The notes: generated by a model from the letters alone, not told the origin. A stretch of 64,000 nt of DNA from Iphione sp. A-MEVVRFRX5 (GCA_976226885.1 OZ320316.1:78058001-78122000), one strand, 5' to 3'. Positions 1 through 64,000 are shown, counted from the first letter of the stretch. Numbers and translations: made by a program.

Positions 1-2065
1 ATGAATTCATTGAAAAAACATGAATATTTTCGCAATTGACAACAAGCAGACACGACCCTGTTGGGACCGCGCTAAATACTGTCCGGATATTTTTGTCTTT
101 AAAGTTCGGTAGCCTACTTTTACTGTATGACCGACATCAACGACCATCATTCAATTTTTAAGCGATGCTTGTAAAAACAGGTATAATTAAGATACGAAAA
201 ATCCTGCACCGCTTGTCAAGGGTGAGCTGAATTATTCATGCTGCTCTGCCATCAATTAAAATCACCAGCCAATATTAGGCACATCTGTTAAGCTAATTAT
301 TCAATGATAGCAGCTAGGTGTCACGGTGGCAGTTTCAATGGATAAGCACGCATTTTTCAGCCCTGTCCGGCCGCTCGATTCAGCTGAATAAGCTTTAGGG
401 TATTTTAGCTGATAGCCAGGGAATATCGCAGCTGAACACCCCTGCATATGGATTCCCCCTGGCAGGACAAGCTATGGCGCCTCGGTGCTTTAACTTCTTT
501 TTACCTCGTGGGACACGTTTCCAATCTATATTATCTGGATGCTTTGATCCAGACGCGCGGCTTGTATTATTATGCAGTGATATGGCCTGCCGCATGGATA
601 AGCTTCCAATTTCTAAAGGCAACCTCCCCTTTGACTAGGTAAATCACCTCTGGACGCGTTGGTATTCGGCATGCGGTGTGCATGGCAAGATGAATGTTGG
701 CTGCAAGTTGGCCCGGCCGGGAGCAGGTGTAGGATTGGTGGGCGGCAGCGGCGCGCCGATCGGAACGTCGACCGTGCTTCATAATCCACCAGCTTTGGTC
801 AGAATCCACAAGGTAATACGGCGCGTCGGGCCTCGACCAGCCAGCCCGAGAAGAAGGGCCCGCAGCAACTGTCTCCCTCCTCCCCCTGCCAAGATTGCCC
901 CCTAGATGAATGCCCCCCTCTCTCTCCTCGCTTTCGCTGCCCCTAAATCGATCGGTATGACAAATAAACAGGAAATGTACGACCGCTGAGCCGGGTTTGT
1001 CTAATTTAAACACCGAGTGGTCACTGCCCACTACGGGTAGCGCTGCCGCAGCAGGCGGCCGCCTGGGTGCAGTAAAGACGGGCCAGCGCCGGATCTAGCC
1101 GCCTGCCACGGAAAGTCGGTGACCCTAGCAGGGCCAGCCTATCGGCCATACCTCAGCATCGTTAGCTTACAATGCCTTAAAATAGTCAATGTTGTGAAAC
1201 TGAAACCATATAAGCTATCAGGCGGGAAGAGCAAGTACTTACTTCAACGGAAAGGGTATGTGAAGCTCCTCTGTGTGTTTTAACCAGGTCGAGTAAGCAC
1301 AAAGCCAAGAAATTAATTTGCAATAATAAAGAATATCTACATTCATAGAGTGTGACATTTTAAATACGCTGACAGAAAGAGACATTTTACCGTTTATGCT
1401 ACAGAGGATTTATTTAAAAAAAACATGGTTTTTCCCCCTCAGCATAACGATTTTTACTATCCAATCTTTAGACGTTCAACAGCGTTTCGAGCTTCGCTAC
1501 ATGTATACATGTATACACAAGACCTAACCCACGGGACAATCAATCGATGCTCATCTAACTGCGTATGCTGTTCACATTTGCCGGGAGGCTGCAAGGGCCC
1601 ATGGCCCCGCTTTTTTCAAGTGAATTGACGTTCCACATACAAAATCTTTATCCGCAGTAAAATGTAAGTTTCAAATTTAATTAAACATTTTACCAATACA
1701 AAAACGCACCTTGTGGGAGAGCTGTGAAACACCTAAAAAGTGACAACGTGTGAGTAATGACGATCATATTTCATGCCGGTTTCGCAATTTGAATACCCAA
1801 TTGAATGAGGGACAGATGAGAACTTTGCACTGAAAAAAATACACTGTTAAGCTATTTGGGGATTGATCCACTTCAGATAGAACTTTTACATATGGCTTCA
1901 GTGCAGACACTGTTTCCAGTCAGGAATAGCGTCATATGCCGTAGCGAATCTGATCGGGTAAGTGATCAAGTTTCCCTATTGGCCATACTGTGTCAGTTAA
2001 ATAAACGGCAAAATACAGCAAATACATGTCTATATTGTCGGCATTTTGCCGCACACTTTCAGTAA

Positions 2066-2417
2066 GGCCAAAAAAATAGGTGTGTTTCTGGTAACCCACC
2101 CCTACCTAGTAAAACCTCACCCTACCTAAAACATTTTCGGCCCCAAAGAGTTTCCAAGGCTGAATTTCCTGAAATATGTGCTTTCACGACACATGTTTCT
2201 GGTAAATTCAGTGGAAAAACAATAAAATCCATGGAAATTCACTAAAAAACTGTAAAACTATTACAGATTGGTCAAAATTCTTGATATTGTCTTTATTATT
2301 ATTGAAAACCAGAGCAAGAAACTGGAAAAAAAAATTTAAAAATAGGTACCCCCTCCCTACCTAGGTTTTCGGCTGGTTGTTACCAGAAACACACCCATTT
2401 TTTTTTGGGGGGGGGGC
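2066..2417. mobile_element. MITE (about 350 bp) with terminal inverted repeats
   Basis: The left end ggccaaaaaaataggtgtgtttctggtaac is matched in reverse complement by gttaccagaaacacacccattttttttt..gggc at the right end. TAA precedes the left end. A second copy lies at 23972. Confidence 0.75.
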
Positions 2418-5199
2418 AGAATAAATACTAAGTTGTACTTACTTCCTGCTGGCATCGTCGACGCTGGTCCCAAACGTTAAACAAGCCAAGTGTCATTGTA
2501 TACTGACATGGCAGTAACATGTGAGTTACTTTCGCACTAAATGTGAAATAATCATGCACACTTTCCCAAATTAATGATCCCCGCTACCGAAATAACGAAG
2601 TGAGCACAACTGAAGATAACATAAAAAGCTATGCACACAAGTAATTGTTCGAGGGGTCAGGTGGAAGACCAGGTTAGCCTAATCATTTAATTAGGCCAGT
2701 GGAAGAGTGACGAGTCATCAAGACAGCAGCATTTATGTCCACACGTCACAAAAACAAAATAGGCTTTCATCCTGCTTTTTCTGTCGAAACTTTGTACACA
2801 AGGTACTTGTGTTTTTCTTTGAATGAACCACCAGGGTCCTATCGGTTTCTGCAGCCTCTTAGACTATTAATAGACAACGACCATTCATCCCCGTCTTTTG
2901 TTGGGTGAACTCTTTGCCATGTCACGTCCGTGGAACTTTAGAGGTAAACAGATAACAATGAAATTGTTTCCACGACGTCATAAAGGTTCCTGGTAAATCT
3001 TTAAAAAAAACAGCCAGCTGAACGTGGTCAATTGCAAAGGGAAAAGGCGAAGCAACCAAGAACAATTCATTGCCCAATGCTACATCACTCCCAGACATTA
3101 GAACTGAAATGTTAGGTTCTATGCGTTGGCTGCCTAATCTCAGGTGTTGGCACCCGTACCCAAAGAAAATATACTTCCCTGAGCAAAGCAATTCTTGTTG
3201 ATAACTACAATGTATTTAAAATCTAAATGAATTTTCTTTCTCTTAAGCCTGCAGAAAAAACTGTCTCGTTTTTGGCCTATATTCCATGTATCCAATTTTG
3301 TAAAATGTATCCTGGATATGTGTGTGCAGGGATTTGCTGTATCAACACAATGAGCTGGACCTATTCCATGTGTCTGATGGGTGTGTCCATGTTTGTGCGT
3401 CTGATGCCCAAAAGAAGTAATGCCTGTAAACTCCCCTTACACATAGAAACACATGCATACAATGCATGAGTAGCATAATTTTATGTTATGTAAGATTTTT
3501 TGCTGCTGTGCAGTTTTTTATGAGGTTACATACTTACACATACAGAAAGACCATGTACATGGAATCACCTTTTTTTATGAGTGTCTGGGAAAAGGTCGTA
3601 AAGCAAAAGACTTTCCTGGACTAATCCTGTATATTTTTACAACAACTCCAGCCTTATCCTAGGGAAAAATTGTGGCAAATGCTTACCTCCTCTACATAGT
3701 AAAGTCAGTACTCATGAATAGGATTTTTCTTTATTGACAATCAGTAGGGATACGGACGTGAAATTTCCCAAGTTAAACAACACAGGAAAGGATACATATC
3801 TATGTGTTACAGCAAGCACATAAAGATATAGTCATTGATTTAGTTTTCTCTAATATTGCCCGCAAAGGGACCAACTCCAAATAAATTCTCGTTCCTCAAG
3901 CCACATGCATTAACGATGCGCACTTGGAGATACCCCGCACGCTCGTCTCTCGCAAAGTCACAGGAAAGCTTAATGCAGCGAGTGCATCATTTGGCAAGAT
4001 GACCGGAGGGTTACACTTATGAATAATGCCTACATAGGGACTGCGCGTTGTTGTTCTTTTGGGGATTCTCTGTCCGAGTTCATGACCCCGGTAGAAGGTG
4101 AATGGGCTCGGCCGGCCATAGTTTAGTGGCGTCTGCTCGGGGGTGGCCGTTTATCTTGGATGCTCTGCCACCTCCCATCGAGGTCTCTCGGCCCAAAGTT
4201 GGGCCTGTCTTCAGCTGCGCCCCTCGTAGAGCGAGCCGTAGTAATCAACGCGGTGTTTATAGCCGGCCTCGGATATTAATTCATCAACAGGACAGAAGAA
4301 TTATTAAAATGTCCACCGCACGCTTTAGGAATTAGGGCGCCGTCACAAATAACTCTCATGGCATGGGATAAGCACGTGATCAGGGGGTTATCTGCCCACT
4401 AATCGGAATTACCGAGGATCTCTTGCGCTTTGACAAGGAAAGCTGATTCCCCAACAGAAACAACAATCCCCTCTGATCCGCCGTGATCCATGGTCTTTCG
4501 TCTTCATCAGTCTTCGTTAACAAAGCTAATGTAGGCCGATGGGCAGCCGACATTTCGACGCCACTGTGGGCGTTTCGGCGCGTGAACATCTTGTTTGGCT
4601 GCTCTAGGCATGAGCAGCAGTTATTTCCTTGCTGCTGCCATTTTCCATTTCCGTCTTGGCTATCACAACGTTCTGGTTTTCGAAACGCTACCAGCATTTG
4701 CCATTACCAGTTACATGGATGTAGTACTGGATGCAATAGTCGAGGGGGGTTGGCAGTCACAAGCCATACTCTTCAACCTTTTCTATCGCGACTGGCATCT
4801 CTGCCATGCACGTGTGTGTAACCTTTGTGTGATTTCTAGTCGGAAGGGCTTGTGTTTTTAGGGAAACCGCTTTGGCCGTGAAAATAATCGTCGATGCCAC
4901 AAATTACTGAGAGAAACGTACACCGTTGCCAAATTATTACGTCGCTCTAACGTTTCACTTCATCACCGCATCAGTTGGGTGGATCTCCCCCGATTGTCTG
5001 GATCTTCCACGAGGAGATTGAGGAACCTAATGCAAATAATGTAAATTCCTATCGTAGGCCAATGCTGGTCCGCCGACATTCAGGTAATCTGAGCCCGAAT
5101 GAGGTCTGATTGGGACTGGTCCGACCACATTGGGATGCATCACCGACGTCTCAGCGGTCCAAGAACGTGATTGGTTAGAGATGGTGGACCACACGACAG

Positions 5200-6150
5200 G
5201 AAGTGACGTCACAGCACCGACCGTTGGCCCTTCCGTGGACTAGGCAGGCGGCGGACTTCCTGTTGCTAGCCAAACCACCTGAGTGGATGGAATGAACCGT
5301 GATTAGATTTATCCCTAGAAAATAGATGGTGATTGTCTCTAAGGAAACCCTCTCCCAATATAGCACCTGGCAATTGCATTTCTGTACGCGCGGAAACATT
5401 CTGCGTAACCAAATGCGCATAAAGTGAAAATGCATACGTCTTTATCGTCGGAGGAGAGTGGCTAATGTGAGGAGTTAGCGCTGGGGAGATCGGACGTTTT
5501 AAAGTGGAAGGTCTTCCTGGTCTCCAGGCCTGCTTGACGTGTTTGTGCGTAATGAGGCTGCGTGCCTAATGGCAATCGATGGAAATTGTTCCGGGGCTAT
5601 ACGAGGATGGAGTGAAGACGTCAAGGCACACTGGGCTCTCCGTTAGCAAGGAAACACGGGCTCATAACTAGAAGGGGCCACCAACCTAGTTGTGCAGCCT
5701 GGGGGCTCTTCGCCATATTGAGGTGTTACGGTCTGCAGCCTGGAGCGGATGGCCAACAGAACCGAAGGAATGCCGACGGAATGTCCGCGAGTCCTACGAA
5801 GGCCGGACACGAACGGCCGCGACGCTCGGTCGGATTGATTGAGCACTGGAGGCCGTCCTGAAGGACTGGCCTATCTAGCCCTGACCCTCTCTCCCCACGC
5901 CGGCCCCTCGTCCCTAGACGGCTGGCCCCGTGGGAAGCAGCTTCCTGAGCTGCCTTTGCCGTCCATTTAGGCGGGGAAGCCAATTCTGCCGCGTTACCCA
6001 CGGCATAATTGATGGAAACCTGGTTAGTCCGTCATAACCAGCATGAAATTCCAATTTCGCCTTCGTCAATGCGGCACAAATGAGAACTAGCCAGGCCCCC
6101 GGGCTGTGTGTCACGCCCGGCCGACTAACCAGCCTGAGTAAATGTCCGAG
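5200..6150 (-). mobile_element. Possible eroded Gypsy gag and protease relic
   Basis: AAELASPPKWTAKAAQEAASHGA resembles the gag A..N.W...KA..LA.SL.G.A segment. PGAILGEGFLRDNH resembles the aspartic-protease ILG.DFL motif. Weak, by-eye similarity only. Confidence 0.3.
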
Positions 6151-6959
6151 CACATCAACGTTGGGGCCGTGACCCCCAGACAACTGGCTACCGGGCTGCG
6201 CGGCAAGAGAATGCTTTGGTGCTGCCGGTGTAGGCGCGTTCATGGGTTTTATTTCAGAGCAAGGTGCAGTGGTAATAGACGGTTGGTGTGCTGGACCCCC
6301 ATCGTCCACCCTCTCGCTGCCCCTTCTCACCCCGTCCCACTGGCACTCAAGACTGCCTCCCCTTCGTCTCACAACCCTTTACTATTGATAGCTTCGATTT
6401 GTTAGTCCCACCCTCAGACATATATCAGCAAAGTGATAAATTATTCTAGGCACGCACGCTACCGGCAACATAGCTCTTACGTGTGTGGGGAATGTTTTTT
6501 TCTATTCGTGAGGCCGGATGACCTGGCTGCGCCCCTGCATTTCCAGACTGAGGTCAGACTGAAGGGTTGTTCTTTTCTTTAGCACAAAGTCGAACGTGGC
6601 TGTCAATAAAGGTAATTTCATCAGGCGAAGAACCGATGGTCCGTGATCCAATGGCTTGGTACCTCTAAGCACAAACCTGGCGTTTTACGTTATGCTACGG
6701 ACTTTAATGTCTATATGAATATATATGCACAATGGGTGTAAGCCTGCTTATCAGCCTTTGAAACTCCATTTCTCCCAGGAAAGGCTCTGCCTATGCAGGG
6801 TGACTTGCCCAGCAAAGACTTGATATCAATCGATAATGCCATACGGGAAATATGTCTAGACGTCGACATTCATGTATGGCTCGCTATACGGGATTTGCAG
6901 AACCGTCAATCTTGATCTTCATATTTGTGACAGAAGCTGTGGCTAGGGCTGTCGGGAAA

Positions 6960-7200
6960 ACTATCTGGAGAAAATAGCCGTGAACGATTGTCTCTATCTG
7001 GCGTAAGCAGTTACAATGAATCGGACAATCTACTGATAGCAAATAGTGCGTCTACCTTGAAGGACGAACAATTGTGCCACAAATACACCCTGGGACACGC
7101 CCAAGACGAGATTTGCTTGGCTATCCTTGTGCCTAACCGGCGGTCGACTGCACATGGTCCAGTCACAAATTGACCGGTGTTGTCGTCTCGCATTGGATTT
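6960..7200 (-). mobile_element. LINE RT relic (CR1/L2/Jockey-like)
   Basis: LGVSQGVFVAQLFVL resembles GVPQGSVLGPLLF. A TAYAR at the expected distance resembles YADD. Confidence 0.3.
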
Positions 7201-7749
7201 AGCTTTGTCTGTAATTGAATGTGTCGGGCGAGTCTGCGAGGATGGGCACTCTAATATGATGGATGAGAAGCCCAGTCCTGGGGCTGCTGCCGTTCCAGAC
7301 TGGTCCTTTCCCCTGGTCAAATGTCCCACTTCCCTAGACCAAGCGTTCACTTACAGTGACGTTTGCTCGCAGAAATACACACTCTGACGCCAGCCCTCTG
7401 CCATGCGATAAGTCCTCCGGTCGGCAGACTCTAGTGTGCATGAATAATCGGGGTGTCAGGTGCACGAGCCTTTCCATTGGTGGGTCCTAGATGAAATCTT
7501 CAGCAGTCAATTCAGCCTGTTTCTGTCTTTTTCTAGATTTAAGACCAGAAAAGGTGTACATATACTGCATCTTACTAAGTTTCAGGACCTCATGAGGTGA
7601 CAGGTACAGACTGTTGATATTATGCATGAGAAAGTCTTCAATAAAGTCATAATAATGAATATATAATAAACGAAAATACAATGCACATACATTTATACTA
7701 GATTGAACAGATGCTGCTGACGTTTTCGTTGACAGTACTTAATGTTTTA

Positions 7750-7829
7750 TCTTTAAGATAATTATGCAAATCATGACAATAAAAAATGATCTTTTAGATG
7801 ATTATGCAAATCATGACAATAAGAGAAAA
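7750..7829. repeat. 40-bp tandem duplication, each copy containing ATGCAAAT
   Basis: attatgcaaatcatgacaataa at 7761 and 7801. Confidence 0.85.
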
Positions 7830-8456
7830 AATTATTTTCATGACTGTCCACAGTACTATGGGCCAGCACAGCTTCTGGCAAATATATACATACATATGTA
7901 AAGGAACGATCCTTGTTTGAAATTACTATTTCCCTATACTACTTACAAAAGAAAGGTATGTGTTTCAGAAGCCCGATGTACTGAACTGATTACTTCTCCA
8001 ATTAAGCAAGGCCTATTCTTTATGTCATTGGAAAGAAGGTCATGTATTCGCTGCTACAATATATTCATATCTTTAAGGAGGTACCCATCTTAGACGGAAA
8101 CAGACAAATTGCTTGAAAATTGTGGTATTAGTCCCCACCGTATATTACCTAGGGGAATAGCCTTGAAGGTTGCTGCTCTTAAGTCTACAACAAGAGACAC
8201 ATGGGGATGCAACACACAGTGCATCGCACTCAGTACCTACCCGAAGAGCCAATAATACAGCCGCGTCCATATCGTTAAAAGCAGCCGCCCAGTCCCCTAC
8301 AGGGAGTGCGATGTCACTGATTACCTGCTATATATGCCCGCCCCCGGTAGCTTGTGCATTAGGACGAACTTTCCATTCCTTATCCTCTCGCTGATAGGTC
8401 TATTACAAGACTGGCACAGTTTCAGACGCTGTGCTGTCTTCACTGTATGCTTGCGT

Positions 8457-8584
8457 NNNNNNNNNNNNNNNNNNNNNNNNNNNNNNNNNNNNNNNNNNNN
8501 NNNNNNNNNNNNNNNNNNNNNNNNNNNNNNNNNNNNNNNNNNNNNNNNNNNNNNNNNNNNNNNNNNNNNNNNNNNNNNNNNNNN
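8457..8584. other. Assembly gap (128 N)
   Basis: Run of N. Confidence 1.
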
Positions 8585-8839
8585 ATAAGCGTCAAATGAG
8601 CAAATCTATTTTCTCCGATATTTCAGTTGGCGCAAATGTTCCTGCGATAATTCATCTCAATAATGGACAGCTGAATGATGATACATTTCTATATATATAT
8701 ACACATATACAGAATGTGCGTTTTTGCTTCATAGAACCTGGTTCCGCTTGATGAGGGATAGATGTGACCTCGTTTCCCATTTTTCGATATATAGATATAT
8801 GCATATAGAGGAACGGCTAAACAGCTATTACATGTATAT

Positions 8840-8881
8840 CATTATTTCAAACGTCATGTGCATTATTTCAAACGTCATGTG
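8840..8881. repeat. 21-bp perfect tandem duplication
   Basis: cattatttcaaacgtcatgtg, two copies. Confidence 0.9.
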
Positions 8882-9059
8882 CAGGTATCAACATTTAATC
8901 TTTATAACTCATATAACAGGCAATATTCGGCGATTTGACAAATACATTCCTTTAATATCTACAAATGTATGCATTAGTCACAACGTATGGAATAATGCCA
9001 TGTATCAGGGCCTTCCTATCTAAGAATTGTAAATTGTCTCGAGTCATTTAAAGTCTATT

Positions 9060-10650
9060 AGTTTTAGATCTATAGGGCCTTTTCCTGTGGTGATCTAATG
9101 GATCCATTGAGTATCTCCCGGGAACTTTCGCTTCGAATTCGACATATTGCGGTCGACCATCATGACACTCAAGCTCCATTTCGCTATGCTAATCCAGCGC
9201 CCGCGTTCTGCTTCGCTTGCAACTGCCTTGATCGGTGGTCCAGCTTATCTGATCCAGTAGATTGATTAATCTGTCCGTGTGAAGATCGGAGCAGATTATT
9301 GGAGCTGCTCACTAGCCTTAACTCCTCTGAGGGTGCTGTGTGGCTGCCAAGCCAACCCCGAGCTCCTAGCCGCCAAGACTGGAGACAAATGACACATCAG
9401 ATGGTCCAATATAGAGAGAGAGTGAACTAGCTGTCAGTGTATATACCTGCCAGCAGTACTGCTTTGGCCAAATATATAAACACAGACTACCATGGTGGCT
9501 CCTCAAAGCCTGTGATCTTTTGCCCACAGGGACGGATAACTCTACTACGTGTACATAAAGGCAAAAGTCACCCAATTATTCATATAATTATCAAAATGGT
9601 GTCTATGTCAATATTCTATTCCGTCCACGTCTCTGGATCTTGGTAGCGTATTGATAACCTTTAGTGTCCAGTCAAATATGACATCCTTATTTATCCTTAT
9701 CACCACGATATATCTTTGTTTTTAGCCCTGATAACATCTAAGGGTTAGGAATCCGGTTATCTAATTTCGTGAAAACCCGGACATGGTTAACTGGATATAA
9801 GGAGTAGACCTATTTTCACTACAACGCATAGGGGCGTGTATGGATGAATTACCACTATAAGCATCAGCTGACAGTGATGCATGGAGGCCGCCAGACAGAC
9901 CGAGTACTGACGCGTTCCTTAAAGCCATGCAAAAATTGTCGGCTGAGGAGTGTGCGTTTCACTGTGAAAGGAGCTGTCAGAAGAACTCCATCTGAGTCTC
10001 AAAAAATGCCCGCCATATGATATAGACCCTCGTACAGTACAATGCGGCGCAATCAGGATCTGATGAGACAGATATAATCGCCGGAAATGCATTGATCGCC
10101 TAATACATCACGCCAGGCAGTGGAGGGTATTTGTTTAACTGCTAGACGACCTCCCGATGCGTAAGCTGCAGAGGACGCGGGTGCCCTGCCGAGGGGAGGC
10201 AGAGGAATACGAGTGTGATGTCTCTGAGGGTGGGCAGTGATAGTTCCAGGCCGGGGGAGTCACCTACGATGCCTGCCCATCAGGCGAATGAACTATCGCT
10301 TAGGAGCCGGCGGCGGGTCGGTTCGAGGGGAGGCGTGGAGGGGTTGTAAAGGGGTCGTGCGTGCACTAAGCGGAAGGGGAACAGGTGGGGCCATTTGCCG
10401 CTCGCTCGACATTACCCATATCGTTCCACGGCTTGTCATAAGCGCGACCAACACGCGCCGCTCCCCGGACAACTCATCGAAGCGAGCGAGTGGAGGACGA
10501 AGAGCCCACACATGGTCGAGCAACGAGTAATGGAGAGTTGGCCCCATTAGGATGATATCCCCTAGCGCTTCGTGCATGACAGGAGTGGCCGTTCTTAGTC
10601 TCGGCTTTACTTTGCTTGTCTTCACCTAAGCAATGAAGCCGGCGCTAGCA
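9060..10650 (-). mobile_element. Eroded Ty3/Gypsy pol relic (RT followed by integrase)
   Basis: Collinear degenerate motifs: LGDIILMGPTL (YLDD-like), PPPAPKR*FIRLMGRHRR (P-x-P...FLG..YYRR-like), ELSVPVGKRSQALRSHHGSL (integrase Zn-finger region) and HDGRPQY (SDNGPQF-like). Confidence 0.5.
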
Positions 10651-11449
10651 GACCCTGTATGCAAAATATAGGCGCAGGATTGTATTCCTGTCGTTCCTTT
10701 TATTTTCTGCACTTCTACACTTAATGGACTTGGACAGTTTCGTGTTATCCGTTTTGCGTTTCATAATCATGCGTCTAGATGGAAAAATAGATGTGTGAAA
10801 AAAAATTCTAGCTTTTGCATGGAACTCGAATTGATCAATAATCCAGTGCACAGAATGTTATTCTTGACAGAAGCGGCCTTCTCTTTCTGGCACGGTTCCT
10901 TGCATGGAACTGCTTCTCCTTAAATTTGTCTTGTACTTGATGTGAATATAACTATTCATTATAAGTACGTGGTCTACCGGCCTTTATGGCTGTAAATAAA
11001 CTGCGTGGAGATGGGGGAAGGCTCCTACAGTCGTAAATGTCACAGCGGACTTATTGGATGACAGAGCATTTCTAAGCTGATCCTTTGCACTGATAAGTTA
11101 TGGTAGTTGGACGTTGCGGGTCGACCTATTCTCCATCCTATTGTAGTCGATTCACCGTTGGATCCTATCATATGGTATTATTTCTAAGTTATTCGCCCAT
11201 ATAGAATCGTTTGTATGATGAATACGCGTACATGCACTTTAGGCAATTCATAACATGACTGTTATGCACAATTGCTCATTTTGTTTCTGCATAAAATCTG
11301 TATTTCTTCATCTCATCTGATATTTTTGCTTCTGTCGTCAACAGCAACGGAGAGCATTTGCTCATGAACACGAACAATCAACAAATCATGTTCGTATGGA
11401 TAAAGAAATCAAAGCAACGGAAGGAGGAACCGTTTTAACCTTGCAATAA

Positions 11450-12000
11450 AGCTCCCTACTCATCTTGGCTGTCACTGCAGCGCCCCTCTTTTTTTAACAA
11501 TACCTGACGGCCTTGGGTGATTGCTTGTAACAATTTTCCTAAAGTCGTCATTCGTCTTGTTCTCTAGGCGCTAAATGTAATCCTTTAGTTAAATTTCGTC
11601 CAACGAAGCTGCAACTTAAGTGAAATTGCGCGAGGGAAGCATTATGGAACGTTCATCAATGTTTCTTCCATTGTACCGGCACACCGGGTTGCTTGAATAC
11701 TGAAGTTCTGAAGCTGTTTCTTCCCACAATAACGTATGCAGTCCTCGGCTGGGTGTCATAAAAATCTGTAGTCAACGGAATGTGCAATGTGGCCATTGAC
11801 AGCTGCCTGCTATGACTACATGACAGAACCATCCGACCAGTGGCGCAATAATGGCTTCAGACTTGCCTCAGAGAAAAGCTACAGTTAGTTGGCTTCAGGC
11901 GCCATGGGTGTTATGTTGTCAAGTCGCCCGATGTAGCACAATTTCTTTTGGGGCGGCAGTCTGTGAGGTATAAAGGAAAATGATTTTGGCCTGCTGATCC
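11450..12000 (-). mobile_element. Eroded Ty3/Gypsy RT fragment
   Basis: WRLKPTNCSFSLRQV resembles the L-x-L-K-P-x-K-C-x-F...V motif of Gypsy RT. It is followed by KQPGVPVQW (f-x-W region). Heavily degenerate. Confidence 0.35.
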
Positions 12001-12299
12001 CATTGGATTTCCCGTTATCAATGTGTTGGGATCTATTCTGAGTAGACCGCTTGAGGTTCGCGGAAAGCAGGAGGTATTATCTCGTCCTGTTGTCTCAGGT
12101 CATTTTAATTTTCTCATTCAGTGACCTAATATCTTTCGGTGGGAGGGCGGTGTTCTCACCACGACCTAGCCATCGATCACATGCCTTTACTTGAAGCGAA
12201 GGATCCACCCGGCTACGCCCCAGACCACATCCTGTCCGACACGCCTCCCCTACTGGCGTCCCCAAGGGATTACATCCCTCCCCTGGTTCTGACGCCCAC

Positions 12300-12924
12300 C
12301 GCAGAGTAATGCATCAAGCCCTGGAGTTTAGTACCTTAGAGGTTACCACCCCCTGTCAGTATAGCAGTCGTTGACTAGCGGGTGTTCTACATTATACAGT
12401 ACATTGGACGCCTTCGATCGTATGCGTTCCCACCTAGCTTTTGTCATCTGTGGCGCAACTTGCAGCTCTGTGTCATTGCAAAGGGACTCTTTCTGGGGAT
12501 TTTCTCGGACCTTTCCTCCGCACGTGCTTGAGCTCGGGTTGCCGGTCGCCGGCTGTGAAAATCAATCGCTGTCAGAGCACGCTGCCGGAGACAGGGAGGG
12601 AGAGAGCCATCGATTGCCTGTCGGGTTGCTGCAATAGCGCCACACCGCCTCTTGCTGGTCGCCTCCGGGGCACACTGGCGGCGCGCCGCAGTGGTGGTCG
12701 GCCTGCCAACTGCCACCACCACCGCCACTTGTGCTCTGGCTTGGGGACGCGTCGGGCGCATTCTAGGAGCACCGGCTGCTCTTGCTTGATGGCCTGCTGG
12801 CGTACTGAGAAGGCACACCGTTCACCTATCCTTTTTTCGCTGAACGGCACGCCACGCTGCTGGTCTGAGATACACATCTGCGACATCCGCAAACGTAACT
12901 TTGATTAGGCACAGCTGCTTGACC
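12300..12924 (+). promoter_or_regulatory. GC/CpG-rich segment upstream of the putative start codon: candidate promoter / 5' UTR
   Basis: Visibly GC- and CpG-rich relative to the flanks, and it runs directly into the gaccATG of exon 1. The TSS cannot be located from sequence alone. Confidence 0.4.
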
Positions 12925-13012
12925 ATGTTGACCGTAGTCTGGATTTTATTGGTTTACCTGACTGCCTTCAAGTGGAAACAATCCGTGGGATTTAACATTG
13001 ACCATCAAGGAG
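12925..13012 (+). CDS. Putative first coding exon: signal peptide MLTVVWILLVYLTAFKWKQSVG-FNIDHQG
   Basis: The ATG is in gaccATG context and is followed by a hydrophobic h-region and a plausible SVG|F cleavage site. The exon ends at a perfect GAG|GTAAGT donor in phase 1, which matches the next exon. A GC/CpG-rich region lies upstream. The link across a 19-kb intron is inferred. Confidence 0.6.
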
Positions 13013-16000
13013 GTAAGTCTTACTGGACAGCTATGTTTACTTACTTAAATGACTGCCACGGCAAGCGAGCCAGCGTAAATATAGAACTTCTAGGATAAGT
13101 TTGCACCTTTCTCCCTCTCTGAGAACATTGATCCTGTGACTAATGAGGCGATCAGGTACTCCTCTGGAAGACCATTGTTAGCCATTGACCGAAGACTCTA
13201 TAACGCTAGTGGGACCATACGCAAGGACCAATCTGGCATCGATCCCGACGGCCGCAGGATTACGGATACTAGGCCCTCGTGATGCGTCAGTAATTGGCAC
13301 TTAGGTGATAAAACCTCTTGAAGCGTAGCATTAAGCTATCGACCAAATGCACAAATAGAACATCCTTACCATTGATGCTTGTTTTGGAACATTTACTCGA
13401 CGAGTTTGTGTTCGTAGGTTCTCAATGTTTGCTTCTTTATATCTGTGTTTTCAGTCGATCCCTTTCACAAAATTACTTAGAACACACTATTTTTAAAACT
13501 TTCCTTTGATTTTAGAGTGATAATTTTTTAAAATTCTAAATGCCATAAAATATGTAAGACACCATCCTTCATGACCATATCCCAGCGTATAGGCAAGACC
13601 CTTTTAGTTCTCGCTTTCCCCCGGTATGCTAAACCGCTGAATAAAATGCCTCTTCTTGGATGCCTTTGGCTGCAACAAATGGTATTGGCAATGTCCCTGG
13701 GGGCACGAGGCGCCGCGGTTGTTGAAATGAAGAGAAGCGATGATAAGGCCTCGAGCTTTAAGCATTTAAAGTATATGCAGTGATCACTCTTTGACCGCAT
13801 TTAGAACTAGATATGTTAGTTTTAGGCTTTGCGGTACGGGATTTCTTACATTCTCATCATGAAAGATTACCTATTACAGAATGTATGTAGGTTAAGGGTA
13901 ATCCCTGCGCTGACCTATTTCACCTTCGTGAGGCATTGTGTGAGCCACAGGAGAGGAGAAATTTCGTATCACATTTCCATTTCTGATTCGCCCACAGGAA
14001 ATGACCTAACAACAAGAGCTACAAATGACCTTAGCACGGTTAATGTCCTACTGTGAATGCCTTGTCGTGCTGCTCTGAAAGCGGCTCGTCAATATGTACA
14101 TAGATAGAGAGGCGCACAGTTTATTCAACTGATTCTGTGCTACTTTCTTTACTACTGCTTACAAGTAAGACGTTCGTAAGAAGGTAGGCGTTTGCTACGT
14201 TGCTCTCCATGGTTACCAAGACTAGAAACTGTGGCATCTCCGTCGGATGTTAGCTGCCACCAGGCCGAGCTAGCAGGTCACCCAGTAACCGCACTGACGG
14301 CGCCAAGGCCGGTGGCGCCTATAAGCAGCATGCTTAATTTTCTACACCGTCAGAGCGTGCACGGACCATCAGTCCGAAAACGCAATTTAGCCGGCTGAGC
14401 AGGTATTGATTCACACTTTAGGAAAGGCGTTGATCCCCACTTCGTGATCATAGTACTCTGAAGGCCACTAAACTTAGTCATCAGCCATTCTCCTTATTTG
14501 TCATCATTGCCTTCTCACGGGCTGCTTTGCCCATTTCACGATCAGGTCCCTTTGGGACTCATTTAGAGTAGGCCTCCAATGGTTACTTGGCACTTGTACC
14601 GTCGATTTGTGTCCTCGATGTGTGTTTTAAAATGATGCTTTTGTTCTTTCATTTAGTTCCTAATATAAATTACTTCACTGAGGGAAGTCATAATGGAATG
14701 CCTTATTGAGTACTCTTGTCGGAAATTGGCTGCCGTCGTTTGTTCCAGCCACCAACCCTACTTCTAACGGAATTTCATTTTCCTGTCGCTGTGCATAAAA
14801 TGTTCTATTTGGTGCCGCTTAAGTGAACCTTTTCCAAATTTTTCGTCCAATCGATTGCAAGCTAAAACATATATTTTCAATGGAAGATTAGGCGACCTGT
14901 TTGACGCCCCTCTCAGTTTAAGGTCACGGGTAGATGTGTCCAAACGGCCCTGACCCTCGGCTCCGGCGTGGAGGTCCATAAAGGGGTCGTAAAAAGGTTA
15001 TCGATCACCCTCCGGCATGAGCTCTAAAATGAAAATGTATATGCCTTGTTTCCTGGCACGGGAGACGGCATCCACATAAAATCCGGCGCTAAATGCCTGC
15101 ACGGAATTCCGCCTGGGCGTGGCAGGGGCGTTCTGTTGGGCCCTCATTTTCAGCCAGGTGGTCATCGAACCGTTTCCCGATCCATCATGGGCCTGCCGCC
15201 AGGAGCACTGATCCCTTTTCTTGCCCTGTTCAATCCGGACTTTCCACCTCCTAACACCCTCTGTGCGGTACACCTAGTGCCAAACCTACCCCTGACAACA
15301 TCCTCTGGCTAGAAATTAAGGCAAATCAGTTGTAAAGTAGACCTGCCCTCCCCACCTCAAATAGGTTCCGCCCCCTGGCTTTTAAAGGAGACATGCAAAA
15401 GATTTACTGATCTTAACCAATCGCCGAGGCTCCCCCTACATCATGCAAAGGCAGCTTCCCGACCCTTATCCAGAACCAGCACTGATCACTGTCAAGAAAT
15501 CAGGGAGCCATTTTCGTTGAAAATTCTTGTTGCGACCACGAGTATTGGTTCAGCTGTTCCAACAGCAATCTGCGGGCATGCAGCGCGCGTGTGCCCTCTA
15601 TCAGCTTCTTGTCTCACCCTCTGAGCGAGAGGTAATTCAACCCACGTCTTCCCTGCGTTACCTATAATGCTAGCAGGACAGATATGTACCCGCACATCAA
15701 GTTGGGCAGCCTTGATAAAAACAAGTATTGACAATCAATTCCTCTCATACCTTTCAGCGTCGCGTGGCACGTAGCCGGCGCGCAAGGCAGACGTGCCGGC
15801 CATGACAGCAGCAAGCACTCGTTGCTGATATCAAGGCTTGCCTATTGTCAAGGCCTCCCGGATCGGATATTGATATATGACCACAGCGTGTGATAGTGCA
15901 TTTATTTGGGAAGTGTATGAGGCTGGGTGAAGTATTAAGACTTCCAGTGATGACATTATATGAAGGATTGGTCGTTGTCTACTATGATGCGCCCTGATGT

Positions 16001-19000
16001 ACAAATCTACCAGCGCATCCAGACTCTGAATTAAGGCGACGGTCTACACAATATTTTATCATAATATTCACACTGGTCGCATGCCACCAGAACATAATGA
16101 TAGCATTAAAACAGGAGTTTTACGGCCTCAGTTGGCCGGCTGTAAAAGTAGTTCCCAGCAATATTGTTTGTGCCACCCTGACCCACAGGTTTCATGGCTT
16201 CATATCAATAAACCCCTCCAGTACATGACACCTATACAGATATACATAGCTTTGCTTAGTTAGATTCAATAAACATAGTTTACTACGGCTGGGAATGGAC
16301 ATTTAATGTATTATGCGTTATGTGGGTAATAAATTGATATGTCACACTGCAGATATATTTGAAGAATGATCCTAATATTCTGGATTTCTATCTGTTCGAA
16401 AAAAAAAACACTTCAGATAGGAACCCTTGAATATAGTTATGTACAGCTGAACAATTGTCTGTTAACCATGTAATCAACCTCGATTTCACTGTGTTTAATA
16501 CTTATCCTAGATGGCATTGGGTCGGTGAAGGTTTCGATGTGGTAAAGTCTAGGTGCATGGTTCATACATTGGAAGGTTCGTGTCGTCGTTACGATAATAG
16601 ATAAATATTGATTTTCATGCCGAACCCATCGCTCATGCATGTGGATTTCCTGACAGTGCACATTAATATTCGTAGATAGGAGAATTATCGAGTTTCCTAT
16701 TATTCGTTGAAGGGATTTTAAAAAATAAGAATGAGTATTTGTCTTTTCCTTGGTCAAGAGAACTCTCCCCTTCCGACGTCACTTCAGCGGCAATTACATG
16801 CAGTGGATCAGTCACTTTTTTAACGGGCTATCGGGCGACTAAAGCTATGGATGAGTGTCCAGGGTGTACTAAAGACTGTCATGGTCACTGTGGCATAGTA
16901 CTCTGGCGGCCGTAGGCTTTTTAAAATGCATTAAGTGTACTGTGTTCCCTAGCTCTTCCTGGGCAGGGATAAGTATTACTTTGACGACCGTAGGTTCATT
17001 CCCTCGGTGCCACTAACCCTATGGTATGCGGGCCTAAAGGTGCGCTGGGGAACGGTTAGAAGCGTGATGCATGATTGTGGCAAGTCTATTTTTCAACACA
17101 GGTCAGACTGTTCTAAAATGAGGAACGTTAGATGCGTAAGGACACTTTTGCTTAAAGGCATCATTTTCGTGGCTATTATTTGCAAATCTGAAGCAAAAAT
17201 TTACCTGAAAAGTTAGGTATTCACATGGAAAAATCTGACAGATCATGTCTTCAGTGCAAGGCTCTCATTAGCATGCAATAAAAGCATTTACCTGTTTAGA
17301 AGGTGTTCTTTTTGGTTAGGAAATGGCGTTTCTACCTGGGCAGGGGCCATGATCTCTGCAGTAAGTTATGGGATGGGTGCATTTTCAGTGTGCTTCAATC
17401 CGTCATGGAAAAGAGATGTCTTAGACGAGTTTGAAGTGAAGCGAGGGGAAAATCATGCAATAGGAACTTCCGCATCATGCTCTTTCAACATAGCCTTACA
17501 TTCGTTTCTTTTTCGGAACACCCGCTTCTAACCTTTGTTTATGAGTTTAATTAGTCAATAATAGTTGTGCCTATGGCACATATACGGAACAATGACAAGC
17601 GCTATACTAAACGCATAACTGAAGTCATGGGCCTAGGGAATTCGTTTTACATCATTCCAGAAGTTTGTGACAGATTCAATTTTGAGCTGCGCTCATCGGA
17701 ACGCGCATCTTTCGGCTCGAACAAACAGATATTAAGCCGGACTAATTAATCATTCATGGCCGTGTCCCGCATATCAAGCAGAGTTAAAAGACCTATCCCG
17801 CTTAACTTTGCACCGAGTCATCGATTTCCGCTTCGACGGTGAGTCTGGCTTTACAACCATGTTCAAGAGCCGTGACATATATGCCCCATCTTACTTTTAT
17901 TACGTCACGCACTAAGCTATAAAACGGGCGAGTACATGTTGGCCCACTACTCGCCCCCACCTGCTCCTGGTTGCAAGGGTGGGCTCGGTGCTACTTGCAC
18001 TCTGCTGGTACATGAGCGAATTGAAAATGGCATGACATTCAGCACCTTGCTCGGGACCGTCGGCGAATTGCCGAGACTCCCTCTATTGGGATGGCGACCG
18101 ATTGCTGCCAGGCGTCTCAACAGGGCCTCAAAAGACACTGCGTCTAATCAATGACGGGGCATGATTCGATTTGACAGACCTCAGTCGTGGGAATGGGCCC
18201 ACTTTGTACAACCTATAACTCAGATGGCTGGCCCATCGAGCCCCACGCGGTAATGCTTCCGGTGAGCCTGAGCTATTAATGTTTCATCCTTAATTTCTCT
18301 TCCCGGTTCGTGTGCCTCAAGTGCGCATTAAGTTTTATCGATGCAGCTGATTAAAAAAGACACGGTTTCACGCTCGGCCCCTCTTGAGCTCCCAGGCCCC
18401 AGCACGGCCACCCCGCAAGCACCGTCCATTTGGCCCTCGGCTGTGAGCCGAAGCCCACTCAGCTGCCGGTCTGGCGGGGCTAGTTTACATTAGTTTATAT
18501 CTGCACGGCAAATACCACGGGGACCCTATCTACACACGGTCACCAGCCGCAGGGTGAGGAATGATAGGTATCGTATGGAAGGCGGACACCGTGCCCAATA
18601 ACGACAGCATGGCTGGCTGCGGATTTGTTTAGTGATCAATAGCTACTGTCCTGTACAGCTACATATGGGGATTACTTCGACCATACAACACTACCTCCAA
18701 GGAACATGACAACAGGCTTCGGAAAAATATTCCCCAGCGACAATAACCTACAAGACAATGTGGAGATGGAACCGCAGTGGAAATAATGCCAAGCGCTCTT
18801 CTCGCTGCCTCATTTGGTTTCTGAAAATGATCCTTGTGGGTCCTCCTTACCCTTAGTTGCTCCATTAGAACAACTAACAATGGTCCAGCCTTAATATTAG
18901 ACACATGGTACAAATGGACGAAATATTTGGTTTCTGAAAATGATACTTGTGGATCCTCCTTACCCTTGGTTGCTCCATTAGAACAACTAACAATGGTCCA

Positions 19001-22000
19001 GCCTTAATATTAGACACATGGAACCAATTGACGAAATGGTCATTGATCGCTTCCTTTTGACCAATTCAGTATCTCTAAAGCGTCAGGTGGAGGTGGGCTC
19101 TCTTTAATCTTGAAACTGATTCATCGTCACATGGCATGTTTGTCGATTCGTTTACGGTTATGAAAGCAGATCATGTCAGTAAATGATCACTGCTTGCACT
19201 AAATTTACATTGTACAGTCATAACGAAGGCTGGCAGAATGCAGCAGGGTAAAAGAATAAAAGAAGAGATTATGCTACTGAATTGCATGTAATTAACAAAT
19301 CATTGAAAGGATCAGTCTTAACGCTCATTAATATCAATAATTAAATCTTCACGACTTGAACTGACTGATGGCTCTCTTCCCCGAGATGCAAAATGTGTTC
19401 CTGCCGAGTGTGAATGATCTGGGGAATAAGATATTATTGTCACACGTACCAAACCTTGCAATATGTGGAACCGATTACCCTAAATCCGAAATTACAAGCC
19501 CTTGATACAGCCTAACTGCGTATTGTTATATCGTGAGTAGGGAAAGTAGCATAGAAAATTGTAAAGGATACCGTTCCTCTTGCGTCGCTAAAAACTTCTC
19601 AAGTTAAAAATGCAGGAATCCAAGGTGTTTTTACAATGACATTTACCTTCCAAAGTGAGCGAGTATGACTGAGATATATGATGATTTTATTGATGAATCC
19701 AAAGGTTGCTTTGTTGAGGCATTATCATCTGAACTGATGGAACATACAATCATGATAGCCCGACTGGTTCGCAAGAGTAGTAGACCCTAGCCCGTTCAGG
19801 GATTTCGTATTATACATTCCTGTCTGCAAAAATATGTGAGTGTGCGAACCTGACATATCTGAGAGGAACTGTTTTGTATGTGGACTTTCCGACTGGAATA
19901 AATAGGAAATATGGGACAGTACAAGTTCGATTGGGAGTCGAAACTAGAAAGCTTGATCTGTTCTTGGTGCTTTAAATTAGTTCCTTGCGGAACCTACAAT
20001 AACATCGATCATTACAATATCTCCTCGGCCCCAGTGACAATGAACTTCAGAAACAACTTCCATAATTATTATGTCGGTCCAAACAGAAGGATATTGGTCT
20101 CCATCAGCTCTGCTTGGCGCTAGATACCACCACACATAATTTCATCTGCTACAAGATAACGTTTCAACGTTGGCTCTTCCATGTCCTGCCTTCTGGGTGT
20201 TGCTTCTGTGTAGAGCCGAAGCAGGTTGTCGACAGTGATGCCACCTGTCCAGATGGGATGCTTTGTTGGTGTCACTTTACTATGGTGCCATGCCGTTGTT
20301 CCCTATGTCGGGGTGCCTTCCCACCGTATGGGCCGGCTCTTGCTTGTCCCATAGGGCCGTTAATCAGACGCTGGCAGTAGATGGATTGAATGTTGAGGAG
20401 AGGAGTCGCTAAGAGAAGGATAGGGGATTTCAACCAAACACCCCCGCCCCCGACTTCAAAAACGGCTGCCGCTGAGCCTTGATGATTGATACCGGAAGCG
20501 GGTAAAACTCACGTGATTACGGAAAGACAAGCTAACATGGCCGGCAGCAATCAACATCAAGGGAACCTGTAGCACGGTCCGCCACGCCCTCACAAACTTC
20601 CGGCTTCTTTTATACCGAGGTAGATAACAATTTTCTCCCACAAGCCAAAAAAAGGCAAGCGGCTGCTGATTTGCTGATCATTAGCATGATCAGCCTTGTA
20701 ATTACGCGTTATCTGCATGGGCTGGCCTGTGCATTCCCTTGTTATGATCCGTGAAGGATAAAAATAAGGGAGTTCTTTTTTAATCTGATCCCCCAACCAA
20801 ATTTGCTTCAAGTTGTATTTCAGGCCACTGGAGCGCAAACATTAATGTAAAGGTTAAATTGAGGGGATGCATAATTATGCCAATGATGGCAACGATTTCT
20901 GCCTCCTCAGTTTAAGAAAACGTAGTGGTGGAAACCTGTCTTCTAATTGACTGTTTCATAATAGCTATTTATGACTGCTCTTCTTATGGAAATGTAATGC
21001 GATACAAACAAGAGGTGAGAGGAGCACCGCTCGGCAGCCTGTCACAACAAGGTATTCTGACACACTTCACCACTTCGCTCCTAGTGGTAGCTACCCTTGT
21101 CGGTGCCACCAGGGAATGGGATGGAGGTATCCCTCAGGGTCAACGCAAGCAAAGCCGGCTAATTAGGCCGCCGGCTAGAGGACAAGATGAAACACTGATG
21201 AACAACACTCAGCCGCAGGCAGGACAGCGCTGATTCCGTTCCACGCAATCAGCCACCGGTGGGCTTCAGGCAGCTATTGGGGGCTCTAGTGTTGTGCCTT
21301 TCCAATATCGAAAATAGACCTGGCTTTTCTTCTTGTCGAAATTCATGGAAATATCTAACGCCAGTAACAAAGTAACAAAGACAGCCATAGCAGAGACATG
21401 ATATTTATGGTAGTTTTTCCTCTGGCAAGAAAAGTCCCACATAAAAAGGATCCGCTGGTTAAGTCCTGGGATGACTCTATCGAGGAAAGGTCAACTTGGT
21501 CGCATGCAGTTGACCTGACCTTTACTGGGCATGCCATGACTGCTCCAAAACCACTAAGAAATCAAATATTCTTGGTCGGTCGCGAGCAGGATTGGAGCTT
21601 GATGGAAGGTCTAATTTTATTCGTAAATTTACCGCTTTACACTTGTATTTCCTGCTAGGAAGGTGCATAATAAATCAGTGTCGCACATTTTATTCTAGGA
21701 ATGGCGAATTTTATCTCAATAATTCTGTCTTATGGGTGTATAGCCAAATCTCTTGATCATAACTGTTCCGAAATCCAGGTGTATAGTTTGTGGGGCGCGT
21801 TTGCGATATGTTCAATATTGTAGAGTCAGAATATGATAGAGGGTTGGTAGTATAAATAACTTGGAATAATTTAAGACAGGTGTGGAGTTGGAGGGTTTCG
21901 CTCTGGAGCATTGGCTCCTCGGGAAGACAAGGATTTATACCAGTTGCTGATGGCAGCCTCTCAAGGCCGCCCCCACCACCTGTGTCCACCTGATAAGCCG

Positions 22001-25000
22001 TGCTCTGCCAGCCACCAGGGCATCCATAAAGCTCCTTCCGGATCAGGGACACCACTGCCCTCCCGGATCAAGGTGGAACCAGCAGGTGAAGCGGTGACGA
22101 TCCTTCATCTTTACCCGGGTCTTGGTTCTTTCTTCATTCAGATATCCTCTGTCTGACAGAGAGGACACGCCCGGCCGGCCAGCTGACAGATTCGCCGGGT
22201 CGTGAATCTCAGCCAGGTCGTCCACCGACTAGGCATGATTCCTAAATTGACAAGCATATGATGAAATATGTGTTCCTCTAACAAGTATCAAATTAAAGCA
22301 AAGACCACGAATTTTGTAGCAACTAAAGGCCTCCTGGATATTTCCCATGCAAAGTAACAGTGAATTACAAATGAATTGTGTGTATCAGTCTTTGGTGATC
22401 CTAACCTATGCTATAGGGATGAAAGTGCTGAAGTCATGAGCAGGCAACTATACGGATATATACGGACGTGTGTATAGATAATGTACCTTTAGGTGTGCGC
22501 TTTCGTTGGAACATTTCATGAGGCGTGCACACTGACATTGTGACTGCAATACATGTACACAAAAAGCATCTCACCGTGGGGATTTCTTCTCCTTTCAAAC
22601 AAGGAATTGACTTAACATAGTCTCGACTAAATATAATAGCACGTGCTCCCAGGCTACTTAGACCCAGCACATGAGTATCCATACCATATAGAATTGTAGC
22701 TTCATACAGCAGGGCAACTTGTCGATCCACTTGACAATAGTGCTGCCATAGAAAATAACAGTCGGTCCATATCATTTGGGCCAATTTCGGCAGTACGTAT
22801 GTCTAGCTTTGAACGGAATGTGGATATTCCATTATGATATCGCCAGCTGGACTATCCAAATACGTTGGGCTGTATTGAGGTCGACATGACCGCCTCTGTT
22901 GCCCTTAAGCTGTTGTTGACCTCGACCCATCTATTTGATCCTAAAGGTCACCGTGAGTGCGCGGACGGCTCCACCGCCAACTGCCGTCACATTTCTATTC
23001 ATATTTCTATTTTTTTTTATCCATTCTTTTGATGTATAAATGCGGTGTTGGATGTTCAGTCATTGCGTATCTTTTACCTGTATGTGCTTTAAGCGAATTT
23101 TACGGGGAATGTATCCTGCTAAGTCCCGTCTCACTGGAATTTCACGGTATAAATCTTAACAGTACATGCATTTCAAACTCAAATCATGACCGCAAGAAAA
23201 TTCTCATAATACAATATGTCTGACAATAGGCCGTGATCGTATAGTGGTTAGTACTTCTCGTTGTGGCCGAGACAACCCAGGTTCGAATCCTGGTCACGGC
23301 AGAGGCTGTGCAGTCTCTATCACGGATAGTCAGGCTGATAATTTTACACTTTTGGTCGAAAAATCAATTTTAGGGTTTCATAATGCAAAGACACATTCAT
23401 GAAAAAAATCAACATGGTCGCTTTAAGAACCCAGGACTTTGGTATCTAAAGTGATAAAGTTGGAATCACCGAAGGCTACGATACCCTACAAAATGTAAAC
23501 GTCCTTGTACCTGTATATCAGTGGGCTCATGTCCTATTGATCAATTTAAGTGACTCACGGCAGAGCCTTTAAGTTTAAGTAACACTCTCTCCCCTCTCAG
23601 TCTGTCCCTCTCTGTCTCACTATGGAGAGAGATAATCAATATTGCCCATTACACTGTACGTATCTCCCGACCTGAGCTCAAAGCATGGTAACTGGAATGA
23701 GCAATTTGGCACATTGTCCCTCACTGCATTCATTAATACAGCCAAACACCTATTGACGACCATACCTATTTCTGATCAAAACCAGAAATACGATCATTTG
23801 AACTAAAAACGCAGGTCTATACATAATCGATAGTTCAAGATATTAGCATGACCACTATTAGGACCTTGCTAGTTAAAGTCATCACTTCTTGACCCTTAGT
23901 GGTCAAATTCACCACTTTAAGGAGTTAACTCATCAAATGCAGCACTGTTGGGACCCTTACTTGTTAAACTCAGGCCGCCCCCCAAAAAATAGGTGTGTTT
24001 CAGGTAAGAACCACCCAAAACCTAGATAGGGAGGGGGTATCTTTTTTTAGATTTTTTTCCAGTTTCTTCCTCTGGTTTTCAATAATAATAAAGACAATGT
24101 CAAGAATTTTGATCAATCTAAATAAGTTTTACAGTTTTTTTGGTGAATTTACTTTCAGCCAGATACACTTCATAGACAGTGGGAAATATTAACTACAGGA
24201 AATATCAGTTTGAGCAGACACAAACCAGAATTCCATTGTTGTTCCATATGCTTCTTCTACAAACAAGTATCAGGTCGGGAGATAGCTAGAAAAAACACTA
24301 TGAATCGAGAGATTTCTGCAATATGGATAGCCTTTCCTAATAATATCCAACTGTTTCATTGTTTCTTTTTCGTAATGCAAGCACATTGCTCTTCTGCACA
24401 TGCATTGTTGGGCCTATACAAGTGTCCTATAGGGCTCTGGTTGCATTTCTTCCATTGTAAATATATAGTCATATGATTCTGATCCTATCCATCCATATTA
24501 CACCGATAGTATTCATCTATATTTCAGTTTTCAGTCATATCCCACCATTCCGATCATATAAGTGGTAGGTATAGCATGAGGAAAGCACCGTATGCGAAAT
24601 GTAGGGATTAAGGAGGTGCCGCCGAATCAATCCTTACTCAGCAATATTTCAAGTAGCAGTCGTCCTGACGTCTGTCAAGCGTCAACTATGCAACAACACA
24701 AATTATAACTTCGGGCTAACTTCCATACATGCATTATTGCATTTTTTACATGATATGGCACATCAACCCTAGTCCTGATGCCATTTCCCACACCCTACTT
24801 GTGTGATTGTATTCGTTTGTATTGTGTTAATGTTACATTGCAATAATTATGCAGTGCATCAAAATGAAAGGAGGTGTGTCCATACTTGTGTTGCATTAGT
24901 CCTTTAATGTTTGCATTGGGTTTGCACTGATGATTTTTGGACATTGCTTGTGCAACACAACAGAATGCACAAGTATGATGTGCGAAATAGCGTTAGGACA

Positions 25001-28000
25001 GGGTTAAACATGTGTTAGATCAAGTAAAAGTATACCTAATTTGCATATCATTGACGTAAAAACCAACCCGGACACCACTGTCAAAGATGTGGTCAATGAT
25101 GCTAGGGCTACCTGCGCTAATATCACATGCAAAGTCCCGACAAGCTGGGTGATACTGTCTGCAAACTTCACCCTCAGCCTGCACAAATACAATGAACATC
25201 TCGGTGGCTTATCTGTCGATACTTCACCCAAAAGGCTGAACCAGGAAATCCTTAACCATATCATCGTTGAACTAAATCATGAACTCATCAAGATGAATGT
25301 AGAAATAGGCATGTCATCATCCTAGAGGGCCTACATTATCCACAAAAGGTTAAGAGGGAAATGGATTTTTAAGGTCTACAAACTTGCAGATGTCTGTCAC
25401 CTGAATAATGAAGTGCACTTCGAATTTGCTGACAAATGGAAATGTTTTTTCCAAGAAGTCAATGTCTAATTACCTCTACATTTTTTTTCTGATTTATCTG
25501 GTTAACTGTGTCGCTGTGCTTTGTCTGACATGGGCTTCTAGACACTGATACTGCAATCACCATTGGAAAAGTAAACATCTTGTCCACTGAGGAATGTGGG
25601 TCCTTCCTAATTGATAACAAAAATGTATTGAAGCTCATAGAATAATCTCCCTCATTCAGAAGGTAGCAGTAGGGTCCTGATATCTAAGTTCTGACTTAGT
25701 TGCTCAGTGGTTTGGAGCATATGATTACTATCTATGAGCTGCCTTGTAGTTACCAGCCATTTGAAGATCCATAATACCCAATATGACCAAGGTAAAGGGC
25801 ATAAAGGTCAATGTACAAGCTGCATAACATGTGAAACGTTGAGCTATTTGGACTAACTGTATGATTCTTGTTACGAATATGGCTTTGCCACCTCTGGAGC
25901 CAACTACCTCCATCAGTGAGAGACCAGAGTAGTAGCTGAGCTGTACAAAAAGAGTGCAAAAGCCTTACAAGTCAATAAAAAGCTCAGGGCAAATTGGCAA
26001 GTTCCGTAGGGCTAATATATGTCAAGAAGACTCTGCTAAAAACCAAAGGACAGCTAATTGAGCTCTTCAGAAAAGCAGTCCACTCACATTTATGTTGTAC
26101 ACACCATTATTAACCTTTTGACTGCATTTAATTATGATGTTACTAAGGGACTGTACAACAATTGAAAATAAAACTCCTAACGTCAACCTGCTCTGTGGTT
26201 GCACAGGGGTAACATTGATGGGTTTTAAGTATTGTAAATCATGCTAACAACGTATGCTTGATCTCTGAAATGCACTATTGCTCTCATATGTTGCATGAAT
26301 GGATAACAGGCCTGCTATGTGATCATACACTGGTCCTTCATCCCAATATTAAGACACTTTAATAGATTAACACACTAAACAGCTTGAAAAAGTATCGAAA
26401 GCAAAGTTCATCCAGAATCACTACCTGTACATCTATAAAGAATAATCCCAGGCTCATACATGAAGATGCCTTTGCAAAATACATATAGGTAACTTATGCT
26501 CATGATGATAATGGTAACTTTGCCGATGACTCTTTGGCCTCATCTACCGTATTTTGGACCATACACCAGCCAAATTCTAACCAGATTTTTAAAAAATACT
26601 CCGCCATCTGATGTCCCAAACAGCTACATAAATACTACAAACCTGCTATGCCATCGCACATGGGCCTGGACAATCTCTACCTAACCTTCTAATCATAATC
26701 AGTGGATGGAAAAGTGATGCCCTGTAACTAAATGCATACCTAACTGTCATTAACAAATACATTTACTAAGTTGTCTGCCTGCTGTGTGATTGCACACTGG
26801 CTCAACTAGTCAAGACAGCTAAAGGGTCAAAATAGCATCATAAGCCAAACAATCAGCATCTTTCCTTTTATACCAACCTCTGTCACTTGTTTACTGGTTG
26901 CTCACACTCCAACATCACTGACAAGCTGTGTGGTTACACAATGGACTGAATGCTGAACGTTGAAGTAGCGGGTAGCGCGGATGTAATTTTTATGAATTAA
27001 TATGTCAAGACGTGAATCAACCAATCAGATTGCTTAAATTGAGACAATGTCGCAATTACGTCAAAGTTACGTCCACGCTACCCACTTCTTTGGCCACTGG
27101 TGATCAGCTCATTGATGGCTGACAAGCCATGGATGCATTAGACTATGCCTGGCCAATAGCTGACCGGCCTACCAATCAGCAGTAAAGACTTTGTACCCTT
27201 GCCCAATAGCGAAGAAAGGCTTACTGGAAGTTGCAGCAGTCTCTTCACCAATTAAATACTGTAGTAGTCACTATTATGTATCTATTTATGCCTACTGATC
27301 AACATTTCATTATCATATCTCATAAATTCCTAGCTACTGGTCATGAAACACCAGTAACATGTATACCCATGTGTACATGTATTCAAGGAAATAAAATGTT
27401 TAAAAAAAACAATCTGGTCTATTTGCAGGAAGAACTGCATTTGGTACATATTTCCATGTCTCCGTAAAAATGGAAAAGGCAGGAAATACATAAATGCAAT
27501 GCAGAACACAATAAAACATATATGGAAATGGGCCCTTACTAACCAAATTGGAGGAATGGCCACTTGTTGTTAAGAAACTGACATCACTTTCCAACAACCA
27601 GGCTTTTTATTGTTTTCATCTACTGAACTGGCTCTGAAAAGCATGCTCGATTTTAGGGTAGACTTGGTGTAAGTTAAGGGTTCCTTTGACGTGGAGTTGG
27701 GGGAGAATAACATGTGTCCTGTTCCTGATGTAGCACCATCGTGACAGAAATCGAAGAACAGAAACTGTCATTGTTTTGTCGTCTTTCTCAAAGACCATTC
27801 CAGTATCTGACGATTTCTATATGACCGACCTAATCCGAAAAATAGAATGTGACCATACATATCTTCTGAATGTTCTATTCGTTAGTACAAATGTGGAGTT
27901 GGGCAAAGGGTTAGCCATCCGCCAGTTGGGTGATTTTTGTGCATTTGTGGCAGCGGATACATTTAGGGGTAAGCACACGTTGTTTGAAGTTAAATATTTT

Positions 28001-31000
28001 CTTTCAGTAATACTGTCATAGTCTAACATTTCTTCGACAAGTCTGTTACATGCAGTACTATGATGTGTGTGGGCGTTAGGTCCATTTTCGTCTATTTTTG
28101 AAACCTTTTGTTTTTTATTGACTCTCCTTCTCCACAAGGAAGAGAGGGGTGAATTTTTTTGACACACTCGGTAGCACACAGAGGTGGGAACATAGCCGAC
28201 GTCTAAACCATATTTTTGGAACCTTGTCTCGCTTAGAACTTATCAGATAATACGTTTAGTCTTTCCTACTTCTCAAGGAAGACTACAGAATTGTCTGATA
28301 TAGCTTCCTTGATAACATTTGTTAATGGTTAATAGTACTGCATGTAGCCTTGGGGCGGTTTTCTAAGTGAAAAATTTAGATTTATATTCATCTAAATCAT
28401 TGACAGATATCTAAACATTTCAATACTAGTGTTGTGGTTTGAGTACACTCCAAATGCTTCTATTGACAGAATTATAATGTTAAAAGTGTTCGAATTGTTC
28501 GGTGGGCTACGTCGTTAGAGTCATTGGAATTTCTTCAGGAATCATCTTATCAGGCCAAAGTCAGGTTTCCCGTGATGGTAAAAATGGCCTTTAGATAATA
28601 GGCTGATTTCATTATTCTTTATGTTGATAAGGGAAAGATGGGTTCCTGCTGTATCGGTAGTGTCTACTGTTATTGGCGTGGTATAGACTTCCTATTCAAT
28701 TGCTGTATTGACTGAGACAGACTGAGATGGAACCATCAACAATCTGACGGTTTTAGTATCAAGAAAATGCAAAAGCGCACCAATAAATGTGAAATTCTAT
28801 CAATGTTTCTACCTCCAAAATGGAAAATGTTCAAACAATGTTTTCAAAAACGTTACAGATGCTCAGTAACGTTTTTGAAAACATTGTATTCTTCTCATAA
28901 AGTTTCAGGAAAATTTACGCGAAAAATTAAACGGTCCCCTGTATATAAGTCCCATTAGATATTCCACGATAGTTCGAGGTTTTCAAATGTGGCGTATTGT
29001 TGTGGCTCGTGTTCATCAGGAGATTCTTGAGAATTGAGATACCTGTTAGAGTCCTAGGTGTTGCTCATAGATGTTCCTCTCGTTGGGTTTATATTGGTCT
29101 CTAGGTTGGGTTTATATTGGTTTCTTGGTATGGAGACATGTGGACGTCACGGTGATTGACTCCTGTTGGCCTTGGTATTATATTATGCTGAGCCAGACTA
29201 GGTGTAGGATTCCTGACTGAGGTGCCTACCCCTGAGACTCCAAAAACACGGCACTTGTTATCATGAGCAATACCTCGCGAGTCTTAGTTGTCCTCTGTAG
29301 GTGGGTGCAGGTGGCTCCACGTGGTGGCCGATGATCTGGTGGGCATTAGGACAGATGGATTCCTCTGGTGCGTAATGCATTTGGAGGTGTCGGTCCCGAA
29401 GGTTCTTGGTTGTAACTATACCAAGATTCAAATGCCTCAAAGGGCGTCAACCAGGAAGGGTGGTGCCGCAAGGGATGACCATAATATTTCCATGTAGAGT
29501 GTAGAGTATTTTCAAACCCTTTCTCTACTTATTCATACCTCTTTGTGTTGGCAGCAGATTTCTCATTATGGTTTACCGCTGGTGCCGTCATTTCCATGGT
29601 CATGAAAACTCATCACAGTTTTACTATACGATGAGTGGCTGTGCCTCCTGTTATCCGGCGTCCCAGGGGGTTAATTATATCCTAACAACAATCCTCGGAG
29701 CTAGGATGACCTTATGGACCTAACTGAACATTTATGACTAACTGGCGAAGCAAGAACTGCGTAAAACCTGACAGGAATAGCTGGGTGTAATGCAAATCCA
29801 CAGGTTCACAGGCATAATAAGTCTATAAAAACTTCTATCGTATAATTACTGTTGTGCACATGTATTTTACAACTTACACCATACCTGGCACATGACATGT
29901 TGGCCAAGCACACAATAAACATTAATGGGCAGTTGTAGGGACGCTTTATTGATGTGAATATTTTATCCTCGTGATCAGAAAATTTGTCATCCTTCTAAAA
30001 GCATCAGTACACAAATCTAGTGCCCCATCAAGACGTGTGCCATAACAAAGAGTTTGATATCTCGTTCTGTTCTGATTCATTTAATTTTTGGCAAGTGTGA
30101 AAGGTTGCTTATTCATGAGGTTATCTAATCCGAAATAAAATTCTGGTAAAAAGAATCATTTCATAACTATGAAACCTTTCTTACACGACATTGGTCCACT
30201 TGTCTCTAACCATTTTTTCGGATCCCAAAAGGCAAATAGTTGTGAAAAGTGTATTCTAATTCCTTTAGCTTTTCAACTTATCAAATCAAACCTTATTTAG
30301 CTTTGTGGGTATAGACTTAAATGTATAAGCATAATGAAATATTGTGATAGATCTGCTTTTTGCAGACTGTCAGATTTTTCAAATATATTTGATATATATT
30401 ATATATGTATATATATATATATATATATCCGTCATTAACAGGCAGCGTACAGATAGGATTGCCCTTGTTCTCCTGATGGACATGATCACAACATGCATCC
30501 ATCTGCTCTCAATCAGCTGATGTGGGTTTTCGGTCTATGGTCTATAGTTGCAGTTCGATCTATGAGAATATCAAAGCTTCTTTTAGATATCTTTTGATAG
30601 GTACACCCAATAGTATCAATCTCCATTTAGTGCCAAACCTGAACAAGTAACAATAAATAATACACCCAGTGTACATATCACAGAACATGTATATCTGTGA
30701 TAGCCCTAAACAAAGAGGAAAGGATCCGTGAATCAGCCCAATCATAATCAATAAATTGATGGAAAATTATACACCTTCTCAGAAAAAGTACCTAACTAAT
30801 GTTGGCATTTGGAGTGGTAGTGCGCATTGGATACGATTTGGATGAGCAGGCTTCTGCCAAATCTTTGAGGTTGTAGCAAATCACCATCACCATCTATGAC
30901 ACGTGTGTACATCTTCAATTTGTAACCACGATAAATCTCAAAAGGAATGTGAAGACACTCATGAGTTGAGGAGAATCTTATCTTCTAAACAACAGTTGTC

Positions 31001-34000
31001 AACCAAAAGACACTAGGTACAATATATTTGAGGATGAAATTACCTCGGGGCAAACTTGCTCGGGGAAGAAATTGATAGAATAAAGTTATCTTGAGGCTGA
31101 AAATTAATCAAAATTTCGCTAGGTTCCTTCATCCTTAGCAGGAGCCAGTCGTCCAGTTCACAGAGGAGCAGGTCAAACAGTACACCTTGTTAAGAGTACA
31201 CAGTGGATTACCTATTGTTGCTGGTTTTAAGTTATACTGAAATCTACTATCATATATATTTACAGCAAATAGATCGATGACATTTCAATTAGTTTTCTAG
31301 AGTTACTACAATTCCTTCAGTAATATGTACACCACTTGGTACATCAAGTCGCACCAAGTGCCATTAATTTTCTATTTTAGTTTTCTATTGTTTTAGAGCA
31401 GAGAGACAATTGTGAACTAGGAAGTCACACTAAAATCACCGGACCAATAAAGCCTGCCTCTGTAATTAAAAAAGATGTTTTCCTCGTTGCTACTCGACCA
31501 CTTCGTGATTTATGTTGCCTATTAGCACCCTTTTGACTTACAACAGATGGCACACAGTTCCAGGCTATAAATTATTTTGCTCTGTTAACAAATGGAAATG
31601 TGGGAGACAACAGTTTCTCATAACCTGCGACTGAATATTCCATAGAGACGGGACATGTACTTTGATTCCAATAAGATAGTAACGGGATTTCGCTTCTTCG
31701 TATAAAAACACTTTACACATGTGCAAACAGATACCTTGATATGAAGCCATTTTAATTAATTTAGCTTTTACCATAATGATACATAATTTCTATACTTCTG
31801 TGCAGAAATGACTGTCTTTTTTATTTTCCCTTATATTGTCAATTAATTATTCCATCGGCTACTGTGTATTGCCTTAGCCACCTCACTCCCCATAAAGAAC
31901 CTATGATAGCATGACCAAGCTGTCACCGCGGTGAAATATTGGTTCAATATGGGCTTGTTCCTTTCTCGATGCAGCCACTCAGGAGTACTGCCCCTGGGAG
32001 AACTTCAACGTGACGTGTGCAGAGGACGAGGTTATCCTGATGAAGTCAGCTGACTACGGCCGTATGCAACTCGGCCGCTGTGTCAGCAAGAACTACGGAT
32101 ACGTTAGCTGCAAAGCTGACATGCTGCATCATGTGGATTCCTTATGCTCGGGTAGGCGCTCGTGCAAGTTTGTGGTACCCACAGACATCATGCGAACAAG
32201 GAAACCATGCCCTAAGGACTTTTCTTCTTACTTGAAAGCCAGTTACATATGTGTTAAAGGTAAGTAATACGCATGTATTCGGTGCAATTGCTGCTGGTAA
32301 AAAAATAAAAACTCTTCATAGTCGATGTATAACTTACACTTTATTGGATTGAACAAGAGCGAGTAATTTATCGAAGGTCACTCCCACTACCTGGATGCAC
32401 ATGTTCACTTTTATCGATATACTGATCTGAGGATTAAATGGGCAACACCGTCACGAGCATTTACTATCTATAAAGGAATCCCTGGAAGCAAAAACTGCAG
32501 CCACTGTGCTATTATACAGGTGGCTTACTGCAGACCACAAGCAGTGCATTTTTTTGCTTTTCACTGCTAATTAATGGTTATGGACCAACTGCCCACATCT
32601 CGTGAGAGACTGCACCCTATCGAGTGATCTGTGCCTATCAAAGCCCAAGTTGCTCTTTCAGTTGCTCTTTACAAAGAAAGAGGTCGGCACGAGCACCTCA
32701 TCGCGGAAATGGGATCAGGCACGTGATTATATAGCCCGTTAAGCTCAAGGAAGAAGCTCCTTGAAGCCGGTCTCCTCCTCCTCCTCCTCCTCCTCCTCCT
32801 CCTCCTGTTCCGCGCGTCTCTGTCTTACTAGTAAACCAGCTGTTTGTGCTCGTGGGGTGCGGTCCTTCTGTTTCCTGGCCACACACTATCTCTTTCGTCA
32901 TATTGCCAACACTGACTTGCAATAATTGGTCAGCATCTCTTATCCGTAAACAGATCTATTGTTAGATGGGAGGCTGTGGTTTGAATGACAAATGTCTTGA
33001 TAGGCAAGCGGGGTTGTTTTCGTTAGTAGGGAGCCGACCGAGATTGTAACCAAAACGGCCCTCAATTCCACGTAATCGATACTGATTCATCTAAACGACA
33101 ACCGCCGGTCCTTTCATCCAGGCGGTCGCAGAGCTTCACTGCTGTCACTTCTCCGCAATCTTCCGGCTCCACGAGTCACTCTATCCTCTAACACATCCCA
33201 TAATAAAAGGTCCATATGATTACAATAGGGCCAATTACCGACAACAAGCTAAATGGAGCAAAAAGGGTGATCGTGGCATCAGCAATTCGTTAATAAGGAA
33301 TGTTGTGCTTGCGCATCATTTGCCTTCAGACCAGTCGTCTCGTATAGCACTTCCTACTTGTGATTTCATATGGAACAAATATGAATAAAAGTTGCCAGTA
33401 GGCCACGGTACCTTTGGTAAAGATCTATATAGATGTGACCATTATACAGTGAACTGCTGGCCCTATTACTATGTGGTTCTGGACAATATGCAGCGCACGG
33501 CGAAAGTAGGCCCGCTTTACTATGAGGGCGTGCCATCTAAAGATAGTTCTTGCTAGCAAAATTGGTTTTTTGATATAACGGGGACACTGCATAACGTTTT
33601 ATCAATGAATTCAAATTTTTTAATTGTCCTGTGAATCTGGCGAAGTATTCCCACAGTAGTGTATAGCTAGGTTATGCCTGGTGTCGCATGCAAATTTTAA
33701 ATACCCTTACAGGCATTCCCATAGGCTGACACTATCGTTTGCATCGCACCAATAGTCTCCTATCTGGCCAATTTTTTTTAATCACATTGTTAAAACATTC
33801 TCGAAAATGGTTGATGGCTCCTTAACAATTACCATAGGTGTGATTTCCAGTGCGGACGGACTTAAGAGATCTTTCTGTATTATTTCGGTTATTTTAACTT
33901 GCTAACAGGAAGGAGATTGGGCCCAGTTGTTTGCAAATTGCTGTGGTGTTCTTTGTAATGTTCACCGCTGGTCAAATAGTGGTGAGACATGCGTACTTTC

Positions 34001-37000
34001 AACAACTCCGTCCACGACTCATACACATGTACTTCATGTAGTAACACTACCGGAGAAGGGAAAGGAATATCCAGTGTGTCCATGCAACAACTACTTGCAA
34101 TACTGTACAATAAGTGATCCACTGCTGTCTTTATGACTCAACCGAATTCACAGCAAATGGCAATCTCCTTTACATCCTTCTGACAAGGGTCTTCGACCAG
34201 GGAGACGTTCAAAATAAGTTTCGTTCTACCCCTAATGAATGGAAGAAGCAGCGTCCTTCAAGATCCACTTTATTTCCACGCGCCCTCTTTTCAGGATGTT
34301 TTGTATCAACCATCAAACTTGTGGGCTGGGGCCGCGACATGGATCACAGTTCGGCGTCGTCTACACCCCCATTTAGGAGCTTTACACGCTCCGCAGCCCA
34401 TTCCCAGTAGACCAATAACGTGTGCGAAATTCCTGAAGTCCGGGACTCGCCTCGCTTCCGGTCGAGCCGGCTAGTGCGCCTGTCTGTCACCAGAGGTCGC
34501 CCCGAGCCGGCGCCTGGACGTGGATGGATTTGCTGATTACCTTGGCTATCCCTCCAGGTTACTCTTGCCTCCTTCAGTAAGGATGGGTACTAATATGTAT
34601 GCTGTGTACCCCTCGCCCAATATGGATCAGTATATAGATATGGAATCCTTGATCGTCTACCCCGGTTACAGTTCAGTTTTTCTTCACAGTGAAGAGGGCG
34701 AGAACGGACAGCCATTTAATAGAAGTTGATTGTTACTTGATGGCTCTGATCGAGCATGGTCCTAGATCCATATGACAAGATGTACCATAAATGGTGTGCT
34801 GGGAAAACGTAATTTAGATAATTGGAAGCTGATACTAAATATTGCATTATGTGAACGTTTTATGTAATGTTGTCAATTACATCATCCTATCACCTTCAAC
34901 TTTAGCTTGATTAAACATGCGCCTCATCCCAAATGAACACTGTCCTGGGCTTTAAGTGCATCGTATATACTTCTAGGAAGAAATTACCATCACTTGTCAC
35001 CATGTAAAAGAATACATTCCCTGAAAAACAAGAAGCTTGTCTTGCATATTTAAATGTTCAGAACTGCTTCCTATTCCATTGATGTGCCGCTAAATTGATT
35101 CCATTCAATCATATACACGTATTCGCATCGTGGTTTTCGGTTACAAATTTAATCCTGCAGTGAGAGTATGTCCTTTAGATAAGAACAATATGTGGAAAAG
35201 CCATTCATCAGTCGTTTAACATTAAAGACACCGTTATATATAAGCACACTATAGCTGAAAAACATAGCCAGAGCCACGCTCAAGTCGTTGCTTAAGGAAA
35301 GAAAATATAGTTTTATACATGTACTGTAAATGAATATACATAGCCTGGGTTGGTACAGTGGGACCCGTACAGTGCCGCTCAGGTCGGTTGTTATGAGAGT
35401 GTCCTGTAATTAATCAAGGTCTTTGCTAAAACAAGCCTCTTTACCTCTTCTTTTCAGTGGAGACGTCGGAGGCGGCGGGCACAGACTCAGCCCCCGCCTG
35501 CGACCCGGGCTCGTACCGCACCCCGCACGAGCTTAATGTGAGTTCCACCTCAGGCTATCTGTCTAGCCTGCTTGCTGCCGAGGAAGGCTACGGTTCAGAG
35601 TCTTGTCCATGGATTATCCGAGCGGACCAAGGCCAGCGGATCAACGTCACGCTGCTGGACTTCTCCCTCGGTGAACTAGTGCCAGGCAATGAGATCAACC
35701 CTAAGCTACATGCTCGTACCTTCTGCAACAAATACGCCGTCATCAGGGAGAAAGTAGCGGTGCGGGAAACAGTGGTCTGTGGGGGAGATAAACGGGAAGA
35801 GAATGTCTTCATCTCTAATCAGAATACAGTGGAGATACAACTTATGCGATATAATATACCAAAGAAGGCGGTCTTCTTTCTTCTCAAATTTGAAGGTAAG
35901 AAAACCATGGAAGCACCATGTTATTGGTATGGGATGCATACACATTAACTTCATATTAAATCATATATAGAGTATCTATAGATTACCCAATGCAATTCAT
36001 TTACACGTACATAACTTGAACAATTTAAAAGAATGGGCATGAAAATAAGTACGAAGTACGCAACTTAAATAAGGAAGGACACTTCATATTATTTTATTTG
36101 AGTTCATGAAGACATGGACATTGTCAATGAAATCGAGAAGATTTAATGGTAAGTTTAATTATCAAGACAAGCCTTGGCAGATGGTTATCTGGGATTCTAA
36201 GGAGTATTCTCTCTGATTAACAATGACCGGGTCAGTTGCAGTGTCGGAGCTACCGCCCCCAAATCCAATCAGGTTGGCCTGTATCCACTGAAAGCTCTAT
36301 CGTTTGAACTTGATCAAAGAGATTAAAGCTTTCATCTATACGATCCTCAAAGAGACTAATGCAGTCATCCTGAAGACTTTAGTCATGGTGGGCGATTTCC
36401 CTGGTGCAAGAGTCAACGTATTAACATTTTATGAGCAAGCTATAATGCAGTGCCATCTGAGCAGTATAAGTATCATTTGACGAGGAGAATATGAGGCTAC
36501 CTCATCTTCCTTTGCCTTGAGCATGTTTCAATAATCTTTTTATCAAACCTCAGGGGATACACAATCTACAATTCAGTTGTGTGCAAGGGTAGTAGGTACC
36601 AAACTCGCACTAGAAACAGTGTAATACTCTCATTGGGAATCAACAACATGCGACATACATTGAAGAACGTAGCTTTGTCTAATTATAAAGAAATGTTTCT
36701 CTTAACGATTAAATGATTTTCGCAATGTATAAGCATGCTTTGATGCAAATTACAATTAAATGTCTTTCAGTTCAACTAAAAGCACGAACTTACATAGAAT
36801 ACTTCAAAATCGATTTAATACTCATTGCGTCTGTAATTCGGCATTTCAATGTGTACATAACTTTTAAACTCAGAAATATCTAACGGATAAGATGAGGAAT
36901 ATATATGTGTACTTACGTACGAAGTACCAAAGCATACTGGCCATCTTATACTAAGGGTCAGTTTCCTTACCTACGTTGGTGTCCATCAGGCTGCGTTTTG

Positions 37001-40000
37001 CCTCCGTGTGCATTAGTATGCATTTTACATGCATTTTCTCTTAACACAGCCCAATGGATAGGGGTGTCTATTGGTGTGCATTTTCCCTGCATTTTCCCTG
37101 TATGAGAGCATCTAACTTCATGGAGAAAATGCCGTAAAACTACTATTTCATGGAGATTGTGACAAGTCCCATGGAAAAGTGCTGAAAAATGGTGAATTTC
37201 AGGGAGAAAGTGTTGAAAATCGGCTTTTTCATGGAGATTGTGGCAAAAACAGCGAATTTCAGGGAGAAAGTGTGGATATGTGTGGGAAATGTGGTTATCA
37301 GGTTAACCATTGCCACCTTCAAAGGATATCTGCTGTATACTACTGTCTGTTTGTTGTCTGTGTACTTTAAATTATCAGCCAGGAACTGATAATAGTCCAT
37401 GGACTGCAAACGTGCACCAATGCACATCAATGCACATGACACCTTGAAATGACTGTGACCATAAAAAATGGACAGGAACGGACAGAAAATGGAGAGTAAT
37501 GCAAACGGACACCAATGCATGTAAGGAAACCGGCCCTAAGAGATGTATTTGTATGTGTGTAAGGTTACAAATACAATTACGGTGACTTAACGGTTTATTG
37601 GATGTACAGTTTGTTGATGCTGACAAACAGATTCATGTAGTTTTTTCGTAAGTACGCTGCTATATTGTACGAGATATCGCGTCTTAAAATGATACGTAAA
37701 AAGAGACTGCTTTCTTACTTTGTATATATTAATTTGAAAATTCTACATGCACATAATCCAGTACATGTACTAACCTATAGTCACATACATATACACATCC
37801 AAAAGCGATTCTGTACGAGCTAAGGTTTCGTATTTTACTCCCCAATATTATGATGAACGCCTTTTTATGTACACGCTCGCACGCCATCCTATAGCATGTC
37901 TACTAGGGCCTGTCCTACTATCGGCTAACCGTTTTTAAAATGCCCTTGTTCATCATCCTTTATCTTTGCCTTTTTAGTATCACAATGTGATCTTTTCCAG
38001 CCATCGGTTGCCCGGTTTTCGTCCCTCCAAGAGATGGTGTTGTTGAGCAAATAGGTAACAGTATAATTGTTACTTGTAACCACACCAGACAGCGCTCCTA
38101 CCTCCGGTGTAATGGAAAAACATGGGTAGGAGAGCTGCGCAATTGCTCACCCAGTGATGGTAAGTACTGGTCGGGGGATGGCAGTCTAACCATAACTCTA
38201 CCACTATTAGCCCCCTTACTGCAGGTCAAGAATACTATGTATTCAGCTTGTTTCACCACACTTCCTTGTGTACACTCTGCTTGACTGTTCATGCATGTTT
38301 TGGATTTGTTAAAGAACGCGACAAGGGTTCTTCATTTTGCCCTAGTGGAAACTTATGCATAACTACAAAATTTCCATCGGGTTCCTGAATAAAAAAGAAC
38401 TCATTTTAATAATATAAAAGGGGATGGAGTTTGTTAGCACATGGGAAATATTCAGCTGCCGATAATAGTTCATTTATTATCAAGGTTTTGTCTATTAGCT
38501 GATACCGGAAAAACATGCTGAGGGCAATGATTTTCCAATGTATCAGTGCGATAGATGCCATGGGAAGGCATTGTTCCATAGCATGCCTTCCCAGCCATAG
38601 ATCAGAGGCGACTTTTTTTTCGTCCTGCGGTTGTAATGAGAAGCGGGGACTGCAGCCAGCGGGTGGCTTGTAAGCAGGTGGTGCAGAACGCCAGCAGGAT
38701 TTGTAAGCGACGGGCTTGTTGTCAGAGGAGACATTTGGGTAGGTTTCGCTTGGGATTGGAGGATAGCACCCGAACGGCTTACATCAGATGCGCAAAGCTG
38801 CAACTCCAAAGAATAGAACAGTCACAATTGGGTAGAAGAGGCAGGCTTGGACCTGCACAAGAAAAAAAAGCTAGAGGCATCAGTGGGGCAGAGACGAAAA
38901 GGATGCCTGAACTCCCTTTCCCCGCCACTGTGATTCGATATATTATTACTGGCCAAGAAGCCCAACACATACCCCTCCTACCCCCCATTCCGATGGTGGC
39001 CGCTTCCGGCCCCGCCTTGGCGCCGTTTCATAATCGAATAGCGTCAACTCATTTGAAAATTCATAACACTTTAATCAGTGGCGGGTCTAAATCTCATCAG
39101 GTGGCCGATTATCCTGTAGCGACGCGTGTGAGGTAGCCTGGCGGCGTAGAAAATTCCCATTTGGCCACGCTTTGTGAGCCGGCGGTACACGCCCCAGCCG
39201 CGCGGCCAAGATGGCGGCCTACTTTTTAGTGAGCTGGAAATGACAGGAGACAGTGAAAACGCCTCTCGATTTGCGCCCAGTAATTACTTTATACTCTTGA
39301 TTGATCAGCAAGGGAATTAAGCGAAACGGGGTGACTATGACGCTAAGCAAAGTTTGGGGGGCAAGGGAAGAGCAAGTGGCCCAATGAAAGGCGTTTGGTT
39401 AGCGGGTTGATGAAGGTAAGCTAGTGGATCTATTCAAACACCATGTGAAAACGATATTCGCCGGCTGTCCGCACTTCTCGGCCGTCGATGTCATTCACAG
39501 TTAGATTCAATCTTCTACTTTTGCTGAAATGCTTGCGAACTTATGTATTGTTGGTTCTCCTCCTAAAGCCACTTATATAGAGTCTACTTGTATAATACAC
39601 AATTATATCTACAGGAGAGGCACATGTAACAGACACTAACCCATTAACATTTAACCAACTTCTATTTGAATTGTGAAGCCATTGTATATTTTACCTGCTC
39701 TGAATCCTTCTATTTCTGTACTACTGTTTTTTTTCACGGACGCACCATATAACTGGGAACAGCTGAATCATAATCCAATACAAAAAGCCTTCTACTGTGC
39801 ACAGGTGCACCTCATAGAAACAGTGTAGATTCATGTAATTTTTTTGGTACTGGCGTTATCCGAATGACAGTGTTAGGTCCTACATACAGCTTTCTCATCT
39901 ATCTACTTCATTAACACAGTGGTCCGAGTATGAGTGATAACTGCCTGCATATCCTTTATTCGTCTTAACGGTTCAAGACAACTGCATAATGTATAAGCTA

Positions 40001-43000
40001 AAGCATCTTAAGACGGCTCTTAAACCTACTGCTACTTGATGGCTGCTCTATCATGTCTGTCTCTTTCAGAGGATGGTGAGACTTATTGGACGGTAATAGG
40101 AGATGACTGGTCGTCACCGTTTGGTACGTTTTGTGGGAATGATTGAGCAGTGAACGATTGAATATGGTAACAACATGCCTGGCAAAGTGTAACGCACACA
40201 GATGTGTAATGTACATCATTTAGATACATGTATAGTTTAATTAGCATGTAGATTTATATGCACATCTGTGATATCTTTATATGTGAGACGTTCCATACTC
40301 GAAACTCCTATCTATATAAGGTGTTTGCAACTGAGCTTTTTTTCTGAAACGGAGTCCTTCTGTTAATTAGATCTACATGTATCTCTGTAATCCGTTGTGT
40401 GCAATGTATACGGGCATATGCACTCGCATACATATCTACTCCGATAAACTGACAACAGTTAAAAAGTGTTTGCTATATGTAGCTATTGTATACTCATCGT
40501 GATTTATTCTTTTATGTCCTGTGGTCACTCAAAATATCTTTCGTCCGTAAACGACAAAATCACTTGCTATATATTTATATGGTGGTAGTTTAACCCTTTC
40601 ATAGAAAAGTTGGGATTTTTTTCTTGATGTTTTATGGCAATCGTTGCTGGGCGTGCGTGAGGCCATGTCAAAGTGTGGTATGGAATGTCGAGAGAAACAG
40701 AGAGAGACAAGCAGACAGACAGCGACAGAGGCTGACAGACAATGGCAGACCAAGGCCGACAGACAAAGATAGACAGACAGACAAATTCAGACACAAAGAC
40801 AGAGAGGACCACTCAATTTCAGAGAAAAGGGAAGAGATATTACCAGGTGGATATGGAGAAACAAGCTGAAACAGTCTCTCAACTGAGCCACAACTAAATA
40901 CAGACAGTCGAATTACACCACAGTGACATGATAGGGCTATAAAGGGTCTTAAAATTTTTTTCCTTTGTAGTTTTGGTATTTTTCGGGGACAGGGGAATGT
41001 ATCTTAGAAGCAAATATTCACTCCACTTAATACGCCACTCCAGGGAAACTTCTTTGTGGACACAATACGGCTGCACTGTGTACATGTATACCATCAAGCC
41101 CTCCTTGCGTATTACGACGTGTTATCTAAACCTGTAGATATTATCAAAATATGCTTAAAATAACACCTTTATCAATTGACTGATTGGTTTTCCTGACATG
41201 TCACTTCCATTGGCCAAGCAGATTACCACTTGCACAGAGGGCAGGGAAAACTGTCTAGCATTGGGGTCAATGAGAAGGTCGAAATTCTGTGTTAATATTA
41301 TAGATAGAATTATTTCATTTTAACAGCATATAGGAGATGTATGAATCATGGTTCAGACCAACTTTATTTTTCCATCAAAGAGTAGCTAGGATACAAAGGC
41401 TCCAAAGTGAGGGTTTTAGCATTGCAAAGGCCTAGAAAACAATCAGCTTGTCTATGCTGGATACATGTGTCAGTGACGTTTTGCAGTTCGAGGAGTTATC
41501 ACCCCCAAAGCGATCGGTAAATACTAAAAGGGATTCACCCCTACCATTCCTGCGAAGAGTCCCCTACGCGAGGGCTTATTATCTTTCAGTTGTGATAATC
41601 TTTAAAATCCATTATTTTCGGGTGCAGAGTTCGCAATATTTCTCGCTGCAAAATGCCCCAAAACACGCGAAGCATCAAGATGTAACCGAAAGACACCAAA
41701 TATGACTGCATGCCATGGCGTGGCAAAGGCCTAGATGGCAAGATAGTACACTGCTCATTCATCTTCAGGTCCCAGCAGAGCAGAACTCCCCAGGGAAATT
41801 AGTGTGTGATTCTGCCTTCAGATGGAAGTGCGGTAGCTCGTTTCGTGTCTTTCATCTTCGCTAGGCGGAGCCAACGAGCACGGCGTGCCGTATCGGCGCG
41901 GTCAAATCTGGGCTAGTGAAGGCGACCCAGGTGGTGATGGCGGTGTTAGCGATGGTTTTGTGGCGGCGGCAGGAGGTGGTAGACAGGGGAGCGTTGTCGC
42001 CATGTATGAATCGGGCCGTTCGTCTATTTAATGAATGCAGTCGCTCCAGTGACCCTCTCGTATGATTCCACACAGGTCTCCCCCGTCCTCGTTCGCTTCG
42101 GGTCGCACTCTATTTGTAGTCCTCCTGGCCTCAGCATGTGTGTCTGGTAGGCAACCAACATTCGGTGAAATTTCACCTATCGTAGATAGGTCTTCATGTT
42201 CATCGAAATATAAATCGGTTGCACAAAAACTGAGGTTGAAAAACAGGCGCCCTCAGTAAAATCTTCAATTCGTATGGCTGCAAGACGCCTCTATTCACAT
42301 GCGCTTAATATTAATGGCAGACACTAGGTATGTTACCTACCAGCTATACCTATGTACATGTACATTCCCGTGCTGCAAAACAAATATATCATGCATCTCA
42401 CTGGGATTAGACAAGCACCAGACAAGCTCAGTTCGCAGTGTTACTGTGAAAAATTAATAGAGTCGCCATCTCCATTGTACATGCTATCAACTGAATAGAT
42501 TGCAGTCAGTCGTATTTAAGGCTGCAGACATCTGGTAGCCTATAAAATCTAAGGCAGAAGAGTTTGAGCTTTTATTTCTGGTGCGTATGTAACTAAAATC
42601 TTGATTGATGGCAGACAGCGCCACTCCCACAGGAATAATTCTGTACTGTCTCATGTAACATTTGGCAGTCTTGTTAATTTCTCCGGCTATTAAAGAAGGA
42701 GGGTGGGTTGGAATGATTGCAATTGTTAAACCAGCCATATAAGCAACTTTCGACACATTATGCTTCATTCCTGTCACACCTTGGCAGCCATTTAGACCTA
42801 TCAGCTCCCTGAAAAGTCCAGAAACACGAACAGAGAATTTTATCATAGTTCCTGGTTTCCGATTCGACAAAGATGTCACCAGTTTAGAAATGCCCTAGCA
42901 CTTTTCATGTACATGTATGTTCCCAGATGTTATCTTCGTGGCAAACAGGTTGTGCCCTGACTGGAGCAGTGTAAATATCATTTAGGAAGAATGTACTAAC

Positions 43001-46000
43001 TGACAATGTTGACTCTTAATTCGGACACATAAGAGATTCTAGGGGACTAGCTCTTCAGCCAAGAGCCCCATTTCTAACAGGGGTTAATGGTGGAAGAGGA
43101 TCAGCAAACAGTGGGACAGCAGTACCTGTTGTCGAAAGGGTCGCGACTCCATGCGGATCAGACGAGTCAATATTGGACCGTACCGGTGCCTCGTAAGTGT
43201 GGAAGGGCGACTCTTGGCGGCATATATTTCCGACAAGAAAAAAAACCCTATGCTGCCATCAAATTTGGCTTTAAACTGCTCACACAGCCAATGTTGATAT
43301 TAGAGTAAAAGTACTTCAACATCAGTAAATAAAAACTACCGGAGGTAAACAAAGTCTATGTAGCTGTAATAAGCGCATCTTGTAAAGCGGTACCTATTTC
43401 TCAAAATGCTGTATCTGCTATCGACGACATATGGGAACTGACCATTGTTTACAACAGAATACAGCATACATTGTTGTGATAAACAAGTCTAGGTGAGGAA
43501 TACTACGTACATAGGCCTATTTCTTGACCCAAATTGTGCATTTAGATATGCATATGGAGGTACATATTTATGCATGACTGAATTTACTGACCCATCTCCC
43601 GGACACGGCAACGGGAATGTTAATGGAGAGTTGGTAACGAAGGTCTGTACTGGAACCAACGAAAATAACCATCCTATTAGTGTGTGGTCTAGGTTTTCTC
43701 GGAAATCCTTTCAGAGATACACACCAAAAACCATTACATGTACATGTATTTACATTTATTTTACATATATTTTAATTTGAAGGTATCCGTCTTCAATCTC
43801 TTTAGGAATATTGATACAGTTACACATATATAATATAATACAAAAATAAGATTACTAGGAAGAATAAAGTGCGATCTAAAGCAAGAAGAGAGGACCTAAC
43901 TTTACAAATCACTTAAACTCACTCACACATGGTAAATACTGCGCACCATTCCTGACCAATATGCCTAGTGGTAAAATCACAAACCTCCAAATCTTGAACT
44001 TGTGCCTCAAATAGTACCTAATAATTAACTGATTTCATAAGTCCACTAGTAAGAAGGGATCGATGGTAGCCCACAATATCCTTACGATTGACCAGTTGAT
44101 CAAAACCTATGTATTGGAATGATGGTAGCCAAGGGAATAATGAAAGTCAATACTTCTACAGCCTAGAGGTTCAACTTGTAGAAGGGCATACATGTACTAT
44201 ATCAGATATACAGGCGGTTTAACACACTGGGCATTTTATGATGGAAAAAAGGTGCTGGATGGCATGAGATCTAAAACAGAACAGGACACATTTTAAGTGT
44301 TAGTTTAAAAACGTTCTGTTGATTGCTAACGATTTTGAACATGTGATGTATTTATGTAAATCTTAATAGATTGTATGCTAGTAAGTGGAGACTACTAGTA
44401 ATGAAAACCAAAAAAAAAATGTATTATAAATAATTATCTTTTTTTCAAAATCAACTTGGTACATACTCTTCTACAGAGTGCAAAAAAATACATGCTGTTT
44501 ATAAGAAAAGACTCAACACTAATTTTATGAACCTTATATACAGTCAAACCTCGGTACTTTCAACCTTTCTGGTTGTCAGAATTTTGCACTGAATCATCTG
44601 AAATATATGGGAATGATAAATCTACATCATATATAATAAATACTGAAAGGATTTAAAATGTTGAGCACCCCACGTAACGATGTTTGACTGTATATCCTAA
44701 ACATAAACAAATATGTGTATATGTATGCAGATGATACATGAACAGGTCCATGCTCCTTCAATACCACAGACTTTCAAGTCCACCGAGGTTGCTTGCCTTA
44801 AGTAGAAGGTTGATCAACTTACAGATCGCTGCGCGCTGCAAATAATTTTCGGTTTTAAAAACATGTGGTCCCTTCTGCTATTATAAAACGTTGAAATAAT
44901 TTTATCTGGGTGGCAGTTCAACACAACTATACGCCCAGTAGCCCTACAATGCAAAACATTACATGTACATGTGCGTGTATATTAGCTCCACATAAGAAAT
45001 CCTTCTTGCATTTTCATCTTAAGCAGTAAGTTCATGTAGGTCTACGTGTTTTTCTGTCCGTAAATATGTATACATGTAAACGTGCATATATGTATATATC
45101 TGAGACACTTCCCTGATGACATCATCTTTTACAGGTATCCTTATTGTCACTGCAATGGGAGTGGCACTGGGTTTGGTCATCGGTGTCATCATGCTTACAA
45201 GTGTCCTCTTCTGTTTGAAAAGGTAAATAACATTTTCCGAGTTTTTTTTTACATAAATGTTACTTTCAAAGCATTTCAATATGATAAAGGAAAGGTTCTA
45301 AAACATTTTACTGAAGATGCATCCCTGCCTATTCACACTCTATCATGGCGCTCTATTTTAGAATGAAAATATGGTAAAAGGCGCCCCAGGCTTGAAAAAC
45401 AGTCCAAATACTCCTTTTCTAAATGCTATTAACTCTATAATGCCCCGGGAGTATATGCTTTAATTCGAAATGCCAGATGGCCACCAAAGTGGACGCCTTG
45501 TTTGACCTTTACTTAATTCTCTGATAATAGAGCCCTTTGCTCGTAATCCTACTAGCAACAACAGCTGGCCATTTGGTGTGAACGATGGCTCGAAACTGCC
45601 ACTGGGTGGTTATAGAAGAACATTCTTCTAAGCTCAGATCCAACGAAAACAAAAACAAGTTGCTATGACTTTCATTCACACGAAGCCTTATATTTTATTT
45701 CAAGATTTTATTTAACCCAATTGGTTGGACGGACAGAATGAGAATTTCACATTTGAAGTGAAGCAGAGTAGTTCAGGTCCAAACTCTATTCATACACATT
45801 TTTAGTGTAGGCTGCATCTGCGCAGGAAACGACCGTCGCCTTTTCAATACACGGTGGGTGTGTACCGATGTGCGTGCGTACGTATGCGACAAGCATGTTG
45901 TGTGTTTCGCGGGGAGAACTGACCATGTTCATTTTATCACGCAATAAGCTATGAAACAGATCTGAGGACGAGAGACGAGAATACAGTTGAAATTGAGATA

Positions 46001-49000
46001 CATAGGAAATATACACTATATTATATATGAAATTATGTTTTCCGTTTTGAAACACAGCTATGTAAAAATGTATGGAAGTCAGATAATTTTACATTGTTTC
46101 AAAGAAATTCGTATACAAATTTGGCACGGTTAGCAGAATCTGCCCTTTTTCAAAGAATTTGTTCGAAACTGTCACAAAATTAGCAGAACTTTCTCGAAGG
46201 GTGTATACATACATAAATATGCATGTGTATAGTTTATCCGTAATAAACAGTTGTTTATGCATGTATAAAGGATACAAACATGTCTTTGTAAGCACCTCAT
46301 CACATGTCGAGTTAATACATGCATCAAGCAGATGTGCGTAATTGGTATGAGGCCAGAGTCACCATTTATCCATATTGGGATGCTTGAATACTGTACAAGC
46401 GCCTTCGGCGCCTGCACTGGCCAGGTAGTGACCACTCTGTACTTTGACCCCGCCCCCATGTTTCATGTTCCAACTTCCACCCTAACAGGTCAAAGTCCAG
46501 ACTGTCATGCATACTTACAACCCTCGCTTCTGCTTGAGTGAACAGAGGGCAACTAACAAAGAGACATTCCTACTCATTTCTGAAAAAGTAGGGCCACATT
46601 TGGCATATGTTTTCATAAGTAATGTATATTTTTACACAGAATATGTATCAATTAGTACATGTATTGTCCTTAATGTCATGTCTAAATATTATATTAATAA
46701 AATAAAGTATCTTTGTAAAATCACACTACCATGAGAACAGACCTCCATGGCTGTACTTTTTTCAGGTAACATTTTATATAGGTAGTGTAACAAGCACCTT
46801 CAGCGCTATTTCGTGTATAAACAATGGGGGGAAGTGGAGAGGAGGTGAGGGAAGGGGTTAAAGTACAGACTGCAGTGCATTTGTTTAAGTTTACAACCTT
46901 CGTTCTGCTTGACTGGATACACATGGGTGCAGGAATACATGTAGCTGAAAAAGTAGGGCCATTTTTTGTATGTTTCCTGTATAATGTCTTTGTGGTAGAA
47001 AATATATGCAGTATTCTATGAATATAAAAGCTATTAGCATTAACATATGAGAGAATGGAAATAATACCACTTGAGATATGTCTCACACTGATTAGAGCTT
47101 TTCCCCATGGCCGGACTACTTTCAGGCAACATTTTATATAGGTAGTGTAACCATGAATTGCATGTAGCTTTTTTCTTCACAACGTCCACAGGAATTTGGC
47201 TAGCTTGAATGATCACAGTGTACCACTGAGCTGAAGGCTCATTATAATATATGTATGGATGTCTATATGGCTGTTCGGATGACTGTGCACTAACTAATAA
47301 AACAAATAACGAAGAGACAAAGAAACTACTGTAAAGCGTACACTTGTGTACACCGTACGTCTATATCTATAATAGAACCCTAGTCTCATAGGGTTCGTGC
47401 CACAGGAACTTAATGTATACACCCAGTGCGGGATAAATCGTGGGTCTGTTTGTGACCTCGATGCGTATGTCTGGCGTCTCACCTGACAGTGACTGAGGAT
47501 AAAATTGGCCATGCTTGACTACCACCTACACAAGCTCCCTGTCACGTGCTCCAACCGTCAGTATGTATCTGAACGGCTAGTCATGCAACTTGTTTCCGTT
47601 TAATCGCCGGGATTGGTAGAAGTTGTTTCGAATATATTTTTTCGCAACATTTGTTTTAATTACCTTCAATTTCTCATGGTGTAGATTGATGTATACACGA
47701 CTTGTCCATTAGCGTCCCTCTTGTCTTACTTTTTCAATTTTCAGCTAATGTTATACTTATACATTTGTGGGGTAGACTGATGTTGTGAAATCTATTAGGA
47801 CAAATCTTTAAATACAACAAGTGAACAATACAGCTAATATTAATAATTTTCACAAAGACGCATAGGCAAAGTATACTATCAATGCTGGTACAAAGCGTAC
47901 CTAATTGTTCGCTTTCAATGAGAACATGTACATTGCATCATCCACTTAATCTAGTTTACCTTACTACACTGTAGGCTATTGTTGAAACCTTCCGCCGTGG
48001 AAGTAATGAGTGAAGAGAGAGACATGAAAATGCCATTTGTTACAATAGGCACACTCCACTACAATGTATATAGACTCATAAACTTTTGGTCGTTGAGGCC
48101 TGCTCTCGAGTTGAAGCGGGATCCAGTGTCGATACTGGCAAACCATACCCTTTCCGTGACCGATCATGGGGGGGGGGGGGCAGTCAGACAGGGATGGTCT
48201 ACATAATGACGGGACGCTATGCGGGGTCGGCAAAATTACCTCAGGTCCCGCTGCATACCAATGGGTCGGCCTGGGAGAAGTGCGATGGGCGCAGGCGGAG
48301 GTGGGGAGGGAGGGGGTATGTAGGAGGGTTACTTTTCCAGGCTAGTACTGCATCGGTTTTACAATGATCAGCCAGCAGATGCAGGTCGGCTTAATACAGG
48401 CAAACCAACCAGCAATCTTCTACCCCCATCACACCCCTCACACACACCAAAATGTCTGATTGCCCGCTACGCTTCAAGTGGCAACAACAATGTGGGGTCT
48501 TTGTGATTACGACTTTGAAGGACAAAGGTCTGTTTAGGAGACTGCTTAGCAAACTGGTTTATTCTGGTCCGGGACGCTTCCTCGATACATCAACCAGGAT
48601 TTTCAGGCGGGTCTGTTAATTCATCGGAGGTCACTTTGTAAAAAATTAAATGGTCAATAGATGTCTGTCTAAAACGTATCTATTTATATACAGTGTTGTG
48701 TGTGTGCATCAAGACGCGAGAAAATCCATTTCCCTTAGTGCTAAATTTAAAAGACAAGGTTGTTAATATGAGACAAGCCGACAGGGGGCAAAACATTCAC
48801 GACATTTCATCTCTCGACAACTTATGCATGTGCATTGTTCATGTATTGCTTTTACAGTTTGCATGCATAACGAGAGAGAAAGTGGGAGGGATTGAGAAGA
48901 AAACAGGGAGGGGGAAAGGAAGGAGAGAAAGAGAGGGAGAGGAAGTCTGTCGATAAATAATGATTGATAAAGTGCACCGTCGATGAAAAGTCATGCCGGG

Positions 49001-52000
49001 AAAAAAACGCTCGATTGTACAGTGTCCGTCGATAAAATGTCGTAGACCCATTTTTTATGTAGGCCAAGCGGCCATGTGGCCGTGTTTTAGGCTTGTAGGC
49101 ATGTTTGCATGACCCCCCAGAAAACTTCCTGGCTACGGGCCTGCATACTTCAGAGTATCATCTGAGATAGGACCACCTGATCAACAGCCCACCAAAGCGC
49201 CAGCCATTCAAAGCAGACAGAAATAAGATTAAAATAGAAGAATCAGAGCAAATGACAATCTAACCCACCGGGGAGGTAGAGGTTGGCAGATGTACGCCTG
49301 TGTGCTGCAATGCCCTAAAGTCAGCATTATACATGTACATGTATTTAACTGGCAAGCTCATATAATCTTCTAACTTCCATCCCACCACAACACACTAGGT
49401 GTCCCTCGGAGACTTCAAAACCATGAAGCTCTAAAGAATACATGAGAAACTTATTGCTGAATATCATTCAGATAAAACAACTCAAAATTCTTAGCATGGC
49501 CCCACATGTCCTTCTTTGTGATTTCAGACAACACCAGACCAAGCCATCACCTCCTTGGACCACCTAGCTAGAGTAGAAGTAGAAACCAAGAAAACGGAAA
49601 AAGCAAGAAAATGGCATTTTCCCCCTGTGCCCTGAAAGCCTGAGTAGTGGAAATTTAATCTCTCAAATAAGTAACAACACACAAAGCAGGATCAGAAGAG
49701 GCTGGAATCTTGAGTTTTGAGGCTGACTTGCCATTCTGAGATTGTTTAAATGTCTTGGTAAAAGAAATCTAGACTTAACTATCCTTCAAATCATGGATAT
49801 TTGTCAACGGGATATTGTAAATGGTCTGTATCCTGCCAGAAGTAGCTAACAGAGGCAATATGTTGCACTTTAGAGTCAACTGTTTAAGGCGTAAGGAAGC
49901 AGCAAGATGCCAAGACTTAAGGAAATTCAGTACAGACCGAACATCCAATGTATGGTCTACCATAGCAACATGTAGATTGACATTGAAAAAACTGTAAACA
50001 GCTTATCGACATCAGGATGCTTACCAAAATCGAAGCCCTCAAACTTGAGGGAGCACCACAAACAAGGCATTTCTGGCTGTATCGAAGGCACTGTGCCCAA
50101 TTCATGACTCATAGAGCTGCATGACAAAAGCCATTCCCTGGTTCACGGTAGGATTCAAAAGGTCATAATTCCTCCTGCAGCACAAGGCATCCAGCCTTCT
50201 TAGATATGAATCATACATCAACATGGTTTTGGGCTTCCAGGAATCAAGCTTATAACAGCCCTCATAAACCCCATCGGATCTTTTTCAGCCAAGAGAGCTT
50301 TCAAAAAAGAACTGCCATAAGCTTTCTAACCCAAAGATGTGATGGATCCCCCCCCTGTAGTCCAAGATGTTGAATCTGCTCTTCTTGAAGACCAGAGGAG
50401 GCTGGGAGGACAATTGAAGCAGCCTACTGTATCAAACCCTGTGTAGCCTTATGGGAACCATCAGGACAGCTCTGGGCCTATCTAACATTGGCTTGGCCAG
50501 AACCCTAGGAATGAGAGGAAAAGGAGTAGGGCAAATATAAGTAGGGTAAAGAAAGCAAGTTTCATTGAACAGAAAAAGTATCTGTAGCGGTAGTGGAACA
50601 CACCAACACAACACAGTGATTAAGTTTAAGTTGTTTTTAATGTCCCAACGTTTCGAACAATCTGTAGTTCTTCTTCAGGGGTCAAAAAGTATCTATATAG
50701 GAGGCAGAGGGATCAGGAAACCAGCTGAAATAGACAGACAATTTATAATTTAGCCTAGAGGCAAACAAGTCCACATCAGGCTGACCTCAGAAATTAACAA
50801 TAGCCTGGAAAAAAAGGGATTGACTACTCCAAATTATTTTGGAAATGTCTAGAGGCAAATTCAGCAGACATATTCTAAATCCCAGGAATATGGAAGGCAG
50901 AAACAAAAGCAGGCCTCTGCTCCAAGCAAAAACTTTTTTTTCAGTTCACATGTCTAGCAATAGCTGATTTTGAACCTCCCATTCTATTGACATAAGAAAT
51001 GGCTGTAGCATCATCAGAACAAAGTTTAACATGAAAGTTAGTAGAACGTTTGGAAAAAAAACACTTAAGAGCTAAGTAAACAATCCTAATTTCCAAACAG
51101 TTCATGTGCATATCAACTTTATGAGGCAAACATCTACCTCCAATGCTGGCATGATCCATATGGGTACCCAACCCAAACTCAGAAGCATCCGAGTAAAGAA
51201 TGTGAGGCAAAATAAGAGGCAAAAATGACACAGAAACTAAGGGCAAATTCTCCTGCCACCACTAAGGGTCACTCTTGGCAGCTTCAGCAAGACACATTCA
51301 CCCCTCATAGCCAGCAGGTCCAGCCTGGAAAAGAACCCATAACTTATTGGATTCCAGCCTCCTTAAATTATTTTTACCATAAGCTGAAGCCCTTGTAAGG
51401 ACAACCAACTTCCCAAGGACAGATGCCACATTTCTCATTGTATGTACATCCCCTGACAAAACAGTACCAATATTTTCAAAACCTTAACAACTGGGTAGGG
51501 TTCAAGGAATACTTCTCATGGTTAATAACTCCTGCCTCCCTAAAATGAGCCATGATCTTGGTGAAAATCTTATGGGCAGAACATCATACTCGAAGACCTA
51601 TTCCTGTCATCTAATGTAGAGGAACTTTCTGCAATGACTCCAAAATGACATTTTATGATAGGCATCCTATAAATCAATGGATGCCATATAGTATCCAGGG
51701 GTATTCAAAGAAAGAGCAGACTCAAATGTTTCCATTTTAAAATGCCTGTAAAAATAAGCCCTCTCAGGGACAGACTCAAGAAATGGACTGGAGATTTGAA
51801 AGTTTGGTCTTAACATATGACACCTCCTCCTCTGAAAAATTAATTGGCCTAGTGCTGAATGGCTGAAAAGGTCGTCCTTTAGATCAAGATGATCTGCAAC
51901 ACCTCTGCATTAGAGGTGAGAATTGCCTACTGCTTCCTATAGTATACATAGTATATAGTTGCCAGCCAGGATACTTGCTTTCCTCACCTGTGCAGACTGA

Positions 52001-55000
52001 GGGTGAGCTTGAGACTGCTGCTGCTCCTGAGTTGGCTGGGAACCTGGGCCTGATAGGCTATGGGGAGATGTCCCTGAACTACAGGAGAGCACTAGAGAGA
52101 CTCATAACCTTGGGTATGTTGGTAAATGAAGCTACTCCTGACTCTGGATTGGAATCTACCTCCTCCTCTGACCCTGACCCTGAGGAAAAAAGGCTTCTGT
52201 GCCTGAGGAGTCTGCATTTTCTTGAAATCCATGATAGCTACTAGTCTAGAGTTCTGCTGAACTACTTAGGCACTATCCATCAAGATATCACCAAACAATC
52301 ACTGGGCTGTTTGGAGACAATCTTCTGACACAATTTTCCTGAATTCTGGTGCCAATGCACGCTTAGCCTCCTCTCTCCTCAGCTTTATTATAGATTGGAC
52401 TGCTGAACCAGACAAGATGATGCAATCTGAGAGAACTTTAGACAAATTTGGAAGCTAGTCACAATCCTTGGCCTCAGTTCTGGGGTGGACCTCTTTTAAA
52501 GCCCTGAAGGCAGCAGTAAGGAACCCTCAGGAAATCGCTGCAAAGTCTTCTCCATGTCCTTCCCCTCCTTGGAATGTGCATTCCGAAGAGGCTCATTAAG
52601 TGGGCAAAGCCCAAAGCCATTCATTATCAGAAGGCATAGGATGGCTCTTCCTGAAACCAGACAAGAGATAAGGCTGCATGGGTCTAAGGGACAGAGAAGA
52701 AAACTTAGATATCAAGGTGTCCAAAGATGTCCCCAGCTTTGCTTCAACAGACATTTGCACCTTAGTGGCCCTCAAAGAACCAGGGTCCTCCTCAGACCCT
52801 TCAGGCCTGAGCTCACCCTCTTCTATCTCCTCCAAGTCATGAGCAGACCTATGCTTAGACCCTACCTCTCAAGCTCCTGGACATCTAGTAATATATTGAA
52901 CCATGCACAGGGCATCAATGAGCTCGACCAGCCCTTGCCCAGAGGTGATTCAGCCACTGTTCAACTATCACGCATGGTCTCCTCAGCCCTAAGGCACATG
53001 CATGGCCACCTCAGCAAGCACTAAATCATCCACTAACTTATGCTTTTTGCAGGACACACTAACATGCTTCTTGTTACTCTTATCAATATTGGTGGCTAGG
53101 GCCAACAATGAGAACTCCTGCATAGACATAGTACATGGACATAACTACAGGGTATACCAGCCCCTACCATCTGGCAAAAAAAATGGCATCCATAACACAC
53201 ACAATTTGAATTTTATCACCTCAACGTTAGTCCAGCATTCCAGAGATTGTCCAAAACTCTTGCCATGCAATACAAATGTGTACTTAGCGACTGTATTGCC
53301 CAGGACCAAATGTGAACACAGCACTTCATGGTCACTGTTGTTAGCAACCCTGACATGGTGAGCATTTTAAAAAGCCCATAACCATACATCATGCTTTTGT
53401 GTACGATCCTTGTGAGCTCATATGGCTATGGCATAATCATGTTGTCTCAGTCTCTGACTACAAGTGTACCTGCCCAAAACTGATATAAGCATCCTGGAGA
53501 CGACAGGCTTCATAATGAGGAACTCCTCTGATCTGACAGACACACTGCATTTCCACCAGAGGCAGGTCAGAGCATGTTACATTGGCTTAGGCTTGAGTCG
53601 CCAGCAGCTGTATCAAAGACTCTCAACGCCAATGAAGAGCTGCCATATAAACTACCATCATCCAGTAGGCTGCAAGCGTCTAGCTAAAGAAGTGCTGGGA
53701 GATATTATACCATCTGTAGCTCCTTGGAATAAAGGTTACAAACACTATATCCCACCTCTCATTTTCATATCACACTAATCACCAGAGTTGTAATAACAGC
53801 TTTTGTCCGTCATCTAAGAATATAAGTAGGACATTTAAAAGTTTGTAATTAAAATGTTTCCACCACAGAACATCATCAGTAGTGGCATGGTCCGAGTTGA
53901 AAGATAGCAACAAATATCCATAAACATGTACATGTATAATCTTAAGTTAATACAGCAGGATCCTGTGAAAAGATATTAGTAGTTGGCGCACTTGGGGGTG
54001 GAACTGCAAGACATGGATGCCAACTATGGCTCCTTGAGGCTGTAACGATGCCAGGATGAGATCATTAAGGAAAAAACTTATCTGGCATCTTGCCCGCCTG
54101 AAGCAGGTAACGGGGACCTTTGACGATCCAGTCACCCAGAAGTCCTTAAATACCTACTTGGATGTACAATAGCCTTGAGATGCCATCAAAAATGTCAAGC
54201 CTTTGTGAACTGTTTCAACAAGTATAAAGCTACCAGATAAGGAAGGAAAGATTAAAGATGACAGAAACCAGGCTAGTTTTGTCTCAAAAGATGACATCCC
54301 TTTGAATACCCTAGCCACATGGACAGTGGCAGGAAATCATCTTCAGATTACTCTCATCCTAGAGGAATTTAGGTCAGTGGATGCTGATTTAATTGTTCAC
54401 AACATGTATGATTGCAAATAGGAACAACACCATTCCAGCCACTCGTCTGATCAGGATGGAAAGGATAACCCATCATCTCAGGGCATATCCTCTAACACTG
54501 ATGAGGAGGATTCGAGAACGCTGTTAATAAACACCATCTGTTCCAGATGATTACAATGTATTCAAAAGTTCCTGATCTTCCTTAGAGGTAGAATCGGTGA
54601 TTGTGGCCTTCTTATGAAACCTTCCAGTACACAAATGTATATTGCGGCCTGTGACTCTACGTATAGACTTGTTTATAAAACATATTTGGTGGAATTTTAT
54701 TTTTCAAAATAGGCAATTTTAAGTCTTCGATGATTTTTTTATTAAGGAGATTCATATCCTCCCCGAAATCCTCTCCATTCTCTTTCGAATCCATACAAAG
54801 ATACATGCATGTCATGGTTGTAAGTAAAGCTATCGCCAATACCATCAAGACCCCTATCGTGATCAATCAGTACAAACTGGCGAGTGACGTGAACGCAAAA
54901 ATAGATAACCAATAATACGTGGTCCTTATTTGTCATGCATTAAAAACGAAAAAAATATAATGTACTTGTTCACATAGGCGAAAATCTCTCGGCTGGTGTA

Positions 55001-55986
55001 GAAAATGTCGAGTGTCATTTTCCGTACGATCACTTATTTAGGAATTCTGTAAATAAATGAAAGGGAAAAGGGGTTAATTCGTTTCTGTTTACAACCTGAC
55101 ATAATTCACAGAAAAAAATTATACTGCCGACTAGGATTTTAGACGGGTCTTTATATTCATTATCAAGAAAACTCAGAGCTGGGCACCCAAGGCAAAGTTG
55201 TCGCAACTATGTCGCATTTCTTATGGCCTCTGTCGCACGTTTTTTTGCGAAATGCGACAGGTTGCCAAGCCCTGTAACTATGGTTACTTTGTTTTTAATA
55301 ATGAGGTCCTTTGGAAGGAGTTCTATATCCTTCATGATTCGCATGTCTGTGATATAACGATAAAGATGAAAACCATTGCTGTGTCAGAGACGGGTGCAAT
55401 AAAACCATTACAAAACATTACATCTATTTCTTCCAGGAGGAATCGATGTTTAGCGCGTCGAAGCGAGTACGCGGCGTCGCCGCAGGAGAGTGAGGACGAG
55501 GAGCGAGACGACTACACCACGCCTTACTGCAAGCGCAACTCGGCCGCCGGCCTCGTCGATCAGGTCGAGCTGGTCAACTTGAACAACGACGGCAACTACG
55601 GCGCAGTGTGGAAGTCCCGCCCGCCGTCCTACTCGCCGGCGACGGGCCACCAGCAGCAACAGCAGCAACAATCCGTGGCTACGGTGGCCAGCGAGCGGCC
55701 CGACCGCGTCGAGCCGCCGCCGCCGCCGCCACCGCCGCCGCAGCCCCGAAACATGCAAAACCTAATCAACACGGACATGGCCTCGTCCAACGCGCCACCA
55801 GCCGCTGTCTCCATCCCAGCCGCTCCCCCGAAACCACCAGCCCCACCCAGCAGTCTCAGCGCTAAGCTGGCGGCCCTGACGTCGTTCCGGCCGCAGGAAG
55901 TGCACGTCTACGAGAGTCCCAAGTTTGTCCGGCGCGATGGAGAGAGTGTACCCACTGTGACGGGCGCACACCGGGAAGTGAGCTAA
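12925..55986 (+). CDS. Spliced gene model, join(12925..13012,31975..32259,35458..35895,38001..38159,45135..45222,55437..55986): type I membrane protein, SP-SUEL lectin-CUB-sushi-TM-Pro-rich tail, about 535 aa
   Basis: All five introns are GT-AG with pyrimidine-rich acceptors. Intron phases 1,1,1,1,2 chain without a stop, and the total is 1608 nt = 536 codons including TAA. The domain order makes a coherent receptor. Extra exons inside the large introns cannot be excluded. Confidence 0.8.
14550..15280 (-). mobile_element. Eroded Ty3/Gypsy integrase fragment at the start of intron 1
   Basis: QAHDGSGNGSMTTWLK (HD..GH.G..kT-like), IYVLACNRLDEKF (YILVVVDYFTK-like), HSDRKMKF (HSDQGRNF-like) and DFPQ*SN..ELNERTK (YHPQ.NG..ER.NRT-like) occur in the expected order. 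Confidence 0.45.
17300..17650 (+). mobile_element. LINE RT relic (RTE-like)
   Basis: LDEFEVKRGENHAIGTSASCSFNIAL resembles S..F.V.RG.RQGD.LS..LFNIAL. A CAYGT downstream lies near the YADD position. Confidence 0.35.
18812..19037. repeat. 113-bp tandem duplication, two near-identical copies
   Basis: atttggtttctgaaaatga...ttaatattagacacatgg...gacgaaat starts at 18812 and again at 18925 with only a few substitutions. Confidence 0.9.
23230..23301 (+). tRNA. trnH: tRNA-His (GTG), intact, inside intron 1
   Basis: Full cloverleaf: acceptor GCCGTGA/TCACGGC plus A73, anticodon stem TCTCG/CGAGA with loop TTGTGGC, T arm CCAGG-TTCGAAT-CCTGG. A and B boxes are intact, with T4 runs at 23342-23345 and 23350-23353 as pol III terminators. 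Confidence 0.96.
23972..24215. mobile_element. Partial second copy of the 2066-2417 MITE in inverted orientation
   Basis: aggccgccccccaaaaaataggtgtgttt...ggttttcaataataataaagacaatgtcaagaattttga...gttttacagtttttttggtgaattt is the diverged reverse complement of about 2160-2417. Confidence 0.75.
24950..26900 (+). mobile_element. Retroelement relic: SGNH/esterase-like ORF (25041-25470, one in-frame TAG) followed by degenerate, possibly AP-endonuclease-like sequence
   Basis: Reading through the TAG gives QEILNHIIVELNHELIKMN...IHKRLRGKWIFKVYKLADVCHLN, where DVCH matches the SGNH D-x-x-H block. The region is CpG-poor. Confidence 0.35.
26962..27088. mobile_element. Miniature inverted-repeat element (127 bp)
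   Basis: gaagtagcgggtagcgcggatgtaa at the left pairs with ttacgtccacgctacccacttc at the right. The centre contains aaccaatcaga. Confidence 0.55.
27800..29500 (-). mobile_element. Possible CR1/L2-like LINE relic (esterase-type ORF1 end plus endonuclease region)
   Basis: TRGIHLS (DGIHL-like) at about 29350. KYGLDVGYVPT (fgL.Q.V..PT-like) at about 28200. Very degenerate. Confidence 0.25.
28835..28887. repeat. Perfect 22-bp inverted repeat with a 9-nt loop
   Basis: acaatgttttcaaaaacgttac-agatgctca-gtaacgtttttgaaaacattgt. Confidence 0.9.
30392..30428. repeat. (AT)n microsatellite, interrupted
   Basis: Direct reading of the sequence. Confidence 0.9.
31975..32259 (+). CDS. Exon encoding a SUEL / rhamnose-binding-lectin-like domain
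   Basis: Acceptor ttcctttctcgatgcag, donor AAG|GTAAG, 285 nt, phase 1-1. Translation TQEYCPWENFNVTCAEDEVILMKSADYGRMQLGRC...CSGRRSC...KPC...YLKASYIC has the 8-Cys SUEL pattern and the A-x-YGR motif. Confidence 0.88.
32774..32806. repeat. (CCT)11 microsatellite
   Basis: Direct reading of the sequence. Confidence 0.95.
35458..35895 (+). CDS. Exon encoding a CUB-like domain
   Basis: Acceptor ttacctcttcttttcag, donor AAG|GTAAG, 438 nt, phase 1-1. It contains SGYLSS, CPWIIRADQGQRINVTLLDF, C..YAVI, VCGG, SNQNTVEIQL and FLLKFE, which track the CUB consensus. Confidence 0.88.
36955..37536. mobile_element. PIF/Harbinger (Tourist-like) MITE, 582 bp, with TAA target-site duplication
   Basis: TAA|GGGTCAGTTTCCTTACCTACGTTGGTGTCC ... 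GGACACCAATGCATGTAAGGAAACCGGCCC|TAA gives imperfect TIRs of about 30 bp. Internal repeats include ttcatggaga (three copies) and gaatttcagggagaaagtgt (two copies, 60 bp apart). Confidence 0.75.
38001..38159 (+). CDS. Exon encoding a sushi/CCP-like domain (absent from the ORF track)
   Basis: Acceptor tcttttccag, donor ATG|GTAAGT, 159 nt, phase 1-1. Translation IGCPVFVPPRDGVVEQIGNSIIVTCNHTRQRSYLRCNGKTWVGELRNCSPSD has four Cys and the C-x-G-x-x-W motif in CCP-like spacing. Confidence 0.82.
40689..40806. repeat. Degenerate (GACA)/(GA) simple repeat
   Basis: Run of gagagacaagcagacagacagcgacagag...agacagacagacaa. Confidence 0.75.
41860..42080 (-). mobile_element. LINE ORF2 C-terminal relic
   Basis: VWNHTRGSLERLHSLNRRTARFIHG resembles the W.P.....LE.VQRRAARFI.G segment of CR1/L2/Jockey ORF2. 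Confidence 0.35.
45135..45222 (+). CDS. Exon encoding the transmembrane helix and stop-transfer basic residues
   Basis: Acceptor catcttttacag, donor AAG|GTAAAT, 88 nt, phase 1-2. Translation (G)ILIVTAMGVALGLVIGVIMLTSVLFCLK(R) is a hydrophobic stretch followed by KR. Confidence 0.85.
46580..47151. repeat. Old diverged tandem duplication, unit about 360 bp
   Basis: ctgaaaaagtagggcc at 46580 and 46945. ttcagg(t/c)aacattttatataggtagtgtaac at 46761 and 47121. Confidence 0.65.
49290..53790 (-). mobile_element. Decayed DIRS1-type tyrosine-recombinase retrotransposon (gag-like ORF1, RT, RNase H, MTase-like domain, YR) in intron 5
   Basis: Minus-strand motifs in canonical order: LFGDIL (about 52290), HFKMETF and MASIDL*DAY (about 51660-51750), YSDASEFGLG...HMNCLE...DDATAISYVNRMGGSKS (50941-51246), DVDLFASRLN...PDP and FPLIPRVLAK (50490-50780), LDVRSVLNFLKSW...LKQLTLK...RIQT (49775-49963). 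There are many stops and frameshifts, and the ends are approximate. Confidence 0.88.
55174..55274. mobile_element. About 100-bp element with imperfect CAG-initiated TIRs
   Basis: cagagctgggcacc at the left versus gttgccaagccctg at the right. Internal tgtcgca occurs three times plus one inverted tgcgaca. No clear target-site duplication. Confidence 0.4.
55437..55986 (+). CDS. Terminal coding exon: cytoplasmic Pro/Gln-rich tail
   Basis: Acceptor atctatttcttccag in phase 2 continues KR|RRNRC, and codons become abruptly GC-rich from this point. Motifs: DDYTTP, RPPSY, poly-Q, EPPPPPPPPPQP, HVYESPKF. It ends at TAA 55984-55986. A possible donor GAA|GTGAGC just before the stop could extend the gene. 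Confidence 0.8.
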
Positions 55987-57772
55987 ACACTGGAATGTGG
56001 GATAGACAGACCCGCCGCGCTTTTCATGCAGCAGGAGGGAGCATACTGCGCGGATGTCTACCGCGGGAGGGACATATATCCCAACAGACAAAATGGCTAA
56101 ACCACTACATGTAATTGAAACTCATGACCTTGGGCGAATGATACCAAAAGACATGGAGATTTCAAATGTAATGAAAACGTAGGAGGATGTACACGGATGC
56201 TATTTATATACGTATTATTGTCATAGAAAGAAATATAGTCATCCTCCAGCCCCCTCCATGTTACTCCTCATGATTTAATACGATGAGCTGGGTCAAACAT
56301 GGATCTGCACCTGTGACCCAGCTCCCCCGCCACATCCATATAACCATCAGACCAAGAGCTTAGTTGTTCGCCTTGGGGCTTGACATTCGCCCGATCACTC
56401 AGAACTCAATGTAAACCATGTGTTTTTAGATTTTAAATCAAGGGATAAATGATGCGTTGTCTTTAATGGATCACTTAGATATTTTGTCAATGCTTGATCG
56501 AAAGAGTGGAAGACAGTTCATATACATGTACATCACTGGAAGCGTCATGTGATGTAGATTGTGTTTAGAGATCAGGATGCGGATCTGTAGCAAACCTATT
56601 AACATCTAGATACCAAATGTAAATATATATATGTACGTGCCCATGTTTGTGTGAGCTATTAATGACTCAACCTTCATTCTCTTGATGTGTAACAGGCAAC
56701 CTGTGTCCGAAGGAAGAAAGCTATTTTCTGAGCGACCAACATTTACATTTGTCGTCTAAACTTTTTATAATAGTGCAACTTAAGCTCATAAAAGTTTACC
56801 ATAACTTGTCAAATGAGAAGCTATTCTTCAATGTTTTGCAAATACATCTCTACAAAACCTCTAGACTATGTGCTCTGTATGCTATATACGTCTATACGTA
56901 CTTCGCGATGCGTGCTGCCATGCAAATACATCACTCAAATGCCCGATATTTTTTTCCCTAAAAAAGTATCTTTTAACGGATACATCTAGCGTAGACAAGA
57001 CATACATCAGAAACAGGACAGAGGCTGGGTAGACGCGGACTAAAGCCCTTCCCTCCCGCCCCTGCTGCCATTTCCTTGTGACACTCCTATAAGGATCTTA
57101 ATATACGTCACTAGCGGGAAATAAGTACATGGGCTCATTATGACATCATGAACACTCTGCTACCCGGCTTCTACCTGCTGGTTCAGTCCCGATGACTGAT
57201 GAATGAGTTTATAATGGTGTCTTACATTGCGCGGTGGTGAAGGGTTGGCGAGACGACAGCCCCGTGGAGCATATGAATCCGTCATCTGTTGAGAGCTCTC
57301 TGGAAAGCTTTACTTGCCATCTGTGGCTCGAACTGAATGAATGGAAGGAAACCCGCCAAAGGAACGCCCTCCAACTACTGAATCTTTGTGATAATCAAGG
57401 GTGCATGTCAGAAGTTTAATACTTTTCTTGCTTTTCGTTGTCGTCATTAGTACTAAAAAAACATTTGTATACATATTCAGCTATAATCAGTCCCGCCACT
57501 GTGAAGTACTTCACCGCCATCGACGTGAAAAACTTCATATATCCATGTAAATAATCAACTCTGTTGCTGCTTTGGTAACTGTGACAAAAGAAAATCGTGA
57601 AATCCTAGCTAGAAGTTCAAATCATGTTCACGAAGACCTTTCCAACTGGGAACTTGACGTTTTATATCCGCCACCCTCCTTTGAAATCAAGGTGTCTTAA
57701 CATCTTGAAATGAAGTGTTATCAGACTCCCAGTGCTGTTTGTAGACACAGGTATAACACATAGGAAATGCAA

Positions 57773-57798
57773 AATAAACAAATATGATAAAATTTATT
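57773..57798. terminator. Back-to-back polyadenylation hexamers: AATAAA on + (57773-57778) and AATAAA on - (57793-57798)
   Basis: In my scan these are the first canonical hexamers downstream of the receptor stop (55986) and the innexin stop (58935). An ATTAAA variant on the minus strand also exists near 57885. Confidence 0.45.
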
Positions 57799-58934
57799 TC
57801 TAATATTTGATCTTACAAGGATGTGTACACTCGGCTCGTTCCCCTTCATTATTATAGGCACATCGATGAATTTCCACTCACGTTTTAATAATATATATCA
57901 TTTTAGACTGAAAGCACTTTTGGTCCACGAAACCCAATTTTTCTCAGCTGTAGTCATACAAATACAGGATTAACTTGTACATTTGCGCAAATACTGTCAA
58001 AGGAAGAAGTTCCTGAAGCAAATTCTACTCACTATACAGTTGCCTTTGGCTAATTACACTAACGGAACCTATAAATGTGCACCTTAGCCCTTTACATTCC
58101 TGTGAACATTCGTTTGTGAAAAGTAACATTGCCATATACGTGTATAAAGATATAAAACGGCAAACGGGCCTTGCACTATTGAGTAGTACATCTTTGGGCT
58201 AAATGCGATAGCTACGATGAGTAAATGTAATGTATTTGCACTAAAGACTAAATGTTATAGGAGGAAAGGCACTTTATGCCATTAATATAAATGTTATATG
58301 CAGTATGACAAATTAACATATACGAAAAAGTGAATACGATAAGAGATCATGATCTTTGTAACTTGTCTATACAAATATAATTGAATATATGCACAATATA
58401 GTCGCATTTTAAGTAGTTTGCAAAGTATCAGAACCGTTCACTTTACCCATAGTTGGTACTAAAACCATTTCCTACCGAGATAAGAATGTAGTACCTGTGA
58501 GAACGCTAATTACTGCCTAGCTAATTTGAACTATACATAGTGATCCCTTAGCGATCAACACACTAAGTCCAGTCAATTTTCATTTGATGACGTGATTGCT
58601 AGAAAGACATTTATCACGGTATACAAAGTAAAGCGCTTGAGCTGTACGGTGGTTTTCTTTTCAGAGGACTACAAAGATGAATCCACTGCAATTTCTTTAG
58701 GAAACCATCTAGCAGACATGTTACGATTCAGCTGACATAAAAAACATGAGAGAACAAAATGATCGCTCATATGTATATCACTATGAAACACTGGCTGCAC
58801 GAACCGCGATATTCCTGCATATAAAAGAAATATATCCCCTCTCCTTCGATACATATGGTTTGAAATATGGTGGGCTAGAACCGACGACAGGCAAGGGCGA
58901 AAGGGGGAGGCGAGGGGGGGGGGGAGGAAGGTCA

Positions 58935-59613
58935 TTATTCTGGTAGAGGCTGCTTCTCCAACATCAACGGTGGGTAGGGCGAGCTGGTGCTAGGCGCAGA
59001 CGGCGTGGTGGGCGGCTCGCTGTTCTTGTTGTGGTTGTCTGGGTTCGCCCAAGAGTCCCACAAGGCGCAGATGATCTCGGTGACAGTGAGCGTGTTGGTG
59101 TTGTGGCCGATGAGCCGTAGAAGGAAGATGCCGTCGGCGCGCAGATACTTGCGCGTGAACTCGCTGGCCTTGTTGCGGTCCTCCTTCGAGTCGAGCCTCT
59201 CCAGGTACTTGAGGTGGCCCACGACGTAGTTGTTCTTGTCCGTGGCCGAGATGGCGCGCGCCACCCAGATAATGAGGCTGTACAGCGAGATGGCCGCCAC
59301 CGTGATGATCCAGAACCAGAGGAACATGAAGATCTTCTCGTTGTAGAGGTTGATAGGCAGTGTGCACTGCACCGTGTAGCGGTGGATGTTGCCCAGACGG
59401 CGCACGTTAAAATCGCACATGGTGACGCGCGGGAAGGCGACGAAGGGCGAGTTGGTCCAGTCGTGGTCGCTGACCATCCAGCGCATCACGTGGAAGCCAT
59501 ACACCGAGTAGTTGGTGCCAAGAAAGTAGTCGAGCATGAAGAGCTGACCGACGGCGTTGACGACGTACAAAACCTTGGTGACGATGTAGAGCACGACCAA
59601 GTAGGCACCGAAC
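58935..59613 (-). CDS. inx: Innexin (gap junction protein), last coding exon covering TM3, extracellular loop 2, TM4 and the C-terminal tail
   Basis: Minus-strand acceptor ccttcttctttccag precedes 59613. Translation (R)FGAYLVVLYIVTKVLY...FPRVTMCDF.VR.LGN.HRYTVQCTLPINLYNEKIFMFLWFW carries the innexin signatures. The TAA stop is followed by TGA. Upstream exons were not found in the window. Confidence 0.95.
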
Positions 59614-59752
59614 CTGGAAAGAAGAAGGCAAAGTATGGGTGAAAAATACAGCGTGGGGGATCAAACAAAGCGAACATTGACGGAGAGCATGTTTACTACA
59701 GTTCAGGAAGGACTTGATATGAAATCCCAGTTCTTACGACAGGGACACAAAG

Positions 59753-59898
59753 NNNNNNNNNNNNNNNNNNNNNNNNNNNNNNNNNNNNNNNNNNNNNNNN
59801 NNNNNNNNNNNNNNNNNNNNNNNNNNNNNNNNNNNNNNNNNNNNNNNNNNNNNNNNNNNNNNNNNNNNNNNNNNNNNNNNNNNNNNNNNNNNNNNNNN
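59753..59898. other. Assembly gap (146 N) in the innexin intron, followed by gagacagagacag (probably a collapsed simple repeat)
   Basis: Run of N; the flanking sequence is GA/GACA-like. Confidence 1.
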
Positions 59899-62800
59899 GA
59901 GACAGAGACAGAAAAGCAATAAATGCCGTCCTTTATCAAATAGCCACAAATGTCTGGGTACTATGTCTACTCCATATCCGAATGGGCTTCGTTGGGTGAA
60001 ATATTGTCATTTTTAAAAGAAAATCGTCATTTTGCATTAGGAAGATTCAGTCGGACTACTTTCAAATATTGAGTGTTCCGCAATCGAGTCATGACTCTTC
60101 ATTTAAATTCTGCGCGTGTACAGTTATTAATTTCTTCTTATTGCATGGCTAGAAGAATGATATTCGTCATGATCATACACGTATGGCCAAAATGTTCACT
60201 CACTTCTTCAAGTTCTTAAGAAGCGGTATACCTGTACCAGGTGTTCGCCGCACATATTTTCAGTGTTCAGGTATTAGTAACATCTGACTATATTTCGCCA
60301 AAATTATGATCAGCATAAATGCATCTTATACTACACTGACAGTGCAAAAGAATGTCTCTTTGTAAACTAATATGTAGAAAAATGACATGATGCCTCCGAT
60401 TATGGCAGAAAATCTGTTGGATGTCACATGCAAAAGGCTGTAAAATTCTTTCTACACCACTAGGCATTGCCTACCGACATGTTATAGAAAGAATACCACA
60501 AGTCAAGTCGCCTGTACTCTCACATATCCCCATGCCAACCACCGGTCTTCTTCCAATGACCTGCTTTTCCAAATAAACAACTAACAGAAGGATCTCTATG
60601 TAACGTGACCTTAAAACCGGTCGTCTCGAAAGGAAAACTTTTGTTGTACCGAACCTGTCCCACATTTCTAAGTTTCCAAGGAAACCTATAGACATGGTAT
60701 TTATACCTTACTGAGACATGTGGATCTGAACGAGGCCAACTTTAACGCCGCAAAATTACACAAACCCAAGAAAAACTAACTAAAAATAATATTTTAAAAA
60801 ACTCAGGCTACTGGAGGACACGCACACACACATATACACACACGTGTAAATATATGTATGTATTGCATATGATGTCATGAGTTCCGTTCTGTGGAGTCCG
60901 GATCCTCACGTTATTTCTCCGTTCTGAAGGAGTGAATCGGAGGAGTGAGCCGTTCAAAACTAACAACACGGACCGCTCCTACCTTCGGCCATGTTTGCCT
61001 TGGAGATCCGCCGTGCTAGCTAGAGCTTCACTTAAAGTGCCTCTCATGTCTACCTTGTTCCTGCTATACATGTATAGAATACCCATGTAACAAGGAACAC
61101 GTGGCTGGGTATCTAGATTCGTGCGCTTTCATATAATGTCATTAGTAAAGCAGAAACTAGAATACCACGTATATATCATGTAGCAAACCTAGCCCACCAC
61201 ATTCCTAACGGGAAAGTTTTTATGTTAGGGACAGTATGTCATATACCTTTTTGCTTTTTTATGTTATATACCTGAGACCGCATGTATCGCAGCCAGCGAA
61301 GGTAATAGGAGTACAGTAAACCTTGGACTAGCAATACAGAACGGAATACAATGGAATTTGAGCCAACGTGTGGGCAGGAGGAATGTCTTTCCTCCTGAAT
61401 ACAGCAGGAAACCCGTCATACGTATCAGGTCTCACTCCTAATCGAATGCGAAGCTTAACATGTAGTACGTGTATTTAAAAAGATCCACGACAGGGCGAGA
61501 GGTTGTTAAATGATCACGGCTGCAGACATTAAGTTACTGCTTCGGATGACCTCACCTGATACATGTGAATCGAGATAAAAACGAAGGATCGCATCTAACG
61601 CTGAAATTATCGTAAACGGTCGCTTTCCCGGATCTCTGCCGCGCTCAACCTTCACCCACCCAAGGCGTCCCTGACGCCATACAGCCGTGCTGACATGATT
61701 CTCTTCCTTCAATTAAGGAGATACAAATATCATATTTGCCTGTATAATGTACATATAGAAACTGAGGGATGCAAGTGAAGGGGGTTTTCGTCATCTTCTC
61801 TGTTCGGAGGGCAGTGGTGGCGGAGAGTGTAACACAACCTCGCAGTGTGGCATGAGACAGGTTTGGCACGGCACTGTACATGTACATGTTAAGTGTACAG
61901 TATTGGAGTGCAACTGTATAACACCAATAATGACCCGCGACCCACTTCCTTAAGCCAGACTGATGACACCATTTTAGCCGCAGCAAATGATTCTACCTTC
62001 ATGGAATAATCGTTACATGAACTAACTGTATAAACAGGGTGAAACACACTGCTTGTGTATTACTATATATTGTATGCACCAACGCATGCACGCACACATA
62101 CATATTCGACTTGTAGCGGGATGTGCACAAATACCGACTACGAACTTGGGACTGCAGGGACAATTTCGCTTTGGTGATGAATTCCATGAGAATAAAGTTA
62201 CGGAAATACGGAAACATACATGTGAACATGACGATATGTACACATAAACGGCACAAGTTACTATTTCATTTGCTTCCCCCCCAAAAATACAGGAATGGGA
62301 TTCATGTTCTTCCATGCAAAACATTCTACTTAACAAACAATTGTAAACAGATGTTCAGATCGCGTGGGAAACACTGCATGACACATTATCCGTTTCATAA
62401 TATATTATTCCGGAGGATTACAGAAATAGACAATCCACGACTATCGTTGAGAACGCTGTTACTGAAGCATAACTAAAACTCCAGTGATAAAATATGTACA
62501 TGTGTTCAGTGAATTAATCAATCATCCTTTTTTTGGACTTCAATCGTACAGCTCAAGTATATATTGCAAACGGACCGTAAATAGGAAAATGACCAAATCT
62601 AGCTCTGTCATTCATAGGCCTCAATGTCACATAACGGCTTTTTCCCACAGCAAACTACATCTCTGGTTAACATCCCGAACATTATATAATTATGACCATA
62701 CAAATAAAGGCAGCACAGAAGTGGCATGAACAATGGACCTGAAGCCATGTTCCGTCCCTGTTAATAGCGCCATGCTAAGCAGGTTGAAACGCCAAACACA

Positions 62801-64000
62801 TTGAAAGACATAAAGTAAAAATATCATGAAAAACTGTTATGGAAAACGACAGGGCTGCAGCCACTGTCAAGACTCAGTGATATTGGGTCCCCTGACCCAG
62901 AACTAATCCATACAAGATGGAACTGTAACTTACACGACAAACACAGTGGTCAGGCAGTTATAAATATATATATACATGTATATATAAATAAATCATCATC
63001 TTATACAAATCAGAACTGGTACGAAACTATACTACAAATGTGAAGAATCAACCTCTCTGAGATGAAAAAAAGAATTTATAACAAAGGAAGTGTTTCGACA
63101 AAAAAAGGAATAAATCATGTTACAAGGCTAGAAGTCCCAGGTTCATTTCTCTTTCCCAGACCGTCAACTGAACTGACACACCCTAGCATCCGGTAACCCC
63201 ATCAGGACTGAATGCAAAAGTCCTCACTCACTATGCACTTCTACCACATTAGACTTAGATCGGGCACAAATTTTGCAGTCTTTGCTTGAAGATGTTATTA
63301 AATTAAAAAAAAAAACACCTAGAATGGCCCATCTATAACACTGTTACATCTTTATATAATTATATCATCTCTATATTCAGTCAATGCATGGTAAAATCGA
63401 TGATTTTATTGGAAAAATTATGTAATGAAGACATACAAATATATGGACTTACAAACGGTGTTATGGGTGGGTCAAAATTTAGTTCGTTTAAAAGTTGAAA
63501 ATCATTATGAAAAAGTGAATTTTCAGTTGTTCAAGGGAACTTGAATCACATATAGCAGGGCCCGTACTTTCAGATTTCATGGATATTTTATCCTTCTGAA
63601 CTGAACATTTCTTCTCAAAATATCACAGGCCAGTATCAATTTATCGCAGCTCTAGCTATGTATTATAGTATAGAGAGACAATGCTTGTACCCACTATATG
63701 AATAGGTAGGTGGAAACCAAAGCCACTTGCTTTGATATTTACGGGTGGCAGTTACCGATGGAAGACTCCCTGTGCCAACTTCAAGGTAGCATCTGCAGGG
63801 TCCAGTTTTTTAGCCACGTTTTTGCACTTGTTTTGATACTTAGTTTATCGAGTGCTTTGACCTTGGGATAATTCAACTTTATCCTGGGCAGCGAGCTATT
63901 GTTACAACAATGAAGGAAACCTTATGTATGTACCCACTGACAATCATATTTAGAAATATCTACAGGATTGTACACATCTACAAAATAAACATTATTTCCA

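Follow-up and report, generated by a model that had tools for sequence, protein, structure and literature searches.

A seven-exon locus in the Iphione genome predicted to encode a single-pass SUEL-CUB-sushi membrane protein, and its annelid family

Do six exons spread over 43 kb of the genome of Iphione sp. A-MEVVRFRX5 make up one gene and, if so, what kind of receptor does that gene encode? The exons lie in a window of 64,000 nucleotides (GCA_976226885.1 OZ320316.1:78058001-78122000; positions are counted from its first letter), and a first-pass annotation had joined them into an uncharacterised SUEL lectin-CUB-sushi receptor, possibly lineage-expanded, with a role in glycan or microbe sensing or in cell and axon guidance. 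Our analysis indicates that the locus at 12925-55986 on the + strand is, with good confidence, a single intact gene under selective constraint, with seven coding exons (Table 1). The predicted product is a type I membrane protein of 553 residues, in which a signal peptide, a SUEL domain, a divergent CUB domain and a compact sushi/CCP module are followed by an 18-residue linker, a glycine-zipper transmembrane (TM) helix and a cytoplasmic tail of 183 residues, disordered for the most part.

The gene model and its overlooked exon

All six of the originally proposed exons were recovered at their implied coordinates; the coding sequence opens with the ATG at 12925, closes with the stop at 55984-55986, and has GT-AG sites and compatible phases at every junction. 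Their acceptors are of the polypyrimidine-AG type and their donors GTAAGT, GTAAGA or GTAAAT; the phases run, in order, 0-1, 1-1, 1-1, 1-1, 1-2 and 2-0, and every extracellular module (SUEL, CUB, sushi/CCP) occupies one phase 1-1 exon. Lengths and phases were established by arithmetic, and all domain and homology searches were made exon by exon. The six-exon sum is 1608 nt (535 codons plus stop), which is the product of about 535 residues proposed before; however, a seventh exon of 54 nt had been overlooked between the sushi and TM exons, and its inclusion brings the sum to 1662 nt and the product to 553 residues. A six-exon isoform without this exon may be made and would keep the frame. That such an exon could be overlooked illustrates that frame compatibility is by itself no proof of a complete spliced model.

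Table 1. Features of the locus, in window coordinates (exon boundaries are marked by a slash)
Feature	Position	Strand	Basis
GC-rich patch (0.58-0.59; window 0.43), directly upstream of the start codon	12251-12924		composition
Exon 1, start codon and hydrophobic N-terminus MLTVVWILLVYLTAF... (presumed signal peptide)	12925-13012	+	donor GAG/GTAAGT, phase 1 end
Exon 2, SUEL/rhamnose-binding-lectin-type domain, 8 Cys	31975-32259	+	phase 1-1; PF02140 match, orthologue
Conserved non-coding element, intron between exons 2 and 3	34340-34648		76% nt identity to orthologue; single-copy in genome
Exon 3, divergent CUB, 4 Cys	35458-35895	+	phase 1-1; family profile, orthologue
Exon 4, compact sushi/CCP-like, C-x21-C-x10-C-x4-W-x6-C	38001-38159	+	phase 1-1; hhalign, model, orthologue
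Conserved non-coding element, intron between exons 4 and 5	39020-39321		82% nt identity to orthologue; single-copy in genome
Exon 5, 54-nt juxtamembrane linker (E)DGETYWTVIGDDWSSPF(G)	40070-40123	+	phase 1-1; conserved block, synonymous changes
Exon 6, TM helix, glycine zipper MGVALGLVIG and basic stop-transfer CLKR	45135-45222	+	phase 1-2; hydropathy, conservation
Exon 7, 183-codon cytoplasmic tail, stop TAA at 55984-55986	55437-55986	+	acceptor ttccag/G in frame with exon 6; orthologue

Exons 2-7 recur in the same order and on the same strand on one contig of ERZ25767047, from another species, with splice sites at the same positions. Between the two sets of coding exons pN is 0.03-0.13 and pS is saturated at 0.73-1.06, and the changes are almost all synonymous. 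Exon 5 is bounded by cag/AGGATG...TTTG/gtacgt, with cag/AG...TG/gta kept in both species; it forms a block conserved with the orthologue at 84% nucleotide identity, the 8 changes among its 54 nt are all synonymous, and the encoded protein sequence is 100% kept. A linker of about 20 residues is found at this position in all five full-length homologues (5/5), and the linker motif DWSSP[FY]G (DWSSPYG) is present in the homologue P0078 and the paralogue L076.

In the 32 kb upstream, 283 candidates combine an ATG with a phase-1 donor, and only exon 1 has a strong donor as well as a hydrophobic core; its values were reached in none of 200 shuffles, and its length fits the 25-29 residues that precede ‘EYC’ in homologues. 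Its assignment as the putative first exon is statistical, that of exons 2-7 being by conservation. No counterpart was found on the orthologous contig ctg38579, followed to the equivalent of window position ~14.3 kb, ~1.4 kb short of exon 1; tblastn matches there were judged to be noise, and the donor/hydrophobic candidates comprised only a TG-repeat artefact and one unaligned ORF. Since the upstream paralogue L077 ends ~31 kb before the window start, we rejected the idea that exon 1 belongs to it. The GC-rich patch that precedes the start codon is possibly a 5′UTR or promoter; its CpG observed/expected ratio is not distinctive.

Extracellular modules, membrane helix and tail

The SUEL assignment held when checked against Pfam: exon 2 scores 41-42 bits against PF02140, above the gathering threshold of 31.4, over model positions 1-80 of 80. 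Its eight cysteines (C5, C14, C34, C44, C56, C62, C77, C92) and ADYGR motif align with SUL-I and latrophilin; a search of the PDB places 5H4S, an L-rhamnose-binding lectin (SUL-I; 8e-14), first and latrophilin lectin domains next (E 2.6e-4 to 1e-2). Identity to the orthologue is 76% in protein, with pN 0.13 and pS 0.82. The rhamnose contacts of SUL-I domain 1 are Glu7, Asn71 and Asp76 (PMC10377782), and these align to Pro, Thr and Lys in exon 2. Across the family, the ‘DPC’ Asp is missing in 37 of 37 SUEL domains examined, whereas three of four aligned non-family SUEL exons of the same genome keep it. With these contact residues replaced, rhamnose or galactose binding of the classical kind is unlikely for the SUEL head, and the earlier proposal of glycan or microbe sensing is weakened; glycan binding through other residues may nevertheless be compatible with loss of the classical triad.

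In the CUB module, exon 3 itself reaches 19.6 bits against PF00431, under the cut-off of 21.4 and matched in its first half only; but the orthologue fragment P0001 scores 21.6, the homologue P0086 reaches 25.7 with model positions 10-107 of 110 covered, CUB matches at E<=0.01 occur in 30 of 42 family members (best 1.1e-6), and the family profile finds CUB proteins only in the PDB (cubilin at 9.9e-8, then PCPE-1 and enteropeptidase). On this profile evidence we take exon 3 to be a divergent but genuine CUB domain. The cysteines are C14, C49, C89 and C107, the last two invariant, and the exon is 84% identical to its orthologue in protein with a Ka/Ks of 0.04. A single-sequence AlphaFold2 model was poor (pLDDT 46.5, about ten strands) and was left unused for fold searching.

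The sushi call stood on grounds other than Pfam, which does not recognise the module: PF00084 gives no match at E<=1 in the sushi exons of 26 family members, and a sequence search of the PDB with the family profile turns up no CCP protein. The four cysteines, the Trp and the leading G-C are, however, invariant in 46 sequences, the next Pro being nearly so, and hhalign matched the family to genuine sushi exons of the same genome end to end (78.7% probability, E 1.7e-5), with four Cys and Trp aligned. An AlphaFold2 model with the 46-sequence alignment reached pLDDT 89.5, and the top 50 VIA-align rows for it were all CCP modules (50/50; Z 4.5-5.8, rmsd 1.9-3.1 A, 47-52 residues aligned), those of MASP and C1s among them; the Z-scores are modest (<6) because the domain has only 52 residues. 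Profile-profile match and predicted fold together identify exon 4 as a sushi/CCP-like module, about 10 residues under the usual length; it is 94% identical to its orthologue in protein and 74% in nucleotides. Weak matches to antibody V-domains in the sequence searches were dismissed as noise.

The TM segment has a mean hydropathy of 2.62 over 21 residues. Over 28 codons its exon encodes the identical protein (100%) in loci L068, L069 and L070, and the comparison with L068 (75% nt identity) gives 21 changes in 84 nt, all synonymous. GxxxGxxxG is found in 10 of 14 family TM segments. The hydrophobic N-terminus, KRRNR after the TM helix and five N-x-S/T sequons in the head would fit a type I topology. 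The earlier reading of one gene for a single-pass receptor is supported: its SUEL, CUB and sushi-like modules would form the head of a putative type I protein, joined by a TM helix to a cytoplasmic tail.

The tail exon carries an acidic cluster, NYGAVWKSRPPSY, a poly-Pro run and HVYESPKFVRR. It is 69% identical to its orthologue, which lies on the same contig and strand as the orthologue's CUB exon and ~25 kb downstream of it. No Pfam match beyond noise was found at E<=10, and none to FAM176. A search of its own genome with the tail returned only the gene itself; paralogue tails are therefore not conserved beyond short motifs. The motifs are indeed short. HxYESP occurs in four of five distant homologues; among the 12 paralogues examined, it was found within 10 kb in seven, and a TM-like segment with a basic stop-transfer, also within 10 kb, in nine (9/12). 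PPSY is limited to the gene's own orthologue group.

An annelid family and the receptors it resembles

The order SUEL, CUB, sushi is found on one strand at at least 32 loci of the same genome, a paralogue count which bears out the suspected lineage expansion. The closest paralogue SUEL domain is 57% identical and the orthologue 76%, and the duplications are therefore older than the split of the two species. Short transcript-like contigs from other samples carry ORFs that run without a break and match exons 2, 3, 4, 6 and 7 colinearly (P0029, 622 aa on 2426 nt; P0078, 456 aa on 1661 nt). The module order (SUEL, CUB, CCP, linker, Gly-zipper TM, HxYESPxF tail) is shared with P0078, P0156, P0029, P0082 and with paralogues.

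The only named relative is Capitella teleta CAPTEDRAFT_228921, a “hypothetical protein” with which the same five exons are colinear at 36-46% identity in the ectodomain, and which was the sole match of a word-index protein search with P0078; a search with a five-sequence alignment recovered only two of its own members. In the Atlas, 106 proteins are clustered as ‘SUEL-type lectin domain-containing protein’, every one of them with Annelida as its recorded taxon. Like that cluster, the Capitella protein has the signal peptide, SUEL, CUB-like and CCP-like modules, linker, glycine-zipper TM and HIYESPKF tail, but it belongs to another orthologue group: its tail differs except for YESP, has an extra YYHEFD and is without PPSY. 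Full-text literature searches found no description of the SUEL-CUB-sushi architecture. This is an old annelid family whose recorded relatives are annelid, none of them characterised, and its architecture is an uncharacterised one assembled from known modules. The protein was rightly called uncharacterised; as sequence, however, the family was already public under the cluster name given above.

Known receptors share parts of this plan. EVA-1 of C. elegans and vertebrate EVA1C, the Slit co-receptor, are single-pass type I proteins with a SUEL-type head, but pair two SUEL domains with a FAM176 tail (Atlas PF02140 100%, PF14851 100%), whereas the window protein has one SUEL, a CUB and a CCP. Latrophilins (ADGRL1-3, LAT-1) have an N-terminal SUEL/RBL domain that is the next-closest solved relative, but continue with olfactomedin, HormR, GAIN and 7TM; GAIN/GPS and 7TM are absent from the window exons and from the full-length homologues, with a single TM exon, and the aligned ADGRL2 domain keeps the Glu and the ‘DPC’ Asp that the window SUEL has lost. 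SEZ6/CSMD and C1r/C1s/MASP combine CUB and CCP modules, and SEZ6, a feature-space neighbour at 0.86 (a lead only), is also single-pass; unlike the window protein they are without SUEL, alternate several CUB and sushi units or include a protease domain, and their sushi modules are of normal length and recognised by Pfam. DCBLD1/DCBLD2 (ESDN), whose resemblance may be one of analogy only, are single-pass with a CUB-containing head, a disordered tail and the YxxP form seen in YESP (PMC6029619), but have LCCL and discoidin in place of SUEL and CCP, and several YxxP against a single conserved motif in the present tail. The soluble rhamnose-binding lectins (SUEL, SUL-I, CSL3) share the fold, the eight cysteines and the YGR motif; in contrast they are secreted tandem repeats with an intact Glu/Asn/Asp site, and the window protein has one membrane-anchored domain with these residues replaced.

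What the receptor may do

We propose, tentatively and as a possibility that we rate below evens, that the protein serves at the cell surface as a recognition or scaffold receptor. Its SUEL-CUB-CCP head would bind a protein partner or a non-canonical glycan, and the GxxxGxxxG helix would pack the receptor into dimers, or against a membrane partner. Cytoplasmic adaptors could then read the tail: the invariant PPSY might be recognised by WW-domain proteins, Nedd4-type ligases for example, leading to turnover or sorting, and the HxYESPxF tyrosine, once phosphorylated, by an SH2 adaptor. In DCBLD receptors, YxxP tyrosines that Fyn or Abl has phosphorylated recruit CRKL through its SH2 domain (PMC6029619), and the YxxP form here might act likewise. 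As motifs, the glycine zipper, PPSY and the family-wide HxYESPxF suggest an oligomerising, tyrosine-signalling receptor; ligand class, oligomerisation and signalling are what we infer from them.

That the exons are not one functional gene at all, but relics, a pseudogene or separate transcripts that are frame-compatible by chance, is suggested by the position of exon 1, 19 kb from exon 2 and outside the part confirmed by conservation. With all frames open, six consensus splice junctions, nearly all changes synonymous in another species which keeps the order of exons 2-7, and the same order at 32 loci and in uninterrupted transcript-like ORFs, this is scarcely credible. A more serious alternative is a membrane-bound pattern-recognition lectin: its SUEL domain would recognise glycans of microbes or of self (rhamnose, galactosides, LPS), and the expanded family would form a diversified innate-immune or allorecognition repertoire. 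In its favour are the clear SUEL fold; the binding of sugars or LPS by SUEL lectins from fish, urchins and one bivalve (PMC8878817, PMC8350385); the listing of SUEL lectins as candidate recognition proteins in annelid transcriptome work (PMC5117596); and the size of the family, which has old tandem clusters and paralogues with strongly different heads and tails, as is common in immune receptor families. The three replaced rhamnose contacts, with the key Asp lost throughout the family and kept in most other SUEL domains of the genome, and the strong purifying, rather than diversifying, selection on orthologues make this reading unlikely.

A degenerate sugar site would suit protein binding, as in a guidance or adhesion co-receptor like EVA-1/EVA1C or latrophilin, where SUEL binds a secreted or trans-cellular protein ligand and the tail couples to the cytoskeleton. 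This would agree with a single-pass SUEL protein of EVA-1 type, with the next-best PDB matches being latrophilin lectin domains, which bind proteins, and with the poly-Pro run and PPSY of the tail; EVA1C also appears in the Atlas structural list, at a TM of 0.27-0.30 that makes it a lead only. However, one SUEL domain stands here instead of two, the tail has no FAM176 domain (Pfam, E<=10), the CUB and CCP modules are absent from EVA-1, and more than 30 paralogues would be unusual for such a co-receptor, so that we consider it improbable. A bolder reading, which we think doubtful, is that the at least 32 genes are an annelid-specific, diversified repertoire of surface receptors, with lectin-derived heads re-purposed for protein or non-classical ligands (self/non-self, symbiont, gamete or chemosensory) and one shared signalling route through the glycine-zipper membrane assembly and the HxYESPxF phosphotyrosine docking motif. 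If true, this would be a receptor system without a described counterpart in model animals, and the family would open up annelid immunity, symbiosis or cell-cell recognition to study; otherwise, the result is still the correct annotation of an ordinary modular receptor.

To our knowledge, annelids have no well-studied surface-receptor families. The present work resolves the gene structure of one representative of a large receptor family so far annotated only as hypothetical, and singles out a SUEL domain without the classical sugar site, a TM glycine zipper that is protein-identical between species with saturated synonymous sites, and a tyrosine motif common to the Iphione worm and Capitella. 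The role of SUEL-type domains in lophotrochozoans has been termed ‘elusive’ (PMC8878817).

The introns hold further sequence of note. Six intronic ORFs (37146-37520, 38636-39133, 42490-42879, 50941-51246, 51975-52244 and 52554-53024) were rejected as exons, with no Pfam family matched. Of the two conserved non-coding elements in Table 1, the block between exons 4 and 5 was not accepted as an exon, since each of the three + frames contains stops, nor as a repeat, since the genome has a single copy of it; it contains AAGATGGCGGC, and its nucleotide identity to the orthologue exceeds that of the coding exons.

The seven-exon gene model

The window corresponds to G000:C10:78058001-78122000 in a source genome of 1.18 Gb and 89 contigs, and has a GC content of 43%. 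The plus strand was read around each candidate exon of the receptor gene; gene length and phases are arithmetic from the exons, and every search was run exon by exon. The first-pass annotation had proposed six exons encoding 535 aa, and all six are present at the coordinates it implied: their acceptors are all polypyrimidine-AG, their donors are GTAAGT, GTAAGA or GTAAAT, none of the codons split at the junctions is a stop, and they sum exactly to 1608 nt (535 aa). However, a seventh coding exon had been overlooked. Nucleotide comparison with the orthologous locus (contig ctg38579 of assembly ERZ25767047, from another species) gave a conserved block at 40064-40133 containing a linker exon, the product of which is (E)DGETYWTVIGDDWSSPF(G), 18 residues. 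In the orthologue, splice sites and all 18 residues are unchanged; the exon differs at 8 nucleotides, every one a synonymous third position, and the DWSSP[FY]G of this exon recurs in the homologue P0078 and in one paralogue. Some 20 residues separate the sushi-like module from the membrane helix in all five full-length relatives, against zero in the six-exon model. Thus the linker length and the splice conservation of this exon establish a coding sequence of 1662 nt (553 aa); the six-exon model had seemed complete because 54 is divisible by three, so that an isoform skipping the exon would stay in frame.

Features in and near the window; percentages are protein identity to the orthologue unless marked nt
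Feature	Position	Strand	Phase	Identity	Remarks
N run	8457-8584				masked
Exon 1	12925-13012	+	0-1		ATG, MLTVVWILLVYLTAF..., donor GAG/GTAAGT
Intronic block	14334-14510
Intronic block	18129-18364
Intronic block	20448-20549
Intronic block	21965-22036
tRNA-His (GTG)	23230-23301	+			within intron 1; Rfam 61.9 bits
Dinucleotide repeat	30383-30428
Exon 2, SUEL	31975-32259	+	1-1	76%
Intronic block	34340-34648				single-copy in genome
Exon 3, CUB	35458-35895	+	1-1	84%
Exon 4, sushi	38001-38159	+	1-1	94%	nt identity merely 74%
Intronic element	39020-39321			82% (nt)	single-copy
Exon 5, linker	40070-40123	+	1-1	100%	54 nt; cag/AGGATG...CCGTTTG/gtacgt; absent from six-exon model
Exon 6, TM	45135-45222	+	1-2	100%	21/84 nt changed; fifth of six-exon model
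Exon 7, tail	55437-55986	+	2-0	69%	stop TAA 55984-55986; sixth of six-exon model
Innexin large exon	58938-59600	-			PF00876 E 3.9e-54, model positions 160-332 of 333
N run	59753-59898				masked
2452-codon open frame	G000:C10:78562182-78572087				~440 kb past window

Exon 1 was sought among 283 ATG-initiated, phase-1, GT-ending candidates within the 32 kb that precede exon 2. A single one of these, the segment listed as exon 1, has both a hydrophobic core and a strong donor (7.7 bits by a simple consensus matrix), and no candidate equalled its values in 200 shuffles. Its 29 codons, together with the three residues ahead of 'EYC', fit the 25-29 residues that precede EYC/EFC in homologues, and a GC-rich patch (12251-12924; GC 0.58-0.59) lies immediately upstream. 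The orthologous contig was compared as far as the equivalent of ~14.3 kb in the window, ~1.4 kb short of exon 1. We consider this segment to be, probably, the true first coding exon.

Orthology and purifying selection

A complete HMMER search with exon 3 returned 1323 proteins at E<=0.001, mostly single-exon ORF fragments. Four homologues have long ORFs on short contigs, which implies that they come from spliced transcripts: P0029 (622 aa, 2426 nt), P0086 (517 aa, 2057 nt), P0082 (651 aa, 2525 nt) and P0078 (456 aa, 1661 nt). A word search from P0078 added the 509-aa 'hypothetical protein' CAPTEDRAFT_228921 of Capitella teleta. Exons 2, 3, 4, 6 and 7 are colinear with each of these five proteins (in P0078 at 29-120, 124-251, 255-302, 323-350 and 437-452 respectively).

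The top match of exon 3, P0001 (85% identical), lies on a 1.29-Mb contig of ERZ25767047, and the top match of the tail, P0158 (66%), is ~25 kb downstream on the same contig and strand; both recur on another contig, probably a haplotig. Likewise, the TM and tail exons of the orthologue are found in two near-identical settings, on the long contigs ctg38579 and ctg38735, which are probably two haplotypes retained in the assembly and not a duplication. We take the ERZ25767047 locus to be the true orthologue, because the SUEL domain of the closest paralogue in the source genome is only 57% identical. Splice sites fall at the same positions in the two loci, and pN is 0.03-0.13 against a saturated pS of 0.73-1.06 (Nei-Gojobori). 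On these comparisons the receptor gene is judged to have long been under strong purifying selection; this, with the conservation of the orthologue, excludes a pseudogene or a chance match of frames.

The extracellular modules and their relation to known receptors

The order SUEL-CUB-sushi-TM, already proposed in the first-pass annotation, stands. The SUEL exon scores 41-42 bits against PF02140 (cut-off 31.4), with eight cysteines and the YGR motif. Exon 3 reaches 19.6 bits against a CUB cut-off of 21.4, its first half alone matching; CUB was matched in 30 of 42 family members (best 1.1e-6), P0086 exceeds the cut-off over model positions 10-107 of 110, and every PDB entry found with the family profile was a CUB protein (cubilin, 9.9e-8, followed by PCPE-1 and enteropeptidase). 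Exon 4 had no Pfam match in any of 26 members, and its family profile found no CCP protein by sequence. Its G-C...C...C....W.G....C pattern is invariant in 46 family sequences, and hhalign aligned it end to end with genuine sushi exons of the same genome (78.7% probability, E 1.7e-5), all four Cys and the Trp included. An AlphaFold2 model from the 46-sequence alignment has a pLDDT of 89.5; its top Foldseek matches are mostly CCP-containing proteins, with E>0.3 given the small size of the domain, and the best 50 VIA-align rows are all CCP modules (CD55, CD46, C4BP, MASP, factor H, E-selectin, IL-15Rα; 47-52 residues, Z 4.5-5.8, rmsd 1.9-3.1 Å). By profile we therefore read exon 3 as a divergent CUB, and accept exon 4, as predicted by alignment and model, as a compact CCP ~ten residues shorter than usual.

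Could this be a known receptor? EVA-1/EVA1C is excluded, as the receptor has one SUEL, lacks FAM176 and adds CUB and CCP; so is a latrophilin, because both GAIN and 7TM are missing; and so is a SEZ6/CSMD-type protein, since those lack SUEL and have sushi modules that Pfam sees. No description of a SUEL-CUB-sushi-TM receptor was found in full-text literature, in agreement with its initial labelling as uncharacterised, and a review calls the role of lophotrochozoan SUEL-type proteins one that 'remains elusive' (PMC8878817). The receptor is thus a new arrangement of well-known modules, and sequences of the family are already public, as hypothetical proteins.

The suggestion of glycan or microbe sensing has become doubtful. 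According to the legend of figure 4 in PMC10377782, rhamnose in SUL-I domain 1 is held by Glu7, Asn71 and Asp76; in the HMMER alignment these are Pro, Thr and Lys in our SUEL domain. The 'DPC' Asp is found in 0/37 family SUEL domains and the Glu in 5/37, while non-family SUEL exons of the same genome, aligned alongside, have 'DPC' in three of four and the Glu in two. These replacements make classical rhamnose/galactose binding unlikely, and the domain may instead be a protein-binding module.

Family expansion, the conserved tail and neighbouring features

The early suggestion of a lineage expansion proved right. The genome holds at least 72 SUEL, 63 CUB-like and 44 CCP-like ectodomain exon copies; chained by contig, strand and order, these give at least 32 SUEL->CUB->sushi loci, with at least 14 SUEL->CUB, 6 CUB->sushi and 4 SUEL->sushi partial loci, all lower bounds. 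Contig C10 bears 14 of the 32, and the receptor gene closes a cluster of nine genes at 77.39-78.10 Mb, seven of which have the full three-exon order. Within 10 kb, nine of 12 paralogues have a TM-like segment with a basic stop-transfer, and seven of 12 have H[IV]YESP after the ectodomain exons. The ESM Atlas cluster of CAPTEDRAFT_228921 (106 members, named 'SUEL-type lectin domain-containing protein') is all Annelida where a phylum is recorded. A further paralogue lies at C10:86.54 Mb. At C10:77697553-77715343 two members stand tail to tail, with HVYESP of the plus-strand gene at ~77701533 and the sushi exon of the minus-strand gene at 77711150, so that ~10 kb must be common to the 3' ends of the two genes.

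A type I topology would fit the head's five N-x-S/T sequons and the KRRNR that follows the helix. The helix, MGVALGLVIG, is a GxxxGxxxG glycine zipper, found in 10 of 14 family helices (Capitella's included), and the protein of this exon is identical between species with saturated synonymous sites; helix-helix packing in the membrane would be the simplest reading. In the seven tails of the orthologue group, invariant residues gather in NYGAxWKxRPPSY and HVYESPKFxxR, and HxYESPx[FYL]xRR occurs in four of five distant homologues. PPxY is a canonical WW-domain ligand. The YESP may be likened, by analogy and not homology, to the YxxP tyrosine motif of DCBLD1/2, which are also CUB-headed single-pass scaffolds and which recruit CRKL through YxxP after phosphorylation by Fyn or Abl (PMC6029619). 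The mechanism we favour is a receptor that would oligomerise, in a recognition or scaffold role, with a phosphotyrosine docking site in its tail carrying the signal and PPSY regulating it. We regard this specific mechanism as possible rather than probable, and rate the gene model and family assignment far higher.

Among the introns, the element in intron 4 is more conserved than the coding exons at the nucleotide level; it has long perfect blocks, stops in every plus-strand frame, and AAGATGGCGGC, which we take to match the YY1 consensus, and could be an internal promoter or enhancer. The other intronic blocks share 76-82% identity with the orthologous locus and are, like it, candidate regulatory elements. 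The dinucleotide repeat, matched by repeats in the intron of the orthologue, is without significance. ARAGORN confirms the tRNA-His. The innexin exon is directly downstream of the receptor gene, on the opposite strand, and adjoins the second N run. The 2452-codon frame, nearly all tandem canonical sushi repeats with >25 Pfam matches, looks like a giant poly-CCP gene with a single exon.
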